From a virus (taxonomy: Duplodnaviria; Caudoviricetes), in the IMG/VR virus record IMGVR_UViG_3300047510_001736, positions 1-50,675 of that record: a stretch of 50,675 nucleotides of DNA; one strand, 5' to 3'. How positions within the stretch are numbered: the stretch's first letter is position 1; each line of letters opens with the position of its first letter. The position numbers and the translations under genes are program-made. A model generated the notes under the pieces. That model was not told the origin of the DNA. It made no database searches and saw only the letters and a list, made by a program, of their open reading frames with translations. Below are positions 1 to 50,675 of this stretch, piece after piece.

Positions 1-63
1 GGAAGCAACGGCCTGAATCTGCCGATAGGAAAGGAAACCGTTGTCGTCGGAACCTATCTTGGC
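1..63. repeat. Terminal overlap copy 1 (63 nt, matches 50613-50675)
   Basis: 62/63 identical to the window end. The single difference (A31 vs G50643) is a synonymous Leu codon in the capsid frame. Indicates a circular or circularly permuted assembly. Confidence 0.97.
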
Positions 64-636
64 AGCCGTGGCGGCAACCCAAGCGGTGTCCTTGATCGCG
101 CTGGTGTCGGTCGGCAGAGCAGCCGGGGCGTTCACCAGAGGCAACTCACCGGCGGTGGTGTTGCCGACGATGTACACGAACGGCGAGTTCTGGAACACAT
201 TGTCGCGCGTGAAGAAGTCGTAGCCGACAGCGATCTGCTTCGAGAGATCCTCAGCGGCAAACTTCAGCTGCTTCGTGCGGAAATCGCGGAAGCTGGGCAG
301 GAAGTTAAACTGCGGAGATTCGAAGTTATGACGCTTGACGCGGCTCTGATTCGTGCGCTCCCAAGTGCTCGCCACGGTCTTGAGCGGCAGCTCGGTGATG
401 TTCTTCGGGCGATGAACCTGATTGACGATCGGGGAGTTCTCCGCGATCACACCCTGCAGGATGTCACCCATGTTCTGTTTCCACTTGATCTTGGGAAACA
501 TGTCCTTCCAGCGCGACCACATCTGCATCTTCTTGGTCTGCTGGATCGCCATCCAGATCGGAAGGCGGTTGTAGTTAGCGATGTCTTGCTGATTCCAAAG
601 TCCGCTTGAACGCGGCAAGTCCCATGTTGCTGGCAT
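1..636 (-). CDS. Major capsid protein, 5' part (continues across the junction into 50612..49950; ~432 aa in total)
   Basis: ATG at 636 (MPATWDLPRSSGLWNQQDIANY...) stays open to position 1 and joins the 49950..50594 ORF in frame through the overlap. It follows terminase-portal-scaffold, has strong codon bias and has its own promoter. Missed by the ORF track. Confidence 0.8.
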   Translation of the reverse strand, partial: MPATWDLPRSSGLWNQQDIANYNRLPIWMAIQQTKKMQMWSRWKDMFPKIKWKQNMGDILQGVIAENSPIVNQVHRPKNITELPLKTVASTWERTNQSRVKRHNFESPQFNFLPSFRDFRTKQLKFAAEDLSKQIAVGYDFFTRDNVFQNSPFVYIVGNTTAGELPLVNAPAALPTDTSAIKDTAWVAATAAKIGSDDNGFLSYRQIQAVAS

Positions 637-790
637 TGTTATACTTTCGTTTGATGTTTGATCCGTCAGGACAACAAAAAAGCCCTGACATCACAAACGG
701 TTGGGTTAGGTCTGTCCTAGCCGTAACCGCTTAGATAGCAGAGCTTCTAGCGGAATCTCTCTGGGAGATTCGGTCTGACATTCGATGTTT

Positions 791-806
791 TGCTAACGAT
801 ATGCCA
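791..806 (-). promoter_or_regulatory. Sigma-54-type -24/-12 promoter for the capsid operon
   Basis: Minus strand TGGCATATCGTTAGCA (GG-N10-GC), intergenic. Preceded by AAGTC, as is the 6568-6583 promoter. Confidence 0.75.
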
Positions 807-825
807 GACTTTATTTTGTGAAGAT

Positions 826-1965
826 TTAATCGTCTCCGAACATTTCTTTATCACCGAGCGGAATATCATCGCCGCCAGTGGATTTACCCATTGGGCCAGC
901 GCTCGGCGGAGGAATCACGCCGGGCTTTTGCTTCTGCTGGGCGATATAAGCTTGGAACGCTTTAGCCATGCGCAGATTGCCGACCATTGCATAGTGTGCA
1001 ATCTTTCGAGCATCCTCTGCGGTCACGCTATCGGGGATGATCTTTGCGAGCAGCGGCGCATAAGACTGCTCTTCGGTCGTGAGCTTGTCGGGATCAATGT
1101 CCTTGAAGATCTTCTTGAAGCTGCTATTGATAAACTCACGCTCTTCGGCGAGCTTGGTCTTGTACTTGTCGGGGAATGTCTTAAAGCCGTTGAAAGACTT
1201 CTCGTAGTTTGACTGGGCGCGGCGATAAGCTTCAGTGAGTTCAAGCTCTAGCGCGGGATCATGCGTGCCGTTCTTCGCGGGCTGAATAGTCTTAAAGACA
1301 GGATTGCCTTCAGCATCATAACCTTCGAGAAGCTCAAAGGGCTTATTCTGCTTGAGCGCCACGAGAGCATTCTTCAGCGATCCAACTTCAAAGCGGTCTG
1401 TTTCGAGTTCGGCTTGGATCTGATTGTAACCCGTATCGAGTTTGTAAGCTTCCGGATGCTGAGTGTAATGCTTGGGGATTTCAGCTTGCTTTTTGAATGC
1501 TTCATACCACTTCGGCAACTGATCACGAACGGCATTGTAAGTCTGATTGGGAAGCTTCTTCAGAACGGAGACGACTTCATCGGGCAGATTGCTGTAGTCG
1601 CGACCTTGTTGATTTTGCGTCTGCGTAGTCTCAGTCTTCTGTGGCGCTTCAGACTTTTCTTCAGTCTTCGGCTTCGTCGACTTGATCGCCTCAGTGACAT
1701 CTTTGGGAAGATCGAATGGATCTGCTTCGTCACTTGGGGTTTCTTCTTTAGGAGACTCAACAGACTGCTCAGCGGGCTTATCCTCCGCTTTAGTCAGAAG
1801 CTTGTTGACATCGAATGACGTAGAATCTTCGCCATCAAAGTCAAACGAGATGTTTTCGTTCGGCAAAGACGTTGGCGCCGCTGGAGGCAATGGCGCCGAG
1901 GAAGGTCCGGTGTTGATGTTGAACGGCGTTGAGGCCGCCGGTGTTGGGGATGCTGCGGAGTCCAT
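826..1965 (-). CDS. Probable capsid scaffolding protein
   Basis: 379 aa; acidic, low-complexity N-terminus then a helical region; lies between portal and capsid. Confidence 0.6.
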   Translation of the reverse strand: MDSAASPTPAASTPFNINTGPSSAPLPPAAPTSLPNENISFDFDGEDSTSFDVNKLLTKAEDKPAEQSVESPKEETPSDEADPFDLPKDVTEAIKSTKPKTEEKSEAPQKTETTQTQNQQGRDYSNLPDEVVSVLKKLPNQTYNAVRDQLPKWYEAFKKQAEIPKHYTQHPEAYKLDTGYNQIQAELETDRFEVGSLKNALVALKQNKPFELLEGYDAEGNPVFKTIQPAKNGTHDPALELELTEAYRRAQSNYEKSFNGFKTFPDKYKTKLAEEREFINSSFKKIFKDIDPDKLTTEEQSYAPLLAKIIPDSVTAEDARKIAHYAMVGNLRMAKAFQAYIAQQKQKPGVIPPPSAGPMGKSTGGDDIPLGDKEMFGDD

Positions 1966-1970
1966 AGGAG

Positions 1971-2174
1971 TTATTGCGTGAGTTCTGCGATGTGTTGTTT
2001 AATGTCTTCGAACGTCTTTGCTCGAAGGAGATCTTCTTGCGTGGGCATAGAAGAACAGGCTTTGTGCATTGCTGCTTTAAGCCTTTTGTTTTGTTCTTCC
2101 GAAAGCCAAGCGAGGAAATGTAAAGTCTCCGCGCTATTCGCCCACAGAATCCAGTTAGCCTTGCTGGGTTGCAT
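1971..2174 (-). CDS. Small hypothetical protein (head module)
   Basis: 67-aa ORF filling the portal-scaffold gap on the operon strand. Confidence 0.6.
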   Translation of the reverse strand: MQPSKANWILWANSAETLHFLAWLSEEQNKRLKAAMHKACSSMPTQEDLLRAKTFEDIKQHIAELTQ

Positions 2175-3975
2175 TAGGTTGCTGAGCTAGGCGCTGCTGA
2201 ACGGCTTGCTGAAGCTGCTGGAAGGATTGAGCCTCTTGTTGGAATTCTGGTTTCAACTGACCCGTCGCTTCGTCTGTGACGACAGCCTGAAGAGCTTGAC
2301 CGAGACCTTGGATAAGCTGCGTGTCGTTGCCTTGGCTGAGAATCTTAGACCACTGATCATACTTCTCGGGATAACGAAGACGCACATATTCCTTCATCAT
2401 CTCTTGGCCAATGGGCGTACCTTGGAACATCGGCAGATCTTGCTGAATGTTTGTGATGCGCTGTTGCTTCTCGACGAAGTCAATGTCGCCCGCGGGCTTA
2501 ACTTCATACTGCTTGCTGAGGATTGCTTCTTTCTCAGCGGGATCAGAAACCTCAATCAAGAATTTGATCGAGCCTTTCTTTGCCTCACTCTGCACGATCG
2601 GCCACGTCATTGTGAGCACATCGCGTAAGAAGATGCTGAACACCAGCGCAGACGTGCCGGTGAGCATACCTTGCTGCTGCTGGGCAGCTTCGATCTCCGT
2701 CGCGGTCTTACGAGAATCTTTGCGGTTATTGACAGCCCACGCGACCTGATTGTTCTCCATCGCGTTCTGCTGCGTAATGGCTTCGATCCCCTTGAAGATC
2801 ATTGGGTCAGGCCACGGCGCAGTAAAGGCTCGCATTGGAGTCTTCCAGATCGCGTTGTTCTTGATCTTATACTGCAACTGCGCGGGCGCCATGCCGTCGA
2901 GATTCGCACCATCAGGCGACCACATCGTATTCGCGGCTTGAGTACAACCGTTGACCGCCGCAGTCATCAAGGTCGTGGCGGCTTCTTGCTTATGATAATC
3001 TTCAACCGCTCGGCCCTCAGCCTCATCGTGTTTGCGGTTTTCTTTGATCTCAGCGCGCTTGACTGCGATCGGATAATAGGTCAGATGAACAGGCTTATTG
3101 ACATAAGTCGGCTCGGTCGTCATTGCCATCGGGTCGATGTTGACCTCAGGCACAGACTCCTCAATGCCATTGCTAAACGGCAAAGGCTGCTTGAGCCACT
3201 GCTTGCTGTCTTTGTAATACCAGCCGCGATAGACGAAACCGTTGACCTTTACGAACGTCTCATAGATCACCAAGTCGTCGCCTATGACGTTGACTTCCTC
3301 GGACAGCAATCGTTTGGTGATGGCGTTGTATGCATCACTGTTCTTGTCAAAGTTCTCAAACGAGTCCCAGTGATAGAAGCTCACGGCCGTGATGACGTGC
3401 TTGATCAAGACCGCGGGGCTATCTTGCAGAGACTTCAGACGACGATCGTACACGATCTCGTTAAAGGGAATCGTCTCCATCGACACGCCGCCGAGCTTGG
3501 TGTTGTCGGCCTTGACCATCATGTAGCCGATGCCGTTAAGCTCTGCGCCATCGAGCACTTCAATGTACGGAATCTCCCAGCCGGGATATTGAAGCACGCG
3601 TGTGAACTCTTGATCGAGATAAGAGTTGTCGCCGGGGACAAACGTCGCCATCCGTGGGGATTGCTTTAGATAAGAAAGCAACGGAGGCAACGCTTGATTG
3701 ATGTTTTGGTTGATAAGACGAACACCAATAAAAGTCTGATTCTCCTGAAGAAGACCCGCCGAACGCATCTGTTCAACGTCAGCTTTATTCGAGCGCAGAC
3801 GCCGATTGGTGACCGTGGTCGCCTCTACAGCACCGTGCGACGAAATGTATTGGCTAATTAACCCGTTGGCAGTATTGAGGTCCAGCAGGTTCTTTTGCCC
3901 AGCTTGCGCTAAGATAGCGGATGTTTCTTGATTGTTTGCAGGTTCTTCGTTCATGAGATTATTCCTCTTCGTCAA
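2155..3975 (-). CDS. Portal protein
   Basis: ~600 aa downstream of terminase; RKTATEI motif of podovirus/P22-like portals; Gln-rich C-terminus. Start may be the second Met. Confidence 0.8.
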   Translation of the reverse strand: MTKRNNLMNEEPANNQETSAILAQAGQKNLLDLNTANGLISQYISSHGAVEATTVTNRRLRSNKADVEQMRSAGLLQENQTFIGVRLINQNINQALPPLLSYLKQSPRMATFVPGDNSYLDQEFTRVLQYPGWEIPYIEVLDGAELNGIGYMMVKADNTKLGGVSMETIPFNEIVYDRRLKSLQDSPAVLIKHVITAVSFYHWDSFENFDKNSDAYNAITKRLLSEEVNVIGDDLVIYETFVKVNGFVYRGWYYKDSKQWLKQPLPFSNGIEESVPEVNIDPMAMTTEPTYVNKPVHLTYYPIAVKRAEIKENRKHDEAEGRAVEDYHKQEAATTLMTAAVNGCTQAANTMWSPDGANLDGMAPAQLQYKIKNNAIWKTPMRAFTAPWPDPMIFKGIEAITQQNAMENNQVAWAVNNRKDSRKTATEIEAAQQQQGMLTGTSALVFSIFLRDVLTMTWPIVQSEAKKGSIKFLIEVSDPAEKEAILSKQYEVKPAGDIDFVEKQQRITNIQQDLPMFQGTPIGQEMMKEYVRLRYPEKYDQWSKILSQGNDTQLIQGLGQALQAVVTDEATGQLKPEFQQEAQSFQQLQQAVQQRLAQQPNATQQG

Positions 3976-4261
3976 ACATGGCGTCTTCCTTCAGAGGCAC
4001 GTCGCCTTGAGGAGCCATGGTCTTGCGCTTCGAAAGAGCTTTAGGGACGGTAGCATTACTATCGCCGCCTTTGGCTTCGTTGTTCGGGCCTTTGCCGTTG
4101 GTGTATTCGTCAGAGTCGGAATCGTTAGGTTCTTCTTGATCCTCACCGATTTCGATCTCGACTTTAGGGCCGCCTTTAGCCATTTTCTTCTGCGCGTAGG
4201 CCAACTCTTCAGGGCTAAGGGACGAGAAAAACTCGTCGATGTAATCCATTGATCCGTCCAT
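3959..4261 (-). CDS. Small acidic hypothetical protein
   Basis: 100-aa ORF tightly packed between terminase and portal. Confidence 0.6.
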   Translation of the reverse strand: MDGSMDYIDEFFSSLSPEELAYAQKKMAKGGPKVEIEIGEDQEEPNDSDSDEYTNGKGPNNEAKGGDSNATVPKALSKRKTMAPQGDVPLKEDAMFDEEE

Positions 4262-4263
4262 AA

Positions 4264-6036
4264 TTATTTAGAGGTTACGAATTTGTGATATTGCCCGCGC
4301 AATTGTTCACGCGGCTCAGCCGAATTTAGCGTTTCTTGTGCCGGTCTGTGTGTCATCTGACCCCAGAGGATTGTGAGTTCTGTCTTTTCATCGAAAGTTA
4401 ATGGACCTTTTTTGTTCCTCTCTAAGAGTTCTGCAAAACGGCTTTCGGGTTCTGTTGTGTGCAGAACTTCTTCCTTAAATACTGCCAACGGAACACCATC
4501 AAAACACAACGCCAACGCGTCTGCTCGGTCTGGGGATGAGAGACCACGAGAGCGCATCTCTGCTTTAGGCTCTAAATATGTAACAATGCCTTTAACCGAA
4601 AAGCCGCGCGTGCAAAGTTGTTGGCGAGTGAGATCGTCGTTGACTGTAGGAAAGGCACGATCTTCAATAGCACGCTTAAGACGATTCCAGTTTTCAACGC
4701 CTCTGTTTTTGTAGAAATTCGGGTTGCTTGATCGGGCTTCATTTCGTACCGGCACGACATCATAACCAGCGTTTTGCACGCGCTGCACGATGGGTCGCCC
4801 CAGACCGCCATCGTCAATGCGTACTTCAGAGGGTGTAATGTTGAATTCCTTAATCCAACTGATGATCTGATTATGGAGAATTGCCTCGTTGCGAATCTTT
4901 GTAGTTCGAAGGTGGAGTTTTCCATGGACAAAGAAGTACGCCACAGTTTCGTCGCCGCCGAGCGATAGGTCGATGCCCGCTCGATTGGACAATCCAAACG
5001 TACGAGGTGGATTGTTTGGGTAGTTCTCAAACAAGGTTGATGGAATGAATGCAGCCTCGTCGAGTGAGGTAAACTCAGCCAACACTTGGCTTCGATAAAT
5101 AAGGGATTGCTCGCCATGTTCGTCTTTGAGATGCTCGATGTGTTTGCCGAGAAGATGAGGACAATCGAAGGCTGTGACTCTGCGCCAGTAAAATTCGCCT
5201 ATTTCGAGCTTGTCTGGGAATGTGCGCTTTGCTTTTGCGCAACGCTTGAAAAAATGGCCGGAGTTCTTGCCGGGCGAAGAGATCTCTAGCCAGTAGTTAT
5301 AGCCTGTGAATCGACTAAAGGCTTGGAACATTTCGTCCGTGATGGACTTTGCCTCGTTGATGATCACAGCCATCTCGGCGCCGGGCTCGTCGAACGGGTG
5401 ACGACCTTCGGCTTTACCGGGGTCATCTGTGACGAAGCATTTAATCTCGCTGCCGGTGTCATTACAAGTAATCAAGAACTCAACGATCTCAAAGACCTTG
5501 CGGCCATACGAGACATTGATCTCTTCGCAGATGTTCTTTATGTACTTATACGTCTGATCTTTAAGCTGCTCGTACGAAGATGACGTAATGACGCATCGAG
5601 AACGGACTTTGGAAAGGCAAAACCAGACAGCGAAGGAGCTAATAACGACCTGATCTTTTCCGCTTCCGTTGGCCGCGACAAGATTGTAGTATAGCGGCGT
5701 CTTGTCGGTTGGTCGAGTTTTAGGCAGATCGAGATCATTGATGTCGGTGTATCCTGCAAGTTGAAACAGAGTTTCTGCTTGCCATTTGTAGAGCTTTAAG
5801 TCGGGCCTGTGTGCGAGGAGCAAATCCGCTGGGGTGTCGATTTGATGGGCTATGTAGCGCTTGTTTGTTGGTGTTTGCTCAGTTACAGCAACAGCTTCAG
5901 GCGCCTTGGGCGGAGTCTCAACGGCTTTTTTGCGAGTTTCTTTAGCGCGGGCTTTCTCGGCAGCTTTCTCCGCTTCTAGCGAACGACGGGCTTGAACGAG
6001 TTTGAGTGTATCGGACGAGATTGGGGCTTTGATCAT
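4264..6036 (-). CDS. terL: Terminase large subunit
   Basis: Walker A AANGSGKD, Walker B-like VIINEAK, coupling motif ISSP, RNase H-like nuclease motifs GIDLSLGGD and SPDRADALAL. Confidence 0.92.
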   Translation of the reverse strand: MIKAPISSDTLKLVQARRSLEAEKAAEKARAKETRKKAVETPPKAPEAVAVTEQTPTNKRYIAHQIDTPADLLLAHRPDLKLYKWQAETLFQLAGYTDINDLDLPKTRPTDKTPLYYNLVAANGSGKDQVVISSFAVWFCLSKVRSRCVITSSSYEQLKDQTYKYIKNICEEINVSYGRKVFEIVEFLITCNDTGSEIKCFVTDDPGKAEGRHPFDEPGAEMAVIINEAKSITDEMFQAFSRFTGYNYWLEISSPGKNSGHFFKRCAKAKRTFPDKLEIGEFYWRRVTAFDCPHLLGKHIEHLKDEHGEQSLIYRSQVLAEFTSLDEAAFIPSTLFENYPNNPPRTFGLSNRAGIDLSLGGDETVAYFFVHGKLHLRTTKIRNEAILHNQIISWIKEFNITPSEVRIDDGGLGRPIVQRVQNAGYDVVPVRNEARSSNPNFYKNRGVENWNRLKRAIEDRAFPTVNDDLTRQQLCTRGFSVKGIVTYLEPKAEMRSRGLSSPDRADALALCFDGVPLAVFKEEVLHTTEPESRFAELLERNKKGPLTFDEKTELTILWGQMTHRPAQETLNSAEPREQLRGQYHKFVTSK

Positions 6037-6554
6037 AACTTAAAGGGCCGGGGTTTGGGCGCCGCAGGCTGTGATTGAGTTGGGGATTCGATTGGGGATT
6101 GAGTAGGAGCTTCAGAAACGACGATCTCTTTGGCGGTCAAAGATTGACCACCCAGCGCGGCCCGGGCGCGCATGGCTGCTGAGGCGTAGGCTTCGTTTAT
6201 TTTTAATAATAACTCGCCCGAGCCGACGTTAAGATCAAGATGCCGCTTGTGATATCCGCGCTTGGCGCCGTGGGCATACTTAGCCGCGTTCAGGCGGGCA
6301 TAAACGCCGCTTTCCTCGTTACGCGCTATGTCCTTGATGATGCCCATCATCTCCTTAGCCTCAGCCTCAGAGACATCGTCTGTGATATCCTCTTCTTTAA
6401 GCACCTCCTTGCGCAACACAGCAGAGCCGCCCGCGGCTTCTAACGCCAAACGCACGACCATAGCGTCGACTTCAAGGGCCACAGAGATCTCTTCACAAGT
6501 CATCCCGGCCCTTCTAAGACCAAGTATCTGATTACGCATCATTAAATCGCTCAT
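6033..6554 (-). CDS. Probable terminase small subunit
   Basis: 173 aa; N-terminal HTH-like segment (LRRAGMTCEEISVALEV); overlaps the terL start by 4 nt. Confidence 0.65.
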   Translation of the reverse strand: MSDLMMRNQILGLRRAGMTCEEISVALEVDAMVVRLALEAAGGSAVLRKEVLKEEDITDDVSEAEAKEMMGIIKDIARNEESGVYARLNAAKYAHGAKRGYHKRHLDLNVGSGELLLKINEAYASAAMRARAALGGQSLTAKEIVVSEAPTQSPIESPTQSQPAAPKPRPFKL

Positions 6555-6567
6555 AATTAAAGCGAAA

Positions 6568-6583
6568 AGCTTTTAGAGTGCCA
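6568..6583 (-). promoter_or_regulatory. Sigma-54-type promoter for the packaging/late arm
   Basis: Minus strand TGGCACTCTAAAAGCT (GG-N10-GC); predicted +1 ~6557, ATG at 6554. Confidence 0.8.
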
Positions 6584-6689
6584 GACTTAAATATACTTTT
6601 TGGGTCTAAAAAATCTATAAAATCTGTGAGCGGTCATGTTCGGACATCGACGCGATTTTTCGGGTCTTTCTGCTGGGCGGCTTGTAGTA

Positions 6690-7170
6690 GTACGGTGTGA
6701 TTTATCATTAACGTTAGTGATTTATTAGTGTTAAATCCTTATTGTATTTGAATATGAGTGTATGATCATATGATTGTGTGAGATTATTTAATAACAAAAG
6801 GATTTGACTGTGCTAAACGGTGTGATTTATCAGTGTTAAATCCTTTGTTCGTCAGATAAATATGCTTATTGATAAATTGGGATTTTGGGCTTGTGGTTGT
6901 TTTAATGCAAATAACGTATTTTTGGAAGGTAGGAAGGTAAAATATGATAAATACAATAATAAAAAATAAACGACCTAAGCCAAAAGTCGAATAAGCATAT
7001 TTTATTGTACAACAAAGATTCCTAAATAAGAGTCTTATTGATAAATAACTTTTAAGGATACCTCTTACCTAAGAGCTTTAACGATAAAGTGGCTAAAAAA
7101 AGCCAAAAAGTGGCTCTTTTTTGTCACTTAGGCTTTTTTTGTTTGTAAATAGGCTCTTTTTGACCAGTAT
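6690..7170. repeat. AT-rich non-coding region with direct and inverted repeats (candidate origin or genome-end region)
   Basis: ACGGTGTGATTTATCA at 6692-6707 and 6817-6832. GTGATTTATYAGTGTTAAATCCTT at 6717-6740 and 6822-6845. CTTATTGATAAAT occurs twice. No ORF; lies between the divergent arms. Confidence 0.7.
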
Positions 7171-7239
7171 GGGCAGAAAGTGGTGAGTCACGGAGTGAGG
7201 CGTTAGCGTTAACGTGTGCCATTTTGGCGCGTTTTGGCT

Positions 7240-7255
7240 TGGCATTGGGGTTGCT
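7240..7255 (+). promoter_or_regulatory. Canonical sigma-54 promoter opening the early arm
   Basis: TGGCATTGGGGTTGCT matches the TGGCA-N6-TTGC consensus; predicted +1 ~7266, ATG at 7267. Confidence 0.8.
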
Positions 7256-7266
7256 TCTCTGGGGTC

Positions 7267-7461
7267 ATGAACGCGAAAAGCCGTTTAGACGAAGCTCTCA
7301 CCGAAGCCATCAAAGCCGGAATTCTGTCTCCTTTGGAAGCCTGTGCCATTGAAGCCTGTGTTATTAATATTAATAACACTATCACAAATAAAAAGACTTC
7401 AGATTTTACTATGGTTTACGGTAGTTTAATCACAGACACCATTTCAGATTTAACTAAATAA
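7267..7461 (+). CDS. Small early hypothetical protein (probably leaderless)
   Basis: ATG at 7267 within ORF 7216..7461 (MNAKSRLDEAL..., 64 aa), directly at the predicted start site. Confidence 0.55.
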   Translation: MNAKSRLDEALTEAIKAGILSPLEACAIEACVININNTITNKKTSDFTMVYGSLITDTISDLTK

Positions 7462-7496
7462 CTTCCCTGTCAGTAAACAAATAAACAAATAAAACT

Positions 7497-7835
7497 ATGT
7501 CAGACACTAACACTAACACTAACACTAACACTAACATTTCACGCCGTGTTATTTCAACCGGATCGGCAAAGAGTCACTTTGACTCTGCTGTGTCTCTGAT
7601 TGAGACAATCGGAGAGACAGAAACGGCTCTTTATTGGCAAGGGGAGCGCAATCGTGTCCTGTCGGCCTTTGGCTCTGTCCGCACTAAGTCCTCAGAGGGC
7701 GAAGCGACCGCTAAGGGTGTGGACTTTGGGTCCGCCAGTCTTGCGAAGGTCCTAAAACATCTCAGCACGCCTAAACGGGAAGCCGCTTTGTTGTCTGCGG
7801 CTTGGGCTCTGGCTTCAGCCGTTGCGATGAAGTAA
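7497..7835 (+). CDS. Early hypothetical protein
   Basis: 112 aa; A-rich upstream sequence as in other genes here; N-terminal (TN)n tract. Confidence 0.65.
   Translation: MSDTNTNTNTNTNISRRVISTGSAKSHFDSAVSLIETIGETETALYWQGERNRVLSAFGSVRTKSSEGEATAKGVDFGSASLAKVLKHLSTPKREAALLSAAWALASAVAMK
7504..7536 (+). repeat. Hexamer tandem repeat (ACACTA) x5.5
   Basis: Directly visible; in frame, encodes a Thr-Asn repeat. Confidence 0.95.
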
Positions 7836-8661
7836 GAGACAGAACCGGGGTTTAGTGTTAAACACTGATTTAGCACTAAGCCCAATTCTGTCTCTCGCCT
7901 CTTTTAACATAAAGTCGCCAAGTCTGTCTTGTTCTGTCTTGTGTGTGTTTGCTGATAGGCTTCTCACTCTTTGACAGACCACAAGACAGGCTCTCTCAGA
8001 CGGGAGTCTGGCGCACTGGTTGTCTTGCTTGCTTGTTTTCGTTACAAGTACCAAAGCAAGACAGACCGATCCGGCCCTCTAAAGGCATACGGAGAACGTG
8101 TATTCACTTCTCCCATTTAACTTTAGACAGAACCGGTCCGCTTCCCAATGTCGCCTTTCCTAGGTTATTCAACGTGAGCCGTTACGTTACGGACCAAAGC
8201 GACAAGCAAGCACTTGTTTGATAATGTCGCAGGCACGACACTAGGCACACAAGCGTCCCTTGTGGATTGATAATTGCAAACCCTTTGGGGATTTACTCCC
8301 TCAAAGAGCGCGACCAAATTGCCACAAGCGGACGCATAGTGTCTGGGATTTGACGTATCCTCGACAGTCTTCCTTTATTCCCTTATTCTACACTCTGCCC
8401 GTTATCCTACACCGTCAAATCCTAGACACTATGCGTTCAAATCCTACTGCAGCGTTTGACAAGTCACAAGCAAGTCAAACGCATCTATACGCTTCACAAG
8501 CTTCACGCAAACTCAACAAGCTTGCCATAAAACATACAAGCAAGCGACAAGCAAAACACGACAAGTCATCTTGTCACAAAGCCCGCGCTTGGCGTTGTAA
8601 AGGTACTTTTGCCGTGTCTTCCGCGCAAGTCAAACTCAGCAAGATAGATTGGATCTAAGTT

Positions 8662-8760
8662 ATGAAACAACATAAGAAAGACGAACTAACACTAGCAATA
8701 CTCGGCGCATTGATTCTTTTCATTGCGCTTTACTTTTTCGTTAAAGGAATCCTTTATTAG
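8662..8760 (+). CDS. Small single-TM peptide (32 aa)
   Basis: MKQHKKDELTLAILGALILFIALYFFVKGILY; basic N-terminus plus hydrophobic helix; below the ORF-track cutoff. Confidence 0.55.
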   Translation: MKQHKKDELTLAILGALILFIALYFFVKGILY

Positions 8761-8796
8761 AAGCCCAACCGCGGCCACGCGGTTGCCGTAGAGGCG

Positions 8797-8828
8797 AAGC
8801 TTGTAGTGAATAACTACAAGCTTTTTTT
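8797..8828 (+). terminator. Rho-independent terminator
   Basis: AAGCTTGTAG-loop-CTACAAGCTT followed by a T run. Confidence 0.75.
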
Positions 8829-8851
8829 GCGTTAAAATAAATAAACAAAAT

Positions 8852-9169
8852 ATGAAAGTCCAACTAACACACGAAGAAGCCATTATTCTTCTCACAATTC
8901 ATCTCGCGGATAAGACGGATAGGCCCATTGAGCACGTTGAGATTATCGCTGAAAAGCCAGTGCGAGAAATCCACGCCGTGACGTACACAAGTGAGATGGT
9001 GCAAGAATTATGGGGCGATTTTATGGCGCCCACGAACGTAAGGCCAAATCTCGCGCCCGTTAAGATTAGCTTAATCAAGCTCTTCATGGGCTTGCATTAC
9101 AAGCTCACAGGCACGCAATGCGGCCTTGTGACGGCCAAGAACTTCGTTGAGAGCCACAAGACTTTTTGA
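8852..9169 (+). CDS. Protein with ribosomal L7/L12 C-terminal-like motif
   Basis: C-terminus KISLIK...LTGTQCGLVTAKNFVE resembles the bL12 CTD pattern KIxVIKxxRxxTGLGLKEAKxxVE. Confidence 0.55.
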   Translation: MKVQLTHEEAIILLTIHLADKTDRPIEHVEIIAEKPVREIHAVTYTSEMVQELWGDFMAPTNVRPNLAPVKISLIKLFMGLHYKLTGTQCGLVTAKNFVESHKTF

Positions 9170-9172
9170 TTT

Positions 9173-9394
9173 ATGAACTGTGAAGATTATCCATGCTGCG
9201 GCCACGAGCCGGGCGGCTGTCCTGTTACCGACGAAAACGGTGCAGAGCGTTTCCGTTGCGCCCGTTGCAGCGTTTTGATGCCTCCACAAGCCCGAAGCGC
9301 TGTTTGCGATCGTTGTCACAAGCGCTGGGCGTTTGAAGAATACAGCGACGAAATGCCTGATCGTTATTATGAAGACGGAAGACGAATCTTTTAA
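9173..9394 (+). CDS. Cys-rich putative zinc-binding protein
   Basis: CEDYPCCGH..C plus CxxC...CxxC. Confidence 0.65.
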   Translation: MNCEDYPCCGHEPGGCPVTDENGAERFRCARCSVLMPPQARSAVCDRCHKRWAFEEYSDEMPDRYYEDGRRIF

Positions 9395-9404
9395 TAAAAC
9401 TCCA

Positions 9405-9530
9405 ATGAACGAAGAACCACAAGACGAAAATCCCACGCTTGAAGATCTCCGCGCGGAGATTGGCCGTTATGACGACGAGCCTCTTGATGATGGTCCGGGA
9501 TGGGACTTAGGCCGGGAGGAAATGCTATGA
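9405..9530 (+). CDS. Very acidic small protein (41 aa)
   Basis: ATG at 9405 within ORF 9333..9530; 15 D/E versus 3 R. Confidence 0.55.
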   Translation: MNEEPQDENPTLEDLRAEIGRYDDEPLDDGPGWDLGREEML

Positions 9531-9661
9531 AAAAAAGATCACCAAGTCAAAAAATCTTTCACGCCGTTATTATGATTATTGTCATGCTCGGGGCTTGTTT
9601 CATTCTAGCTCTTAGCACTGTGGCATTTTTCATCAAAAACTTATTCACAAAAAAGAAATGA
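9527..9661 (+). CDS. Small single-TM protein (44 aa)
   Basis: MKKRSPSQKIFHAVIMIIVMLGACFILALSTVAFFIKNLFTKKK; ATGA overlaps on both sides. Confidence 0.65.
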   Translation: MKKRSPSQKIFHAVIMIIVMLGACFILALSTVAFFIKNLFTKKK

Positions 9662-9918
9662 CCAATAGATGTCTCCGTTGTCTCCAAATCATCGACACAG
9701 AGCGCAAGGCATTAGGCTTTGATAGGTGTATCAAATGCGCACCTCAATGGACGTACAAAGGCGCTTTGAACTTTGGCCACAAAACAGGCGGCTCAGTGCA
9801 GCCAATGCATCCTGATGCGTTCAAGGTGCATAAAAGAGTAACCCACAGATCTGCAAAGGGTACAAATGGCAAAGCATTTCAGCAAGGCACAACAAACATA
9901 ACCATTAAAGATGCATGA
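9658..9918 (+). CDS. DksA/TraR-type C4 zinc-finger protein
   Basis: CLRC-LQII-DTERKA-LGFDR-CIKC resembles CxxCxxxIxxxRxxAxxxxxxCxxC; no coiled-coil acidic tip. Confidence 0.55.
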   Translation: MTNRCLRCLQIIDTERKALGFDRCIKCAPQWTYKGALNFGHKTGGSVQPMHPDAFKVHKRVTHRSAKGTNGKAFQQGTTNITIKDA

Positions 9919-10088
9919 TCATCATAATCCCCTCACATATCAAAGGCTTTTACAGCTATTGTCTCGCGCCTGTATCGAATACGTTAGACATTCATGTCTA
10001 CATTCAACGTATCCTAAGTGACAACGTGCTCAGTGTAGACTTCAACCTAACCGCCGAAGAACTCGGTCAGATTCTCGGCGGTAACTAA
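9915..10088 (+). CDS. Small hypothetical protein (57 aa)
   Basis: MIIIIPSHIKGFYSYCLAP...GQILGGN; ATGA overlap with the upstream gene; followed by a terminator. Confidence 0.5.
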   Translation: MIIIIPSHIKGFYSYCLAPVSNTLDIHVYIQRILSDNVLSVDFNLTAEELGQILGGN

Positions 10089-10103
10089 TTCTCCATAAAG
10101 CAC

Positions 10104-10130
10104 AAGCCCTTTACGGAGGGCTTCTCTTTG
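10104..10130 (+). terminator. Probable rho-independent terminator
   Basis: AAGCCCT-TTACGG-AGGGCTT then CTCTTT. Confidence 0.6.
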
Positions 10131-10158
10131 TGGAGCTTTTTTACACCAAGATAAAACT

Positions 10159-10174
10159 TGGCATTCAAGAAGCT
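10159..10174 (+). promoter_or_regulatory. Sigma-54-type promoter (ARAAGCT class)
   Basis: AAAACT-TGGCATTCAAGAAGCT (GG-N10-GC); near copy of the 11063 promoter; follows a terminator. Confidence 0.8.
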
Positions 10175-10278
10175 CTATCGCTTTGCCGCCCGTTGACGGC
10201 GTGCGAAATGTAAGTGGTCGCGCGACCTCAAACATCCCAAACTCAAGTCAACAAGTTAGAAATAAAAACATAAACATC

Positions 10279-10923
10279 ATGAGCACCAAGAACCTCGAAC
10301 TCGTCGCCTCCTTTGCTGGATCTGTCTTCCAGTCTGATGCCGACGGCAATCCTCTGTTCGTCACCTCTGAGCGTCACGTCCGCAAGACTGCCAAGAGCGC
10401 AGAGCGCACTGTCTCCTTCCAGAAGCCCGTTCTGGCCGTGAGCGATCTGCAATACTACATCAAGCGCGGCGAAGCCTTGGCTGAGATCGCGACCGAGCAC
10501 GTCACGAAGGTGAAGAATGAAGATGGCTCTGTGACCGAGACCAAGCGCGTCTCTAATGCGCTGAGCGATCTCGTCGCCGAGCACCTGCTCGACATCAGTG
10601 AAGACGCTTCTGAGGCCTATCTCAGCAAGGGCAACACTCCGGACTACTTCGCCGCCTTCATCTACGGTGTCAGCGCCGATCGTGAGACTGAGAAGTCTGT
10701 CCTCAAGAAGATCGAGTCGATCCGAAGCGAGATCGGCTCGATCGTGTTCGCTCTGGCTGGCGAGTGGACCGAAGACACTGCTCGCTCGCTGGGCGTGAGC
10801 GACAAGGACGCTGCGATCGCCAAGCAGTCCAACCTCATCGCCTCGCTGGCTCAGCTTCTCGCCAAGGCCAACGAGCTCAGCGCCGCGAAGGCCAAGCGTG
10901 AAGCCAAGAAGGCGAAGGTCTAA
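10279..10923 (+). CDS. Hypothetical protein, probably highly expressed (214 aa)
   Basis: Likely start MSTKNLELVAS at 10279; capsid-like codon bias; own promoter and terminator; Ala/Lys-rich C-terminus. Confidence 0.8.
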   Translation: MSTKNLELVASFAGSVFQSDADGNPLFVTSERHVRKTAKSAERTVSFQKPVLAVSDLQYYIKRGEALAEIATEHVTKVKNEDGSVTETKRVSNALSDLVAEHLLDISEDASEAYLSKGNTPDYFAAFIYGVSADRETEKSVLKKIESIRSEIGSIVFALAGEWTEDTARSLGVSDKDAAIAKQSNLIASLAQLLAKANELSAAKAKREAKKAKV

Positions 10924-10971
10924 TAGTTTTACTTCCTCACGAAGTAATCTGCAATACAACTAAATCACAAG

Positions 10972-11010
10972 GAGCCTCTGTGGGAGCAATCTCACAGAGG
11001 CTTTTTCTTT
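10972..11010 (+). terminator. Rho-independent terminator
   Basis: AGCCTCTGTGGGA-GCAA-TCTCACAGAGGCT then TTTTCTTTT. Confidence 0.85.
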
Positions 11011-11062
11011 TAGGTCTTTTTCAAAGTGTTCCACATTTTGGCATTCAACAGATGCCAAAACT

Positions 11063-11078
11063 TGGCACACTAGAAGCT
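11063..11078 (+). promoter_or_regulatory. Sigma-54-type promoter of phage rpoN (ARAAGCT class)
   Basis: AAAACT-TGGCACACTAGAAGCT (GG-N10-GC), ending 34 nt before the rpoN ATG. Confidence 0.8.
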
Positions 11079-11112
11079 CCTTTGCATAGGCTAACAACCA
11101 CCACTAGCCAAC

Positions 11113-12402
11113 ATGAAGTTTTCTCTTAACGTACAACAGACGCAAAGTCTGATCCTCTCGCCGCAGTTGCAGCAGTCGTTAGCTCTACTGCAAGCTCCTC
11201 TCTGTGAACTCCATAACCTGATGGAGTCTTTCACGCAGGATAATCCTTGCGTTGAACTCCTCGATAGAGACACGCCCGAAGAAGAGATCTTGTTTCGCAA
11301 TGACAAAGCAGAACTTCCACAAGACATGCAGTGGACTAGTTCTTACAGCCTGCCCGCCCGAGAGGAATATCCGCTGGAGAATAATCCCTCACGCGATGAG
11401 ACACTCGAAGAGTATCTTCTGAGAGAGTTGACAATAGCGCAACACGACACGAGCATCATACATCTGCTCGACGAGAGGGGATTCTACACGGGCGATCTTG
11501 ATGCACTAAGCACACGGCAAAGAGATGCTCTGCGTTTCATAAGAACACTAGAACCACGCGGACTAGGCGCTTTGGGATTAGCAGACTGCTTGTGCTTGCA
11601 GCTAGATGAGAACTCACTAGCCTACAAAATCCTCCAACAAGACGAAGACCTCTTTACTCGAAGACAAATCCCCCTTCTCTCTAAGAAATATAACGAAACA
11701 TTCACAACCATAGAGAATCTTTACAAATCTCTAAGCAAACTAAACTACAATCCAGCCTCCGAATTCTCTTCTTCAACGCACACACCTAAAGACGCAGAGA
11801 TCTTTCTCGATAAAGATCTCAATATCACGATCCCGTCCGAGCGTCTTCCGATCTACAAGATCAATCAGACTTATCTCAACTATCTCGACAAGCTCTCCGC
11901 GGCGGACAGAGAATACATCCGAGATCGCGTGAAGCAAGGTAAGTTTCTGATTCGTTCAATCACTCAGCGCCAGTCGACTTTGTTTAGTGTCACAAAAGCG
12001 ATCGTTGAGTACCAACAAGACTTCTTCCGCAGCGGAAACATTAAAGATCTCAAGCCTCTCATCATGGCACAGATCGCCACCGTGTGTGAGATCCATGAGA
12101 CTACCGTGTCAAGAGCAGTGCATAACAAATACATCAGCACGCCGCACGGCACATACGAATTAAGATTCTTCTTCACCTCAGCCATTATCAACCACAATGA
12201 AAACACCATGCAGTCAAACCTAAGCATAAAGAATCAGATCGCAGAGATCATCTCGCGCGAGGACAAATCTCGCCCACTCAGCGACGAGGACATCGTAGTT
12301 CTTCTTAAGAATACAATCGCTCGCCGCACAATCGCAAAATACAGAGCCGAACTAGGCATTCAACCGTCTCACCTCCGTAAAGTCTATGCCTCCTCAAAAT
12401 GA
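11113..12402 (+). CDS. rpoN: RNA polymerase sigma-54 factor (phage-encoded RpoN)
   Basis: Region I QQTQSLILSPQLQQSLALLQAP; core-binding motifs LDERGFY and LEPRGLGA..LADCLCLQL; HTH LKPL..QIA..CEIHETTVSRAVHNKYISTPHG; PLSD; RpoN box ARRTIAKYR. Confidence 0.97.
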   Translation: MKFSLNVQQTQSLILSPQLQQSLALLQAPLCELHNLMESFTQDNPCVELLDRDTPEEEILFRNDKAELPQDMQWTSSYSLPAREEYPLENNPSRDETLEEYLLRELTIAQHDTSIIHLLDERGFYTGDLDALSTRQRDALRFIRTLEPRGLGALGLADCLCLQLDENSLAYKILQQDEDLFTRRQIPLLSKKYNETFTTIENLYKSLSKLNYNPASEFSSSTHTPKDAEIFLDKDLNITIPSERLPIYKINQTYLNYLDKLSAADREYIRDRVKQGKFLIRSITQRQSTLFSVTKAIVEYQQDFFRSGNIKDLKPLIMAQIATVCEIHETTVSRAVHNKYISTPHGTYELRFFFTSAIINHNENTMQSNLSIKNQIAEIISREDKSRPLSDEDIVVLLKNTIARRTIAKYRAELGIQPSHLRKVYASSK

Positions 12403-13120
12403 AAACGACCAAAAAGAAAACCAAATCACAAGCGAATCCCTCTGGGGATTGCTCTTTCCAGCCTGCTCTTGTCATGTCGATACAGAGCGCGGCCACTTCA
12501 TCCGCAGAACTGCAGGAAATAATCTTGCCCATGCGATTGTTGCTACAAATGAAACAGCGGACTGGGTCAAAGCTCACTGCGCGGGTGAGCATATCCATAT
12601 ACAGAGAATCGACGAAGATGGATTGTCCTATAGCGTCATATGGGACTCTACAGAATGGAACCTTTCGGATGAAAGAAGAAGAACACTTCGTGCAAACCAC
12701 CTTGCCTCTGACATATCCTTCCTCCACAAAAAAGCGGAAGAGCTGCGGATCGAAATGATCGCCGACGCCTTGTCGAAGGCGAAGCTCTTCACCAAACAGA
12801 AAGCATTCGAAGTCGCCGCCGCGATCACATCGCAGGGCGAAGAAGTTTATCTTAATAAATCAAGGCAGTTGAATGATGCCTTAAAAGGCGCGTTCAACAA
12901 TATCAACTGTTACTTTCCCATCGAAGAAGTTCTCCGTATTGTAGACACTCGCGGTCTGTTAGAAAAGATTAGTCCTGTAAATATTCAACAAGAAACTCAA
13001 CCACAACAAGATGAACAAAAACCTACAGAAGAAATGTCAGAAGGAAGCAGCACGCCTCAAAGCCAAGATGGACAAGGCTACTACCAAGAATGTAGTCTTA
13101 CGCCAACGGCTGGAGGATGA
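12386..13120 (+). CDS. Hypothetical protein
   Basis: 244-aa ORF covering the gap after rpoN; overlaps its neighbours at both ends. Confidence 0.6.
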   Translation: MPPQNENDQKENQITSESLWGLLFPACSCHVDTERGHFIRRTAGNNLAHAIVATNETADWVKAHCAGEHIHIQRIDEDGLSYSVIWDSTEWNLSDERRRTLRANHLASDISFLHKKAEELRIEMIADALSKAKLFTKQKAFEVAAAITSQGEEVYLNKSRQLNDALKGAFNNINCYFPIEEVLRIVDTRGLLEKISPVNIQQETQPQQDEQKPTEEMSEGSSTPQSQDGQGYYQECSLTPTAGG

Positions 13121-13316
13121 AATGCTTGCGGTGCAAAAGAAACTTACACCCCTGCTTAACAAGAGAGATGCTATCAACCGCTCATTCGCACACCTTGACA
13201 AACCAACCGCAGAGAGTATCGTCTTCGGCGAGTACATCTCTCTCATCTCCCGCACTCCACAAGCCTACGGTTTCAAGAACGCTGAGGAAGTGATCGCGAA
13301 GTTGATGGACCTATAA
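13011..13316 (+). CDS. Hypothetical basic coiled-coil protein
   Basis: 101 aa; ends 4 nt before the helicase ATG. Confidence 0.6.
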   Translation: MNKNLQKKCQKEAARLKAKMDKATTKNVVLRQRLEDEMLAVQKKLTPLLNKRDAINRSFAHLDKPTAESIVFGEYISLISRTPQAYGFKNAEEVIAKLMDL

Positions 13317-13320
13317 GACT

Positions 13321-15492
13321 ATGAACATATTCTCTACGCCAGCCGGAGTAAAGAAAGCCGCGCCAGCAGAAGCTACTTACACAAGCAAGGAAGATCGCCT
13401 TCAACAGACCGCTCTCACCACCGCGCGAGCGCAAGCGAAGAAGCTGACAGATCTCTACCGCAAGGAGCCTTATGAGTGGGACTTCTTACAGCGTGAGTTG
13501 AATCTCACCACCATTCCATCCATCAAGCTAGACTATGCAACCCTCTTAGGATTTCTACAGGGCTGGGTTAATCAAGCCCCTCTAAGGCAACAAAAGGAAG
13601 CTCTTCGCCTCGCAGAGGAAGCAGCCTTGCGGGAGAAAAGAACCTACAGCACCATCGACATCAAGCTCCCCAACGGCCTCGACTTCAAGCCGCAGCAGAA
13701 GAAAGCTATCGCGGCCTTGCTCGACGTGCTGTACAAAGACAACCTTAACGGCGCACTTGTCCCACTCGGCACCGGCAAAGGTAAGAGCTGGATCGCCGCC
13801 GGTCTCGCACTATGGCTACAGAAACATGACCCGCAAAAGTTCTGTAACTTTCTCGGCTTGTTTCCGCCTATCCTAATCATCACCAAGAAGTCTGTCGTCC
13901 TTGACTTCCGAGACACACTGAAGAAGCTGGGCCTTGAAAGCGTCGGCCTCGCTGTCGACGTGTGGTCATACAACGAAGTCTTCTCCACGAAGAACAAGAA
14001 CTTCTTCAAATCCGAAACCACGGAGATCTTCGGTCAAGCTACAAACGTGATACGCTTCAACCTGCCCGAGCAAGCGGCGCCCAAGCTTATCATCCTCGAC
14101 GAGTGTCAGGAGATTAAGAAAGAGAAGTCTAAGAGAACTAAATATCTCGAAGCCTTCTTGCAATTCCCATCTATCAAGTGGGTCTTCACCTCAGCCACGC
14201 CCGCAGTCACGGTGTGGGACACAATGTTCATGACTCTCGCCATGCGCTTGCCTTACGGAGCAAGACCTCTCACGAGAGAGACATTCCCAGAGTTCGCTCG
14301 CACTCTCACTCTCGGCGCAGATCCCCGCTCGGCGAATGCAGCCGCACTCGAACGCTGGGCCGGTGCGCTTGGCGACAGACTAGTCAAGCCGCCGGGCGAT
14401 CCTCAAAAGGTGAAGGCGCTCAACAAAGTCAAGCTCTTTGAGATCACTGATCCAGCGAATCAGAACATGCTCAAGAATGCGATGAAGAATTATCTTGAGG
14501 CTATCGAGCGCACTGGTCGTTCGATAGATCCACAAGGTCAAGTCATGGTCGCCTTCATGGTCATGGCCCGAGCGGCCGAGCTTGCTACTGTAGACACATG
14601 GGTCGCAGACGCGATCGCCGCTCATCAACAAGGCTATGCGCCAGTCATTGCAATCCGCTTCACCGAGACTCTCAAGGAGCTAGTCATGAAGCTCTGTGAT
14701 AGTGAATACTTCCGCAGTAAGAATCTCAACAAACAAAAGATCTCCCTCATCTGGGGCGGCAACAAAGAGATCAAGCCCGAGGAACTTCTCCCAGAAACCC
14801 GCGCGGCAGAGATCGCTGCGAAGATGGGCATGTGGATTCTTGACAATCCGCACGAGGCAAGAAAGCCTAAAGCAGATGACATTGGGATAACCAAAGAGGA
14901 GTTCCGAGCCTTCCACAAAGGCATCAAGTACACAAGCGAGAGAATCTTCCGAGAGATGACAAAGGATGCATTCGCCGCGCGCAATGAGAAGCTTAGAGAG
15001 ATGAAGCTTCACAATCAGAACCAGAAAGAAAGACATGAGAACGTGCAAGCGTTCCTCAATGGAGAGACTGAGTTCTGTATCTATACCCTCTCAAGCGGTG
15101 GTACGGGTATCTCACTGGATCATCGCTATCAACACACACGACCACGCAAAGTCGCATCGACTATGACCTATTGGGCTGAGGAGTTTGCTCAAGCTCTCGG
15201 TCGTTGTGTCCGTATCACAACCCTCACCGACACACTGCAAGAGATCTATGTTCCCGAGGGCACAATCCTCAGTGATCACATGGCTCCTAAGCTTGCGAGA
15301 AAACTCAAATCCGTAGACGCAATCGGCTCATCGAACGTCGATCTGGCTGGCGAACTTGAGAAGGCACTCAAGGATAAGGCGGCGGTCGTGAGACTTACCG
15401 CCGAAGATCTCACCGCCTCTGAATCCTCCGGCGTCGTTGAGGTTGAGGAGGAAGAAGATGATGAGGAGGAACTTGTAGAGTCTGCCAGTTAA
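13321..15492 (+). CDS. Superfamily 2 helicase
   Basis: Q motif KPQQ, motif I GTGKGKS, II ILDECQ, III TSATP, V SGGTGISL, VI QALGRCVR; acidic tail. Confidence 0.9.
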   Translation: MNIFSTPAGVKKAAPAEATYTSKEDRLQQTALTTARAQAKKLTDLYRKEPYEWDFLQRELNLTTIPSIKLDYATLLGFLQGWVNQAPLRQQKEALRLAEEAALREKRTYSTIDIKLPNGLDFKPQQKKAIAALLDVLYKDNLNGALVPLGTGKGKSWIAAGLALWLQKHDPQKFCNFLGLFPPILIITKKSVVLDFRDTLKKLGLESVGLAVDVWSYNEVFSTKNKNFFKSETTEIFGQATNVIRFNLPEQAAPKLIILDECQEIKKEKSKRTKYLEAFLQFPSIKWVFTSATPAVTVWDTMFMTLAMRLPYGARPLTRETFPEFARTLTLGADPRSANAAALERWAGALGDRLVKPPGDPQKVKALNKVKLFEITDPANQNMLKNAMKNYLEAIERTGRSIDPQGQVMVAFMVMARAAELATVDTWVADAIAAHQQGYAPVIAIRFTETLKELVMKLCDSEYFRSKNLNKQKISLIWGGNKEIKPEELLPETRAAEIAAKMGMWILDNPHEARKPKADDIGITKEEFRAFHKGIKYTSERIFREMTKDAFAARNEKLREMKLHNQNQKERHENVQAFLNGETEFCIYTLSSGGTGISLDHRYQHTRPRKVASTMTYWAEEFAQALGRCVRITTLTDTLQEIYVPEGTILSDHMAPKLARKLKSVDAIGSSNVDLAGELEKALKDKAAVVRLTAEDLTASESSGVVEVEEEEDDEEELVESAS

Positions 15493-15540
15493 TTTAGTCA
15501 TGCCTAAATCATATCACCTCACAACAACAAGTCAACAAAA

Positions 15541-15765
15541 ATGTCCGACAAAGATCCTTTCCGCGTGCGGAATCCCGGATATCTCAGCATGTATTTGTTG
15601 GACTATCTGGTGGGCCAAGCTCTCACTGGGCTGTTGGCTAATCCAAACAACAAGGAAACCTTACAGCGTAATGCAGAGATCGCATTCGAACAGGCTGAAG
15701 CTGTGATCGAGTTGCGTGAACAAAGACTGGAGAAACAAAAACAAAAACAAAATGAACGCGTATGA
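15541..15765 (+). CDS. Small hypothetical phage protein
   Basis: 74 aa; LLDYLVGQALTGLLANP pattern typical of a common small phage protein family. Confidence 0.7.
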   Translation: MSDKDPFRVRNPGYLSMYLLDYLVGQALTGLLANPNNKETLQRNAEIAFEQAEAVIELREQRLEKQKQKQNERV

Positions 15766-16030
15766 ATGGAAACCAACAGGCGGCCCGAAGTGCCCGGGCT
15801 GTGGTGGAGAAGAGATAATAAATCAATACAAGCATAAGCAATGGCGCTGCGGATCTCACTGGTGTCATGAAGAGACAAAAGACTTCAAGCAGTCAACAGT
15901 CTGCCAGCGTTATGAACTAGATACCTTACACGCAAAGATAAAACAACTATCAAACACATTCGAATCATATCAGAAAGAAATCAAACGACAAGAAGCATTC
16001 AAATATACACCACCTGCAGGAAAGGATTAA
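15752..16030 (+). CDS. Zinc-ribbon plus coiled-coil protein
   Basis: CPGCGG...WRCGS..C; likely start MNAYEWK. Confidence 0.6.
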   Translation: MNAYEWKPTGGPKCPGCGGEEIINQYKHKQWRCGSHWCHEETKDFKQSTVCQRYELDTLHAKIKQLSNTFESYQKEIKRQEAFKYTPPAGKD

Positions 16031-16033
16031 CAT

Positions 16034-16336
16034 ATGTCACATCAACGTAAATCAACGCACATCACCCGTAAGAACTACTTCCTCACCTACGAGGAGAAGA
16101 TGCACATCCGCGAGTACATCCACGCTAACCCGCATCTAACTCGCGTGCAAGCGGGCGAGTACTTCGGAGTCTCGCGGGGCACTATCTCAAACATCAACAA
16201 GATGCCTTATCACAAGGAACACTATGATAAGATGATCTTTGAGTTGACTAATCTGAAGAATCAGATGGCTTCGAGGATTGCTGCGATGGACTTGAAGATC
16301 ATGCAACTACAAACCAAACTAGCAAAGTATGAGTAA
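16034..16336 (+). CDS. Helix-turn-helix DNA-binding protein
   Basis: LTRVQAGEYFGVSRGTISNI HTH followed by a coiled coil. Confidence 0.75.
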   Translation: MSHQRKSTHITRKNYFLTYEEKMHIREYIHANPHLTRVQAGEYFGVSRGTISNINKMPYHKEHYDKMIFELTNLKNQMASRIAAMDLKIMQLQTKLAKYE

Positions 16337-16502
16337 GTTTCATCAACGCGGTGATCAGTACGTCAGCAAGTATAAACTTGGATCACTCGACGAAGAGTAT
16401 CTTACGCGTGAAGAGATGGCCTCTACGCGCAAAGCTATCATGAAGTATAAGCTAAGAGATCCCGGGCCTTCAATATATTCAAAGAGAAAGAAGAAGAAAT
16501 GA
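16329..16502 (+). CDS. Small basic hypothetical protein (57 aa)
   Basis: MSKFHQRGDQYVSKYK...KRKKKK; overlaps both neighbours in operon fashion. Confidence 0.5.
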   Translation: MSKFHQRGDQYVSKYKLGSLDEEYLTREEMASTRKAIMKYKLRDPGPSIYSKRKKKK

Positions 16503-16687
16503 AAGGTAAGAGAGTAAGAAGTCTGGAAGCGTTAATCTTCCTTGCCCAACTAAAGCGCAGCGTCCTCATGCCACCGCGCATGAGCCAACGTCCTTGGCCC
16601 GCTGCATTTGTAATCAACATGAATCTTCTACACGTCTATCATCTACTGCGAGAAGGTATCTACATCTACGAACCTAAAACAAAATGA
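16499..16687 (+). CDS. Small hypothetical protein
   Basis: 62 aa; ATGA overlap with the activator gene. Confidence 0.55.
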   Translation: MKGKRVRSLEALIFLAQLKRSVLMPPRMSQRPWPAAFVINMNLLHVYHLLREGIYIYEPKTK

Positions 16688-17523
16688 ACATCCACGCAAA
16701 CGTCCTTAACACCGCCGCGGCCGACAGCTTCCTTGATAACATCCGCAAAGATGTGTTGAAGATCACAGGCGATGCACTGAAGGAGAACTCCATTCAATCA
16801 ATCGCATCGTGCTATGCCACGCAAGATCCTCTCACCAAGAGGATGCTCACCGCGGCGATAACCTACGCCGAGGAGAGCTTGCAGAAATACAATGTCCTGA
16901 TTGAGGGGCCTTCTGGTACTGGTAAAGAACTCATCGCAAAGATCCTAGCACACAAACGGAAGCCTCTCAAAGCTATGAACATGGCTGGCTTGACTGATAC
17001 ACTTTTTCAGTCAGAGCTATTCGGCTACATGCCCGGCGCTTTCACCGGTGCTAAGTCTCGCGGGGATGTGGGCTTCCTAAGAGCAGTCGGCAAGGGCACT
17101 GCTTTCCTCGACGAGATAGGCGAGTTACCGCTGGCGCATCAAGCTAAGCTCTTAAGAGTCTTGCAGGATAAAACCGTATTGCCCGTCGGGGCTGTTGATC
17201 CCGTGCCTATTCAATGTCGCTTCGTTTTTGCGACGAATCGAGATCTGTTGAAGATGGTAAAGGAAGGCTCGTTTAGGGAAGACCTATACTTCCGCATTAA
17301 CGAACTCGGTCTGAAGACTCGCTCGTTGTATGATCGCGGGGTTCAGGAAATCCGTTGTGTCGCCAGCGCTATCATCGCCGAAGAAAACTGGACGCCTTTG
17401 GGGGAAAGGGAGCACTTCGGCGACGAGACATTCTCGTTTGGGAATGTCCGGGCGTTGCGTAATCTATTACTCAAGCGTGAACTCGGAGAGATTGAATTGC
17501 CGGAATATGATAAAGGAGAATAA
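16684..17523 (+). CDS. Sigma-54-dependent activator (bEBP AAA+ domain only)
   Basis: VLIEGPSGTGKE (Walker A), SELFGYMPGAFTGA, FLDEIGE (Walker B), QAKLLRVLQ, RFVFATNRDL, FREDLYFRIN, GNVRALRN. No receiver/GAF domain and no C-terminal HTH. Confidence 0.96.
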   Translation: MNIHANVLNTAAADSFLDNIRKDVLKITGDALKENSIQSIASCYATQDPLTKRMLTAAITYAEESLQKYNVLIEGPSGTGKELIAKILAHKRKPLKAMNMAGLTDTLFQSELFGYMPGAFTGAKSRGDVGFLRAVGKGTAFLDEIGELPLAHQAKLLRVLQDKTVLPVGAVDPVPIQCRFVFATNRDLLKMVKEGSFREDLYFRINELGLKTRSLYDRGVQEIRCVASAIIAEENWTPLGEREHFGDETFSFGNVRALRNLLLKRELGEIELPEYDKGE

Positions 17524-17527
17524 AGAT

Positions 17528-17857
17528 ATGGACAACCAACAATTATCAGACAAGTTCAGCCTCGACGGCATCGAACCCTACATGCTTCAAGTATCAAACC
17601 TGAACAAGCCACTCCTCACAATCCACGCCGACGGCCGTATTACCGTGTCCGAAGATCTCAAACCCACTGAGACAGCGGCCGAGGTGTTGAAGATCATGCA
17701 GGATATGTGGTTGCATGATCAGCAGGTTGTGAAGATAAAGGAGTTAAAAGAAAAGATCAAGCGGCTGGAGGAGACAGGAGATGAAATCGTAATCAATTAC
17801 GTTAACAGCCTGTCGGCCTTTGAACTGTGGCGCAAAGCCAAGGAGGCCAAACCATGA
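17528..17857 (+). CDS. Hypothetical protein
   Basis: Likely start MDNQQLS just after the activator stop; coiled-coil C-terminus. Confidence 0.6.
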   Translation: MDNQQLSDKFSLDGIEPYMLQVSNLNKPLLTIHADGRITVSEDLKPTETAAEVLKIMQDMWLHDQQVVKIKELKEKIKRLEETGDEIVINYVNSLSAFELWRKAKEAKP

Positions 17858-18051
17858 CCCCAGAAATCAAACTCCACGAACTCCCGCCCGATGATCCGCG
17901 AAGAAATACATTCCTCAAAGAACTCAACGTGCGTATTCGTTGCCGCCATACCAAAGCCACACGCGACCCGCGAACGTGGAAGATAAAGAATAATACCTAT
18001 AACCACCTTGCCGCAACGTGGCAAAATAACTTTGACTTTGTAGTCCTATGA
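17854..18051 (+). CDS. Small hypothetical protein
   Basis: Start MTPEIKL with ATGA overlaps. Confidence 0.6.
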   Translation: MTPEIKLHELPPDDPRRNTFLKELNVRIRCRHTKATRDPRTWKIKNNTYNHLAATWQNNFDFVVL

Positions 18052-18704
18052 ATATCTTTAATCAACAACCACAACCTCCGCAAGATCCAGCGGCCCTACT
18101 AAAACAGGCCGAAGCGTTACTAAATAAAACAGAGCGTAAACAAGGCTGGCCTTACTACGACATCAAGCATGCTGTGCAGTTTGCGCAGCTTGTCGTTAAG
18201 CTCTCTAAGATCCCCTCTAAGAAAGCCACCATCAACTCACTCACGCTAAGACAGCAGCCTCAAACCATCCGCGCCCGCCTCTCACAAGGCAAGGCTTTCC
18301 TCACAGACAAAGGCACCGCCGTGCTTCAAGGCGCCATCGACCCTGATGATATCCCGATCGTCGACGAGCTTAAAGAAAAGGTGCAGATCTCTGTGCGCAA
18401 AGTCAACCTCATCATCGAACTCGTCGAGCCTGTGGATAATATCCTCGACGCCATGACTCCTCTCATGGGCGGCACAGACGAAGATCCTACAACATTCAAC
18501 GAAGATGTCTTCCGCGAGGAGATCGTAGAGTTCATGAACAGCGGCGAGGTTGGAAGTCAGGCAAGCTGGCAGAACTACACCTCAAGTGCGGAGAAGTTCG
18601 CGCGACAGCTCGCCATGCAAGACAACACCATTATCATCGAAACAACGCCCACTGAACTTATCGTGATGAAGATGAGTGAGGAGATGTTGAAAGGTCTGGA
18701 GTGA
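18048..18704 (+). CDS. Hypothetical protein
   Basis: 218 aa with phage-typical codon usage; no motif recognised. Confidence 0.75.
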   Translation: MNIFNQQPQPPQDPAALLKQAEALLNKTERKQGWPYYDIKHAVQFAQLVVKLSKIPSKKATINSLTLRQQPQTIRARLSQGKAFLTDKGTAVLQGAIDPDDIPIVDELKEKVQISVRKVNLIIELVEPVDNILDAMTPLMGGTDEDPTTFNEDVFREEIVEFMNSGEVGSQASWQNYTSSAEKFARQLAMQDNTIIIETTPTELIVMKMSEEMLKGLE

Positions 18705-18725
18705 TAAGTAAAACACAACCACAAA

Positions 18726-19136
18726 ATGCAAATCTTCCTCCCATATCCCGACATCGAACAAAGCGCACGCGTGCTCGACACCCAGCGCCTGATGAAGCAG
18801 CGCGTCGAGTCTTATCAAATCCTCAACACAATCCAAGGTAAGTCAGAAGGCTGGCGCAGTCATCCCGCCGTCAAGATGGTGAAAGACTATCCAGCGTGGC
18901 TCTGTCTGTATAGCATCAAGATCTGCCAAGAAGCCCGGCGACGTGGCTATGTTGACAATCTCCTCCCGCACTTCGAGCAAGAGCTTATCAAATACCAATA
19001 CGTCATCCAGCCACACTGGCTCGGCTCTTATCTACACAAGACACATCAGAGTAATCTGATAAGAAAGAAACCAGACTATTACTCCATCAAGTTCCCCAAT
19101 ATCCCAGACAACCTACCATACTTCTGGCCTCTATGA
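18726..19136 (+). CDS. Pyrimidine-dimer DNA glycosylase / endonuclease V-like protein
   Basis: MQIFLPYPD....ARVLD..RL.KQRVE..QIL and GWRSHPAVKM signature of the DenV/MSMEG_6728-like family. Confidence 0.85.
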   Translation: MQIFLPYPDIEQSARVLDTQRLMKQRVESYQILNTIQGKSEGWRSHPAVKMVKDYPAWLCLYSIKICQEARRRGYVDNLLPHFEQELIKYQYVIQPHWLGSYLHKTHQSNLIRKKPDYYSIKFPNIPDNLPYFWPL

Positions 19137-19333
19137 ATCTATTCAACTGGTATCGCAACTGGCGCATACAGCGCATCGAAAGGAAGATCGCATACCTCGA
19201 AAAGTTCTGTGATTCTTTCCATGACAGAGAAGGGAAAGTTCCCTATATTGTATCAACCACTCACAGCCTACCCGAAAAACGCGCTAAGGTTGCTGAGCTT
19301 CGTAAGAAGATCTATCATCTCCAAGAGTTCTGA
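19133..19333 (+). CDS. Small hypothetical protein
   Basis: 66 aa, operon-packed. Confidence 0.55.
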   Translation: MNLFNWYRNWRIQRIERKIAYLEKFCDSFHDREGKVPYIVSTTHSLPEKRAKVAELRKKIYHLQEF

Positions 19334-19336
19334 CTT

Positions 19337-19783
19337 ATGAAAATCCTTATGATAGGTCTATCAATACTCGCCACAGAAACAACACTAGTCGCCCTTCAGC
19401 AAGACTTCAATGCGAAGCTTAGGGCACTATCCACAATCGAATCCAACGACAACGACAAAGCGAAAGGACGACACGGTGAACTCTCCCGATACCAACTCAA
19501 GCGATCAGTCTGGCGCCAGCATTTCCCTTCTGAGAAGGATGCTCGGCATATTCCGGCCGAGGCGCGGCGCTGTGCTAAAGCGCATCTATGCTGGCTGGAA
19601 CTCAGACTCTGTCTCGCCCAGCGAAAGAACACTCCAGATCCAAGAGATGTATACGCGGCCTGGAATCTCGGCCTTGCGGCTTTCTCAAGGAAAGATTACG
19701 ACTTCAACAGACTCAGCAAATCAGCCAAGGCAAAGTGCGAAAGATTCTATAACCTTTACAGCGACTACAGAAATAGCCAATAA
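19337..19783 (+). CDS. Lysozyme-fold lytic transglycosylase-like protein
   Basis: ALSTIES..NDKAKG..GE...YQL catalytic-Glu motif and YAAWNLG motif; hydrophobic N-terminus. Confidence 0.7.
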   Translation: MKILMIGLSILATETTLVALQQDFNAKLRALSTIESNDNDKAKGRHGELSRYQLKRSVWRQHFPSEKDARHIPAEARRCAKAHLCWLELRLCLAQRKNTPDPRDVYAAWNLGLAAFSRKDYDFNRLSKSAKAKCERFYNLYSDYRNSQ

Positions 19784-19787
19784 CAAC

Positions 19788-19985
19788 ATGAAAGAAACAA
19801 TCACAGACGCCATCGCCACTGAAGTAGATATCGCGAAGCCAAGAGAGTATTACTTCTATGCCTATCAGTATAGACTCAATGGCTCTTGGTTCTCGACTAT
19901 GCTGTACGACACGCCTGAGAAAGCCTCAGAGAACACCACAGATAAAGCTATCGTGCGCAGAAAATTGTGCTGTGTTGTTCTATGA
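19788..19985 (+). CDS. Small hypothetical protein
   Basis: Likely start MKETITDA within ORF 19410..19985. Confidence 0.55.
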   Translation: MKETITDAIATEVDIAKPREYYFYAYQYRLNGSWFSTMLYDTPEKASENTTDKAIVRRKLCCVVL

Positions 19986-19988
19986 CCT

Positions 19989-20219
19989 ATGAGCGCATCA
20001 GATAACTCCAATCTCAACGAACTCGACCTTCTTCTCGGGCTACCAAAACCCGTAGAAGAGATGACAGACAAAGAGCTTGAGAAGTTTCTTCTCAAACACT
20101 TTCCTCATACCCGCCCAACAGGCACCGATCTTGCGTCCCTGCTCAACGATCCTCTGCTAAAAGGCATAGACGTTCAAGCCATCATCAATCAAACTCAGAA
20201 CTTCAAACTGAAGAAATAA
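19989..20219 (+). CDS. Small hypothetical protein
   Basis: 76 aa, operon-packed. Confidence 0.65.
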   Translation: MSASDNSNLNELDLLLGLPKPVEEMTDKELEKFLLKHFPHTRPTGTDLASLLNDPLLKGIDVQAIINQTQNFKLKK

Positions 20220-20224
20220 TTTTT

Positions 20225-20305
20225 GAGCTACTCAGCGCGTACTGCAAGCTGTTCTTGCGGCAGGGTTTTTGACGGTTTCCCCTGGGACGGCGCGCTGGGT
20301 AGCTC
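20225..20305 (+). ncRNA. Candidate structured RNA element (three-way junction) followed by a U-rich tract
   Basis: 15-bp closing stem 20225-20239/20291-20305 with inner stems 20242-20248/20254-20260 and 20261-20265/20280-20284; G-U pairs fit the + strand. Confidence 0.5.
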
Positions 20306-20337
20306 TTTCTTTTCTCTTTCTTTTTCTTAAATAACAA

Positions 20338-21264
20338 ATGAAAATAACATACAAAGACTTGCCGCACGAAGGTATCCCGGCAGTTATCCCCATCAACGCT
20401 TCTGGATTAAAGATCTCAGCCTGTCCGAGGCGCTGGTTCTTTACGGTCTTCTTAGGTCTAAAACCTCAAGAAGATATCACCGCCTTGACGGTGGGTAAAA
20501 TTATTCACAAGTTCGCAGAGAACGTAGCCTTTGACCGCAGTGGAGAGAAGTGGCAAGAAGCCTGTATGGAGGCATTCAAAGAAGCGAAGGAGAAGAATCT
20601 TCCCACCAAGGATCAAGACCAGATTCGCAAGGCTCTCACGGCGGCGCCTCTGTCGTCCTTACCACAACCCCTCAAATTCGGCGATAATCGCGGCGCAGAG
20701 TTTCACTTCAACATTCCCATTACTTATCGCCCGGGCTTTGCTTATGTCGGCACCGTTGACGTTCTCTCCGTGACGCCCGCCGGGATCATTCAGATCACAG
20801 ACTATAAGACGACGCGCAAGTACGCATTCAAAGACGCCGTGGCGGGCTACGAAGGCGACACGCAGTTCTCTTATTACTATTACATCTTCCAGCGTTTCGC
20901 CTATGAGATCTTCAAAGACGACATCAACTATGCAAACTCTGCATGGTATCGTCGTATGGTAATTCGCACGTTGATCGTCCAGATCTCTCTCCCTTCACCA
21001 GCATGGCGCATCGGTCCTGATTGGAGCTTCACGGAGGAGCAGCTTGATGAGTTCGGAAAGGAGGTTCAAGAGCGTGTTACGACCTTTGATCACATTATCC
21101 ATGAAGCGCTGGCCCACGATAAGCTCCCGCCGCCTAGCGGCAAAGCGTGCAATGCCTGTCCGAGCTGCCCCTTCAAGCGAATCTGCTTTGCGCAGAACGC
21201 TGTGCAGCTTGAACTCTTTTTGTCGGAGTGCTCGATTGTTAAATATCAGCCTCTAACATGGTGA
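20338..21264 (+). CDS. PD-(D/E)xK Cas4/RecB-like exonuclease
   Basis: SACPRR, GKIIH, GTVD...ITDYKT, QFSYY, C-terminal CNACPSCPF (Fe-S-type cysteines). Confidence 0.85.
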   Translation: MKITYKDLPHEGIPAVIPINASGLKISACPRRWFFTVFLGLKPQEDITALTVGKIIHKFAENVAFDRSGEKWQEACMEAFKEAKEKNLPTKDQDQIRKALTAAPLSSLPQPLKFGDNRGAEFHFNIPITYRPGFAYVGTVDVLSVTPAGIIQITDYKTTRKYAFKDAVAGYEGDTQFSYYYYIFQRFAYEIFKDDINYANSAWYRRMVIRTLIVQISLPSPAWRIGPDWSFTEEQLDEFGKEVQERVTTFDHIIHEALAHDKLPPPSGKACNACPSCPFKRICFAQNAVQLELFLSECSIVKYQPLTW

Positions 21265-21286
21265 GTAAAAAATAAAATAAAAACAT

Positions 21287-21982
21287 ATGGAAACATCCCC
21301 TCAAGTAAAACCTCAATGGCCAAAGACCCTCATCGCACTCGTTGGCCCGAGTGGCTCAGGCAAGTCTACGTCCTTCCGCAACGTCGATCCCGCGCGCACC
21401 GTTATCTTCGACGCCGAGCGAAAGGGTATGCCGTTTCGTGTGCGCGACGAGAAGCTCGTTGTGCCGATCGACAGCTATGATAAGCTCACGGTCGAACTTA
21501 ACAAAGTAAAGAAAGACACAACGAAAGATCTGGTCGTAATCGACTCAATCACTGCGGCCATTGACCAACTTCAGGTCAAGTGTGAACAAATCTACAAAGG
21601 CTTCGACATCTGGAAGAACTACAACGACGGCATCCAGACTTTGTGCACGAATCTCAAGTCTCTTGACAAAACCGTCATCATCACCGGCCTAGAGGAAATC
21701 GTTCCCATTCAAGGTCTCGACGGGAGTATGACTACTCGACGCCGCTTGTATGTCCAAGGTAAAGAGTGGGCAAACAAAGGCATCGAGTCTGAGTGTCTCG
21801 CTGTGTGGTCTGTCTATGCGAAGAAAGAAAAGGGATCTGACACGATCCAATACTTCTTCGCCACGCAGACCGATGGCGTCACGACCGCGAAGACTCCGAT
21901 CTTCTGGGGCTTGCCTAATCCTATGGAGAATTGTGTTGTGAAGGCGTTGAATAAGATCGCTGCTGAACTCTCTAAACCCTAA
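21287..21982 (+). CDS. AAA_24 / Sak4-like ATPase (annealing protein)
   Basis: GPSGSGKST, FDAE, VVIDS; sits between a Cas4-like nuclease and an SSB-like gene. Confidence 0.8.
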   Translation: METSPQVKPQWPKTLIALVGPSGSGKSTSFRNVDPARTVIFDAERKGMPFRVRDEKLVVPIDSYDKLTVELNKVKKDTTKDLVVIDSITAAIDQLQVKCEQIYKGFDIWKNYNDGIQTLCTNLKSLDKTVIITGLEEIVPIQGLDGSMTTRRRLYVQGKEWANKGIESECLAVWSVYAKKEKGSDTIQYFFATQTDGVTTAKTPIFWGLPNPMENCVVKALNKIAAELSKP

Positions 21983-21986
21983 TACT

Positions 21987-22247
21987 ATGAGCATTGAAAC
22001 TATCGCACCTGTCCCAACTAACACGGCTTTCCTAGAAAAGGAACGCGTCGACATTCGGCTCTGCCTCACAATCAAGCGTAACCCACAGACGGGTGAAGTT
22101 AAAGCGTACGTCAATCAACTAGACCTCACTAACTATGATGGTCTTATTGATAATGTTCCTGAGTTTCTTCAAGAGTATAACATAAGATATGGTATAGGTA
22201 TCTTCATAGAAGCTGCAAAGAATCATCTATCAAACGTGGCCCAATAA
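21987..22247 (+). CDS. Small hypothetical protein
   Basis: 86 aa, operon-packed. Confidence 0.55.
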   Translation: MSIETIAPVPTNTAFLEKERVDIRLCLTIKRNPQTGEVKAYVNQLDLTNYDGLIDNVPEFLQEYNIRYGIGIFIEAAKNHLSNVAQ

Positions 22248-22252
22248 AAGCT
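22237..22252 (+). promoter_or_regulatory. Sigma-54-type promoter for the SSB-like gene (ARAAGCT class)
   Basis: TGGCCCAATAAAAGCT (GG-N10-GC); 20/21 nt identical to the 27133 site over GGCCCAAKAAAAGCTCCCTCC. Confidence 0.75.
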
Positions 22253-22301
22253 CCCTCCCATTTGTCGGTGCTAGTAAACAAAACAAAAAACAAAACAAAA
22301 A

Positions 22302-22814
22302 ATGAAAAAAGGTACTGAAGTCAAGATCGGATTCATCCCCGCGAACGTGTATAAAGTTCTGGTCCACAAGACCGAGACTCGCCAGAGCGCGAAGGGTTTC
22401 AAGATGGTTGTCTGTGAGTGCGAGATCATTGCGCCCGAGACTGCTGCGGCCGCTGGCGTGACCTATAAGACGCTCGGTTCGAAGGGCAACATGTACATCA
22501 TGCTGGAGAACAAGAACGGAGTTGACTCCGCGCTTGAACTGCTGGCTTCGTCGCTCCAGACCGTCGGTCTGTATGACGGATTGCCCGACGACTATACCGA
22601 CGTGGACGTGGCTGAGGCTCTTGCTTCTCTGCAAGGTCAGGCTTTCAACATGCTCGTTCAGTCGCAGCCTGAGTATGTTACGGATGACCCGTCGAACTCC
22701 CGCGATCTCAAGTTCGCCAAGCGCGACGAGAACGGCGAGGCTATCGTCAAGCGCTACAACACCCAGTTTGACTTCTCTCAAGTCAAGGGCGCTGCGTCGC
22801 CGCTGGCTTTCTAA
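22302..22814 (+). CDS. Probable ssDNA-binding protein (DUF669-like)
   Basis: IPANVYKVLV...SAKGFKM pattern, position after the Sak4-like gene, strong codon bias, terminal Phe. Confidence 0.6.
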   Translation: MKKGTEVKIGFIPANVYKVLVHKTETRQSAKGFKMVVCECEIIAPETAAAAGVTYKTLGSKGNMYIMLENKNGVDSALELLASSLQTVGLYDGLPDDYTDVDVAEALASLQGQAFNMLVQSQPEYVTDDPSNSRDLKFAKRDENGEAIVKRYNTQFDFSQVKGAASPLAF

Positions 22815-22853
22815 GTCTCAGCGATAGAGTGGTTGCTATCACAGAGACACGCG

Positions 22854-22950
22854 CCTCTTAGGAAGATTGCGAGACTTTCTAAGAGGTTTCTTTCCTCAAG
22901 ACATATCCCCATCGCACCGCTGGCAGACCGGAAATAGTCTGCCTTTTCTT
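22854..22950 (+). terminator. Two tandem terminator-like hairpins
   Basis: CCTCTTAGGAAG/CTTTCTAAGAGG + TTTCTTT (22854-22893) and GGCAGAC/GTCTGCC + TTTTCTT (22922-22950). Confidence 0.7.
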
Positions 22951-22974
22951 TCGCCTAAAAATAACCTTCTCTTT

Positions 22975-23289
22975 ATGTGGACATTTGAAGCAGGCTTAGC
23001 TTGGTGCTGTCAGGCAAATACACGGCTCGTCGACCATAACCTACATACGGCTCTAACCGGAAGCGTTCTATTCAAAGGATCTTCTGGGAAAGATCTTGAC
23101 GTTATTATTTATCCTCATAAGACTAGTTGTCCGAGTCCTTTGATTCATGAAATATGCAACATGCTGAGTCTTAGATTTGTACAGGATCGCACAGGCGCGC
23201 ATAATAGATATTCTGAAAAAGACTCCAAGAGAGTCTACCACACAGAAACCTTCGACGGCAAACGTATTGACCTCTTTCTCCTCCAATGA
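22975..23289 (+). CDS. Minimal nucleotidyltransferase (Pol beta superfamily)-like protein
   Basis: Likely start MWTFEAG; hG[GS] motif LTGSV, DxD motif KDLDV, third acid in RIDLF. Confidence 0.6.
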   Translation: MWTFEAGLAWCCQANTRLVDHNLHTALTGSVLFKGSSGKDLDVIIYPHKTSCPSPLIHEICNMLSLRFVQDRTGAHNRYSEKDSKRVYHTETFDGKRIDLFLLQ

Positions 23290-24716
23290 TAGCCCTCGTT
23301 CTGCATGGACCCTCGCGCTTTGATAAAGAAAACAACGGAATACTTCTTGGACCCGCCGGAGATTTTGTTCGTGGTGTGCTTGCTGGTCATAGCATTGATC
23401 TGGACGATCCGAACGCTGTCTTCGTCACCTTCGCCGACGACTTCTTCAAAGGCGCAAACAAACCAAGTGGAATCAAGAAGATCATTTTCGCCGGAGCTAA
23501 AAGCCTTGATTATCTACCAGCAGCTAAAGGAAAAACCCTAGACGCCTTTCGCGGCGTTGTTTACACCTCACCCACAAAGACGCAATACATCGTAACCTAT
23601 TGGCCCCAAGATTGTGTGGACGCTTGGGCCGTCGAAGACTCTCTTGAAGGCGAAGGCGACAATGAAGACATCCTCGACAAAGACGACGGCAAGAGCACAA
23701 GCCCCACTAAAAGATCCAATTACAGTTTTTGGTTTGCACAAGACATCAAGAAACTCCTAACATATGACCCCGAAAAAGTTCAACCTGAACCCCAAACCGT
23801 CTCTTGCCAAAGAGCCGATGAGGCAACAAGAGTCTTTAACTACGACGGACCAATCTTCTTCGACATCGAGACTCACCCCAAAACCAACACCCTCACCTGC
23901 TTGGCCATTGCGTGTGGCGAAAGTCCTGTGTATTCTGTGCCTGTGTATGATTGGGGTGGCAATCTTAATGTCGGTGTGGTTTTCTTTGCTCGCCTCGTTA
24001 GAGAGATGAAGAAGCGTAGAGTGGTTATTCACAACGCCCTCTTCGATCTCTGCTTTCTCGCCGCCTTCTACAAGATCCCATTCGGCACAGATATCTACGA
24101 TACGATGGTCGCTGGGCATCGAATCTTTCCCGAGGCCGAGAAGTCTCTAGCCCATCAAGCAACGATCTACTCCAACAGACCCTTTCATAAAGATGAAGCA
24201 GGGAACTTTGATCCTCGCAATCGAGCACAATTTGAGCAGCTCCGCGCTTACAACGTTAAAGACGTTATTGTGCTCCGAGAGATTTACCTCGGTCAGCTTG
24301 AAGTCTGCAGACACGACAGCGGACTTCAAGATTCAGTCGATCAAGCTAGTAAATCCCTCGCAGACTATGCATTCATGTCACTGCACGGAATGCACTTCGA
24401 CCCTGTTAAAAGAGGTGCTATCGTCCGACGCTGTGAAGAACGCTATAAACAACTCGCCCGGGTCCTCAAAATCCTCGTAGGCTTCGACCTCAACCCCGGC
24501 AGCCCGGATCAAGTAGTGAATTATCTGCACACTCAGATGCGCTACAAGGCCGAGAAGACAACAGACAAAGGCGCGCCGTCGGTCGCGGGTGACGCTTTAT
24601 ATAAGATCAAACTCAAGCATCCGAAGAACGTCGCCATCGACGTAATCTTCGAGATGCGTCGTATGGTTAAGCTGAAAGGTATGTTAGGATTTCAACAATG
24701 GATTTGGGAATATTAA
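23286..24716 (+). CDS. polA: DNA polymerase A, N-terminal subunit (degenerate UDG-like + 3'-5' exonuclease + thumb)
   Basis: Exo I FFDIET, Exo II HNALFDL, DTMV, Exo III YNVKDV; GMHFD and LNPGSPDQV thumb motif; N-terminus resembles family-4 UDG. Confidence 0.88.
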   Translation: MIALVLHGPSRFDKENNGILLGPAGDFVRGVLAGHSIDLDDPNAVFVTFADDFFKGANKPSGIKKIIFAGAKSLDYLPAAKGKTLDAFRGVVYTSPTKTQYIVTYWPQDCVDAWAVEDSLEGEGDNEDILDKDDGKSTSPTKRSNYSFWFAQDIKKLLTYDPEKVQPEPQTVSCQRADEATRVFNYDGPIFFDIETHPKTNTLTCLAIACGESPVYSVPVYDWGGNLNVGVVFFARLVREMKKRRVVIHNALFDLCFLAAFYKIPFGTDIYDTMVAGHRIFPEAEKSLAHQATIYSNRPFHKDEAGNFDPRNRAQFEQLRAYNVKDVIVLREIYLGQLEVCRHDSGLQDSVDQASKSLADYAFMSLHGMHFDPVKRGAIVRRCEERYKQLARVLKILVGFDLNPGSPDQVVNYLHTQMRYKAEKTTDKGAPSVAGDALYKIKLKHPKNVAIDVIFEMRRMVKLKGMLGFQQWIWEY

Positions 24717-24720
24717 GTTT

Positions 24721-25569
24721 ATGCAAAATACAAAAATGAAAGACTCTTCAATCGCCGCATCCTTTATGCGCGCTGGGATATACGACCCAAGTAAGTTTGG
24801 CCACGTCGTCTCGATGCCCAAGCTCAACGGCCTGAGATGCATGTACATTCCCGGCCAAGGGTTTTACTCACGCGACGGGAAGCGGTGGAATGATGCTGTC
24901 CTTGCGCACATCATTCCGCCCACAACAGACTACATACTCGACGGCGAGTTGTATTGTCATGGTATGAGTCTGCAGAGGATCAATAGTAATGTCGGCGTTA
25001 ATCGAATTGAACCCGGTCCGGATGCGGGATTTGTTGGATTCTGGGCATTCGATATTGTCGAGCCAAAGTATAATGCTCTTACGCGCATGCTCTTACTCGA
25101 TAAGATCTTTGCCGACAACAAAGGCAAGACGGCTAATATACGCTCAATTCATTGGTCTATCTGCAAAACGCGCATCGAATTGGATATGTGCTATCATGAC
25201 TATCTTGACGAAGACTACGAAGGTCAAATGCTCAAGAGCGTCTTCGGTTCCTATATGCCACAAGGCGAGAAGGAGCGCTCGACGATGAATCTCCAGAAGC
25301 GCAAAGCGTTTCTCGACGCTGAGTTCTTGTGCATTGGTCGCGTCGTATCTGACGAAGGCAAGTGCAAGGGTAAGCTTGGCGCCCTTGTTTTCGTTACTAA
25401 TAAAGGAGTGAGGTTCGAAGTCGGAACGGGCTTTACGGACGAAGAAAGAGAAGAATACATCAAGGAAGACTATGACTTCCGAAAGAAAGCAACGATCAAA
25501 TATCTCAACCTCACCGACGATGGCCGCCCATTCAATGCATCGTTCGTAGGCTGGCGCGATGACGTTTAA
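24721..25569 (+). CDS. ATP-dependent DNA ligase
   Basis: Motif I KLNGLR, III LDGELY, IIIa FDIV, IV EGQMLK, V KRK; OB domain VGTGFTDEER. Confidence 0.92.
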   Translation: MQNTKMKDSSIAASFMRAGIYDPSKFGHVVSMPKLNGLRCMYIPGQGFYSRDGKRWNDAVLAHIIPPTTDYILDGELYCHGMSLQRINSNVGVNRIEPGPDAGFVGFWAFDIVEPKYNALTRMLLLDKIFADNKGKTANIRSIHWSICKTRIELDMCYHDYLDEDYEGQMLKSVFGSYMPQGEKERSTMNLQKRKAFLDAEFLCIGRVVSDEGKCKGKLGALVFVTNKGVRFEVGTGFTDEEREEYIKEDYDFRKKATIKYLNLTDDGRPFNASFVGWRDDV

Positions 25570-25580
25570 TCTCTAAGAAT

Positions 25581-26123
25581 ATGTTCACACAAAACCTACC
25601 CGAGCATCTCTACACAAACGTAGACACAGCCTTCACGCACGAAAAGCCGCATGGCTTTATGCCCGCGATATGGTTCGCCATAACCTCAACGCCCGGCCGC
25701 GCATGGGGCTGTCATGTCTTGCTGGAAAACGGAGCGATCTATCGTAATCTACCACTTCATGCTCTGCATTTCGATCCCTGCGCTTTCTTAGATCTCTGGC
25801 ACCTCCATCAAGCCCAACGCTGGAATTGCTACGGATGGAAGTTTACCACAATCGAGTACACTTATCTTCAAGGTCTTCGATGCCTCGCGGATTGTGATGG
25901 CGAAAAATACAGCGGCAAGTATCTCTTCACCGCCGCGCCCTTCGACGACGGCTTCAGCGACGATCCCGAGCAGAACAAAGAGTTCCTCTTTATCCAACTC
26001 GACAACGGTCGCGTCACGGCCCAGCCCACGAACAAAGTCATGATCTTCGACGATAGCTTTCACAAAAACACTGAGTGGCCCGCGGGCTTGAAAGTATCTA
26101 AACGAATTTATTCTTGCGAATAA
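25581..26123 (+). CDS. Conserved-looking hypothetical phage protein
   Basis: 180 aa; LLENGAIYRNLPLHAL, QRWNC and LDNG..AQPTN patterns resemble an environmental-phage family of unknown function. Confidence 0.75.
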   Translation: MFTQNLPEHLYTNVDTAFTHEKPHGFMPAIWFAITSTPGRAWGCHVLLENGAIYRNLPLHALHFDPCAFLDLWHLHQAQRWNCYGWKFTTIEYTYLQGLRCLADCDGEKYSGKYLFTAAPFDDGFSDDPEQNKEFLFIQLDNGRVTAQPTNKVMIFDDSFHKNTEWPAGLKVSKRIYSCE

Positions 26124-26125
26124 CT

Positions 26126-27118
26126 ATGCCCACTCCGCACATTCACTGTCTGACCTCTCTCAAAGTCGCCGGGACGGGTTCGTTTAGATTAGCAAGCGGA
26201 CAATTCCTCGGAACCTACGGAGCGAATCTACAGAATCCCGACAAGGAAGCTCTTGATATCTACATAGCTCCTCCGAACCACACATTCGTACAATGCGACC
26301 AGAGCGGCGCCGAGGCTCTTATTGTCGCCAATCTTACACGACCGGGCAAATACAGAGAGCTCTTCAACGTCGGGATCAAACCCCACACCTTCATCGCGCT
26401 GCATATCTTCTGTGAGCAGATGCAAGACATATGGCCGCTTGCGGGGAAAAGTCCAAGCTATTGGAAATCTCTCAGCCCAACGCAACTCAAACAAGATCCC
26501 GATTGGAAACCTCTCGACAAAGCAATCAAATCCTCCGATAAAGAATACAAGATCGGCAAGATGGTCTGCCACGCTTCATCCTACAGGATGCGTGAGCGGA
26601 CCTTTCAGCTTCAAACATTGAAACAGAGTCACGGCACGTTGACTTTATCCCTGCAAGAATGCAAAGTCTTCCTCGGCTTCTTCGCAACCCTATTCCCAGA
26701 AATCATAGAATGGCAAGATGAAATTGAATTTAACATTCGCACTAAGCGTGAACTCCGGAATCTGTTTGGATATCCGCGTAGGTTCGAGAGAACTATCACT
26801 GACTCTTACATCCGGGAGGGCATCTCATGGGTTCCGCAGTCCACCGTGGGATGTATCACACACATTGCTGTTAACCGATTTAACAAAGAGCGGCCTAAAA
26901 ACACGCTACCGGCAATTAACAATAAACATGACTCTTTTCTGGCGCTGGTTCCGGATGGGCTTGTCGCTGATACAGCGAAACACATGCAAGAATGCCTCGC
27001 CATTTCACTCACCGGCCGAGATGGAGTGAACTTCACGATGAAGTCTGAGGCCCAAGCTGGGAAGAACTGGGGCAAATATTCAAAAGACAATCCCGGCGGG
27101 ATGAAAGATCTAGCTTAA
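26126..27118 (+). CDS. polA: DNA polymerase A, C-terminal catalytic subunit
   Basis: GTGSFRLAS...NLQNP, motif A QCDQSGAE, motif B KMVCHASSY, PQSTV, motif C NKHDS, GKNW. Start MPTPH at 26126. Confidence 0.9.
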   Translation: MPTPHIHCLTSLKVAGTGSFRLASGQFLGTYGANLQNPDKEALDIYIAPPNHTFVQCDQSGAEALIVANLTRPGKYRELFNVGIKPHTFIALHIFCEQMQDIWPLAGKSPSYWKSLSPTQLKQDPDWKPLDKAIKSSDKEYKIGKMVCHASSYRMRERTFQLQTLKQSHGTLTLSLQECKVFLGFFATLFPEIIEWQDEIEFNIRTKRELRNLFGYPRRFERTITDSYIREGISWVPQSTVGCITHIAVNRFNKERPKNTLPAINNKHDSFLALVPDGLVADTAKHMQECLAISLTGRDGVNFTMKSEAQAGKNWGKYSKDNPGGMKDLA

Positions 27119-27131
27119 GGCTCCTAAAAAT

Positions 27132-27147
27132 CGGCCCAAGAAAAGCT
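27132..27147 (+). promoter_or_regulatory. Sigma-54-type promoter (ARAAGCT class)
   Basis: CGGCCCAAGAAAAGCT (GG-N10-GC), intergenic; predicted +1 ~27158, ATG at 27159. Confidence 0.75.
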
Positions 27148-27158
27148 CCCTCCGCTTT

Positions 27159-27386
27159 ATGCGTCAGACGAATGACCGAATAACCCAGATCACAAACGCG
27201 ATCCGGGAGAAACTAAAAGAGTGGCCGCCTAACCTGCCGCCGCCCTCGGTCGTTATTGTACATGAGACCCATCTTCCCAGCGAGTTCGATCCGAACCTTG
27301 AGAAGCTCGAAGGTTTCGACGTAATCACCACACTCCAAATCCGCAAGAACTCTGTAAGACTCGCATACTTGCATGAGCCTATATGA
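27159..27386 (+). CDS. Small hypothetical protein
   Basis: 75 aa at the predicted start site; overlaps the next gene. Confidence 0.6.
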   Translation: MRQTNDRITQITNAIREKLKEWPPNLPPPSVVIVHETHLPSEFDPNLEKLEGFDVITTLQIRKNSVRLAYLHEPI

Positions 27387-28632
27387 AGACTGGTGTTTGT
27401 ACACAAAAGACGTACAAAGCCCGCAGCCGTTTGTCGATGCTGCTTTCTATTTCATGATCGGCGCCGCCCTTCAAAGGCGCGTCTGGTTCGGTGACCTTGA
27501 CTTCCACGCAGTATTTCCGAATCAATACATCGCTTTCATCGGACCCGCTTCGGCGGGTAAATCTCTCATTACGAGTCCGATGAAAGAACTCCTCGAAATC
27601 CCCGCCGAGATAAAAACTCCAGAGAATGATCTCGCCGCAGAACTACTCGGTGAAGATGCTTCTGATAACCGCAAAGGCGCACGACAGCCTCTTATCTATA
27701 TCGCTCCGAACAGTACGACCTTTGAGCAATTCACGCAAGAGACTTCTCGGGTGGCTTATTTACACCGCTACGTCGATTCTGAAAACAGACGCAAGGCCTA
27801 CCATCACAGCTCCCTCGTATTCATCCTCGACGAACTAACCTCAATCTTTAAGAAAAATGCCGAACAACTTTCAGACTTTCTTCTCGAAGCTTATAACGGT
27901 GGAAGAAAGTACGTTCGAAAACTTAAGCACAGCGACACTGACTTCTGCACAAATATGTGCATCAGTCTTTTGGGCAACACAACGCTCGGAAAGTTCCAAA
28001 GTCTTCAGAATCAAGATATTCTCTCGGACGGTTTTATGGCTCGAACGATTATCGTTTACGGCGTTGAAAAGCGTTTCCATCTTTATTCTATTCCCCCGCT
28101 TAACGAAGAACAAAAGGCGGCTAAACTTCGCTTGCAATCTTACATTAGGGAACTATCGAAACTATATGGCCCTTTGGCTCTAAACGACGAAGCTAAAGAA
28201 TACATCCACCACCATTTTGAGCTTCACCCAAATCTCGTCCACACCAACAAACATCCAATGCTGGACGAATACTACGGTCGCAAGAATCTTCATCATCAGA
28301 AGATCCTATTCGCCGTACACTTCGCGCGGACGCTGGATATGACCGTCACGAGAGAGGATGCAGAGAAGGCCACAGCGCACCTCGCTAATCTCGAAAAGGA
28401 TATGCATATCCCATTCGTCGGCATGGGCCGCAACGAAAGCGCAAAGATCTCAGAAGACATCTGGCGCTTTATCAAGACAACCCAAGGCGCCACGAAGAAA
28501 TCAATCTTTGTCAGGTTCTATCAGTCCCTCAAGACGCCTGATGAACTCCGTCGTGTGCTAGATGATCTAGTGACGATGGATCGGATAAAGTTAGTAAAAC
28601 TAAATAACATTGAACAGTATGTTGCAAAGTAA
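27373..28632 (+). CDS. P-loop NTPase, DUF3987-like (probable replicative helicase)
   Basis: Walker A GPASAGKS, Walker B FILDEL, DGFMAR motif, winged-helix-like C-terminus. Confidence 0.75.
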   Translation: MSLYEDWCLYTKDVQSPQPFVDAAFYFMIGAALQRRVWFGDLDFHAVFPNQYIAFIGPASAGKSLITSPMKELLEIPAEIKTPENDLAAELLGEDASDNRKGARQPLIYIAPNSTTFEQFTQETSRVAYLHRYVDSENRRKAYHHSSLVFILDELTSIFKKNAEQLSDFLLEAYNGGRKYVRKLKHSDTDFCTNMCISLLGNTTLGKFQSLQNQDILSDGFMARTIIVYGVEKRFHLYSIPPLNEEQKAAKLRLQSYIRELSKLYGPLALNDEAKEYIHHHFELHPNLVHTNKHPMLDEYYGRKNLHHQKILFAVHFARTLDMTVTREDAEKATAHLANLEKDMHIPFVGMGRNESAKISEDIWRFIKTTQGATKKSIFVRFYQSLKTPDELRRVLDDLVTMDRIKLVKLNNIEQYVAK

Positions 28633-29032
28633 TAATACACCAGAGCATATGCTTGCCGGAATGCTAAGAAACGCAGCCCCAGCGCCTATGCCCACCAATA
28701 TTCCACCTAGTATCTCGCAAACCAATGCGGGTCGTCGACAAGAGTTTCTTGAGACTGTAAGAAACTTCGTGTGCAAAGACCGCAACGTAACGCACGGCGA
28801 CGCTGAGGATAACTTCCGTGTGATCGCTACCTTGTGGGAGACTTACCTCAACAATACGCCTCCGCAGAATCTCAACTCCGTAGATGTCGCCATCATGATG
28901 TGCCTCTTCAAAGTTGCACGCCTTATGGCCAATCCTAAGAACATGGAGAACTGGCACGATCTCGCGGGCTATGCAGCCTGTGGCGGTGGGATAGTAATGA
29001 AGAAGTTAGAAGAAGAGAAACAACAATACTAA
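28610..29032 (+). CDS. DUF6378-like phage protein
   Basis: RNVTHGDAEDNF..IA.LW, DVAIMMCLFKVAR, NWHDLAGYAA; start uncertain. Confidence 0.75.
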   Translation: MNSMLQSNNTPEHMLAGMLRNAAPAPMPTNIPPSISQTNAGRRQEFLETVRNFVCKDRNVTHGDAEDNFRVIATLWETYLNNTPPQNLNSVDVAIMMCLFKVARLMANPKNMENWHDLAGYAACGGGIVMKKLEEEKQQY

Positions 29033-29036
29033 ACAT

Positions 29037-29330
29037 ATGGAACAAACAACACAACTCAACTTCGGGCAAGCTCTCGAAGCGTTGAAGAACGGGCGCTTTG
29101 TGTCCCGTGCTGGATGGAACGGAAAGGGAATGTATCTCTGGGTGCTTCCCGCCACAAAAGTTCCGGTCGAATGGTGCAAAGAAGCTCACCTTAAGAAGCT
29201 TGCCGAAGATGCCGGTGGCGCTTTGGACTGTCTTCCGTCCATTCGGATGAAAACCGCAGACGGGAAAGTCCTGACGGGCTGGCTCGCTTCTCAGACAGAT
29301 ATGTTTGCTGAAGATTGGTGCATCCTGTAA
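29037..29330 (+). CDS. DUF2829 / Tad2-like anti-defence nucleotide sponge
   Basis: NFGQALEALKNG..VSRAGWNGKGM...WLASQTDMFAEDW signature. Confidence 0.85.
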   Translation: MEQTTQLNFGQALEALKNGRFVSRAGWNGKGMYLWVLPATKVPVEWCKEAHLKKLAEDAGGALDCLPSIRMKTADGKVLTGWLASQTDMFAEDWCIL

Positions 29331-29332
29331 GT

Positions 29333-29373
29333 AAAATAAAACCCTCCTTGTTAATTCAAGGAGGGTTTTTTGT
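29333..29373. terminator. Bidirectional terminator at arm convergence
   Basis: A-run + ACCCTCCTTG-TTAATT-CAAGGAGGGT + T-run. Confidence 0.9.
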
Positions 29374-29382
29374 TCTTTAATT

Positions 29383-32300
29383 TTATCGCAAGCCACTCAA
29401 ACCTTCAACCAAACTCTTTCGATACTTATCTTCTTGTTCTCTTATTAGATATCTCTTTACGGTCTCCGATCCCAAGCCTTCTTCCGTTCCTTCAAGCCAG
29501 CTCAAGTATCTCGCTGCCTTAAGAGGCTGTCTTTCCAATGAAGGCATGATAGCATTCTGACTAGTCTTCAATTTTCTAATCCGGCTCGCATAGTCTTCTG
29601 GTGTCGTTGCTTGTTCCTTAGCGCGCATCACCAAACCTAATGCCTCTTCGCCGGTCTGTGGGGTAATCTCGCCCCGCTCGAATTCCCTTTCAGCTAAGTT
29701 CCCATAATTCACAGAGAACGCTCCTGACTGCGTAGGTGCGCCCGTCAACTCATCAAACAACCTACGCTTACGCCGATCATCATAGCGCAGATTCTCATCT
29801 TCATCCAACCAATTCTGCCCCACACGCGCAACCTGAACGTGTGATTTCGCCACATCCAGCATCATCTGACGCAGCACAAGACCAAAGTCTTCGCCATCGT
29901 CAATCGCTTTCAACGCAGCCGCAATCTTCTTACTCGTGTCAAACACAGCATTCGCGACCGGCGCCGTCGCCATACCTTGAGCCGTTCCGCCAACCGCCGC
30001 AGTCGTAACCATCTTAGCCAGATCGCCAGCAATACCAAACGTGCCTACATTCTGCACCATGTTAAGAAGCTTCACACTCAACTGCTTCATTCCCTCAGCG
30101 CCAAGCTCACCTTGATTCTGTTGCATCCAACTCTCAAGCTCGCTCCAATTCACGTCACGGCCTTCACGATTATTCATCCACTCGCGAATCTGTTCAACAG
30201 CCGCGCCGCCCATCACGCCGATAAGTAGATGTCCGAGCAAAGGCTTGACATTGCCCTGCAACGCAGGTTCAATAGCAAACTTCATGAAGTTGTTGTATTG
30301 CCCAGCGCTCCATTTGCTCCACGTCAAATAAGGCGCAGCGCCACTCTCAAGCATCCACGCGGGAAGCTGTGTCATGTCATAAGAACCTTGCATCAACTGA
30401 CCGAACTGTCCAGCAAGGTCTGCATCTGATCGAGTGCGCCAGTCAGGGCTAAGTGTATCAAGCATGCGCACAGCTTCTTTGTCGCCCGTGGCCGCTTTGC
30501 GCTTGTTGATCTGCACAAGAACTTCGCCCCAACCCTGCGCCATAGTCCGAGCAGCTTTCTCAAGCGTATTCAATCCCGTATACTTAGAAACAAACTCAGC
30601 GAATTTGTTCATGTAACCGGAAGCATCTCCAATTACGCCCGCAACCTGACGCATGTTCTGCGCGCCATCGCGTTTATTTAAGCCCGACGCGTAAGAGCGT
30701 TCTTGCAATGCCGACCAATCGCCAAGATTCTCAATAAACTTTAGCGTGCCCGGCAGATAATCACTGCCTTGAAGATACCTAAGCCCAGCGATCATCGTCG
30801 TAGGTATTTCGGTAGCCTTAGAGACAGTGCCGATTGTCAACGAACTAATTCCGCGAGAAGCTCCAGACGCAAGTTCATCTGGCCGACGAGCAGGTTTGCC
30901 ACTCATCTCACGCAAGATAGACTTTACGCTGTTGTCGTCTCCGATATAAGGAACAGCCGCTTTAATCTGTGGCGGAATAGGTTGATCATTGAAGTACTTC
31001 TCAGCACCCAGCGCAGCCATAATTTCCGGAGACTTCTCCATGTGCTCCTGCATCGCATAATCCATAGCCGAGCGACGATCATAATTCTCAACGAGCTTCA
31101 TGATGTTATACTCGCGCCATGATTCAGGCAGCGGAATGCCTTGAGCCTTACGAGCGCCAGCGAAAGTTCCTACGGCGGTCGGATCATAAGGCACAGACAT
31201 CTCACGAATAGCATCATTGAATTCTGCAATTGCGCGAGTCTGAGCTTCTTGCAACGGAACACCATTCTGTTGATGAAACTGCGTGTGCTGCTTGATGTAA
31301 TCATCCTTCAACTTAACGTATTCAGGAGAGCCTTGTTTTGTGGTGATAATATCACGCACACTATCACTCCACATATGGAACGGTCCATAGTAAGGATCAG
31401 TCAAACGCGCACGCTGACCGCCCGCAGTGCGGATAGTGTGACCGGCTTTGTTTGTCTCAGTGGGCCAGAACTTCTGCCACTCGTTACGATATTCGTTATA
31501 GGCCGCAGCGATCTCACTCGGAGGCTGAATGAAACGCTGCTGGTCAAACTCTTGACCGATATGCTTACCAAGCATCACTTGACGCTCAGGCGACAGCGAA
31601 GACATCGCTTGTTCTTTAGACGACGCCTGACCCTGCATGAATTTACGTGTGGCATAGTAGCTACGCATACCTTGCGCTACTTGGGAAAAGATGCCGCCAC
31701 GGGATTCAAGGTTGTCGATTTCTGAGAAGTTACGGAGGCGGTCGATAGGGCCGCGTTGATAACGGATGTCAGCGCTTTCAGGTGAGAAAGTTCCACGATT
31801 AGCTGTGGCAGACTTAACTTGCTCAGGCTTAAACGCAACAACCTCAAGAATCTCCGGAACGAAACCATTCTCAGTATAGCGCTGACGTTCTTTGATGATG
31901 CCATCATAACCCTGCTCACGCAACCAAGCGTTTCCGATCTCGCCGTTACCCAGAATGTCTGAATTGCGCGCGTCGTACTTGTCCATCAATTGTTTAAGTA
32001 ATGGCTCATTCGCAGGATCTTTGCGAATCTTATAACCAATATCCTGTAATGTCGCATCCGAGGTTACGCGATAAGGATTCTCAAGTGAAACATAAGCTGG
32101 GTATATACGAGAACCCGTACTTGTTCTGGCATATTCAGCTGCTCGCGCAGGTTCCGGTGTAAAGTAAGCGCCCGGTCCAAAGTTATACCCAGTCTTAGTT
32201 CTAAACTCCGTGAAGTCTGGGGCATCCGTTCCGTGATAAACGACCAAAGGCTTACCCTGTTCATCAACAACCTTACTGTTACCAAACCATGACTTAAACT

Positions 32301-34833
32301 CAGGAGTCTCTTGTTGAGCACGCTGATATCTATCAGCAAACTCATCTGCAACACGCTCATCACGCGCACTTCCATACTCGCCAACATTAGGCGCGTCGTC
32401 AATATGACCGAGTTCGTGCTTGAGCACCTTAACAAAACGCTCGCGGCTGCCTGGTTCATTAGCAACAGCAGCATCCCAAAGCGCACCGTCAATAACAACA
32501 TGACCTTCGTTACGAGCGCCTGTTGTATAAGCTCGGCCAAATGCACCTTCGTTTGACAGTAGCCCCGATTGTCGCGAGATCACAACATCTTCACGAAACA
32601 CATTAGGTTTCTCTTGATAGATTTTAAGCTCAGGCATTACGCCGCTAATAAGGTCTTCAAGATTTACCTCACGCTGAAGTCCACGCGACGCCATATTATC
32701 CCAATCAAGATCATCCACACCAAGACGACGACCCGCTTCTTTAGCCCTAGAGAAACGCTCTTCACCTCCAACATCAACCTTCGCCACAGCAACACCTTTC
32801 CAAGGCACAGCTTCGTGTGTCATGTAATGAAGATACGCCGCAGCATCTTCCGGAGATAACTTCATCCCCACAAGATCCTTCATCGAAGCCTTGAGCGCAT
32901 TGAACCACTGGCGAATCTCGCCGGGCTTGACGTTAGGATAGCGTTCACCAAAAGATTGAATTACGCCTTCCTCAAGAGCGAGATTATGCACTTGTTCAGC
33001 ATTAGCACCTTCAGCCAATCGAGCAGCATATTCGCGCTGATAAGCTTCCGAGTTCATCGCAGATTCATTCAAGCCAGTACGCATCCGCTCGCCGACCGAG
33101 CGCGCATAGACATCGTGACCGATCTCATGAATCGCAGTGTCACGCGTAGCGGCCGCAGGATCAATTTCGATCACCGGCACACCATCAGGACCCGCAAGAC
33201 GGAACGAACCACGACCGCCTTTGAGATCAGCGAACGTGAGCTTGAGTCCGCGACGAGCCGCAATTTCCGACGCGGCATCAAGATCCTCTTGTGTGATACG
33301 CACAGGACCTTCTTCACCGGGACGCTGAAAGCGCTGATGAATCTCTTCGGCAGCTTCTCTCGCGGGCTGAATATCTTTAATCCCAAGATTACGAGCCTCA
33401 GCGCGGCGAGCTTGTTCGCGATCAAACTCAGCGACTTCTTCCTTCGCCATGCTTTCCTCAAGCTTGCGGGAGGTCTCATTAATATCACTTAATGACTTGC
33501 GCCACGACGACTCAAGATACTTCTCCGCCTTACCGGCAATGAAGTCTTGAAACGCCTGAGGATCATTACGAAGATTTCCAACAAATGGATCGTTAGCAAG
33601 ATCTTGTACAAACTCCTCAGGAGGATTAGCTTTCATCCTACCTAGCACCTCGTCAATAGCTTTACGATTAGCCGCAATAGACTCGCCGCGAATATCTTTA
33701 GCCTCAGGTGGTTTAGTCGTAGGCTCTGTTCCAAGATCAGTGCGCTTTCCAGCGTACTCGGCTTCAAAAGCTGCTGCTCCAGCTTGTCGTGCAGATGCAG
33801 CAGCTTGTCTGTTCAAACCAGTTTTCTGCATTACATAATCCCGAAGAGCCTCTGGATCATTACGGAAATTACTCAGCAAAGGATCATTGACAAGATCCTG
33901 AATAAGCTCAGGATTCTTTTCAAGTCCCAACTGATCAAACATTCCAGTAACGGCTTTTTCATTTTCAAACAACTGAAAACGCCGAGTATCTGGACCAGTC
34001 ATTTCTGCCAAGCCCGGAAGATCCTGCTGCAGCAGTTGTGTAGCACGAGCAGAAGCAGCTTGATCTTCACCCAACGCGGCAGTGCGAGCTTGCTCAGCCT
34101 CAACTCCAGCACGCCGAGCATTTTCGCCCGCGAGATCAAGACGCTCAATAGGGCCCGCATCAGGTCGCAGAGGCTGCAATCCGAATCGACGACCAAGCTT
34201 AGTAGGATCAGCGAACAAACTTCCAAGCGCAACATCAGCAGCAAAGCGCGGGGCAGAGAACTCTCCGCCTTGAGCCATGTTCACAAGCTGCCCAGCGGTC
34301 GAGCCAGCCACGTTCACGCCCACATTAGCAGCCGCTGGGAGGAAAGCCGCACGCGCAGCGTCTTTAGACATGCCCATCGCTGGCGCAGTCAATCCCCTAA
34401 TGCCACCAAACGAAGGCTTCAGCGCCAGCGCATTCGGAGCAAAGCCACCGAGATAAGACGCGACGGGCTGATCTTGTTCAGCTTGAGCCATCTGCTGCAA
34501 AGCCTCAGGCGCAAACTCTTCAAGAGCTTTTTCCTGCAACTTACCAGCGCCATAGCCGCCAGCGAGACCGCCGCCGAGACCGCCGAGAACAGTTCCAACC
34601 GGTCCAAACATCGAGCCGCCGAGAGCGCCAGCCTGTGCGCCAGCATACAACCCTGCCGCAGAGGGCGCAAGGTTACCCAAGAAAGAAGTCCCCGCTGCAC
34701 GCAGAGGAGACATCTTTTGTTGAGTCGCTGGGGCTGCTACAGGACTCTTAACAACACGACCACGAGGATCTACGTCATAGATCGTAGGATCGTAGCCGTT
34801 ATCTTGGAGCCATTGATATTGTGCTTGTGTCAT
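29383..34833 (-). CDS. Large ejection (internal virion) polyvalent protein with two HExxH metallopeptidase modules and an ADP-ribosyltransferase module
   Basis: 1816 aa; Gly/Ala-rich N-terminus; HEIGH (~33115-33129); HELGH (~32404-32418); ART-PolyVal motifs FKSWFGNSKVVD..GKPLVVYHGT, GAYFT, GYDGII, EVVAF..EQVKS. Confidence 0.85.
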   Translation of the reverse strand: MTQAQYQWLQDNGYDPTIYDVDPRGRVVKSPVAAPATQQKMSPLRAAGTSFLGNLAPSAAGLYAGAQAGALGGSMFGPVGTVLGGLGGGLAGGYGAGKLQEKALEEFAPEALQQMAQAEQDQPVASYLGGFAPNALALKPSFGGIRGLTAPAMGMSKDAARAAFLPAAANVGVNVAGSTAGQLVNMAQGGEFSAPRFAADVALGSLFADPTKLGRRFGLQPLRPDAGPIERLDLAGENARRAGVEAEQARTAALGEDQAASARATQLLQQDLPGLAEMTGPDTRRFQLFENEKAVTGMFDQLGLEKNPELIQDLVNDPLLSNFRNDPEALRDYVMQKTGLNRQAAASARQAGAAAFEAEYAGKRTDLGTEPTTKPPEAKDIRGESIAANRKAIDEVLGRMKANPPEEFVQDLANDPFVGNLRNDPQAFQDFIAGKAEKYLESSWRKSLSDINETSRKLEESMAKEEVAEFDREQARRAEARNLGIKDIQPAREAAEEIHQRFQRPGEEGPVRITQEDLDAASEIAARRGLKLTFADLKGGRGSFRLAGPDGVPVIEIDPAAATRDTAIHEIGHDVYARSVGERMRTGLNESAMNSEAYQREYAARLAEGANAEQVHNLALEEGVIQSFGERYPNVKPGEIRQWFNALKASMKDLVGMKLSPEDAAAYLHYMTHEAVPWKGVAVAKVDVGGEERFSRAKEAGRRLGVDDLDWDNMASRGLQREVNLEDLISGVMPELKIYQEKPNVFREDVVISRQSGLLSNEGAFGRAYTTGARNEGHVVIDGALWDAAVANEPGSRERFVKVLKHELGHIDDAPNVGEYGSARDERVADEFADRYQRAQQETPEFKSWFGNSKVVDEQGKPLVVYHGTDAPDFTEFRTKTGYNFGPGAYFTPEPARAAEYARTSTGSRIYPAYVSLENPYRVTSDATLQDIGYKIRKDPANEPLLKQLMDKYDARNSDILGNGEIGNAWLREQGYDGIIKERQRYTENGFVPEILEVVAFKPEQVKSATANRGTFSPESADIRYQRGPIDRLRNFSEIDNLESRGGIFSQVAQGMRSYYATRKFMQGQASSKEQAMSSLSPERQVMLGKHIGQEFDQQRFIQPPSEIAAAYNEYRNEWQKFWPTETNKAGHTIRTAGGQRARLTDPYYGPFHMWSDSVRDIITTKQGSPEYVKLKDDYIKQHTQFHQQNGVPLQEAQTRAIAEFNDAIREMSVPYDPTAVGTFAGARKAQGIPLPESWREYNIMKLVENYDRRSAMDYAMQEHMEKSPEIMAALGAEKYFNDQPIPPQIKAAVPYIGDDNSVKSILREMSGKPARRPDELASGASRGISSLTIGTVSKATEIPTTMIAGLRYLQGSDYLPGTLKFIENLGDWSALQERSYASGLNKRDGAQNMRQVAGVIGDASGYMNKFAEFVSKYTGLNTLEKAARTMAQGWGEVLVQINKRKAATGDKEAVRMLDTLSPDWRTRSDADLAGQFGQLMQGSYDMTQLPAWMLESGAAPYLTWSKWSAGQYNNFMKFAIEPALQGNVKPLLGHLLIGVMGGAAVEQIREWMNNREGRDVNWSELESWMQQNQGELGAEGMKQLSVKLLNMVQNVGTFGIAGDLAKMVTTAAVGGTAQGMATAPVANAVFDTSKKIAAALKAIDDGEDFGLVLRQMMLDVAKSHVQVARVGQNWLDEDENLRYDDRRKRRLFDELTGAPTQSGAFSVNYGNLAEREFERGEITPQTGEEALGLVMRAKEQATTPEDYASRIRKLKTSQNAIMPSLERQPLKAARYLSWLEGTEEGLGSETVKRYLIREQEDKYRKSLVEGLSGLR

Positions 34834-34834
34834 A

Positions 34835-36304
34835 TTATTCAGCGTACATTTGACGGATCAAACTACCAGCCTTGCGAGCTTGGCTCATTTCAGTAGCACT
34901 AGGCTTACGGAAACGAGGGAACGGAGGCGCACCAGCCATTACGCGCGCAGCGACATCAGGATTTTCATACTCGCCCTTAAACTCTTCGGCCGCAGCAGCA
35001 CGAAGAGGGTAAGCAATTTGACTCATAGCTTGTTGAGCAACGTCACCTTCAGTCATTTCAGGCGCGGTATAACCACGAGCAGAAGGTTGGTTAAATCCAA
35101 GCGAAGGCATAGCCTCTCTAAAGCGTCCGAGCAAACTCGCGTCAGCTACAGGCGATGGAGCGGCAGCAGCGCGCATAGGAGTCACTTCGGGCGGAGGCAA
35201 CTTGCCACCCATTGTATCCTTACGCGGACCACCCGGCGCAGCGCCAGTCGTGCGGTCAACCTGCGGCGAAGCAGGAAGATCTTTAGGAACAGTAACGGGC
35301 GGAACATAAGGTTCCCAACCTCCCGGAGTTGTTCCCGGAATCATTGGGCTATTAGGATCATTAGGATCTTTACGAACCATTCCTAATCCGCCGGGGCTAT
35401 AACTTCCAATAGGCTCACCTTTATCAATATCAAAAATAGAATAACCGCCGTCTTTACCCGGAATAACCTGAGTATTTCTGCGACCTGCTACGCGACTCCG
35501 CAGTCCAAACTCTGCATCATTAATCGCATTCTGAGTACGCATATTCTCAATCCGAATATCACGATCTTCTTTTTCAGCCTGCAAACGCGCAACGCGATCC
35601 AGCCGAGCATCCTCAATCTGCTGCTTCGTCAAACCAAGACGCTGACCCTCAAGCTTGAGTCGTTCATTCTCGGCAGTCACACGATTAGCCTCGGCTTTTT
35701 CAGCAGCTTTTTGAGTAGCTTCAAAACGTGCTTGAGTAGGCTTGTCAGCCTCGCGCATACGATTAAGCAAGCGTTCTTCTTTCTGCTGTTCAGCAGCCTC
35801 AGCACGCCACTCAGCCCCTTGAGCCTGCTGGGCCTCAATGTTCATGCGATTAGACTCATCGCCAAGCATACGACGAAAGAAACCACCAATGCCTTTAGAC
35901 TCTTGATAAGGCACGTTCTCGCCGCCAATAGCTTTGCTGGGATCAAACGCCTCATTAGCGCGCTCAGGCACGAGAAAGCTGAGATCTAAACGCGGACCGC
36001 CAGTCTGCAGCATATAACGCGCAGAGCTGCCGCGATTCTCAATAGGCTGCTGAGTCTCGACCCGCGGCGCATTAGGATCTTCTCCGCTCTCGGCGTCAAT
36101 GATTGGATTGTATTCCTGCGGCGAAGGCAAAGCAGGGCCGCCTTCAATCGGACGAGACGCCAGAGGCGCGCCCGCAGCAGCTTTCTTTCCCGAGAACAAC
36201 GTCGGATCAATAGTCGCACGACGCTGAGGGGTAGTAGAAGGCCGTCTCGCATAGCGAGCCTGTGCAACATTCTGCCTAGCGTAACTCATGATGTCTTTAG
36301 CCAT
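34835..36304 (-). CDS. Probable internal virion/ejection protein
   Basis: 489 aa; Pro-rich and coiled-coil; lies between ejection-type genes. Confidence 0.65.
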   Translation of the reverse strand: MAKDIMSYARQNVAQARYARRPSTTPQRRATIDPTLFSGKKAAAGAPLASRPIEGGPALPSPQEYNPIIDAESGEDPNAPRVETQQPIENRGSSARYMLQTGGPRLDLSFLVPERANEAFDPSKAIGGENVPYQESKGIGGFFRRMLGDESNRMNIEAQQAQGAEWRAEAAEQQKEERLLNRMREADKPTQARFEATQKAAEKAEANRVTAENERLKLEGQRLGLTKQQIEDARLDRVARLQAEKEDRDIRIENMRTQNAINDAEFGLRSRVAGRRNTQVIPGKDGGYSIFDIDKGEPIGSYSPGGLGMVRKDPNDPNSPMIPGTTPGGWEPYVPPVTVPKDLPASPQVDRTTGAAPGGPRKDTMGGKLPPPEVTPMRAAAAPSPVADASLLGRFREAMPSLGFNQPSARGYTAPEMTEGDVAQQAMSQIAYPLRAAAAEEFKGEYENPDVAARVMAGAPPFPRFRKPSATEMSQARKAGSLIRQMYAE

Positions 36305-36309
36305 AATAT

Positions 36310-36642
36310 TTATTCTACAAAGTTCTCACCAGCACTTGTTACAGCGCCAGTATGTTTCTGAATGTTTACGAAAATTAAAGGAAGGTTGTCGTTTTGTAGC
36401 CAGTGTCTTTCGCCCTTGCGAATATTATAAAGTCTGAAATCAAAGAAAGGCCACATCTTGGTGATGTGACCTTTGTTGATTACTCCTTTTCCGAAGAGCT
36501 TAAAGAACTTACCATCAAAATCGTGATGATGTGGCGGGACAAATGTCAGTGCGGGTAAATGCCAGAGTTCCACGGCCCAGCGGCCAACCTTAAGTTGAAC
36601 ACCGCGGCAGGAACGCCAGCGCGTTCGCCGTAGTAATCCCAC
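36310..36642 (-). CDS. Small cupin-like protein (overlaps the upstream gene; start uncertain)
   Basis: VPPHHHDFDG..F.L.G and IRKGERHWLQN cupin motifs; candidate GTG at 36642. Confidence 0.55.
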   Translation of the reverse strand: MGLLRRTRWRSCRGVQLKVGRWAVELWHLPALTFVPPHHHDFDGKFFKLFGKGVINKGHITKMWPFFDFRLYNIRKGERHWLQNDNLPLIFVNIQKHTGAVTSAGENFVE

Positions 36643-37853
36643 AGAGCGAGATAAGTTTTTTGGAGCGGACTGAACATCCATCCAAATCCTTTGCCATTGA
36701 CATACCACTCAGCATGAGCGGTCATCGGCTTGATCAGAAGGGCATTAACGGCCGCACGCCAGAGCTTAGAGCGCTGCATGCGAGGCACCAAGAAACGGCT
36801 CATCATCCGATAGCCTTCGCGAATCCGGGGCGTATAGTGCAGATCACGCGACACTTTTACCGCATCGGGAATATTAGCCCAGCCATAGTAAGCTTCAGCG
36901 AAAGTCCAGCAGCAAGACGGCAGCGAACCCATAACCTGAGAGAACTGATCGAGCGCAGTCTTGCGCTGAGCGTTTAGTTGATTCTCTTGCTGGCGCATTT
37001 GAGAAGCATTGCCGAACAGATTCATGCCCATCGCATTCGATTCCTGCCCAACCTCACGAGCGCCGCCCGTGCGAGCTTCGCCTTGATTGACCGAGGGGCG
37101 ACCAGTCGTAAGCTGGAAAGTGTCAATGCGCGATGAGAGAGGCTGCACTGCGCCCGCAGCCAACTGAGCCGCATTCGCAATCGCACTCTGTCGCTGAGCC
37201 TTACGAGCCTCGCCCGCTTGGCCAAAGGCCATCGCGTTAGAGACAGTCGAAGTCGCCGTCGGAGTCGCTCCAGTGCCACGAGCAAAGTTCTCACGCGCCA
37301 TCGAGCGATCAATCTCAGCCCGCTCGGCACCGCTGAGTCCCGCATTGGGATCAGTCAGTGAACCTTGCAGCTGTTCAAGATTCGCCAAAGCCAACTCACG
37401 CGCACGATAAGCTTCAGGATCAGCCTCGCGCTGAGTCTTCATGGCCTCGCGAACGAGGTCACGACCGGTGCCGCTCACGACACCAAGATCAGTAGCAGCC
37501 TGAGCCTCGGCATTCTGACGCGCAATCTGAGATCCAATACGCGCAAACTCAGGCCCATACTGTCCATAAAGCTGTGCATTCAGAGCTTGTTCACGCGGCG
37601 AGATCTGCTCACGCAGAGTCTGCATCGCCGGTTCATAAGCCTGAGCAGCTTGAATCTGATTCTGAATCATCGGAATAAGATTATCCCGATAAGCCTGCAT
37701 CACAGACGCCATCGACTCTTGCGTGTTGGGAATAACCGGACTCCCGTTGCGATAATATCCCAGAGGAATATCATTGTCAACTTCAAGACGAGAAGATTCC
37801 CAGACCAACGAGTGGCCGAGAACTTTAGAGAGATTAAACTCAAATGTGTTCAT
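36546..37853 (-). CDS. Probable internal virion/pilot protein with Cys-led C-terminal domain
   Basis: Ala/Gln-rich helical body, then a CCWTFAEAYYG...RD...GY domain. Confidence 0.7.
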   Translation of the reverse strand: MNTFEFNLSKVLGHSLVWESSRLEVDNDIPLGYYRNGSPVIPNTQESMASVMQAYRDNLIPMIQNQIQAAQAYEPAMQTLREQISPREQALNAQLYGQYGPEFARIGSQIARQNAEAQAATDLGVVSGTGRDLVREAMKTQREADPEAYRARELALANLEQLQGSLTDPNAGLSGAERAEIDRSMARENFARGTGATPTATSTVSNAMAFGQAGEARKAQRQSAIANAAQLAAGAVQPLSSRIDTFQLTTGRPSVNQGEARTGGAREVGQESNAMGMNLFGNASQMRQQENQLNAQRKTALDQFSQVMGSLPSCCWTFAEAYYGWANIPDAVKVSRDLHYTPRIREGYRMMSRFLVPRMQRSKLWRAAVNALLIKPMTAHAEWYVNGKGFGWMFSPLQKTYLALWDYYGERAGVPAAVFNLRLAAGPWNSGIYPH

Positions 37854-38215
37854 TGTTTTACGAAGTCTGAAATTCTATACTGCACATTCTTCTTACTCTT
37901 GCGCCGCGCGCCACTGACAGTCCAGCCGGGATAAAGCGCATTCCACGCGCCTACGGCTTGAAATAAGCAGCCGCGGTCGCCAAGAATATTCAGAATGTGT
38001 ATGTTCTTACGCTCACTATCAAGCTCGCACCATAGTACGATTAAAGGGGTTTCGTTCGCTTTCTCAAGGACGAATAACTCACTGCCTTCGCCCTTGAGAA
38101 TCCGATCACAGTGCATAACGATGTCAACGTCGGAAGCTTTTCCGAAACAACTCTCGCGCCCGGGATGCGCTAAGATCCATTCAAAAAGCTTTATGGCGTT
38201 GATATGACAACTCAT
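37850..38215 (-). CDS. Hypothetical protein (possible GNAT-like)
   Basis: 121 aa between the nozzle and internal virion genes, where podoviruses often carry a GNAT-like gene. Confidence 0.6.
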   Translation of the reverse strand: MSCHINAIKLFEWILAHPGRESCFGKASDVDIVMHCDRILKGEGSELFVLEKANETPLIVLWCELDSERKNIHILNILGDRGCLFQAVGAWNALYPGWTVSGARRKSKKNVQYRISDFVKQ

Positions 38216-40755
38216 ACTGGTTGAAAATACCTATCCAGAATTGAGCCAGTTGCAGTTTTACAAACAAACTCAACAGAGAGCTTGCTCACGATAGCTTCCC
38301 AGTAAGCTCCTTCAGCGGCCGCAAAACGCGATTGCGCGATAGGCGGATTGTGCACGGTAGTAAGAGCCTTGCCGCCAGCGCCACTGATAATAACGGGTAG
38401 CCCATTCCAGTCAAGCCTTTCAACAAGAGTGCTAGTTCCAGCCAACAACACAGTCGCGCCCCAGTTCTTAAAGGGCACAGCTTGGATAAAAGCAAGGTTA
38501 CCGTTTGCGTTGATCGAGCTATAGTAATCATTGCCGCTCGTGAAAGGAGGCTGATGCACTACGACCCATTTATGTTTCTTAGTGCTATTAGCTAGCGCTT
38601 GACGCAGCCATTGAAACTGTACGCTATCAGCGATAGTCTGAGGCGGCGTGAATGCGTTGTCGATCTCAGTCTGGAAGAATCCAGTATCGAAGCCAGTGTT
38701 GATCAAGAAAATGTCAACGTGCTCGGTCGTGTGCTGGAAGTAACGCAGATGTTGCTGATAGTTAAACAACGGACTGGCCGCGGCGGAGTCATTGTCCTGC
38801 GTGCCCGGGACGAACAAGAGCTTATCCTTGATAGCATCCCAGAAAGGCTTGATCGTCTGATCCAAGGCTCCAACTGTGCCGGGGCCAAATCCGGCAAAAG
38901 GCAAACCGTAGTTATGATTGCCGGTGCCGATGACGTTCGTCAGGCCTGTGATGCGCTTGATTGCGCTATTGAGCGACTTGCGCCGCGAGACTTCTTCGGC
39001 GGTAAATGTTGGAGACACAACACCGCCGACGATATCAGGAATGCCGTCGTTGCCAATGATCGCGAAGGTCTCATACTCAGTCGAGACAACCGCTCCGAAC
39101 GCATTAACCTTCGGCCACACAGTGCTTTCTTGCACGTCGCCAGACACTGAGACCAATGCGCCGTCGGTGTCAAAGCGCATCATCACGCCCACGCGATCGC
39201 CCTCAGGGCACACGTCCATGAAGTTAAACTCGGCCGTGTTGAACACACCCTCAGTCAAGCCGCCGTTATAGGGAATGCTTGAGCTGTTAGCTTTGTTATA
39301 AGGCAGCGGCGTCATATGCACAACCTTGCGGCTGACATATTGGCCATTGACGAACAACGACGCTTCTACAGTTCCGCCTTCGACGATGTTGTTAAAGCCC
39401 GCGCGCAGAGTCTGTAGGCGCACACTCTTCGTATCATCCGACGGCGCAACCTCAGATCCATAGAGCGTGACAGTAGCCCGCTCAGAAGATCCAAACAAGC
39501 GGTAAATCCCGGTCGCCGTCATGAAGTAAGTATATCGCTTGCCTCCGTCGAGGGTCGAAGCGAACTTAAGAATGTTTCCGACGCCGGGATAAATATCGAG
39601 CGCGACGAACTTATTCAACAGCATGTCAAACCACAGCACGCCGTTGCCATAGATCGTCGTGACGGCAAACAACGCATAGTTATCGTGCGTGCCTGTGGCC
39701 GCAGAAGTCTGTGTGATGCCGTCGATCAAAGAATTGATTGGGCCGCTAAAGGGTGCATTCCGACCCTCATATCGGAACTGCATGATCCCGTTGAAACTCC
39801 TGATTCCGGTGTCATGAACAAATGCCACATCCCCAAGCACGTCCACAACAGAATCGGGATTTAGCGGCCCAATCGAAGAGATAACCTGATTGCGGAAAGT
39901 AGGCTCCGCATAGATCAGATTGTTGTTGTCCGGATAAACAAGATAGCCGGAGTTCTGTGTACCAACGAAGAAACCGCCGTCGATAGAGTTAAGCGTCGAG
40001 AGCGCGGTGATGTCGTTATAGTCGACATTCGTAGCCATCGCCAACGCTCCGCCCTCGGATTCGTTCGTAGAGGTTTTATCCCCGGCAGGCGTGACTGCAA
40101 TTACAAAGTTCAAAGGCGCTCCAGTAACTGAGCGCACGATTTGATTGCGCGTTGGGCGACTAAGCCACAATCCCGTCGGCGCTGCCGATGACGTAACCGC
40201 ATACAAAACACCGTTGTAGAAAACGGGATAATTGGCGACGGGAACATATTCAGGATCGTCTGAGAGCCATTGCGAGTAAGTTTGTATTACGCGAGCAGAA
40301 CCATCAGGCAGAATAATCCAAGGCTGTGCGACACCATCCATCACAACAAGCGCACTGGGCGACGCGCCAACTGGGCCACCGAGCGTGAGTGTGCCGGTCG
40401 AAGACGTAGCGCCACGGACGGCTCGAATCGTCGACGCAGGCACAAGCGCAGTGTAAACGCGAGGCTGCACGGAGTTCATTGCGAAAGTCGCAATAAGAAC
40501 CCAATTGCCGCTCGTTGTTTTATAGTATGCTTTTCCGCCCACGAACGCGATCAGAAGATCCCCGGCGGCCGTAATATCTTGAAAGGTCTGACCGACGGGC
40601 AAATCCGCCGAGACGTTCAAAGGAAGCTGCACGGCCTCGACGACATTCTTGCGCACGCGAGCATTGATAAGAATCCAATACTCGTTCTCGCCCAGCTTCG
40701 TAATGTCCGAAAGCTGATTGATGCCGCCGAGCCAATTTGTCCTAGAGATTACCAT
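38212..40755 (-). CDS. Tail nozzle/stabilisation protein fused to a degenerate metallophosphoesterase domain
   Basis: N-terminal NWLGGIN...LINARVR start and beta-rich body typical of P22 gp10/T7 gp12-like nozzles; the last ~285 aa follow calcineurin-like/PAP motif order. Confidence 0.7.
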   Translation of the reverse strand: MVISRTNWLGGINQLSDITKLGENEYWILINARVRKNVVEAVQLPLNVSADLPVGQTFQDITAAGDLLIAFVGGKAYYKTTSGNWVLIATFAMNSVQPRVYTALVPASTIRAVRGATSSTGTLTLGGPVGASPSALVVMDGVAQPWIILPDGSARVIQTYSQWLSDDPEYVPVANYPVFYNGVLYAVTSSAAPTGLWLSRPTRNQIVRSVTGAPLNFVIAVTPAGDKTSTNESEGGALAMATNVDYNDITALSTLNSIDGGFFVGTQNSGYLVYPDNNNLIYAEPTFRNQVISSIGPLNPDSVVDVLGDVAFVHDTGIRSFNGIMQFRYEGRNAPFSGPINSLIDGITQTSAATGTHDNYALFAVTTIYGNGVLWFDMLLNKFVALDIYPGVGNILKFASTLDGGKRYTYFMTATGIYRLFGSSERATVTLYGSEVAPSDDTKSVRLQTLRAGFNNIVEGGTVEASLFVNGQYVSRKVVHMTPLPYNKANSSSIPYNGGLTEGVFNTAEFNFMDVCPEGDRVGVMMRFDTDGALVSVSGDVQESTVWPKVNAFGAVVSTEYETFAIIGNDGIPDIVGGVVSPTFTAEEVSRRKSLNSAIKRITGLTNVIGTGNHNYGLPFAGFGPGTVGALDQTIKPFWDAIKDKLLFVPGTQDNDSAAASPLFNYQQHLRYFQHTTEHVDIFLINTGFDTGFFQTEIDNAFTPPQTIADSVQFQWLRQALANSTKKHKWVVVHQPPFTSGNDYYSSINANGNLAFIQAVPFKNWGATVLLAGTSTLVERLDWNGLPVIISGAGGKALTTVHNPPIAQSRFAAAEGAYWEAIVSKLSVEFVCKTATGSILDRYFQPV

Positions 40756-41738
40756 AGATTACGCACTCCTCCCTGAACCAAAGGCCAGACTGGGAACATG
40801 ATTGCGGCGTCTTGCGACGCGTGGCGTTCAGTCTGGACCATTAACTCTTGGCCGCTTTCCATGTTCTCACACACGCCACGGCAGATCTGTTCCATCATGT
40901 CTTTGTTGACAGATGCTACGTCCATCTTCTCTTTCTCCATCGCGAAGATGTACTTGACGCCGTAGACAAGACCTTGAACGAGACGTTCATCGGTCCAAAT
41001 TGAGTCGATGTTTACGAACGGAGAGAAGCGTTGTTTGTACAACACCTCAACGCAGTCCTCACCGAGAATAAAAGGCGTGCTCGCATTCCAATCAAGGATC
41101 TGCACGCGGATGTTTGAAGCGTAGAGTTGGTTATTGGGAATGCGCCCAATCTCTGCCTGAGTCGTGCCTTGGCGCACAACCACATCGCTCTTTGTGAAAA
41201 TAGTCTTCTTCAGCGACTTAACGCCAAAAGGACTCTCAGGCTCGAACATGTTCACCGAAGTCTTGATCAGGTCGCCGGGCGTGAACGAGATGATCTCAGT
41301 GACATTCGCAGCCTGAGGAGTTTGGCCGTTGATGATAATGTCAAATGGCTCAGTCTCGGGCAGCGTGAGCTGAAAGGTCAACAAGCCGCTATTAACCAGC
41401 GGCGTATGCAGCGGCGTGGGCGCAATCTGTCGCCATTGCAAATAAGGCTGCGTCCAAGGCACTGCGTGATAACGCGGCCTCATGTCTCGCGTGGTAACGA
41501 GGCGCGACGAATCGTGCCAGCGCACACCTCGAATAGAACCAACATACCACGGAAACGTGATAACGTGTTGATTGTTGTCGACGCAGAAGAACTGCTCAAA
41601 CACAGAGCCGGGAAGATCATACTGGTCGTAGATCATCACGGCCGCGCGGTTCAGCCACGCGAGAACTTGAGCTTCTTTATCGCGAGAGTCTGGAAGAACT
41701 CCAATCGTCTCGGAAACTTGTTGGATGAGGGAGTTCAT
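40749..41738 (-). CDS. Probable head-tail adaptor (tail tubular A-like)
   Basis: 329 aa; VLAWLNRA N-terminal helix; directly upstream of the nozzle gene. Confidence 0.55.
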   Translation of the reverse strand: MNSLIQQVSETIGVLPDSRDKEAQVLAWLNRAAVMIYDQYDLPGSVFEQFFCVDNNQHVITFPWYVGSIRGVRWHDSSRLVTTRDMRPRYHAVPWTQPYLQWRQIAPTPLHTPLVNSGLLTFQLTLPETEPFDIIINGQTPQAANVTEIISFTPGDLIKTSVNMFEPESPFGVKSLKKTIFTKSDVVVRQGTTQAEIGRIPNNQLYASNIRVQILDWNASTPFILGEDCVEVLYKQRFSPFVNIDSIWTDERLVQGLVYGVKYIFAMEKEKMDVASVNKDMMEQICRGVCENMESGQELMVQTERHASQDAAIMFPVWPLVQGGVRNLW

Positions 41739-41739
41739 T

Positions 41740-42924
41740 TTAGGCAGCTTTCATTGCATACAGACGCAGACGCCAGCGAGCATCAGTTATAGGATGCACA
41801 GCGCCAGTAGTCTTATCCGCAACATAAATACTAGCATTAAATTGCCTACGGACAACGACGTTTGTTGACGTAATTAAAATACTAAACGCGGTAGTTTGAT
41901 CATCGCTAGTAAAACCATTTGCGATATAACAACTCAATGCATCAATCTCGTCACCATTAACATAATTGCCATCAGCAGTTTCGCAGTATATTACCACACG
42001 ATACATCAAAGGCATTGCGCTTAGTGTATGTGACAACGTAGTAGGTGAACCAACGGTCGGAATTGCACCCAGCGATCCAACAGCCGTAACATACTGCACG
42101 ATTGTTCCAGCAACCGTCGTAGGCGCAACCCAATCAGGAACGCCTCCGACTTTACCTAACACATAACCATCAGGAATGCCCGATGAAACAATCTTTACAG
42201 GATCAACAGAGCCATTCTGCAACTTAGCGCCGCTTGTAGTATTGTCGAGAATGTCTGTATTCGGCTCAAGAAAACGCCAAGTTCCGAAAGTGTCTGGCGT
42301 ACGAGTCGTCAAGAACTTACTGCGCGTCGTAGCGCCGGGCGCCGGTGCGATAAGATCTGCAGCAATATAACCAGTCGGAATATTGTCAATGACATTCTCA
42401 GCCGTGTACCAATTCGCCACGCCCGGGCCATAAGTTGCAGCGAGGCGGAATTGGCCGCCGGGGATTCCAGTCGTAATCAGCGAGCCAACAGGAATAGATC
42501 CCGTCGTGACAAGAGATGCGAGAGAAACAAACTCAAACGCAGTCGCGCCAGCATTAACGCGAATGAGTTGATTCGCAGCGCCACCGCTCACGGAGAGCTT
42601 AGCTAACGTCACGGCGTTATTCTGAATCATCGCCGTCGTGATCGAGTTCGGGCTGATGATGTCGTTTATGTTGACCCAGCCCGGCGACGAAGTCTTGTAG
42701 ACATAAAGAGCTGGCTCAGCAGGATTGGCCAAACTGATCCAGAGACAAGTCTTACGCCACGCATTCGAACCCGTCACATCGGGCGGCGTGGTGTCAAACA
42801 GAATCATGCCGTACGTCGACGACGGAATGGCCTGTCGGATAAGTTGCAACAGCACGCTGGCGTATCCACCAAACGTACTCGTTGGGTCGATGCCTTCGAC
42901 AAAAGGGTTAGAATTTAGAGCCAT
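41740..42924 (-). CDS. Tail fibre-like protein
   Basis: NSITTAMIQNNAVTLAKL and NGSVDPVKI fibre-shaft repeats; beta-rich C-terminus. Confidence 0.7.
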   Translation of the reverse strand: MALNSNPFVEGIDPTSTFGGYASVLLQLIRQAIPSSTYGMILFDTTPPDVTGSNAWRKTCLWISLANPAEPALYVYKTSSPGWVNINDIISPNSITTAMIQNNAVTLAKLSVSGGAANQLIRVNAGATAFEFVSLASLVTTGSIPVGSLITTGIPGGQFRLAATYGPGVANWYTAENVIDNIPTGYIAADLIAPAPGATTRSKFLTTRTPDTFGTWRFLEPNTDILDNTTSGAKLQNGSVDPVKIVSSGIPDGYVLGKVGGVPDWVAPTTVAGTIVQYVTAVGSLGAIPTVGSPTTLSHTLSAMPLMYRVVIYCETADGNYVNGDEIDALSCYIANGFTSDDQTTAFSILITSTNVVVRRQFNASIYVADKTTGAVHPITDARWRLRLYAMKAA

Positions 42925-42930
42925 AAAGTA

Positions 42931-42965
42931 AAAAAGGGCTATCTCTTATACAAGAGATAACCCTT
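42931..42965 (-). terminator. Rho-independent terminator
   Basis: AAGGGCTATCTCTT/AAGAGATAACCCTT hairpin with an A-run on the + strand (U-run on -). Confidence 0.7.
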
Positions 42966-42985
42966 AGGGTTGATTGGGATTTTTC

Positions 42986-44836
42986 TTAATCCGCAGCGCA
43001 AACGTAGAAGTTTTCAACCGGATATACTGTCGGATAAGGATTCGGCAGGGTTCCGATTTGACAAATACCGTTCGCAAGCGCGGTACCAATCTCGTCGCAG
43101 CACGAGTCTGGTTTTTCTAGGATGTCGGTTTCTAGGTCAAACGCCTCGGAGAAAGCCCTCGTTGCGAAAGACGTAGTCCAATATTCAAACTGCGCGCCTT
43201 CGCCGGGGATAATCTCGCCGTTGTACAGCGGATAGCTAAGCACTTCGTAGCCATTCGACCAAAGTTTATAACGCCTTACAACGCCCTGAGCAACCCACTT
43301 TACAGTCATGACATAAGTCGGGACATTGATGTTTTGCCCAAGTCGGATAGAGAAGTTTTGATTGGGAATGATGATATCCTGCAGCGCAAAGATGCGAGAC
43401 GCGCCAGCCCAAGCTTCTAGGTTTTGCGTAAACCCAGCCACCGTAAGACTTTTGTAAACGAGCCTGTTCAAAACGACAGGCTTTGCACTCTTTGCGGGTT
43501 CAAGGGTGACGGGCTTAAAGTCCCAAGCGCGCGGTCCAGTGGGCGGCGTTGGGAGTTGAATAACTCTTACATCGGTGATGTTCGGCACTGGGCCAAACGG
43601 CTCACCGTTTTGGAATGCTCCAGCAGGAGGCCAATAGCCGCCGTTGTTGAACACGATATCATTCCCGGCGCTATTGCTAATGCTATTCCCCTGAATGTTA
43701 ATGTTCTTAAAGCCGGGAATCAAACCGGGATTGTACGTCGGCGTGACATCGCGATCGTATTGATACAGGAAAAACGTCGCGTTATAGGGCGGCAGATTAT
43801 AGTCGTAGTAGAAACTATTCGGCCCAGCAAGACCTACAGTATTTTCCTGAATCGTGACGTTGACGTGAGACGAGATCAAAGGCGCAAAGGCAACATTGCC
43901 CGTGAGGCGCACCCAGTTCTGTGTGACGAAGGAGATAAACTGCGGACAAAGCGTCGCACTGTTTTTCTCAATTCGAAGCTCAAAATTCTTGTAGCTGTCG
44001 ACGTAGATGTGCTGACCCGCGAAGGCCGTGAAGCTGTTATTGCGGATAATACAACCACGCGTCGCTGCGGGCGTAATGCCGTGCTGCGGCGATCGTTGAT
44101 TTGCGCCGAAGGTGATGTTAGTGAATGAGCAGCCTTCGACCACACAGCCCGTAGCGTATTTGCCCGTAATACCATTACCGCCAAAAGCAACCCACGTCAC
44201 GGCTTCAGCGGTCGAGCCGGGCGGCAACGGACGACTGTTCGCGCCCGGGGTGTTAAAGGAGCAGTTGCGGACAGTCACGCCCTTCGCGCCATCAGCGGCC
44301 GTCGACGGGAGATAACTCTGCAGCGCAAAAGCTTCTTGATTCGCGACGCCAATTCCAAAGCCTTTGAACTCGCAGTCTTCGATCAGGTTATTTGTGCCAA
44401 CAAGACGAACGCCCGAAACGGTCTTGAAGAACGGATTGACGGGATCAAAGTTCTCGTCATAGTTACCATCAAACGTAATTCCAGAGATCACGCAATCACC
44501 GGCATCAAACGTATTGTCGTCGCCGATGTAGCTGTAGGTGTTGACAAGAAAGATCGCAGAGCCATAAGGCAACACGCTATGAGTGCCCGTTGAAGCCGCG
44601 AACTTAAGAATCGTCTTGCCTTTGCCTTTGCCGATAAGTTTGATTCCGCGGGTATAATTTGCCGGAAATCCCCAATAGATCGAGGCATCGAGCGGATTAC
44701 TAATCCCAATGCCACCGATGATGTATGTGCCTTCGTCGAACTCAACAACCCCAGTCTCTTGGAGACAGAGGTTGATCGCTCGGGCACAATTCGTGGAGCC
44801 ATCAGCGATAGCTCCGTAGTCTCTTGCTTTTGCCAT
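42986..44836 (-). CDS. Tailspike / pectate-lyase-like beta-helix protein
   Basis: ARDYGAIADGSTNCARAIN start, GKGKTILK, ISGITFDGN, repeated IEDCEF/VRNCSF/IRNNSF rungs. Confidence 0.8.
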   Translation of the reverse strand: MAKARDYGAIADGSTNCARAINLCLQETGVVEFDEGTYIIGGIGISNPLDASIYWGFPANYTRGIKLIGKGKGKTILKFAASTGTHSVLPYGSAIFLVNTYSYIGDDNTFDAGDCVISGITFDGNYDENFDPVNPFFKTVSGVRLVGTNNLIEDCEFKGFGIGVANQEAFALQSYLPSTAADGAKGVTVRNCSFNTPGANSRPLPPGSTAEAVTWVAFGGNGITGKYATGCVVEGCSFTNITFGANQRSPQHGITPAATRGCIIRNNSFTAFAGQHIYVDSYKNFELRIEKNSATLCPQFISFVTQNWVRLTGNVAFAPLISSHVNVTIQENTVGLAGPNSFYYDYNLPPYNATFFLYQYDRDVTPTYNPGLIPGFKNINIQGNSISNSAGNDIVFNNGGYWPPAGAFQNGEPFGPVPNITDVRVIQLPTPPTGPRAWDFKPVTLEPAKSAKPVVLNRLVYKSLTVAGFTQNLEAWAGASRIFALQDIIIPNQNFSIRLGQNINVPTYVMTVKWVAQGVVRRYKLWSNGYEVLSYPLYNGEIIPGEGAQFEYWTTSFATRAFSEAFDLETDILEKPDSCCDEIGTALANGICQIGTLPNPYPTVYPVENFYVCAAD

Positions 44837-44839
44837 AAA

Positions 44840-45805
44840 TTAAAGATTGAAAGCTTTTTTAACCGACACAGTCATTTGATCGAGTGTGAAGTTACGCGCT
44901 TTTATAAAAGCCCCGGTGGCTTTCTCCATGACTTCTTGCTTATTATCATAAGCGTAACGCATAGCGTATGCAAGATCGTCAACATTTAGCCTGCCTATCT
45001 CGCCTGTGTAGTCATAAATGTTTCCGGGCGAAGGAATCATTTGAGCGGGAACCATCCACGAACAAGTGCTATCAAGAAATTCAAGCGGCCCTCCGATCGC
45101 GGGGCAGATCACAGGACGCCCATGCGCAATCGCGTCATGATGCGGATATCCCCAGCCCTCAGCGCCACAAGCGGAGACAAAAACATGATTTTGCCGATGT
45201 AAATAATTGACATTTGTCTGATATTCGCGAATTACTTTAACGCGGCTGTCAAATGTGATCAATTGTTTACAGCCCGGACCTTGTTTCATGATTAAATGCA
45301 CGTCCGCTTCGTGGGGAAATGCTCTCGTAAACGCGTCTATGATATCTTGTGCACGTTTACGCTGCCAAAACATCATGTCTTGATAGATTGTGTAGAAAGA
45401 GAATACATCAAAAGACGAAAGCGGCAGAGGTTCGTATTCAGACGCTAATGGGATAATAGCCGCAGAGAATCCTGCACGCTCAAAAACCTCTTGCGTGAAT
45501 TTACACGTTACTACAAGCTTACGATTGGGTTGTTTTGCAAGATATTCACAGTCTTGCGCGCGGAGTTTTGTAGTTTCCCAAAAAGTCAACAGATAGTCTG
45601 ATGAGATACTTGACGACGGGCCATCAATAGCCGCAAAGAAATGTCCGTCGCGAGATTGTGTAAGATCTGGTTTATGTCCGAGTCGCCTAAGACATTCAGC
45701 AAGGCTAAATGTTACACGACCAAACGAATTAATTGGGTTAAGAGAGCCTGTATGTATTCTCATGGATGCTCTGGGAGAGAGCGTAAAAAATGCCAAAGCT
45801 TTCAC
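44840..45805 (-). CDS. GT-B glycosyltransferase (GT4-like)
   Basis: FWETT, RKRAQDIIDAF, FVSACGAEGWGYPHHDAIAHGRPVI. Confidence 0.85.
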   Translation of the reverse strand: MKALAFFTLSPRASMRIHTGSLNPINSFGRVTFSLAECLRRLGHKPDLTQSRDGHFFAAIDGPSSSISSDYLLTFWETTKLRAQDCEYLAKQPNRKLVVTCKFTQEVFERAGFSAAIIPLASEYEPLPLSSFDVFSFYTIYQDMMFWQRKRAQDIIDAFTRAFPHEADVHLIMKQGPGCKQLITFDSRVKVIREYQTNVNYLHRQNHVFVSACGAEGWGYPHHDAIAHGRPVICPAIGGPLEFLDSTCSWMVPAQMIPSPGNIYDYTGEIGRLNVDDLAYAMRYAYDNKQEVMEKATGAFIKARNFTLDQMTVSVKKAFNL

Positions 45806-45826
45806 TTTGGCATTCTCGTTTATTAT

Positions 45827-46069
45827 TTACCATGCTTTACAGCTCCAATACTTTGCACTCAACTTTGAGCCAGGTTCTGCGCAATTATGTCGCGCGCGGA
45901 AGCTTTTGCGATTAGCTGGAATATGTTTCTTGATCGACATATTCGGATCGCCAAAACGCACAAGCCTTACGACGTTGCCTTCCTTAGCCAACACGGCAGA
46001 CTTCTTCGGTCCGCCCGGGGTTGATTTAGGTTTGTTATAACCAGAGAACTTTTCTCCTCGATATTCCAT
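45827..46069 (-). CDS. Small basic phage protein (DUF6321-like)
   Basis: VRFGDPNMSIK...RKSFRARHNC...SAKYWSCKAW signature. Confidence 0.75.
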   Translation of the reverse strand: MEYRGEKFSGYNKPKSTPGGPKKSAVLAKEGNVVRLVRFGDPNMSIKKHIPANRKSFRARHNCAEPGSKLSAKYWSCKAW

Positions 46070-46071
46070 AG

Positions 46072-46308
46072 TTATTTGCGTTTGTGTTGATAGTCAATCT
46101 TTTCTGCGCTAGTCTTTTCACGCCTAAAGCGAGCTTTCTCCACAACACTCATCTCTCCGACGGTCTTTGGAGTCTTCTCACTCACTCGCTTTGACGGTCG
46201 ACAAGCGGGATAACCTGCACGCTTCTCACCTTCTTGTCGGCCACAGGGTTTTCCAGACTTAATGTCAACCCACTTTTCGTCAAACCATCGTTCGAGGTTA
46301 TTTTTCAT
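46072..46308 (-). CDS. Small basic phage protein (DUF5872-like)
   Basis: LERWFDEKWVDI..GKPCGR...YPACRP..RVS.KTP. Confidence 0.7.
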   Translation of the reverse strand: MKNNLERWFDEKWVDIKSGKPCGRQEGEKRAGYPACRPSKRVSEKTPKTVGEMSVVEKARFRREKTSAEKIDYQHKRK

Positions 46309-46456
46309 TGACTACCTTGTATTTACCGCCTCGGCGCTTGTACTCCTGCACAAGCCAGCCATTGGCGTAGGCGCTGGGATAAGTGTCATAGCGCGCTTTG
46401 GTCGTAACTTTGACACGATTATAGAGTTCTTTATTTGTAGGAACGTTCTTTTTCAT
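46298..46456 (-). CDS. Small basic phage protein (52 aa)
   Basis: MKKNVPTNKELYNRVK...YPSAYANGWLVQEYKRRGGKY; below the ORF-track cutoff. Confidence 0.7.
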   Translation of the reverse strand: MKKNVPTNKELYNRVKVTTKARYDTYPSAYANGWLVQEYKRRGGKYKVVNEK

Positions 46457-46665
46457 TCTTTTGGCAAAGCATACCATCCTTCTGGGATAGTGATTTTATT
46501 TTTTGACTTCACCTTCTGGCCGCTTGAATCTAAAACCCACACTCGGGCTTTTACCGGCTCGGCCAATCTCACTGGCTGCCCGCTGGGCACGTAGATCACT
46601 CTCGATGAGCAACTCGCGCTCATGAGCATCAATGCGAGCACGAAGATCTTGTCTAAGCTTTTCAT
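46453..46665 (-). CDS. Lipoprotein, o-spanin (Rz1)-like
   Basis: MKSLDKIFVLALMLMSAS-C lipobox; overlaps 46496..46756 in another frame. Confidence 0.6.
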   Translation of the reverse strand: MKSLDKIFVLALMLMSASCSSRVIYVPSGQPVRLAEPVKARVWVLDSSGQKVKSKNKITIPEGWYALPKE

Positions 46666-46756
46666 CTTTTTGAGCGTCTTCTTGTGGAAGATCCTTCTGC
46701 GACAGTTCATAGAACCATCGCAGAAGCTTCATAATCAAGTCAGAAAGAAAGCTCAC
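46496..46756 (-). CDS. Possible i-spanin (Rz)-like protein
   Basis: Amphipathic N-terminus plus coiled coil; overlapping lipoprotein gene; TM segment is weak. Confidence 0.45.
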   Translation of the reverse strand: MSFLSDLIMKLLRWFYELSQKDLPQEDAQKDEKLRQDLRARIDAHERELLIESDLRAQRAASEIGRAGKSPSVGFRFKRPEGEVKK

Positions 46757-46932
46757 TTCTTCTCTTCTTTAGGCGCATCGGCGGCCTTGAGGCCAAGATA
46801 GAAACCAGAGATGCCGCTGACGATTGCGGTCACGGCATTGGGAATATCTCCGGCGAGGAAGAACTTAATCCCTGCGCCGAGACCGGTAAGAAGCAATCCA
46901 ACACCGGCGATCGTAGTCTTATTGTTTTGCAT
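46753..46932 (-). CDS. Holin-like two-TM protein
   Basis: MQNNKTTIAGVGLLLTGLGA...GLKAAD pattern; charged tail. Confidence 0.6.
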   Translation of the reverse strand: MQNNKTTIAGVGLLLTGLGAGIKFFLAGDIPNAVTAIVSGISGFYLGLKAADAPKEEKK

Positions 46933-47173
46933 TTGTATCCTTTGTTTTACTGAGATGTGTGTCGAGATAAGCACGGATTGCAGTGAGGCCGCTAATAACG
47001 GAGCCTAAAAAAAGCGCGATCACTTCGTACCAATTCTTTGGCCCATCTTGCGACGCCCACTCTACAAAAGCCGCGGACATTGGAGTCAATGCCGCGATTG
47101 AGAAATAAAGGGCACCGCGAAGATGCCCATTGTTTTGGAAGAAACGTCCAAGAAAATCAATGACGCTTTTCAT
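46919..47173 (-). CDS. Holin-like two-TM protein
   Basis: Two hydrophobic helices, then IRAYLD and a basic tail. Confidence 0.6.
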   Translation of the reverse strand: MKSVIDFLGRFFQNNGHLRGALYFSIAALTPMSAAFVEWASQDGPKNWYEVIALFLGSVISGLTAIRAYLDTHLSKTKDTNAKQ

Positions 47174-47336
47174 TTCGGATAACGCGCCAAAGAATTATGC
47201 CCGACGTGATAGCTGCGAAGATCGCTGCGAGAGGCGAGGCTATTTCGCCTAGAAGTTTCAGATGATTTATCACGGCGCCCATTATTCCAACTGTGGCGCC
47301 TACTGAAGCTTCTGTGGTGGTGTTATGGTTTGTCAT
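47157..47336 (-). CDS. Small membrane protein (59 aa, holin-like)
   Basis: MTNHNTTTEASVGATVGIMGAVI...LAAIFAAITSGIILWRVIRNEKRH. Confidence 0.6.
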   Translation of the reverse strand: MTNHNTTTEASVGATVGIMGAVINHLKLLGEIASPLAAIFAAITSGIILWRVIRNEKRH

Positions 47337-47340
47337 GAAG

Positions 47341-47380
47341 AAAGCAAAAAGGGCTAGATGCCATAGACACCTAGCCCTTT
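47341..47380 (-). terminator. Probable terminator
   Basis: AAAGGGCTAG/CTAGCCCTTT stem with flanking A-run. Confidence 0.6.
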
Positions 47381-47383
47381 ATT

Positions 47384-47563
47384 TTACTTCTCCTCTAAAG
47401 CAGCGGCGGGCTGGGCGATACCGGACGCCTGTGCAGCGCCCAGAATCTTATCGAAGATCGGCAGTCCAACCTTGGCGTTGGCGATGCCGCCAGCCTTGAT
47501 TGCGATGTCGATCAGTTGCAGAACGCCATTAGCTTCTTCGGGAGTCAGTTCGAGTTTGATCAT
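47384..47563 (-). CDS. Small hypothetical protein (59 aa)
   Basis: MIKLELTPEEANGVLQLIDIAIKAGG...; biased codons; typical of tail-fibre-adjacent genes. Confidence 0.7.
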   Translation of the reverse strand: MIKLELTPEEANGVLQLIDIAIKAGGIANAKVGLPIFDKILGAAQASGIAQPAAALEEK

Positions 47564-47583
47564 GTGGGGATGTGTGTTGATGT

Positions 47584-47982
47584 TTAGCCGAGGATGTTAG
47601 TAGACATACCATCGACGCTCGGCGTAACGTCGCTAGTAGGAAGTTTGAAGGGGTCGACGATTTGTTCGTCGCGCAGAGGAGGCGTCACCTGAGGCAGCAT
47701 CGGAGGCACGATCATCACAGGCTCAACCCACGGCAGCGGCGGAGCGATGACCGGATTCGCCAGCTTGTAAGCCTCCACAACCTCAGGAGTCCACAGCGCA
47801 TTGGCGATATTCACAACCTCGGTGGGCTGACCTTCCAGCGAGTCGCCGGGATTGAGCGTGTACTGAGCGGTAATCTCACTGCCGACAACCGCGCCATCGC
47901 TGTCGTAATCCGTTCCGGTCGTCACGAACAGCGAGTTGTTCTGGTTCACCTGCACTGCGACAATATCAACTGGTACGATCAT
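47584..47982 (-). CDS. Tail-fibre-associated small protein (paralog B)
   Basis: Y.L.PG..L.GQP..VV.IANA.WTP..V.AY shared with 47979..48230. Confidence 0.7.
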   Translation of the reverse strand: MIVPVDIVAVQVNQNNSLFVTTGTDYDSDGAVVGSEITAQYTLNPGDSLEGQPTEVVNIANALWTPEVVEAYKLANPVIAPPLPWVEPVMIVPPMLPQVTPPLRDEQIVDPFKLPTSDVTPSVDGMSTNILG

Positions 47983-48230
47983 TGGATGGTGGGGCTAGGG
48001 GTTTGAGCGGCGGCGTAGGCTGCGACAGCGGCAGGAGTCCAGACAGCGTTGGCAATCGCGACAACCTGCTCGGGCTGACCCGTAAGGTCTGAGCCGGGAG
48101 CGAGACAATAGCGGCGGAATGTGGAGGCTTTGACAACCTCGCCATCGACGATCTGGTTCGCCATACGAACCTGCAACGTGGTGTTGGGAAGAACCTCGCA
48201 GAGCGAGAAGATGGTGCGTTCGGTGAGCAT
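47979..48230 (-). CDS. Tail-fibre-associated small protein (paralog A)
   Basis: Start MLTERT; same C-terminal motif as paralog B. Confidence 0.7.
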   Translation of the reverse strand: MLTERTIFSLCEVLPNTTLQVRMANQIVDGEVVKASTFRRYCLAPGSDLTGQPEQVVAIANAVWTPAAVAAYAAAQTPSPTIQ

Positions 48231-48234
48231 AAGA

Positions 48235-49320
48235 TTAGACGTGGTAGGTAACCTCAAAGAAAAAGCTCTTCGATCCAGTTGTCAGTTCTGAAGTCGCAGG
48301 GAAAAACAAATATGCGTTGTTAGATTCAACGTCAGAAAACCCTACAGCAAGAATGTTGTTTTCAAAACAAGAGCCAGAAACAACAGCGGCATTGTTGAAC
48401 GGCAACCCTGTGAGAGTGACATATGTCAAAGTGTTCGCTACAGTGACTGATGCGGTAACATTTCCAGACAGTGTTACAATTCTTCCGATTTTAGTGTATC
48501 TTGCGGCAACAACAGAAACGCTGGTGCAATTAACTGCGCTGCTTCCGGTCGGCGTCCAAGTCCCCTCCTCGTAATCATCCAGCGTGTTCGCATCGGACGA
48601 AGCGACTTGAGTGGCGGGGAAGGTGATGCCGCTCTTGAGCTGCAAGCAACCGCCAGTACCAGCAGGCGTAACCCCCACGCCCAGCCCCGTGGAGTTCAAA
48701 GTCATGGCGGTGCCAGCGACTCCGCCGACTTCAGACCAAGTGCAAACGCCATCAGCGGCGATGCGGTAATGCTCAAGTCCTCCAGAAGAACCACGAGTAA
48801 CGAACACCAAGTCGTTAGTCGGAGTAGCTTGATTGGTGAACTGACAATTAACAGAACCGCCGAACAATCCATTAGCATTGTAGAACTCAACAGAACCAAA
48901 GTTGTTGTTCGTGCTGCTGGTATTTTGAATCCGCAAACTGGCACCACCAACGGGAGGAGCTGTCAGTGCGGTCGATGTACTCGATTTCGACAGATGGACA
49001 AACTGAGCGGGACTCGCGGTTCCAATTCCAACCCGATCATTCGCCGAATCCACCTTCAGGGTGCTGGTATCCACCGTCAGATCGCCGGTGATGGTGGCGG
49101 CTCCGACAGTAAGAAGATCTGTAGTCTTGTTATACGTCAGGCCAGCGTCGCCCCGCAAAGTACCATTGTCATTAAAAATGATCTGAGTGTTTGCACTATT
49201 GCCCGTCGTAGACGAGCCGATGTTAGTCTCCAGTACGGAAACTTGTTGTATGATCCGCTCAATGGCTTTCCTCAGAAGCCATGCGGAATCGCCTTTCGGC
49301 AATGTTGAGAGATTAGACAT
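48235..49320 (-). CDS. Tail fibre protein
   Basis: VDSANDRVGIGTASP, NTLDDYEEGTWTP, YTKIGRIV, GLPF motifs of aquatic phage fibres. Confidence 0.85.
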   Translation of the reverse strand: MSNLSTLPKGDSAWLLRKAIERIIQQVSVLETNIGSSTTGNSANTQIIFNDNGTLRGDAGLTYNKTTDLLTVGAATITGDLTVDTSTLKVDSANDRVGIGTASPAQFVHLSKSSTSTALTAPPVGGASLRIQNTSSTNNNFGSVEFYNANGLFGGSVNCQFTNQATPTNDLVFVTRGSSGGLEHYRIAADGVCTWSEVGGVAGTAMTLNSTGLGVGVTPAGTGGCLQLKSGITFPATQVASSDANTLDDYEEGTWTPTGSSAVNCTSVSVVAARYTKIGRIVTLSGNVTASVTVANTLTYVTLTGLPFNNAAVVSGSCFENNILAVGFSDVESNNAYLFFPATSELTTGSKSFFFEVTYHV

Positions 49321-49332
49321 ATCCTTGAATTT

Positions 49333-49348
49333 TAGCTGTCAGGTTGCC
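49333..49348 (-). promoter_or_regulatory. Sigma-54-type promoter for the tail fibre unit
   Basis: Minus strand TGGCAACCTGACAGCT (GG-N10-GC) downstream of a terminator; predicted +1 ~49322, ATG at 49320. Confidence 0.7.
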
Positions 49349-49384
49349 AATCATAGATTGGGTTGCTCTTTATTCTCCTTAAAG

Positions 49385-49414
49385 AACAAAAAGCAACCCA
49401 CTCTTTCGAGTGGG
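49385..49414 (-). terminator. Terminator of the capsid operon
   Basis: Minus strand CCCACTC-GAAA-GAGTGGG then TTGCTTTTTG. Confidence 0.7.
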
Positions 49415-49423
49415 CTGGTTGTG

Positions 49424-49915
49424 TTACGGAAGAGCTTGGATGTTGGCGTTATACACGCCATTGCCAGTCGCCTTCAACTGTAGACCGTAGGTCGTGCCTT
49501 GAGGCGTGGTCGGCGTGAAGGTCACGGTGCCATTAGCGGGCACAGTGAACGTAAACACACGACGAGCCTGATTGGTCGAGGCAGCAACGGTGGTGTTCAC
49601 AGTAGCCAGCACAGTGTTGGTGTAGCTCTGCACCACACCAGTGAAGTTCGTGAAGGACATCACGACATTGGTGGTGTACTGAGTAACGCCAGTGTACGCG
49701 GCATAGATACGATTGGTGCTGCTGGCAGAGTCATTATCATAGAGAATGACAGTGTTCGCAGAACCGCTGGTATCAGTAACCTGGAAGTTGCTGATGGACA
49801 CACCGGAAGTGCTCAGCACAGCGATAGAGCTGGTGAACGTACCGGACACGACTTCAGCGAAGACCAGACTGATCATCGCCACGAAGGAAACGAAGTACTT
49901 AAAGAACTGCTTCAT
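49424..49915 (-). CDS. Thr/Ser-rich beta protein with signal-peptide-like N-terminus (possible capsid decoration protein)
   Basis: MKQFFKYFVSFVAMISLVFA-EVVS; directly after the capsid gene; similar codon bias. Confidence 0.7.
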   Translation of the reverse strand: MKQFFKYFVSFVAMISLVFAEVVSGTFTSSIAVLSTSGVSISNFQVTDTSGSANTVILYDNDSASSTNRIYAAYTGVTQYTTNVVMSFTNFTGVVQSYTNTVLATVNTTVAASTNQARRVFTFTVPANGTVTFTPTTPQGTTYGLQLKATGNGVYNANIQALP

Positions 49916-49949
49916 TTTTATTGATGTTAGATGTTGCGGTAGCTATCTA

Positions 49950-50675
49950 TCAGACGAAGAGCGACGGGGCGATCTGGCGACGATAGATGATGGGGATGAC
50001 GTTACGGTTGGTGTTGCCGATGATGCCGAGCACAGTGTCGGCGATCAGCTGCAGGAACTCACCGTACTTGTTGGTGTCGAGGTTATTCGAACCGTAGTTG
50101 ACCAGCACGTTGTCGGTCAGGCGAACTTCGCCGTTCCAAGTGAGCTGGTTGAAACGCTTGCCGTTGATCGAAGCGCCAGTGAACTCGCTGGGCGGCGGAC
50201 CCACGTCGATCTGCTCATAGGCGTTGTAGCCGATGAGGAACGCGACGCCGATCGGAGCGGCCGCATAAGCAGGATTGATGACGGTCTGACGAGTGGCATT
50301 CGGGGTCGAATAGCCGCTGTCAGGCAGCAACAGCTCGATCTCAGGCGCGGGCATCGTTCCATCCTCAGCGAAACGCAGCGGATAGAACTCTTCGCGGAAG
50401 ATGATGTTCGGCCCGATAGCGCCTTGGAAGGAGCTATTCAGGAGGTTCATCGCCAGCGGCTTGGTGTTCAACACGTGGGTGTCGAAAGCGAGACCTTCAT
50501 AGATCTCAGAACCACCGAGCAGAACGTACTTACCCTTCGACATTTCATTGTCAGCCGGGGCGCCGCTCTGCATACCTTCCATCGGCGGGATCATCAGGTA
50601 GTTCTTCGCGTAGGAAGCAACGGCCTGAATCTGCCGATAGGAGAGGAAACCGTTGTCGTCGGAACCTATCTTGGC
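49950..50675 (-). CDS. Major capsid protein, 3' part (continues from 636..1)
   Basis: Frame is open from the window end to TGA at 49950; in frame with the 5' part. Confidence 0.8.
   Translation of the reverse strand, partial: AKIGSDDNGFLSYRQIQAVASYAKNYLMIPPMEGMQSGAPADNEMSKGKYVLLGGSEIYEGLAFDTHVLNTKPLAMNLLNSSFQGAIGPNIIFREEFYPLRFAEDGTMPAPEIELLLPDSGYSTPNATRQTVINPAYAAAPIGVAFLIGYNAYEQIDVGPPPSEFTGASINGKRFNQLTWNGEVRLTDNVLVNYGSNNLDTNKYGEFLQLIADTVLGIIGNTNRNVIPIIYRRQIAPSLFV
50613..50675. repeat. Terminal overlap copy 2
   Basis: Matches 1-63 with one mismatch. Confidence 0.97.

Follow-up and report, generated by a model that had tools for sequence, protein, structure and literature searches.

The complete 50,675-bp genome of an uncultured phage (one complete virus record; the whole stretch is hereafter called the window) raises the question of whether a set of short elements on both strands forms a -24/-12 promoter family read by a sigma-54 (RpoN) that the phage itself encodes, and whether their unusual -12 half reflects a change in specificity of that factor. 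An earlier note had claimed both on the basis of eight sites. All eight 16-mers were present as quoted, seven at the positions given and one a single base away (49349 rather than 49348). The GG of the -24 half and the GC of the -12 half were separated by exactly 10 nt at all eight, as well as at a ninth site (45780-45795) absent from the earlier list, and this spacing was kept in orthologues. Each of the eight faced the next gene; five read A(A/G)AAGCT, three (10159, 11063 and 49349) were preceded by terminator-like hairpins, and one (22237) overlapped the last 11 nt of an ORF (21987-22247), in agreement with the original description (Table 1).

Organization of the phage genome

A gene map drawn from simple ORF rules included tail-fibre, primase, polymerase, ligase and Tad2-like genes, while no tRNA genes and no matches to Rfam families were found in the 50,675-bp genome. 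Nearly every operon, on either strand, begins with one of nine or so promoters of this type; the genes at 7943-10088 had no site of the family. The additional site at 45780-45795 is probably a real promoter, and the coding site at 21110-21125 is doubtful as one. An element at 20289 also looks promoter-like, but its spacing is 11 nt. The 7240 site falls within a long ORF called from a GTG, for which ATG 7267 is the likely start.

Table 1. Promoter sites, genes and terminator in the window, with predicted starts and state in related phages
Feature	Coordinates	Strand	Sequence or evidence	Surroundings and predicted start	Relatives
Promoter of rpoN-to-activator operon	11063..11078	+	TGGCACACTAGAAGCT	After terminator 10969-11006; +1 about 11089, 24-nt leader	Kept in 11/11, as AAGCT or AGGCT
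Promoter	10159..10174	+	TGGCATTCAAGAAGCT	After terminator 10104-10135; ~94-nt leader to ATG 10279	Kept in 11/11, spacer altered; AAGCT or GAGCT
Promoter of long leftward packaging/structural block	6568..6583	-	TGGCACTCTAAAAGCT	Conserved blocks upstream; ATG 6554 is 3 nt past +1	GG-N10-GCT in 8/8; -14 is A in 4, T in 4
Promoter with canonical -12 half	7240..7255	+	TGGCATTGGGGTTGCT	ATG 7267 is 1 nt past +1	TTGCT in 3/3 alignable (L002, L008, L012); region unalignable in G001-G003
Class B promoter before DNA polymerase/ligase module	22237..22252	+	TGGCCCAATAAAAGCT, then CCCTCC	A-rich 39-nt leader	GGCCCA-N4-AAGCT-(C/T)CC(T/C)CC in 8/8; upstream flanks differ
Class B promoter before primase module	27132..27147	+	CGGCCCAAGAAAAGCT, then CCCTCC	ATG 27159 is 1 nt past +1	GGCCCAAGAAAAGCT unchanged in 3/3; ATG at +9 in G001, G002
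Promoter before gene 636 to 1, continuing 50675 to 49950	791..806	-	TGGCATATCGTTAGCA	Leader ~140 nt, with hairpin	16-mer unchanged in 4/4; upstream flank varies; compensatory changes in hairpin
Promoter before tail-fibre-like gene	49334..49349	-	TGGCAACCTGACAGCT	After terminator 49417-49394; ATG 49320 is 3 nt past +1	TGGCAA-N6-CAGCT in 3/3, spacer altered
Additional promoter, probable	45780..45795	-	TGGCATTTTTTACGCT; PWM 15.2	Before glycosyltransferase gene; ATG 45763 is 6 nt past +1	TTGGCC-N6-TTGCT in G001, G003; none aligning in G002
Class-B-like site, doubtful	21110..21125	+	TGGCCCACGATAAGCT; PWM 17.8	Inside PD-(D/E)XK nuclease gene	GG lost in G002; -24 half changed in G001
Phage rpoN (full-length sigma-54, 429 aa)	11113..12402	+	Pfam domains; end-to-end alignment		
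bEBP-type AAA+ activator (279 aa)	16684..17523	+	Pfam Sigma54_activat, 3.7e-49		
Bidirectional terminator	29338..29369	both	13-bp stem, T runs on either strand	Between converging rightward and leftward gene blocks	

Phage-encoded sigma-54 and activator

The RpoN invoked by the earlier note is indeed encoded by the phage, together with an activator that the note had not mentioned. Three Pfam domains were matched in RpoN, all above their cut-offs (Sigma54_AID 6.6e-11, Sigma54_CBD 4.1e-21, Sigma54_DBD 3.2e-49), and the E. coli and Klebsiella sigma-54 chains aligned with it over the full length. The protein thus comprises the activator-interacting region I, the core-binding domain, the HTH and an RpoN box, ARRTIAKYR, against ARRTVAKYR in the reference, and the equivalents of E378, R383, K388 and Y389 are all present. 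Its recognition helix, HETTVSRAV(C/H)NKY, does not go beyond the usual variation among bacteria except at the equivalent of E. coli T386, which is C or H in the phage clade and varies in bacteria too. The closest representative outside the clade was 44% identical (P0122) and was not found among viral contigs.

The activator carries Walker A (GPSGTGKE) and Walker B motifs and a GAFTGA loop, and its PDB matches covered only the AAA+ domains of NtrC1, ZraR, FleQ and PspF. A typical bEBP is described in a passage of PMC4987338 as having three domains, with a C-terminal HTH that selects an enhancer. The phage protein has an N-terminus of 62 aa and stops about 15 residues past the AAA+ lid, and no Pfam HTH was matched in it at E<=0.001; it was therefore grouped with the bEBP forms devoid of a DNA-binding domain. 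No terminator-like sites were found on the plus strand between 11113 and 17523.

None of the records in the phage collection held close homologues of either protein, the best matches (at most 37% identity for RpoN and 47% for the activator) being in bacterial-looking records, and a megablast search of that collection with positions 9000-16000 gave zero matches. The genome combines a sigma gene with a matching promoter family before its operons, as in other phage-encoded sigma programmes, with a factor belonging to the sigma-54 and not the sigma-70 family. A second, distant phage lineage (G006) also has an RpoN and a short activator, and the strategy may thus have had several origins or have spread repeatedly; promoters were sought in this lineage and none were resolved among the relatives available, which were all 95% identical.

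Frequency, placement and conservation of the sites

Loose versions of the motif were not enriched relative to shuffled sequence: GGC-N9-GCT was found 35 times (28.7 expected; count reached in 11 of 100 shuffles), TGGC-N9-GCW 18 times (15.4 expected; 29 of 100) and YGGC-N7-WWGCW 12 times (8.25 expected; 7 of 60). Only the AAGCT subset, GGC-N7-AAGCT, was enriched (7 found, 2.28 expected; 1 of 100), so that the enrichment anticipated over a shuffled background held for the strict pattern alone and the case for promoters rests on placement and conservation. When the 18 TGGC-N9-GCW sites were set against a strict ORF map, 6 proved both intergenic and co-oriented with genes; intergenic DNA with 12 nt on each side makes up 8.5% of the genome (P = 0.003 by location, 7e-5 with orientation added), so that placement is non-random. 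Five of the seven AAGCT sites were intergenic (P = 8e-5), and in five related genomes GGC-N7-AAGCT occurred 6 to 8 times each, versus 0 to 2 for the backwards pattern.

Orthologues of all eight listed sites were kept in relatives with 70-89% nucleotide identity, GG and GCT being invariant while spacers and flanks changed. A PWM built from relatives alone placed the eight sites and 45780-45795(-) (matched at 45796-) among the 11 best in the window, a test that is partly circular because the sites of the window itself had served to define the groups. It gave 13 matches of at least 12 bits in the window versus an average of 3.0 over 30 shuffles, and shuffled sequence yielded single scores of up to 18.2. 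A site at 30472(-) was discarded as coding, its AAGCT being lost in relatives. A genome-wide tally of retained GGC-N9-GC sites was non-discriminating, as conservation is common among coding sites as well, and A/T runs overwhelmed an unbiased count of intergenic dyads.

The motif could in principle be bound by some other protein of the phage, or have arisen by chance, which would agree with the absence of enrichment of the loose motif and with the TGCCA/TGGCA palindromes (11039-11068 and 45789-45814) that overlap the -24 half and could be operator sites. However, such a reading is hardly credible given the exact spacing, the co-orientation with genes, the position behind terminators and the fixed distance to ATGs, the conservation of the sites despite variable spacers, and the presence of a sigma-54 and an activator in the same genome; the sole strong antisense match, 18998(-), was rejected despite its high PWM score as it is not conserved. 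Placement and orthologues in relatives both bear out a real, conserved -24/-12 promoter family.

Promoter architecture and start codons

The -24 half follows the extended form YTGGCAC(G), with T before the GG at a frequency of 0.93, C after it at 0.94, and then A (0.61) or C (0.37). In the -12 half the GC and the W at -11 of TTGCW are retained, whereas the T at -14 is not: among the nine window sites the base is A in seven, T in one (7240) and C in one (45795), and the group-weighted frequencies in nine promoter groups of relatives were A 0.67, T 0.28, G 0.06 and C 0. Two sub-classes of flanks were distinguished (TTGGCAY...GCT-TATCGCTTT and GGCCCA...AAGCT-CCCTCC), some sites carrying a conserved block at -10 to -1, either TATCGCTTT or CCCTCC. 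The pairwise sharing of flanks pointed out earlier does exist and is conserved in part; that the pairs mark temporal classes is a conjecture. A palindrome, TGTYCGAACA, upstream of the late promoter was absent from the other promoters.

With transcription expected to begin about 12 nt past the GC, the ATG of five sites falls at +2, +2, +4, +4 and +7, a short gap kept in relatives, and the mRNAs would therefore be leaderless or near-leaderless. For rpoN and the activator no convincing early promoter was found; a strong terminator precedes their operon, the only promoter of which is the sigma-54-type one. Nor could a conserved block at 6826-7001 be resolved into a promoter. An E. coli-type scan gave no enrichment of sigma-70-like sites (17 versus 16.0, 15 versus 14.8 and 15 versus 12.9 expected), so that no rival type of promoter emerged, and the Bacteroidota-type promoter pattern TTTG-N17-21-TAnnTTTG had 0 matches in the phage genome versus 0.7 expected.

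Specificity at the -12 half

The sigma-54 HTH is described as contacting DNA around -14 in passages of PMC5505868 and PMC10786286, and the T-G-C of the -12 element is counted, in a passage of PMC4591121, among the five positions at which sigma-54 sites of E. coli seldom vary. Since E. coli sigma-54 rarely tolerates a base other than T at -14, the A found there is a real departure, and to this extent the claim of a non-canonical -12 half stands; it does not extend to 7240 or to the G001 and G003 orthologues of 45795, which keep TTGCT.

The earlier note went further, proposing that the phage sigma-54 had switched to ARAAGCT and that the promoters are orthogonal, host sigma-54 being unable to use them and phage sigma-54 ignoring host TTGC. 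The predominance of A at -14 (7 of 9 likely window promoters, and the weighted majority in relatives), the rarity of deviations from T-G-C in E. coli (PMC4591121), the distance of the phage RpoN clade from any other representative (at most 44% identity) and the clade's own C/H residue in the recognition helix all point in that direction. A strict shift is nevertheless contradicted by sister phages with identical HTH and RpoN-box residues: their orthologous late promoter reads AAGCT, ATGCT, GTGCT or TTGCT, and its base at -14 can be A, T or G. The TTGCT sites named above count against it as well, the C or H residue does not follow the -14 base, the remaining residues of the recognition helix are ordinary, and initial expression of rpoN from AAGCT would be hard to explain if host sigma-54 could not read it. 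We consider such a switch unlikely.

Alternatively, these may be ordinary sigma-54 promoters read equally by the host and phage factors, with the A-rich stretch at -16 to -14 due to neutral drift or to some preference within the spacer, while the phage copy of rpoN would do no more than raise the supply of sigma-54 or replace a host factor. The canonical -24 half and RpoN box, the toggling between A and T at -14 among close relatives and the description, in a passage of PMC5095919, of -24 recognition as dominant in closed-complex formation would all be accommodated; pure drift should not, however, produce the bias seen at -14 in the nine promoter groups (no C, G rare, and A outnumbering T by more than two to one), and E. 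coli sites are near-invariant for T there according to PMC4591121. We consider this alternative slightly less likely than the switch. Taken as sequence evidence, the data point to a specificity at -15/-14 that is relaxed and not switched, with A or T apparently accepted and A preferred, and the -12 half is read as a dialect of the canonical element in which GC and T(-11) are kept.

Host and distribution of the phage clade

A host search of genome contigs returned one 4.4-kb contig (L026; 79% identity), binned with a Phycisphaerales MAG, and seven further matches of at most 30% identity; L026 may give a weak hint of a Phycisphaerales host. In the RNA run X1, labelled as freshwater metagenome, 9% of sampled words were present, and it yielded only assembled contigs of relatives, 55 in number and mostly 88-99% alike; these were rejected as proof of transcription since assembled contigs carry neither start nor strand information. 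The clade is common in metagenomes (at least 120 protein clusters listed, all at least 72% identical, and about 21 IMG/VR contigs), and its biology is therefore not a one-off.

Proposed mechanism

The genes and the sites were directly observed, as were the conservation of the sites and their arrangement with respect to terminators and start codons; from these we infer which sigma factor reads the sites, where transcripts start, how the activator acts and that a feedback loop exists. On balance, with somewhat better than even confidence, we judge the sites to be sigma-54-type promoters of a phage-borne sigma-54/activator system with a relaxed -12 half. The phage sigma-54 would bind the core RNA polymerase of the host, and the holoenzyme would dock on TTGGC(A/C)Y-N5-WWGCT with the RpoN box at -24 and the HTH at -12. 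The AAA+ activator would open the closed complexes from solution and, having GAFTGA and no DNA-binding domain, would need no promoter-specific enhancer. The system would also drive its own rpoN-to-activator operon, which is headed by a sigma-54-type promoter, and positive feedback would result.

A more far-reaching version, offered only tentatively, is that of a self-contained, portable kit in which sigma-54 is combined with an activator independent of enhancers and with a dialect of promoters, the kit being of repeated origin or spread. The A at -14 would keep host sigma-54 off the phage promoters while phage sigma-54 read both A and T, giving one-way insulation; leaderless mRNAs would be fired directly from the promoters; and the two promoter sub-classes would time replication genes versus structural genes.

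Comparison with known systems

Full-text searches of the main text of papers gave no description of a phage-encoded sigma-54, and none of five sigma-54, sigma-70 or RpoN terms was found in a survey of phage sigma factors (PMC9429907). Relative to the canonical consensus, mrNrYTGGCACG-4bp-TTGCWNNw as given in a passage of PMC2725144, the phage sites share GG and GC 10 nt apart, TTGGCA(C/T), T at -11, a position upstream of operons and a presumed need for a GAFTGA activator. They differ in having mostly AA instead of TT at -15/-14, conserved -10 to -1 blocks in some cases, a start codon at or beside the predicted start in several, and sigma factor and activator both as phage genes.

RpoN paralogues with promoter variants and activators of their own are described for Rhodobacter sphaeroides (RpoN1/RpoN2) and Bradyrhizobium japonicum in a passage of PMC3162934. 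Here, too, a second sigma-54 in a cell would be paired with a slightly different -12-region sequence; the paralogues, by the same account, differ at one position, -11 or -12, whereas the phage variation lies at -15/-14, is not absolute and involves a viral sigma factor. Sigma-54 variants engineered for orthogonality (R456H/Y/L; passage in PMC12096077), which are paired with rewired -24 elements, embody the same idea of an activator-gated sigma-54/promoter pair insulated from the native one, an orthogonality that is only putative in the phage. The R456 variants alter the RpoN box and the -24 element, both of which are canonical in the phage, where it is the -12 half that varies. If the preferred reading is true, the phage provides a naturally occurring combination of sigma-54, activator and promoters with an altered -12 half, which could serve to probe the residues that read -15/-14 and be usable as a part for orthogonal expression.

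The activator resembles the bEBPs devoid of a DNA-binding domain, such as FlgR and CtcC, which work without one, and the PspF AAA+ fragments (PDB) found among its matches; it shares with them a GAFTGA AAA+ domain without a C-terminal HTH, and activation from solution is plausible by analogy. It differs in being phage-borne and in its 62-aa N-terminus, and its activity is a prediction. Such proteins are presumably the subject of 'Look, no hands! Unconventional transcriptional activators', a work cited in PMC3162934.

Phages are generally known to retarget host RNA polymerase through sigma-70-family factors, T4 gp55 being one that redirects it, or to bring polymerases of their own. Redirection by sigma-70-family factors is likewise described for SPO1 (PMC13401047) and phiEco32/7-11 (PMC8948821). 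As in these cases, the phage sigma factor would take the host core and read phage promoters before middle or late operons. It belongs, however, to the other sigma family, and sigma-54 requires an ATP-driven activator, which is here also phage-encoded. Basing a phage programme on sigma-54, with its enhancer dependence and its ATPase, would amount to a strategy of another kind, since it gives tight off-states and an ATP-gated switch.

Placement and conservation of the promoter-like sites

The eight 16-mers listed in the earlier note were all present in the window, with exact spacing and the claimed orientation; seven positions (named here by the base before the -24 GG) stood as given, and 49348 should read 49349. 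Terminator-like hairpins were found directly 5' of the 10159, 11063 and 49349 sites, as had been noticed for three sites. An excess over a shuffled background was seen only in part: the loose patterns GGC-N9-GCT (35 against 28.7 expected), TGGC-N9-GCW (18 against 15.4) and YGGC-N7-WWGCW (12 against 8.25) were not over-represented in the window, whereas the AAGCT subset was enriched (7 against 2.28 expected, a count reached in 1 of 100 shuffles), five of its seven members being intergenic. By our own ORF map, 6 of the 18 TGGC-N9-GCW sites were intergenic and co-oriented, 8.5% of the sequence qualifying (P = 0.003 for placement, and 7e-5 with orientation). Placement, not motif frequency, is the real signal.

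Related IMG/VR contigs initially numbered 15 (RpoN 75-98% identical), and a later alignment-based scan yielded 29 loci, 21 of them in the clade of the window, to which more than 100 protein clusters belong; three complete relatives (G001-G003) aligned collinearly with the window, with DNA identities of 70-89%. The motif was kept at every orthologous position, while spacers and flanks varied. GGC-N7-AAGCT occurred 6-8 times per genome in five relatives, in which the reversed pattern, taken as a control, occurred 0-2 times. A PWM derived solely from relatives placed the eight sites within the top 11 of the window, a test that is partly circular, the groups having been seeded with the window's own sites. 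The other three high-scoring positions were 21109+, 45796- and 18998-. The last was rejected as a promoter, being antisense and unconserved, and the 21110 site lies inside a gene and has been lost from G002. The 45795 site aligns with a canonical-looking TTGGCC-N6-TTGCT in G001 and G003 and, judged from sequence, is probably a ninth promoter.

Predicted distances from promoter to start codon were short and nearly constant at five sites when +1 was set 12 nt past the C of the GC, and similarly short distances were seen in the relatives; the remaining four sites had predicted leaders of 24, 39, ~94 and ~140 nt. The fixed distance independently supports promoter function and implies, at the predicted +1, leaderless or near-leaderless mRNAs. 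A Shine-Dalgarno-like core was found at only 4 of 65 ORF starts in the whole window, the sequence upstream of start codons being A-rich and G-poor, which may point to a host that initiates translation independently of Shine-Dalgarno sequences. This scarcity and one binned contig are the only leads on the host.

Coordinates of predicted promoter sites, genes and neighbouring elements
Feature	Position	Strand	ATG (distance from predicted +1)	Details
Site 806	806	-		same 16-mer in 4/4 relatives
Site 6583 (late promoter)	6583	-	6554 (+4)	GG-N10-GCT in 8/8 relatives
Site 7240	7240	+	7267 (+2)	kept in 3/3 alignable relatives
Site 10159	10159	+		kept in 11/11 relatives
Site 11063 (rpoN promoter)	11063	+		kept in 11/11 relatives
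Site 22237	22237	+		kept in 8/8 relatives
Site 27132	27132	+	27159 (+2)	kept in 3/3 relatives
Site 49349	49349	-	49320 (+4)	kept in 3/3 relatives
Site 45795 (candidate)	45795	-	45763 (+7)	
Rightward gene block	~7267 to 29330	+		rpoN, helicase, activator, nuclease, DNA polymerase, ligase, primase, Tad2-like gene
Leftward gene block	6554 through 1, then 50675 down to 29383	-		tail-fibre-like, beta-helix, glycosyltransferase, large virion-type proteins
AT-rich region	6555-7215			660 bp; both blocks diverge from it
Bidirectional terminator	29338-29369			where the two blocks meet
Sigma-54 ORF	11113-12402			region I, core-binding domain, HTH, RpoN box
Activator ORF	16684-17523			bEBP-type AAA+: Walker A, GAFTGA, Walker B
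Polymerase ORFs	23286-24716; 26114-27118			exonuclease and start of polymerase profile; profile positions 229-380
Tad2-like (anti-Thoeris) gene	29037-29330			
Polyvalent protein	29383-34833			1816 aa, ART-PolyVal ADP-ribosyltransferase domain
Leader of site 806	636-790	-		hairpin GAATCTCCCAGAGAGATTC; GAAGCCTTTAACAGGCTTC instead in G002 and L002
Upstream of late promoter	6584-6700	-		blocks common to all relatives: AAGACCCGAA (~-105), palindrome ATGTYCGAACAYG (~-75), CAGATTTTATAGATTTTTTAG (-55 to -35)
Divergent control region	6692-6845			direct repeats: ACGGTGTGATTTATCA x2, GTGATTTAT(T/C)AGTGTTAAATCCTT x2
Block beside the repeats	6826-7001			conserved in several relatives
Palindrome, rpoN promoter	11039-11068			TTGGCAT-N7-ATGCCAA-N3-TTGGCA; kept in most relatives
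Palindrome, 45795 site	45789-45814			10-bp arms
Sigma-70-like element	13195-13222			TTGACA-16-TATCGT in coding sequence, 5' of helicase
Terminator hairpin (20242-20260), then GGCGCGCTGGGTAGCT (20289)	20242-20304			GGCGCGCTGGGTAGCT conserved; ahead of nuclease gene

The phage sigma-54, its activator and the genome layout

The window spans a complete virus record (50,675 bp), and it is circularly permuted, since the leftward gene starting at 636 runs on in frame from 50675 to 49950 (636 + 726 = 1362 nt) and relatives are contiguous across this join. The family A DNA polymerase is seemingly split over two ORFs, which are separated by genes for a ligase and a ferredoxin-like protein (phrog_3704).

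The rpoN ORF encodes a full sigma-54, aligning with E. coli/Klebsiella sigma-54 over residues 1 to 423. The activator ends directly after the AAA+ lid and has no DNA-binding domain; in typical bEBPs, as described in PMC4987338, a C-terminal HTH picks the enhancer. As this HTH is missing, the activator would be expected to reach any bound holoenzyme from solution. No terminator-like site was found on the + strand between rpoN and the activator gene, and the two probably belong to a single operon downstream of the 11063 site. No PHROG matched RpoN at 1e-5, the only match of the activator was an unnamed PHROG, and no close homologue of either was found in the phage collection searched.

Window scans found no convincing host-type early promoter for rpoN and the activator. 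The TTGACA of the sigma-70-like element was kept in 9 of 10 compared sequences (window included), where coding constraint is inseparable from promoter function; that this element could feed the activator gene is speculative. The direct repeats of the divergent control region, or the block beside them, may represent an origin, operators or the early promoter not found by these scans.

Sub-classes and neighbouring elements

Two sub-classes could be distinguished: TTGGCAY-N5-RRGCT-(C/T)T(A/T)T(C/T)GC(T/A)(T/A)T at 10159, 11063 and 6583, and (T/C)GGCCCA-N4-AAGCT-CCCTCC at 22237 and 27132, ahead of replication modules. Shared flanks had been proposed as marks of temporal classes; they are real, and AAAACT before 10159/11063 is largely conserved, but AAGTC before 806/6583 is not conserved across relatives, and a temporal meaning of the sub-classes is conjecture.

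At the rpoN promoter and the 45795 site, the -24 half is overlapped or adjoined by TGCCA/TGGCA palindromes, and the one at the rpoN promoter may serve a regulator as its operator. The blocks upstream of the late promoter resemble an enhancer and a bend site, though the phage activator carries no DNA-binding domain. The GG-to-GC spacing of GGCGCGCTGGGTAGCT is 11 nt, not 10, and the corresponding position of G001 carries TTGGCTTGGGGTTAGCC, in which the spacing is correct. Both arms of the hairpin in the 806 leader are altered between GAATCTCCCAGAGAGATTC and GAAGCCTTTAACAGGCTTC, with the stem preserved; it matches no Rfam family.

The -12 half and its recognition

The consensus from 186 promoters given in PMC2725144 is mrNrYTGGCACG-4bp-TTGCWNNw, and at the E. 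coli ChIP-seq sites reported in PMC4591121 the GG and T-G-C (motif positions 3, 4, 14, 15 and 16) seldom deviate. Against this near-fixed T-G-C, the description of the -12 half as non-canonical was borne out: A was commonest at -14 (A 0.67, T 0.28, G 0.06, C 0), with A 0.47 and T 0.35 at -15 and T 0.89 at -11 (all group-weighted, relatives only). The RpoN box is canonical, in keeping with the -24 half, which is canonical too.

The earlier note had ascribed this to a shifted specificity of the phage RpoN. A strict switch is probably not the explanation, because the HTH and RpoN-box segments are identical in the window and four related loci (L002, L005, L006 and L008), while their late promoters read AAGCT, ATGCT, GTGCT, GTGCT and TTGCT, respectively. 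The 7240 site is TTGCT wherever alignable. The sigma-54 HTH has been placed on DNA at about -14 (PMC5505868, PMC10786286), and all residues of the phage recognition helix, HETTVSRAV(C/H)NKY, are common among 141 bacterial representatives except C/H; this residue, at the E. coli T386 position, also varies among bacteria and does not follow the -14 base. In our reading of these sequences, the phage sigma would accept A or T at -15/-14 and prefer A.

The proposed orthogonality is unproven and partly contradicted, the same DNA-binding residues occurring with A, T or G at -14; if host sigma-54 must read the 11063 promoter to start the proposed feedback loop of rpoN, full orthogonality is impossible. 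A at -14 might also exclude the host sigma-54, which would be useful insulation if the E. coli rule applies to the host. Most likely, the sites serve as promoters for a sigma-54/activator system that the phage carries, with a -12 half that is relaxed and prefers A.

Relation to known systems

Another, distant phage lineage, G006 (52,003 bp, terminal repeats; loci L054/L061-L063), has its own RpoN (2730-4193, 33% identical) and a 285-aa Sigma54_activat ORF (51127-51975). TGGCACGTAGGCAGCT, with A at -14, lies just 3' of its rpoN; promoters were sought in this genome and could not be resolved. Full-text literature searches found no paper describing a phage-encoded sigma-54, and the sigma-54, sigma-70 and RpoN terms looked for were all absent from a phage-sigma survey (PMC9429907). 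The nearest known parallels are the paralogous RpoN proteins of R. sphaeroides and B. japonicum, the promoter variants of which differ at -11 or -12; the engineered R456 sigma-54 variants and the sigma-70-family factors of phages are others.

Follow-up and report, generated by a model that had tools for sequence, protein, structure and literature searches.

Does this phage control its genes with a sigma-54 factor, an activator and promoters of its own? Sigma-54 needs an ATPase for promoter opening, and T4 gp55 and SPO1 gp28 and gp33/34, phage factors that drive middle or late genes, belong to the sigma-70 family. The window, which means the whole stretch of DNA analysed here, is a 50.7-kb IMG/VR record that represents an entire virus (rated 100% complete, metagenome assembly with linear ends), and it is the complete genome of an uncultivated freshwater phage, which is probably virulent. 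A preliminary description had reported an rpoN gene, an AAA+ activator gene and eight GG-N10-GC sites, and had read them as a self-contained system for middle and late transcription. We show here the identity and motifs of the genes, their joint occurrence, the purifying selection on them, the conservation of the promoters and a comparison with a sister clade; the observation was confirmed and the interpretation was partly supported. In the reading that we favour, the phage probably runs most of its operons from sigma-54-type promoters with its own sigma-54 and an AAA+-only activator.

Phage sigma-54 and activator genes in one operon

The rpoN gene proved intact, as described before. Its product matched Sigma54_AID (Region I, PF00309, residues 4-49, 6.6e-11, 42.3 bits, cut-off 23.8), Sigma54_CBD (core-binding domain, PF04963, residues 89-254, 4.1e-21, 76 bits) and Sigma54_DBD (DNA-binding domain, PF04552, residues 267-423, 3.2e-49, 167 bits), all above the cut-offs, and it scored 292.8 bits with TIGR02395 (rpoN_sigma, cut-off 277.35). 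The LQ-rich motif of Region I lined up with cellular sigma-54s, and so did the RpoN box (ARRTIAKYR, residues 403-411) and the HTH, with the invariant HTH residues retained. Region II was short (almost absent), identity to any other cluster was at most 44%, and no PHROG family matched rpoN.

The activator was likewise intact, with Sigma54_activat (PF00158, 3.7e-49, 167 bits) and all expected motifs, and GAFTGA was unchanged in the 4 aligned phage activators (4/4). Its best solved matches were the AAA+ domains of NtrC-family proteins, ZraR, FleQ and PspF (1e-26 to 1e-35), and the alignment to solved bacterial enhancer-binding proteins (bEBPs) ended at residue 262 of 279. There was no C-terminal HTH, the protein stopping 17 aa past sensor II, and no receiver or sensor domain; ahead of residue 15 to 60, Pfam and NCBIfam gave no match other than the AAA+ region, and about 45 residues preceded the AAA+ domain and nothing followed it. 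In PHROG, the activator matched phrog_7998 (function not known) with 1.5e-28.

The activator and rpoN occurred together in all 21 family loci that covered both places (15/15 + 6/6). The same gene order was found in 21 independent IMG/VR contigs; several of them have a completeness rating of 99-100%, and one bears direct terminal repeats. Comparison with family relatives indicated purifying selection on both genes: rpoN had a dN/dS of 0.06-0.11 and the activator one of 0.05-0.08, at a dS of 0.5-2.0. Synonymous divergence was saturated.

The operon runs from P_rpoN through rpoN, the 244-aa gene (the 12386 gene) and the helicase to the activator, and no + strand terminator-like site was found between 11078 and 16684. 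The hairpin ahead of P_rpoN was kept with compensatory changes in 9/9 aligned sequences and was also present in two rpoN-less relatives (G007 and L070, see below). Strong conserved terminators directly precede both P_10159 and P_rpoN. The search for sigma-70-type early promoters gave 23 matches against 16.0 expected, none of them convincing and none positioned to drive the + arm. Both rpoN and the activator are thus preceded by a strong terminator and by a promoter of the sigma-54 type, and the sequence gives no account of how the circuit starts.

Promoter-like sites on both arms

The preliminary description gave its eight GG-N10-GC candidates on both arms without coordinates. We found nine sites of the -24/-12 type (TTGGCAY-N5-WWGCT) upstream of phage transcription units, and all nine were co-oriented with the genes (Table 1). 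P_late stands at the head of the densely packed arm on the minus strand, which starts with a 173-aa gene and the large terminase, and P_7240 was the sole site that matched a degenerate canonical form exactly. The -12 element was mostly A[AG]GCT, not TTGCW. GG-N10-GC was retained in 70 of 72 orthologous cases at five sites, with a further 10/10 at P_791 and P_49334, while spacers and flanks varied.

Table 1 Features of the window and conservation of the promoter-like sites (G007, complete genome of the rpoN-less sister clade; L070, another rpoN-less relative)
Feature	Position	Strand	Sequence or context	Conservation
P_791	791..806	-	TGGCAT-N5-TTAGCA; in a 190-nt gap within the late arm	5/5 complete relatives; G007 orthologue at 46235(+)
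Large terminase	4264..6036	-	Second gene behind P_late	
P_late	6568..6583	-	TGGCAC-N5-AAGCT; 14 nt GC-to-ATG of first late gene (6554)	10/10 relatives, spacer and -14 variable; G007 orthologue canonical, TGGCAT-N5-TTGCA
P_7240	7240..7255	+	TGGCAT-N5-TTGCT; 12 nt GC-to-ATG at 7267, first + arm gene	All 3 alignable relatives (11 sequences offered)
Terminator-like hairpins + T run	10104..10135	+	Directly upstream of P_10159	
P_10159	10159..10174	+	TGGCAT-N5-AAGCT; before 215-aa gene 10276-10923, conserved ~100-nt leader	16/16 relatives; G007 orthologue at 34359(-)
Intrinsic-terminator-like hairpin	10969..11006	+	17-bp stem + T run; between 10276 gene and P_rpoN	
P_rpoN	11063..11078	+	TGGCAC-N5-AAGCT; 34 nt upstream of rpoN ATG	GG-N10-GC in 20/20 relatives; same promoter in rpoN-less G007 and L070
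rpoN (phage sigma-54, 429 aa)	11113..12402	+	Pfam and TIGR02395	
244-aa gene, no known function	12386..13120	+	Start overlaps rpoN end by 17 nt	
SF2 helicase (ResIII/DEAD)	13321..15492	+	In operon between rpoN and activator	
AAA+-only sigma-54 activator (bEBP, 279 aa)	16684..17523	+	Sigma54_activat	
Activator motifs (residues, from alignments)	Walker A 75-82; GAFTGA 118-123; Walker B 141-147; sensor II GNVR 253-256			
P_21110	21110..21125	+	TGGCCC-N5-AAGCT; within exonuclease gene 3' end, before Sak4-like gene	14/16 relatives; L029 and L016 without site
P_22237	22237..22252	+	TGGCCC-N5-AAGCT, then conserved CCCTCCCATTTG; before DNA polymerase/ligase block	10/10 relatives; orthologues in G007 and L070
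P_27132	27132..27147	+	CGGCCC-N5-AAGCT; 12 nt GC-to-ATG at 27159, before primase	Site of like sequence type in 5/5 complete relatives; G007 orthologue not found
P_49334	49334..49349	-	TGGCAA-N5-CAGCT; 14 nt GC-to-ATG at 49320, tail-fibre-like gene	5/5 complete relatives, spacer variable

A sister clade without rpoN

A new finding of this analysis was a collinear sister clade without rpoN, in which the activator is retained along with five orthologous promoters. Its representative G007 is a complete 49.8-kb genome collinear with the window, in which 36 of the 66 window proteins have matches at 29-76% identity. No Sigma54_DBD was found in G007 at E up to 0.1, and the AAA+-only activator with GAFTGA was retained together with the five sigma-54-type promoters. 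In G007 the homologue of the 12386 gene directly follows the promoter with no rpoN between them, and in L070 the rpoN slot holds an unrelated ORF of ~130 aa. To judge from these sequences, the place directly behind one promoter is a variable slot into which rpoN appears to have been inserted, and we infer that it was gained in the clade of the window. The core of the system is therefore the phage activator and its sigma-54 promoters, and since the promoters are kept without phage rpoN, host sigma-54 and a phage activator can presumably serve such promoters. The -24 and -12 elements were alike in both clades, so there was no sign of a private sigma-54 specificity. All three components of the window are real and intact; given the sister clade, the term self-contained thus finds only partial support.

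This bears on a second reading, which we regard as distinctly less likely but deserving of weight, namely that host sigma-54 and the phage activator run the phage promoters and that phage sigma-54 is an accessory and not the driver of the programme. Such an accessory might increase sigma-54 dosage, allow a broader host range or divert the sigma-54 regulon of the host. It would agree with the activator and orthologous promoters of G007 and L070, with the likeness of the -12 and -24 elements in the two clades, and with the faster evolution of rpoN compared with the neighbouring genes (amino-acid identity of 74-98%, vs 91-99% for the activator). However, rpoN was intact in 21/21 family loci and under the purifying selection given above, it is the leading gene of the operon that also holds the activator, directly behind a conserved phage promoter, and no defect was seen in Region I, the core-binding domain or the RpoN box. 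A gene preserved in this manner likely acts on the only sigma-54 sites that are known in its neighbourhood.

Statistics of the promoter-like sites

Bare GG-N10-GC is a common pattern; the relative L006, with 21.3 kb, contains it 119 times. In the window, canonical TGGCAC-N5-TTGCW with up to 2 mismatches was not enriched (18 vs 27.0 expected), loose patterns were not enriched either (11 vs 9.07 and 8 vs 5.01 expected), and an unbiased dyad search ranked TGG-N10-GCT 12th with p 3.9e-5, which was not significant after correction for ~28,672 tests. The stricter TGGCNY-N5-AAGC gave 5 matches against 0.98 expected, and 0 of 100 shuffles reached 5; a control with the spacing off by one base gave 16 vs 13.2 expected. 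In the five complete relatives, we counted 29 pattern matches and only 2 with the reversed-pattern control. The case for the promoters rests on the excess of the strict variant and, as its strong part, on the conservation at orthologous places in relatives.

The chance-level counts of the bare, loose and canonical patterns and the corrected dyad test would suit a third reading, in which rpoN and the activator are cargo that reprograms only the host, and the phage sites are coincidental or bound by something else. We consider it improbable, because GG-N10-GC persisted in 70/72 orthologous sites despite a dS of ~1-2, all nine sites were co-oriented with the genes, sites were conserved in the more distant clade too, and the reversed-pattern control fell to 2 vs 29.

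The remaining reading, a non-phage record or an assembly chimera of host rpoN and activator with phage DNA, is very improbable: the record is a linear-ended metagenome assembly, and most GenBank "phage" records with a match to rpoN or the activator are contaminated by host DNA, but the gene order recurs in the 21 independent contigs, phage sigma-54 is far from every other cluster (≤44%), and phage genes lie on both sides of rpoN.

RNA polymerase and other sigma factors

In the window we could detect neither a gene for a phage RNA polymerase, in agreement with the preliminary description, nor one of the sigma-70 family. Sigma70_r2 (PF04542) had no match in the window and was positive as a control in 10 genomes; PF00940 had no match in the window, and the control genomes likewise had none, so that this negative carries little weight. 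In 10 large ORFs of the late arm, Pfam gave no RNA polymerase family. One of these ORFs, of 1816 aa, is similar to polyvalent proteins of phages and had no meaningful match among PDB sequences; a very divergent RNA polymerase could conceivably lie in the unassigned 847-aa ORF or in unassigned parts of the 1816-aa ORF.

Proposed control circuit

In the favoured reading, the minimal phage sigma-54 would load onto host core RNA polymerase, and the holoenzyme would form closed complexes at the TTGGCAY-N5-WWGCT sites. The activator, having neither a DNA-binding nor a sensory domain, would act from solution and be active whenever present, spending ATP so that Region I is remodelled and the promoters are opened. 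The operons served would be the replication block, the rpoN-helicase-activator operon and the long packaging/structural arm. As such a promoter also precedes rpoN and the activator, we propose that the pair forms a self-amplifying loop. The shared core of the group would be the phage activator with sigma-54 promoters, working with host sigma-54 in the rpoN-less clade, and the rpoN added in the clade of the window would supplement or replace host sigma-54. Core-polymerase binding, the sigma-54 that reads the sites, timing and start sites are what we infer here. The earlier assignment to middle and late transcription was not supported as it stood; the first + arm gene also lies behind a sigma-54-type promoter (7240).

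Comparison with known systems

The phage proteins share with bacterial pairs of sigma-54 and bEBP, for example PspF/sigma-54 of E. coli or NtrC1 of Aquifex, the same three sigma-54 domains, the RpoN box and an AAA+ core with GAFTGA, and the phage sites have the same GG-N10-GC geometry as bacterial sigma-54 promoters. In contrast to bacterial sigma-54, the factor is encoded by a virus, is short (429 aa, Region II nearly missing) and shares no more than 44% identity with any other cluster; the activator differs from bacterial bEBPs by the lack of both sensory and DNA-binding domains, and the promoters differ by a -12 that is mostly A[AG]GCT instead of TTGCW. A C-terminal HTH and an N-terminal regulatory domain are usual in bEBPs but not universal. 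FleT (Rhodobacter), CtcC (Chlamydia) and FlgR (Helicobacter) have no DNA-binding domain, and such bEBPs need no enhancer and activate the sigma-54 holoenzyme from solution. Two of them, CtcC and FlgR, are response regulators of cellular origin that carry receiver domains, whereas the phage activator has only ~45 residues ahead of its AAA+ domain and none behind.

Like the T4 and SPO1 factors, the phage sigma-54 would be a phage-made sigma that directs host core RNA polymerase to phage promoters. It is of another sigma class, and the window has no Sigma70_r2, so it would work alike but is not a member of that group; in addition, the phage of the window also encodes the ATPase that sigma-54 requires.

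Our literature searches found no description of a phage-encoded sigma-54, nor of a phage that controls genes by sigma-54 with its own activator and matching promoters; the preliminary description likewise knew of no characterised phage with this strategy. The terms sigma-54 and rpoN do not occur in the main text of the survey "Phage-Encoded Sigma Factors Alter Bacterial Dormancy" (PMC9429907). Pseudomonas phage YuA reportedly depends on host sigma-70 and host sigma-54 (PMC10914365, citing Ceyssens et al. 2008), and its genome with a sigma-54-like promoter resembles the situation proposed for the rpoN-less sister clade; in the passage on YuA the sigma-54 is that of the host, with no mention of a phage sigma-54 or a phage activator (PMC10914365). 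Htm (Gp204) of an E. coli phage is described as an AAA+ protein structurally like bEBPs (bioRxiv 10.64898/2026.10.06.757011). It likewise has no C-terminal DNA-binding domain, and its proposed target is sigma-54 RNA polymerase, but in that account it lacks GAFTGA and has an altered Walker B, whereas in the activator of the window GAFTGA is present and Walker B is standard, and the same phage supplies a sigma-54 and promoters to match.

Phage genes, RNA-library contigs and host

The window carries terminase, split family-A DNA polymerase, ligase, primase, exonuclease, Sak4 and tail-fibre-like genes. Contigs of an RNA-seq library (one freshwater sample; from relatives of the phage) span rpoN at 11623-12336 and other parts of the + arm, with DNA carry-over possible; this evidence consists of contigs only, which cannot reveal transcription starts. 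The best GenBank phage matches of the large terminase were Akkermansia phage terminases at 26-30% identity, and the hints on the host point weakly to Verrucomicrobiota.

Sigma-54 and activator proteins encoded by the phage

Sigma-54 is mechanistically separate from sigma-70, since its promoters stay tightly closed and ATP is needed to open them. To our knowledge, all phage sigma factors described so far belong to the sigma-70 family. The preliminary description had reported an intact rpoN and an intact activator gene in this phage, and the profile searches bore this out. The rpoN product (429 aa) matched Sigma54_AID, Sigma54_CBD and Sigma54_DBD above their cut-offs, as it did the equivalog TIGR02395, and alignment with cellular sigma-54s indicated that Region I, the HTH and the RpoN box ARRTIAKYR (residues 403-411) were kept and that Region II was almost absent. 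The activator (279 aa) matched Sigma54_activat (3.7e-49), with Walker A, GAFTGA (118-123), Walker B and sensor II all present. Its alignment to solved AAA+ domains of bEBPs reached residue 262 of 279, so the protein lacks a C-terminal DNA-binding domain; Pfam and NCBIfam profiles showed no sensory domain before the AAA+ core. The sequence support for both predicted folds is strong. In the PHROG comparison, the activator matched phrog_7998, a family of unknown function, and no PHROG family matched the phage RpoN.

In IMG/VR the phage family was represented by 21 loci (RpoN identity 74-98%), and all 21 carried rpoN and the activator together in the same order; four further loci, in which the activator was present and the contig ended before the rpoN place, were kept outside this count. 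Purifying selection was seen on both genes, with dN/dS of 0.06-0.11 for rpoN and 0.05-0.08 for the activator at dS of 0.5-2.0, which is near saturation. The search for a T7-like RNA polymerase gave no match in the window, and the control genomes gave none either, so this negative result carries little weight. No sigma-70 region 2 was detected in the window (the control search was positive in 10 genomes), no RNAP family of Pfam was found in the ten large late-arm ORFs tested, and the 1816-aa ORF had no meaningful match among PDB sequences. The 847-aa ORF and parts of the 1816-aa ORF drew no functional assignment and might conceal a divergent RNA polymerase.

Sigma-54-type promoters and their conservation

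GG-N10-GC, by which promoters had been picked in the preliminary description, means nothing alone because it is far too common: a 21.3-kb relative contig had 119 matches. The canonical TGGCAC-N5-TTGCW with up to 2 mismatches was found 18 times in the window against 27.0 expected, and looser -24/-12 patterns were not enriched in the window, so both were rejected as evidence. Matches to the stricter TGGCNY-N5-AAGC numbered 5 where 0.98 were expected, a count reached in 0 of 100 shuffles; a control in which the spacing was one base too long gave 16 matches against 13.2 expected. In an unbiased trinucleotide-dyad search of 24 upstream segments, TGG-N10-GCT ranked 12th behind AT-rich dyads, with 5 occurrences in 5 segments and a p of 3.9e-5 that does not survive correction for about 28,672 tests. 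Bacteroidota-type -33/-7 promoters were dismissed, as their sole match in the window lay inside a gene. The evidential weight is carried only by the strict variant and by conservation, which alone exceed chance.

With near-variants included, there were nine sigma-54-type sites ahead of transcription units rather than the eight first proposed, and 9/9 were co-directed with the downstream genes. The strongest evidence for these predicted promoters is the conservation of GG-N10-GC at orthologous places (last column of the table); the spacers, the -14 position and the flanks were variable in the same alignments. Across five complete relatives, GGCNY-N5-AAGCT gave 29 matches against 2 for the reversed-pattern control. 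At four sites the gap from GC to ATG was only 12-14 nt, which means that the mRNAs would be nearly leaderless if they start at the usual sigma-54 promoter position.

Features of the phage genome (window positions)
Feature	Position	Strand	Details	GG-N10-GC kept in relatives
Plus arm	~7267 to 29032	+	small genes, rpoN, helicase, activator, denV-like glycosylase, exonuclease, Sak4-like, split family-A DNA polymerase, ligase, primase	
Minus arm	6554 down through record ends to 29383	-	tightly packed; large terminase, tail-fibre-like, glycosyltransferase, beta-helix protein, 1816-aa polyvalent protein	
rpoN	11113-12402	+	sigma-54	
Activator	16684-17523	+	AAA+, GAFTGA	
P_791	791	-	strict motif or near-variant	5/5
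P_late	6568	-	strict motif or near-variant; GC-to-ATG gap 12-14 nt	10/10
P_49334	49334	-	strict motif or near-variant; GC-to-ATG gap 12-14 nt	5/5
P_7240	7240	+	strict motif or near-variant; GC-to-ATG gap 12-14 nt	3/3 (alignable in only 3 of 11 sequences offered)
P_10159	10159	+	strict motif or near-variant	16/16
P_rpoN	11063	+	strict motif or near-variant	20/20
P_21110	21110	+	strict motif or near-variant	14/16
P_22237	22237	+	strict motif or near-variant	10/10
P_27132	27132	+	strict motif or near-variant; GC-to-ATG gap 12-14 nt	
Terminator-like hairpin	10104-10135		just upstream of P_10159	
Terminator-like hairpin	10969-11006		just upstream of P_rpoN	
Palindrome	11037-11061		TTGGCAT-N7-ATGCCAA	
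Palindrome	6635-6647		~55 nt upstream of late promoter	
Leader	10175-10275		hairpin at 10216-10227	
Hairpin	753-771	-	just downstream of P_791	
Iteron-like direct repeats	6692-6848		16-nt at 6692/6817, 24-nt at 6717/6822	
Inverted repeat	8332-8436		24-nt arms, 57 nt apart	
Family-A DNA polymerase	23286-24716, 26114-27118		two ORFs	
Polyvalent protein	29383-34833	-	1816 aa	

Several smaller elements accompanied the sites. The palindrome directly upstream of the P_rpoN -24 element was conserved in 8/9 aligned relatives and might serve a dimeric regulator as its operator, or act as two -24-like decoys; in one relative (L012, 9900-9960) this -24 element was tandemly duplicated, with two TTGGCAT copies about 19 nt apart. 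The palindromic ATGTCCGAACATG before the late promoter had its core conserved in 8/8 aligned relatives and may be bound by a regulator, although the activator itself has no DNA-binding domain. A conserved leader of about 100 nt ran from P_10159 to a 215-aa gene and contained a hairpin with compensatory changes in relatives. The hairpin behind P_791 also had compensatory changes between relatives; the late arm may have a structured leader or be processed here.

Operon structure and possible feedback

Both terminator-like hairpins were strong, and the one before P_rpoN was conserved with compensatory changes; no terminator-like site was found on the + strand between P_rpoN and the activator. This placement suggests that a single operon behind P_rpoN carries rpoN, a 244-aa gene and the helicase together with several small genes and the activator. 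Since rpoN and the activator would then both lie behind a sigma-54-type promoter, the layout suggests a positive feedback loop. Its first molecules might arise by read-through of the terminator or from an unrecognised promoter, or might depend on host factors or on packaged protein. In one RNA-seq library, contigs derived from relatives extended over a portion of rpoN and a large share of the + arm, possibly through DNA carry-over; such contigs cannot show transcript starts or ends, and their gaps at 6668-8001 and 9336-10002 are uninformative.

A sister clade without rpoN

A scan with the helicase brought out more distant relatives (helicase 64-65% identical), a sister clade in which the activator was kept at 53-61% identity and rpoN was absent. 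The complete genome G007 of this clade (49,848 bp, direct terminal repeats) had no Sigma54_DBD at E up to 0.1 and was collinear with the window, 36 of the 66 window proteins having matches at 29-76% identity, with RpoN not among them. Its activator was AAA+-only, with GAFTGA. Sigma-54-type sites stood in G007 at five places orthologous to window sites: before the late arm (canonical TGGCAT-N5-TTGCA), at the P_791 place, before the homologues of the genes at 10276 and 22302, and at the exact P_rpoN place, after the conserved terminator, where the homologue of the gene at 12386 came directly next. In a further locus (L070), an unrelated ORF (about 130 aa) came next after the promoter equivalent to P_rpoN. 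Because different genes occupy it in G007 and L070, the slot behind P_rpoN is variable and rpoN looks like an insertion in the window clade; in this comparison, which covered the two clades, loss in the sister clade is a possible alternative.

The sister clade keeps the activator and the promoters, so the shared core of the group is a phage activator with sigma-54 promoters, and it is the activator, judging from these genomes, that is the constant part of the system and not the sigma factor. Where the phage has no sigma-54 of its own, the promoters are presumably served by that of the host. A private promoter specificity (AAGCT vs TTGC) fitted to the divergent phage sigma-54 was unsupported, because the clade without rpoN uses the same range of -12 elements. 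Of the "self-contained" sigma-54 system first described, the pair of phage-encoded sigma-54 and activator stood, as did the network of promoters that match it; self-containment and the proposed middle and late timing were not supported. At the level of sequence, this pair with its network is real and appears to be new.

These results can be joined in one reading, which we regard as quite possible but a little short of probable as a whole. A freshwater phage lineage would already have hijacked the host sigma-54 polymerase through its own always-on, DNA-binding-free AAA+ activator, and would then have captured a sigma-54 gene, the first viral one, into the slot directly behind one of the phage's promoters. 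The outcome would be a self-amplifying circuit independent of sigma-70 that drives essentially every phage operon, with near-leaderless late mRNAs, and the sister clade would preserve the earlier step. A phage that supplies both sigma-54 and its ATPase would represent a new way to take over host RNA polymerase, and would also be a natural expression switch, compact and made of two proteins, whose nine natural promoters are graded in sequence. The clades with and without rpoN would be a natural experiment on why a virus stops relying on the host sigma factor.

Comparison with known phages

The window from 11000 to 18000 had no blastn match among GenBank phages, and tblastn of RpoN and the activator matched only records that looked host-contaminated or were bacterial drafts, all at <60% identity. 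In line with the earlier statement that no characterised phage was known to use this strategy, the full-text literature yielded no phage-encoded sigma-54; supplementary gene lists were outside the search. A term search of the main text of a phage sigma-factor survey (PMC9429907) gave no occurrence of sigma-54 or rpoN. The nearest published items, as far as the passages on them go, are phage YuA, reported to use host sigma-54 (PMC10914365), and Htm/Gp204, an AAA+ protein encoded by a phage that is folded like a bEBP but lacks GAFTGA (bioRxiv 10.64898/2026.10.06.757011).

Origin, host and environment

The phage sigma-54 cluster stood apart in a relatedness search of 1.84 billion representatives: from 685 bits the score dropped to 311 bits for one match, P0121, and did not exceed 236 bits for those that followed. 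P0121 is a short sigma-54 of the same architecture (44% identical, 431 aa), encoded on an 8.2-kb contig; IMG/VR did not contain it, and its phage lineage, if it has one, may be a different one. A further seven sigma-54 loci in IMG/VR (L033-L039) were 25-36% identical, with no activator within the contig flanks examined. The three that were checked (L033, L035 and L037) had integrase or host-like neighbours: the sigma-54 of L033 lay about 2 kb from a phage-type integrase, and the others stood beside host-like genes (glycosyl hydrolase, NPP1-family).

Three weak hints would place the host in the PVC group. The best named cellular relative of the phage sigma-54 was that of Limisphaera (Verrucomicrobiota), whose DNA-binding domain is 51% identical and whose Region I is almost the same; the terminase was closest to those of Akkermansia phages (26-30% identity); and a 4.3-kb relative contig was binned in a Phycisphaerales MAG. 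The binning was treated as weak for host assignment, since the rest of the window's first 20 kb had no match in the MAG and the MAG's own sigma-54 was only 27% identical to that of the phage. Sampled words of the window occurred in runs labelled freshwater; the label was used as evidence only for the four runs that contain the window nearly completely, which are possibly the source sample.

Genome layout and other genes

The record (50,675 bp) is the whole IMG/VR virus, rated 100% complete, with linear ends. Regions matching window 400-1200 and 49000-49800 were about 1.2 kb apart in five complete relatives, the spacing expected with joined window ends, so the ends are arbitrary. The genes form two divergent arms; no tRNAs were found in the window, nor any Rfam family at gathering score. 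The iteron-like repeats lie in an AT-rich gene-free region between the arms, which may be an origin or an operator array. The arms of the inverted repeat were 96% complementary, and few convincing ORFs were seen across 7850-8660.

The two ORFs of the family-A DNA polymerase had an ATP-dependent ligase and a ferredoxin-like gene between them, in an order identical in G007. The 1816-aa protein contained an ART-PolyVal ADP-ribosyltransferase domain (residues 857-1016), its nearest Atlas clusters were phage large polyvalent proteins, and it is probably an ejected virion protein. A Shine-Dalgarno core was present at only 5/66 gene starts and, over the whole window, the 20 nt upstream of gene starts were A-rich and G-poor (36% A, 15% G), as would fit a host in which SD pairing has little part in translation initiation.

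Follow-up and report, generated by a model that had tools for sequence, protein, structure and literature searches.

A complete, uncultured freshwater phage of ~50.6 kb, which makes up the 50,675-nt window (the whole stretch of DNA that was analyzed), was found to encode an AAA+ protein of the bEBP class that has neither a sensor domain nor a DNA-binding domain. This phage-made sigma-54 activator, which would work from solution without an enhancer or a signal, is probably the timer of middle and late gene expression. The genes concerned are:

16684..17523, plus strand: predicted AAA+-only sigma-54 activator gene (279 aa; bEBP central domain plus a predicted N-terminal helix of ~42 aa)
11113..12402, plus strand: phage sigma-54 gene (429 aa; PF00309, PF04963, and PF04552 all above cut-off)
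16034-16336: small HTH-like ORF (100 aa), 350 bp upstream of the activator gene, with sub-threshold matches to CENP-B_N (0.0077) and Sigma70_r4 (0.012)

The sensor-less and HTH-less architecture of the activator was confirmed. An in-frame TAA lies two codons ahead of the ATG and the stop codon is at 17521-17523, so that the ORF cannot be extended in either direction. PF00158 (Sigma54_activat) was matched in Pfam over residues 63-210 (E = 3.7e-49, 167.1 bits versus a cut-off of 20.2), and the only other Pfam matches were to generic AAA models. No receiver domain was matched in the protein by Pfam, and just ~42 residues lie ahead of the AAA+ fold. HTH_8 (PF02954) was absent from the protein and, at E ≤ 1, from a six-frame translation of the entire genome (50,675 bp). 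The Pfam results, the fixed ends, and the six-frame search thus bore out the original prediction of a protein with no sensor and no DNA-binding domain, and its estimates of ~65 residues before Walker A and ~20 after the GNVR motif were revised to 74 residues ahead of the first Walker A glycine and 23 after GNVR. The protein does not fall within any named bEBP equivalog among the 25 NCBIfam models listed (31 were matched), every one of which scored below its curated cut-off; the best was PrdR (173.7 bits versus 795), and PspF reached 111.7 versus 443.55. These matches (PrdR, RtcR, PrpR, AtoC, NorR, NifA, NtrC, PspF, and others) cover the central domain only.

Walker A (GPSGTGKE, residues 75-82, as read from the translation), the GAFTGA loop (L1, residues 118-123), and the Walker B DE pair (D143, E144) are followed by a FREDLYFR stretch, which holds the arginine fingers R198 and R204, and by the sensor II motif GNVR (253-256), which includes R256. 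The names of these motifs follow a review legend. The AF2 model of the protein has a pLDDT of 87.7, and its best Foldseek matches were bEBP central domains throughout. The best fold match was between model residues 39-276 and FleQ 142-393 (Z 26.2, rmsd 2.1 Å, 231 residues aligned); the PspF overlay gave a Z of 23.5, and the PspF, NtrC1, and FleQ central domains together gave Z values of 23-26. PspF 7-251 aligns to model residues 43-273, which places the start of the AAA+ fold near residue 43, and the C-terminus lies 3-6 residues past the last position aligned to solved central domains. As judged from its intact motifs, modeled fold, and PF00158 score, the activator is a true bEBP engine, and its family membership suggests that it binds Region I of sigma-54. 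The N-terminal ~42 residues were predicted to form a helix (pLDDT 59-71). T46 is near-invariant, and neither this residue nor the helix has an assigned role; either could serve to bind a partner or a regulator.

The short form is widespread. All 26 relatives that were aligned have it, at identities as low as 36%, as do 44 of the 50 IMG/VR loci examined (242-355 aa), and it is therefore not a local truncation. Each of the 77 short members of the family matches Sigma54_activat, and not one matches the HTH_8, receiver, GAF, or PAS models. The residues invariant over the 26 homologues comprise Walker A and B positions including K81, D143, and E144, the arginines R198, R204, and R256, and G118, F120, T121, and G122 of the GAFTGA loop; at least 90% of the homologues retain A123, and position A119 is variable (GSFTGA, GTFTGG). 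Of 76 short representatives of the family, 66 have a GAFTGA-like loop. AAA_lid_14 (Pfam) was matched by only 6 of the 77 members, indicating that the lid is divergent in this family, and the N-terminal stretch is poorly conserved. Short forms account for 76 of the best 150 cluster representatives (50% identity), and 325 IMG/VR stretches match the activator. Although the family is broad, the PHROG family that matches it, phrog_7998, is still annotated as “unknown function”. On a tree without an outgroup that covered short activators and a sample of 45 long bEBPs, a well-supported branch separated the short activators from the long proteins. The order helicase, activator, replication genes is conserved on many viral contigs of ~50 kb.

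Several known proteins lack one of the two accessory domains. PspF of E. coli lacks an N-terminal sensor domain and, according to a review table, is controlled in trans and not through a fused sensor; proteins of the PspF/HrpRS type carry a C-terminal Fis-type HTH, and PspF binds enhancers, whereas neither the phage activator nor the phage genome has HTH_8. The DNA-binding domain is absent from FlgR of Helicobacter pylori and CtcC of Chlamydia, according to the same table. Both keep a phosphorylatable receiver domain, unlike the phage activator. FlgR is said, in the title of a 2004 paper by Brahmachary et al., to be enhancer-independent. What had been stated earlier about PspF, FlgR, and CtcC agrees with the review table and with that title. 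Close parallels are also found in laboratory truncations of three-domain proteins, namely DctD250, PspF 1-275, and the NtrC1 central-domain constructs (PDB), which, like the phage protein, consist of an AAA+ domain of ~250 residues alone. The phage activator differs from them in being a natural gene that is short across a large family and in its additional N-terminal helix of ~42 residues. The engineered DctD250, an experimental precedent, is described as constitutive, promiscuous, and enhancer-independent at sigma-54 promoters (PMC3844500). A truncated activator acting from solution was weaker there than the enhancer-bound form (180 versus 1778 Miller units at glnK; PMC3844500). By analogy, the phage activator is best read as a natural counterpart of DctD250.

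Candidate promoters for such an activator are present in the phage genome:

P1, 6569..6583, minus strand: TGGCAC-N5-AAGC, 14 nt upstream of the ATG (6554) of the leading gene in the packaging/head block
P2, 792..806, minus strand: TGGCAT-N5-TAGC, after a gene of 378 aa (826-1965) and 156 nt upstream of a late gene of 432 aa
P3, 10159..10173, plus strand: TGGCAT-N5-AAGC, ahead of a conserved 246-aa gene (10183-10923)
P4, 11063..11077, plus strand: TGGCAC-N5-AAGC, 36 nt ahead of the sigma-54 start codon
P5, 7240..7254, plus strand: TGGCAT-N5-TTGC, where the rightward gene block begins, with an ATG 12 nt past the GC
22237..22251, plus strand: weaker candidate site TGGCCC-N5-AAGC (PWM 14.9), between a Sak4-like gene and the DNA polymerase block
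27132..27146, plus strand: weaker candidate site CGGCCC-N5-AAGC (PWM 12.8), ahead of the primase gene
45781..45795, minus strand: weaker candidate site TGGCAT-N5-ACGC (PWM 13.4), where the glycosyltransferase/tail-fibre block begins
10104..10135, plus strand: terminator-like hairpin, directly upstream of P3
10969..11006, plus strand: terminator-like hairpin (17-bp stem and T run), directly upstream of P4

The canonical pattern TGGCAC-N5-TTGC, with up to two mismatches, was not enriched (34 sites versus 48.9 expected) and was replaced. The pattern TGGCAY-N5-WWGC, with a stricter -24 and a looser -12 element, was derived from sites found before genes; it occurs five times in the genome versus 0.84 expected, and none of 100 shuffles reached five. 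P1-P5 all stand ahead of genes in the correct orientation. The GG and GC elements are 10 nt apart, which is the exact -24/-12 spacing, and among these phages the -12 element usually reads AAGC, GAGC, or AGGC, not TTGC. The 432-aa gene behind P2 lies on the minus strand and crosses the window ends, running from 636 to 49950 on the circle. The presence of matching -24/-12 promoters, one of which heads the packaging/head genes, agrees with the original prediction at the level of sequence.

The sites are conserved in position among relatives. Upstream regions of orthologues carry a site in 6 of 6 cases for P1, 16 of 16 for P3, and 19 of 19 for P4, compared with 135 of 2572 background windows. Sites were found at the P1 and P2 places in the relatives G001, G007, and G008, and at the P3 place in G001; related copies of P5 are also present, and a strict site in G001 (26096-26110) is the syntenic counterpart of the weaker candidate at 22237..22251. 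Phages with sites at matching syntenic places share just 23-65% protein identity. Forty activator loci (618 kb) hold 74 sites versus 7.15 expected, 69 of them on the activator strand, and in 16 of these loci a site lies 3-31 nt past the activator stop codon. Five complete genomes gave 35 sites, compared with five for a reversed-pattern control.

Bacteriophages can also use bEBP-like AAA+ folds in other ways. Htm (Gp204) of the Mosigvirus AV110 is, like the activator, a phage AAA+ protein with a bEBP-like fold and no HTH, and a preprint describes it as a broad host modulator without the L1 loop and GAFTGA and with DD in place of DE in Walker B (10.64898/2026.10.06.757011). This precedent, together with the position of the activator gene among replication genes (a helicase on one side; exonuclease, Sak4, and polymerase on the other), would fit a replication or remodeling ATPase with no part in transcription, the GG-N10-GC sites being bound by something else. 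Such a role is very improbable, since the activator, unlike Htm, keeps all bEBP motifs, including an intact GAFTGA loop, the hallmark of contact with sigma-54, of the kind that most short representatives share, the sites have the -24/-12 spacing, and the phage itself carries a sigma-54 gene. The phage sigma-54 has an activator-interacting Region I, a core-binding domain, a DNA-binding domain, and an RpoN box, and eight phage homologues show no variation in Region I, the HTH, or the RpoN box.

The sigma-54 gene is not present throughout the group. Six complete relatives (G001 and five others) lack it yet carry both activator and promoters, and the activator in these phages must therefore engage the host sigma-54 holoenzyme; at the level of sequence, this finding supports the earlier idea that the activator can act on host sigma-54. 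It also fits a host-takeover factor, whose main task would be to fire or jam the host sigma-54 regulon (e.g., envelope, nitrogen, or motility genes) rather than phage promoters. DctD250 switches on most host sigma-54 operons indiscriminately, having raised 16 of 20 predicted Salmonella operons (PMC3844500). The sigma-54-type sites of the phage genomes themselves are strongly enriched, strand-biased, and conserved in position before phage genes, so that a purely host-directed factor is insufficient, and we consider this explanation to have little chance of being correct. Effects on the host may instead be a by-product of the activator.

The one published precedent for the loss of both domains, which the original prediction had overlooked, is FleT of Rhodobacter (Cereibacter) sphaeroides, named in a review as the sole known bEBP without either. 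FleT acts in a complex with the DNA-binding activator FleQ, and a reference title speaks of a “hetero-oligomeric FleQ/FleT activator” (PMC7277832). The phage protein resembles FleT in lacking the regulatory and the DNA-binding domain, and it differs in that FleT is cellular, belongs to a flagellar hierarchy, and has FleQ as its partner. A dependence of this kind, whether the activator joins a DNA-binding host bEBP in mixed rings or is brought to DNA by a phage adaptor, possibly by way of the N-terminal ~42 residues to which no role has been assigned, is unlikely. The activator is the single PF00158 gene in the phage genome, which therefore has no FleQ-like partner of its own, although a host bEBP could conceivably serve as one. 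The HTH-like ORF at 16034-16336 was considered as an adaptor; it was rejected as an obligatory DNA-binding partner because its HTH matches are sub-threshold and it is absent from the syntenic phage G001, where tblastn gave no match at E ≤ 1e-3 and the activator directly follows the helicase. The poor conservation of the N-terminal stretch also argues against a common partner surface, as does the ability of engineered AAA+-only domains to function alone (PMC3844500). Eight candidate promoters share no upstream 8-mer more often than expected by chance: two 8-mers were common to their -30 to -230 regions versus a mean of 3.7 in random sets, in a crude test that degenerate or promoter-specific enhancer sites would escape.

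Action of the activator on its own thus remains the preferred reading. ATPase activity, hexamer formation, action from solution, timing, feedback, constitutive activity, and enhancer independence are properties that we infer for it. Host RNA polymerase and sigma-54 would be parked in closed, silent complexes on the phage -24/-12 promoters, the sigma-54 being supplied by the phage itself here and by the host in relatives without the gene. As the activator accumulates, it would form ATP-bound hexamers, whose GAFTGA loops would touch Region I of sigma-54 directly from solution; no enhancer or signal would be necessary, and the promoters would open. The replication-side units and the packaging, head, and late genes would then be turned on. 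A sigma-54 holoenzyme is promoter-bound yet silent until an ATPase acts, and such a system should therefore have a tight off-state and a sharp, concentration-dependent on-switch.

The unit headed by P4 comprises sigma-54, a 244-aa gene, the helicase, small ORFs, and the activator. Sigma-54-type promoters precede the activator and sigma-54 genes themselves, so that the circuit is probably self-reinforcing after a first trigger, which may be read-through or another early promoter. The activator gene is downstream of both P3 and P4, each with a terminator-like hairpin ahead of it, and its first expression would therefore need a separate trigger. The original prediction, which had overlooked this position of the activator gene, took synthesis of the activator as the developmental switch itself; the arrangement looks like positive feedback that needs a first trigger, and not like a simple cascade.

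Phage transcription is known to be timed by sigma-70-family factors, by activators or anti-terminators of the sigma-70 holoenzyme, or by phage RNA polymerases. The late-transcription timers T4 gp55/gp33, the SPO1 sigma factors, Mu Mor/C, and P2 Ogr redirect host RNA polymerase, and the activator is similar to them in being a phage-made factor that would turn the host polymerase to middle or late promoters. To our knowledge, all of these timers act via sigma-70-type factors or sigma-70 holoenzyme activators, and none uses sigma-54 or an AAA+ ATPase. The present findings suggest that a large group of phages times gene expression via a bacterial sigma-54 system that was not previously linked to phage development. 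A sigma-54-based phage program, if true, would be a new route for timing transcription. On balance we lean, by a little, towards a large and diverse clade of uncultured ~50-kb phages that times middle and late genes with sigma-54 RNA polymerase through an AAA+-only activator, and in which a freshwater subclade, to which this window belongs, has also captured sigma-54. If so, this sigma-54 would be the first to be virus-encoded, and together with the activator and the promoters it would form a fully portable kit. A natural minimal activator also bears on how far sigma-54 activation needs enhancers and signal domains, and the system would supply an orthogonal three-part switch for synthetic biology, consisting of a 279-aa activator, a 429-aa sigma factor, and a 15-nt promoter core. 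Infection is predicted to disturb the host sigma-54 regulon.

In a literature search, with subscription journals outside its coverage, no paper came up that describes a GAFTGA activator or a sigma-54 gene encoded by a phage, or phage promoters that depend on sigma-54. The INPHARED records (GenBank phages) yielded no cultured relative; the phage helicase had no match there, and the polymerase half was matched in three records at 22-24% identity only. The activator was matched in 52 records, all under 60% identity, and sigma-54 in 15; these matches, mostly fragmentary or unannotated entries or ordinary bacterial regulators, were read as bacterial DNA filed as phage. A sigma-54 alignment scan of genome contigs gave one 4.4-kb contig (79% identity) in a Phycisphaerales MAG. 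The MAG's own sigma-54 is only 32% identical, and the contig was taken as a phage fragment in the bin and not as a pointer to the host. Contigs from the freshwater RNA-Seq run X24, with 85-99% likeness, cover 28 of the 30 bins into which 500-20000 was divided, among them those of the sigma-54 and helicase genes; they were set aside as expression evidence, since transcript starts, strand, and level cannot be read from contigs and DNA carry-over is possible.

No tRNA genes were found in the phage genome. One further gene was of interest in the block behind P1:

4264..6036, minus strand: 590-aa gene downstream of P1, matching the PHROG terminase large subunit (E = 0.015)

Its Atlas neighbors are viral clusters in which 13-20% of the members have Terminase_6N or Terminase_6C, and by these sequence comparisons, taken as a lead, it is probably the terminase large subunit.

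An in-frame stop codon lies two codons 5′ of the activator ATG and the stop codon of the reading frame occupies 17521-17523. Because the frame is closed on both sides, there is no room for a further domain at either end of the protein, whose features in the translation are as follows:

16684-17523, plus strand: activator ORF, 279 aa
Residues 75-82: Walker A, GPSGTGKE
Residues 118-123: GAFTGA
Residues 143-144: Walker B, DE
FREDLYFR motif, with R198 and R204
Residues 253-256: GNVR

Pfam assigned residues 63-210 to the sigma-54 interaction domain (PF00158, E = 3.7e-49), and besides this returned only generic AAA models. Many named activators in NCBIfam (PrdR, RtcR, PrpR, NtrC, PspF, and others) matched through their central domains only, all far under the full-length cut-offs (e.g., PrdR, 173.7 bits vs. 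a cut-off of 795). An AlphaFold2 model built from 26 homologues (pLDDT 87.7, pTM 0.80) revealed a helix at residues 10-34, of lower confidence, followed by a complete activator fold. All top Foldseek matches were activator central domains; the FleQ central domain aligned with model residues 39-276 (Z 26.2, rmsd 2.1 Å over 231 residues), and PspF residues 7-251 with residues 43-273 (Z 23.5). A Fis-type HTH (PF02954) was not found at E≤1 in any of the six frames of the entire window genome. The closed ORF ends, the Pfam matches, the fold, and this null result bear out the original prediction of an activator with neither a sensor nor a DNA-binding domain. Its estimates of the flanks need small corrections: 74 residues, rather than about 65, precede Walker A, some 42 of them outside the fold, and 23, rather than about 20, follow GNVR.

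The short form was found to be a family trait. Searching 1.84 billion cluster representatives with a profile yielded 165,329 matches at E≤0.001, a set that spans the entire activator superfamily. Of the best 150, 76 were at most 360 aa long (median 288.5), and a GAFTGA-like loop was present in 66 of the 76. When the window protein was included, all 77 short members matched Sigma54_activat, and none matched the HTH_8, receiver, GAF, or PAS models. In a quick IQ-TREE analysis of 109 core domains, unrooted and with some long branches, 64 short phage forms lay on one side of a branch (SH-aLRT 99), with 39 long cellular-type forms and six long IMG/VR forms on the opposite side; the long forms were alternate proteins of at least 400 aa among P0027-P0120, i.e., those most like the query.

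The window is the entire IMG/VR record, and its ends (1-63 and 50613-50675) overlap by 63 nt with one mismatch; it therefore represents a phage genome of about 50.6 kb that is either complete or was assembled as a circle. On the closed circle, and only there, a 432-aa gene becomes visible (636 wrapping to 49950, minus strand); as this gene crosses the junction, ORFs 41-223 and 328-609 on the plus strand are probably spurious. A plus-strand block at about 7.2-28.6 kb encodes a helicase, a PD-(D/E)XK exonuclease, a Sak4-like protein, a split family-A DNA polymerase, a ligase, and a primase. On the minus strand are genes for large proteins, a beta-helix protein, a tail-fibre-like protein, and an 1815-aa protein (29383-34833, minus strand). 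Residues 856-1015 of the last form an ART-PolyVal ADP-ribosyltransferase domain, and this protein is partly conserved in G001, a complete related phage. SD-like motifs precede only 6 of the 42 window genes. One RNA run contains, as contigs, sequence related to the window, and no cultured relative was found among GenBank phages.

The textbook sigma-54 pattern, allowing two mismatches, showed no enrichment in the window (34 sites vs. 48.9 expected). TGGCAY-N5-WWGC occurred at five sites vs. 0.84 expected, a number reached in none of 100 shuffles. These candidate promoters of the −24/−12 type (P1-P5) are all upstream of genes and correctly oriented:

P1: 6583-6569, minus strand; the minus-strand block's first gene starts with an ATG 14 nt downstream
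P2: 806-792, minus strand, after a 378-aa gene and 156 nt before the 432-aa gene
P3: 10159, plus strand, before a conserved 246-aa gene
P4: 11063, plus strand, before the sigma-54 gene
P5: 7240, plus strand, at the start of the rightward block

Second in the minus-strand block is a gene that probably encodes the terminase large subunit, which is a lead only (PHROG E = 0.015; Terminase_6 domains in 13-20% of the members of Atlas neighbours). Terminator-like hairpins lie immediately upstream of P3 and P4. A PWM from 31 related sites added three weaker candidate promoters, at 22237, 27132, and 45795. At P1 (6554-6583, minus strand) and P5 (7240-7279, plus strand), the conserved GC is only 12-15 nt from the start codon, so their transcripts would be leaderless or nearly leaderless; the late-gene candidate promoter of relatives has the same spacing. 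The P4 region (11038-11068, plus strand) contains three half-sites (TTGGCAT, 7 nt, ATGCCAA, AAC, TTGGCAC), the last being the P4 −24 element. They form inverted repeats overlapping the candidate promoter of the sigma-54 gene, are seen in most relatives compared, and might serve as an operator or autoregulatory decoy.

Close or moderate relatives of the activator were found at 33 IMG/VR loci. In orthologous upstream regions chosen by position and not by pattern, a TGGYHH-N5-NNGC site was present before the first late gene (6/6), the 246-aa gene (16/16), and the sigma-54 gene (19/19), compared with a background of 135 in 2572 windows of equal length. The GG and GC elements are kept among related sites, while spacer and flanks vary. 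G001 (49,848 bp, with terminal repeats) shares synteny with the window, its proteins being 28-76% identical, and has strict sites at the places of P1, P2, P3, P4, and candidate 22237.

An IMG/VR profile scan with the activator gave 325 stretches. Short forms (242-355 aa) were encoded in 44 of the 50 loci examined, and the other six encoded long forms (440-611 aa) with no phage genes nearby. A helicase homologue lies upstream of the activator in 37 of 40 distant short-form loci, with exonuclease, Sak4, split polymerase, and primase homologues downstream (22-52% identity). These 40 loci (618 kb) contained 74 promoter-pattern sites vs. 7.15 expected, 69 of them on the activator's strand, and in 16 loci a site begins 3-31 nt past the activator stop codon. 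Five complete distant genomes contained 35 sites vs. 5 with a reversed-pattern control. Two of the five have a site before a terminase-like and portal-like block and another after a homologue of the 378-aa gene, which correspond to the places of P1 and P2.

The phage sigma-54 gene is itself full, and encodes the activator-interacting Region I, the core-binding domain, and the DNA-binding domain:

11113-12402, plus strand: sigma-54 gene

Eight phage homologues (72-89% identity) show no variation in Region I, the HTH, or the RpoN box. Many homologues (72-97% identity) were found on metagenome contigs, the longest listed being 73.7 kb, and no bona fide phage sigma-54 was found in GenBank phage records. 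The gene lies about 4.3-5.9 kb upstream of the activator in 21 of 29 close IMG/VR loci (92-99% identity), the other eight having less than 3 kb of upstream sequence. G001 encodes an activator (62% identity to that of the window) and, by the Pfam DNA-binding-domain model and tblastn, no sigma-54; the 246-aa and 244-aa genes, between which sigma-54 lies in the window, have homologues that adjoin in G001. The gene is likewise found in none of the five complete distant genomes. This distribution indicates that the sigma-54 gene is optional in these phages and the activator is not; where the gene is missing, the activator could only work with host sigma-54.

The two flanking genes (246 aa, 10183-10923; 244 aa, 12386-13120; both plus strand) are conserved, match no Pfam or PHROG family, and each follow a sigma-54-type candidate promoter in the window phage or G001; both are candidate additional components of the transcription switch. 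A 4358-bp contig with a phage-type sigma-54 (79% identity) was binned in a Phycisphaerales MAG whose own sigma-54 is only 32% identical. It is probably a phage fragment in the bin, and at best a weak hint of the host.

According to a review, activators work as hexamers of AAA+ ATPase subunits, and their GAFTGA loops touch Region I of sigma-54 as well as the −12 DNA; the sensor alone is missing from PspF, and the DNA-binding domain alone from FlgR and CtcC. The review names FleT as the only known activator in which both are missing, and FleT acts in complex with FleQ (PMC7277832). The window activator resembles a natural version of an engineered AAA+-only DctD fragment of 250 residues. The fragment activated sigma-54 promoters in Salmonella and E. 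coli, needed neither enhancer nor signal, and increased the expression of 16 of the 20 predicted sigma-54 operons; at glnK, enhancer-bound NtrC was about ten-fold more effective (PMC3844500). Our reading is that sigma-54 holoenzyme would already be parked at phage promoters, and that the activator would act on it from solution, its concentration setting the time of firing. No 8-mer beyond chance was common to the upstream regions of the eight candidate promoters, and no second activator gene is encoded by the window phage; both fit this reading. The hairpin-insulated P3 and P4 are upstream of both the activator gene and the sigma-54 gene, an arrangement that suggests positive feedback on both, which would need a first trigger. 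We class the protein as a true sigma-54 activator of the domain-less kind that would regulate phage development. The phage AAA+ protein of a preprint (Htm, Gp204; bioRxiv 10.64898/2026.10.06.757011), which has an activator-like fold and no GAFTGA, is a different thing. In the literature searched, which excluded most subscription journals, no report was found of GAFTGA activators encoded by phages, of a phage sigma-54, or of phage promoters that depend on sigma-54.

Several other features of the genome were observed. The divergent region between the two gene blocks (538 bp, AT-rich) contains, at 6690-6850 and 6865-7046, GTGATTTATYAGTGTTAAATCCTT, ACGGTGTGATTTATCA, and CTTATTGATAAAT, each twice, plus several inverted repeats, and is a possible origin or operator region. 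Five small ORFs are inserted between the helicase and activator genes; one (16034-16336, plus strand, 100 aa) matches HTH models below threshold and then continues into a coiled-coil-like tail, and it and two others, the three searched, had no match in G001. A pyrimidine-dimer DNA glycosylase of the T4 endonuclease V type is encoded at 18726-19136 (plus strand; PF03013, 3.4e-24). The four-gene polymerase region (23286-24716, 24721-25569, 25581-26123, and 26114-27118, plus strand) carries the family-A polymerase in two genes, one for the exonuclease and N-terminal part and one for the C-terminal part, with an ATP-dependent ligase gene and a 180-aa gene between them, and this split is retained in distant relatives.
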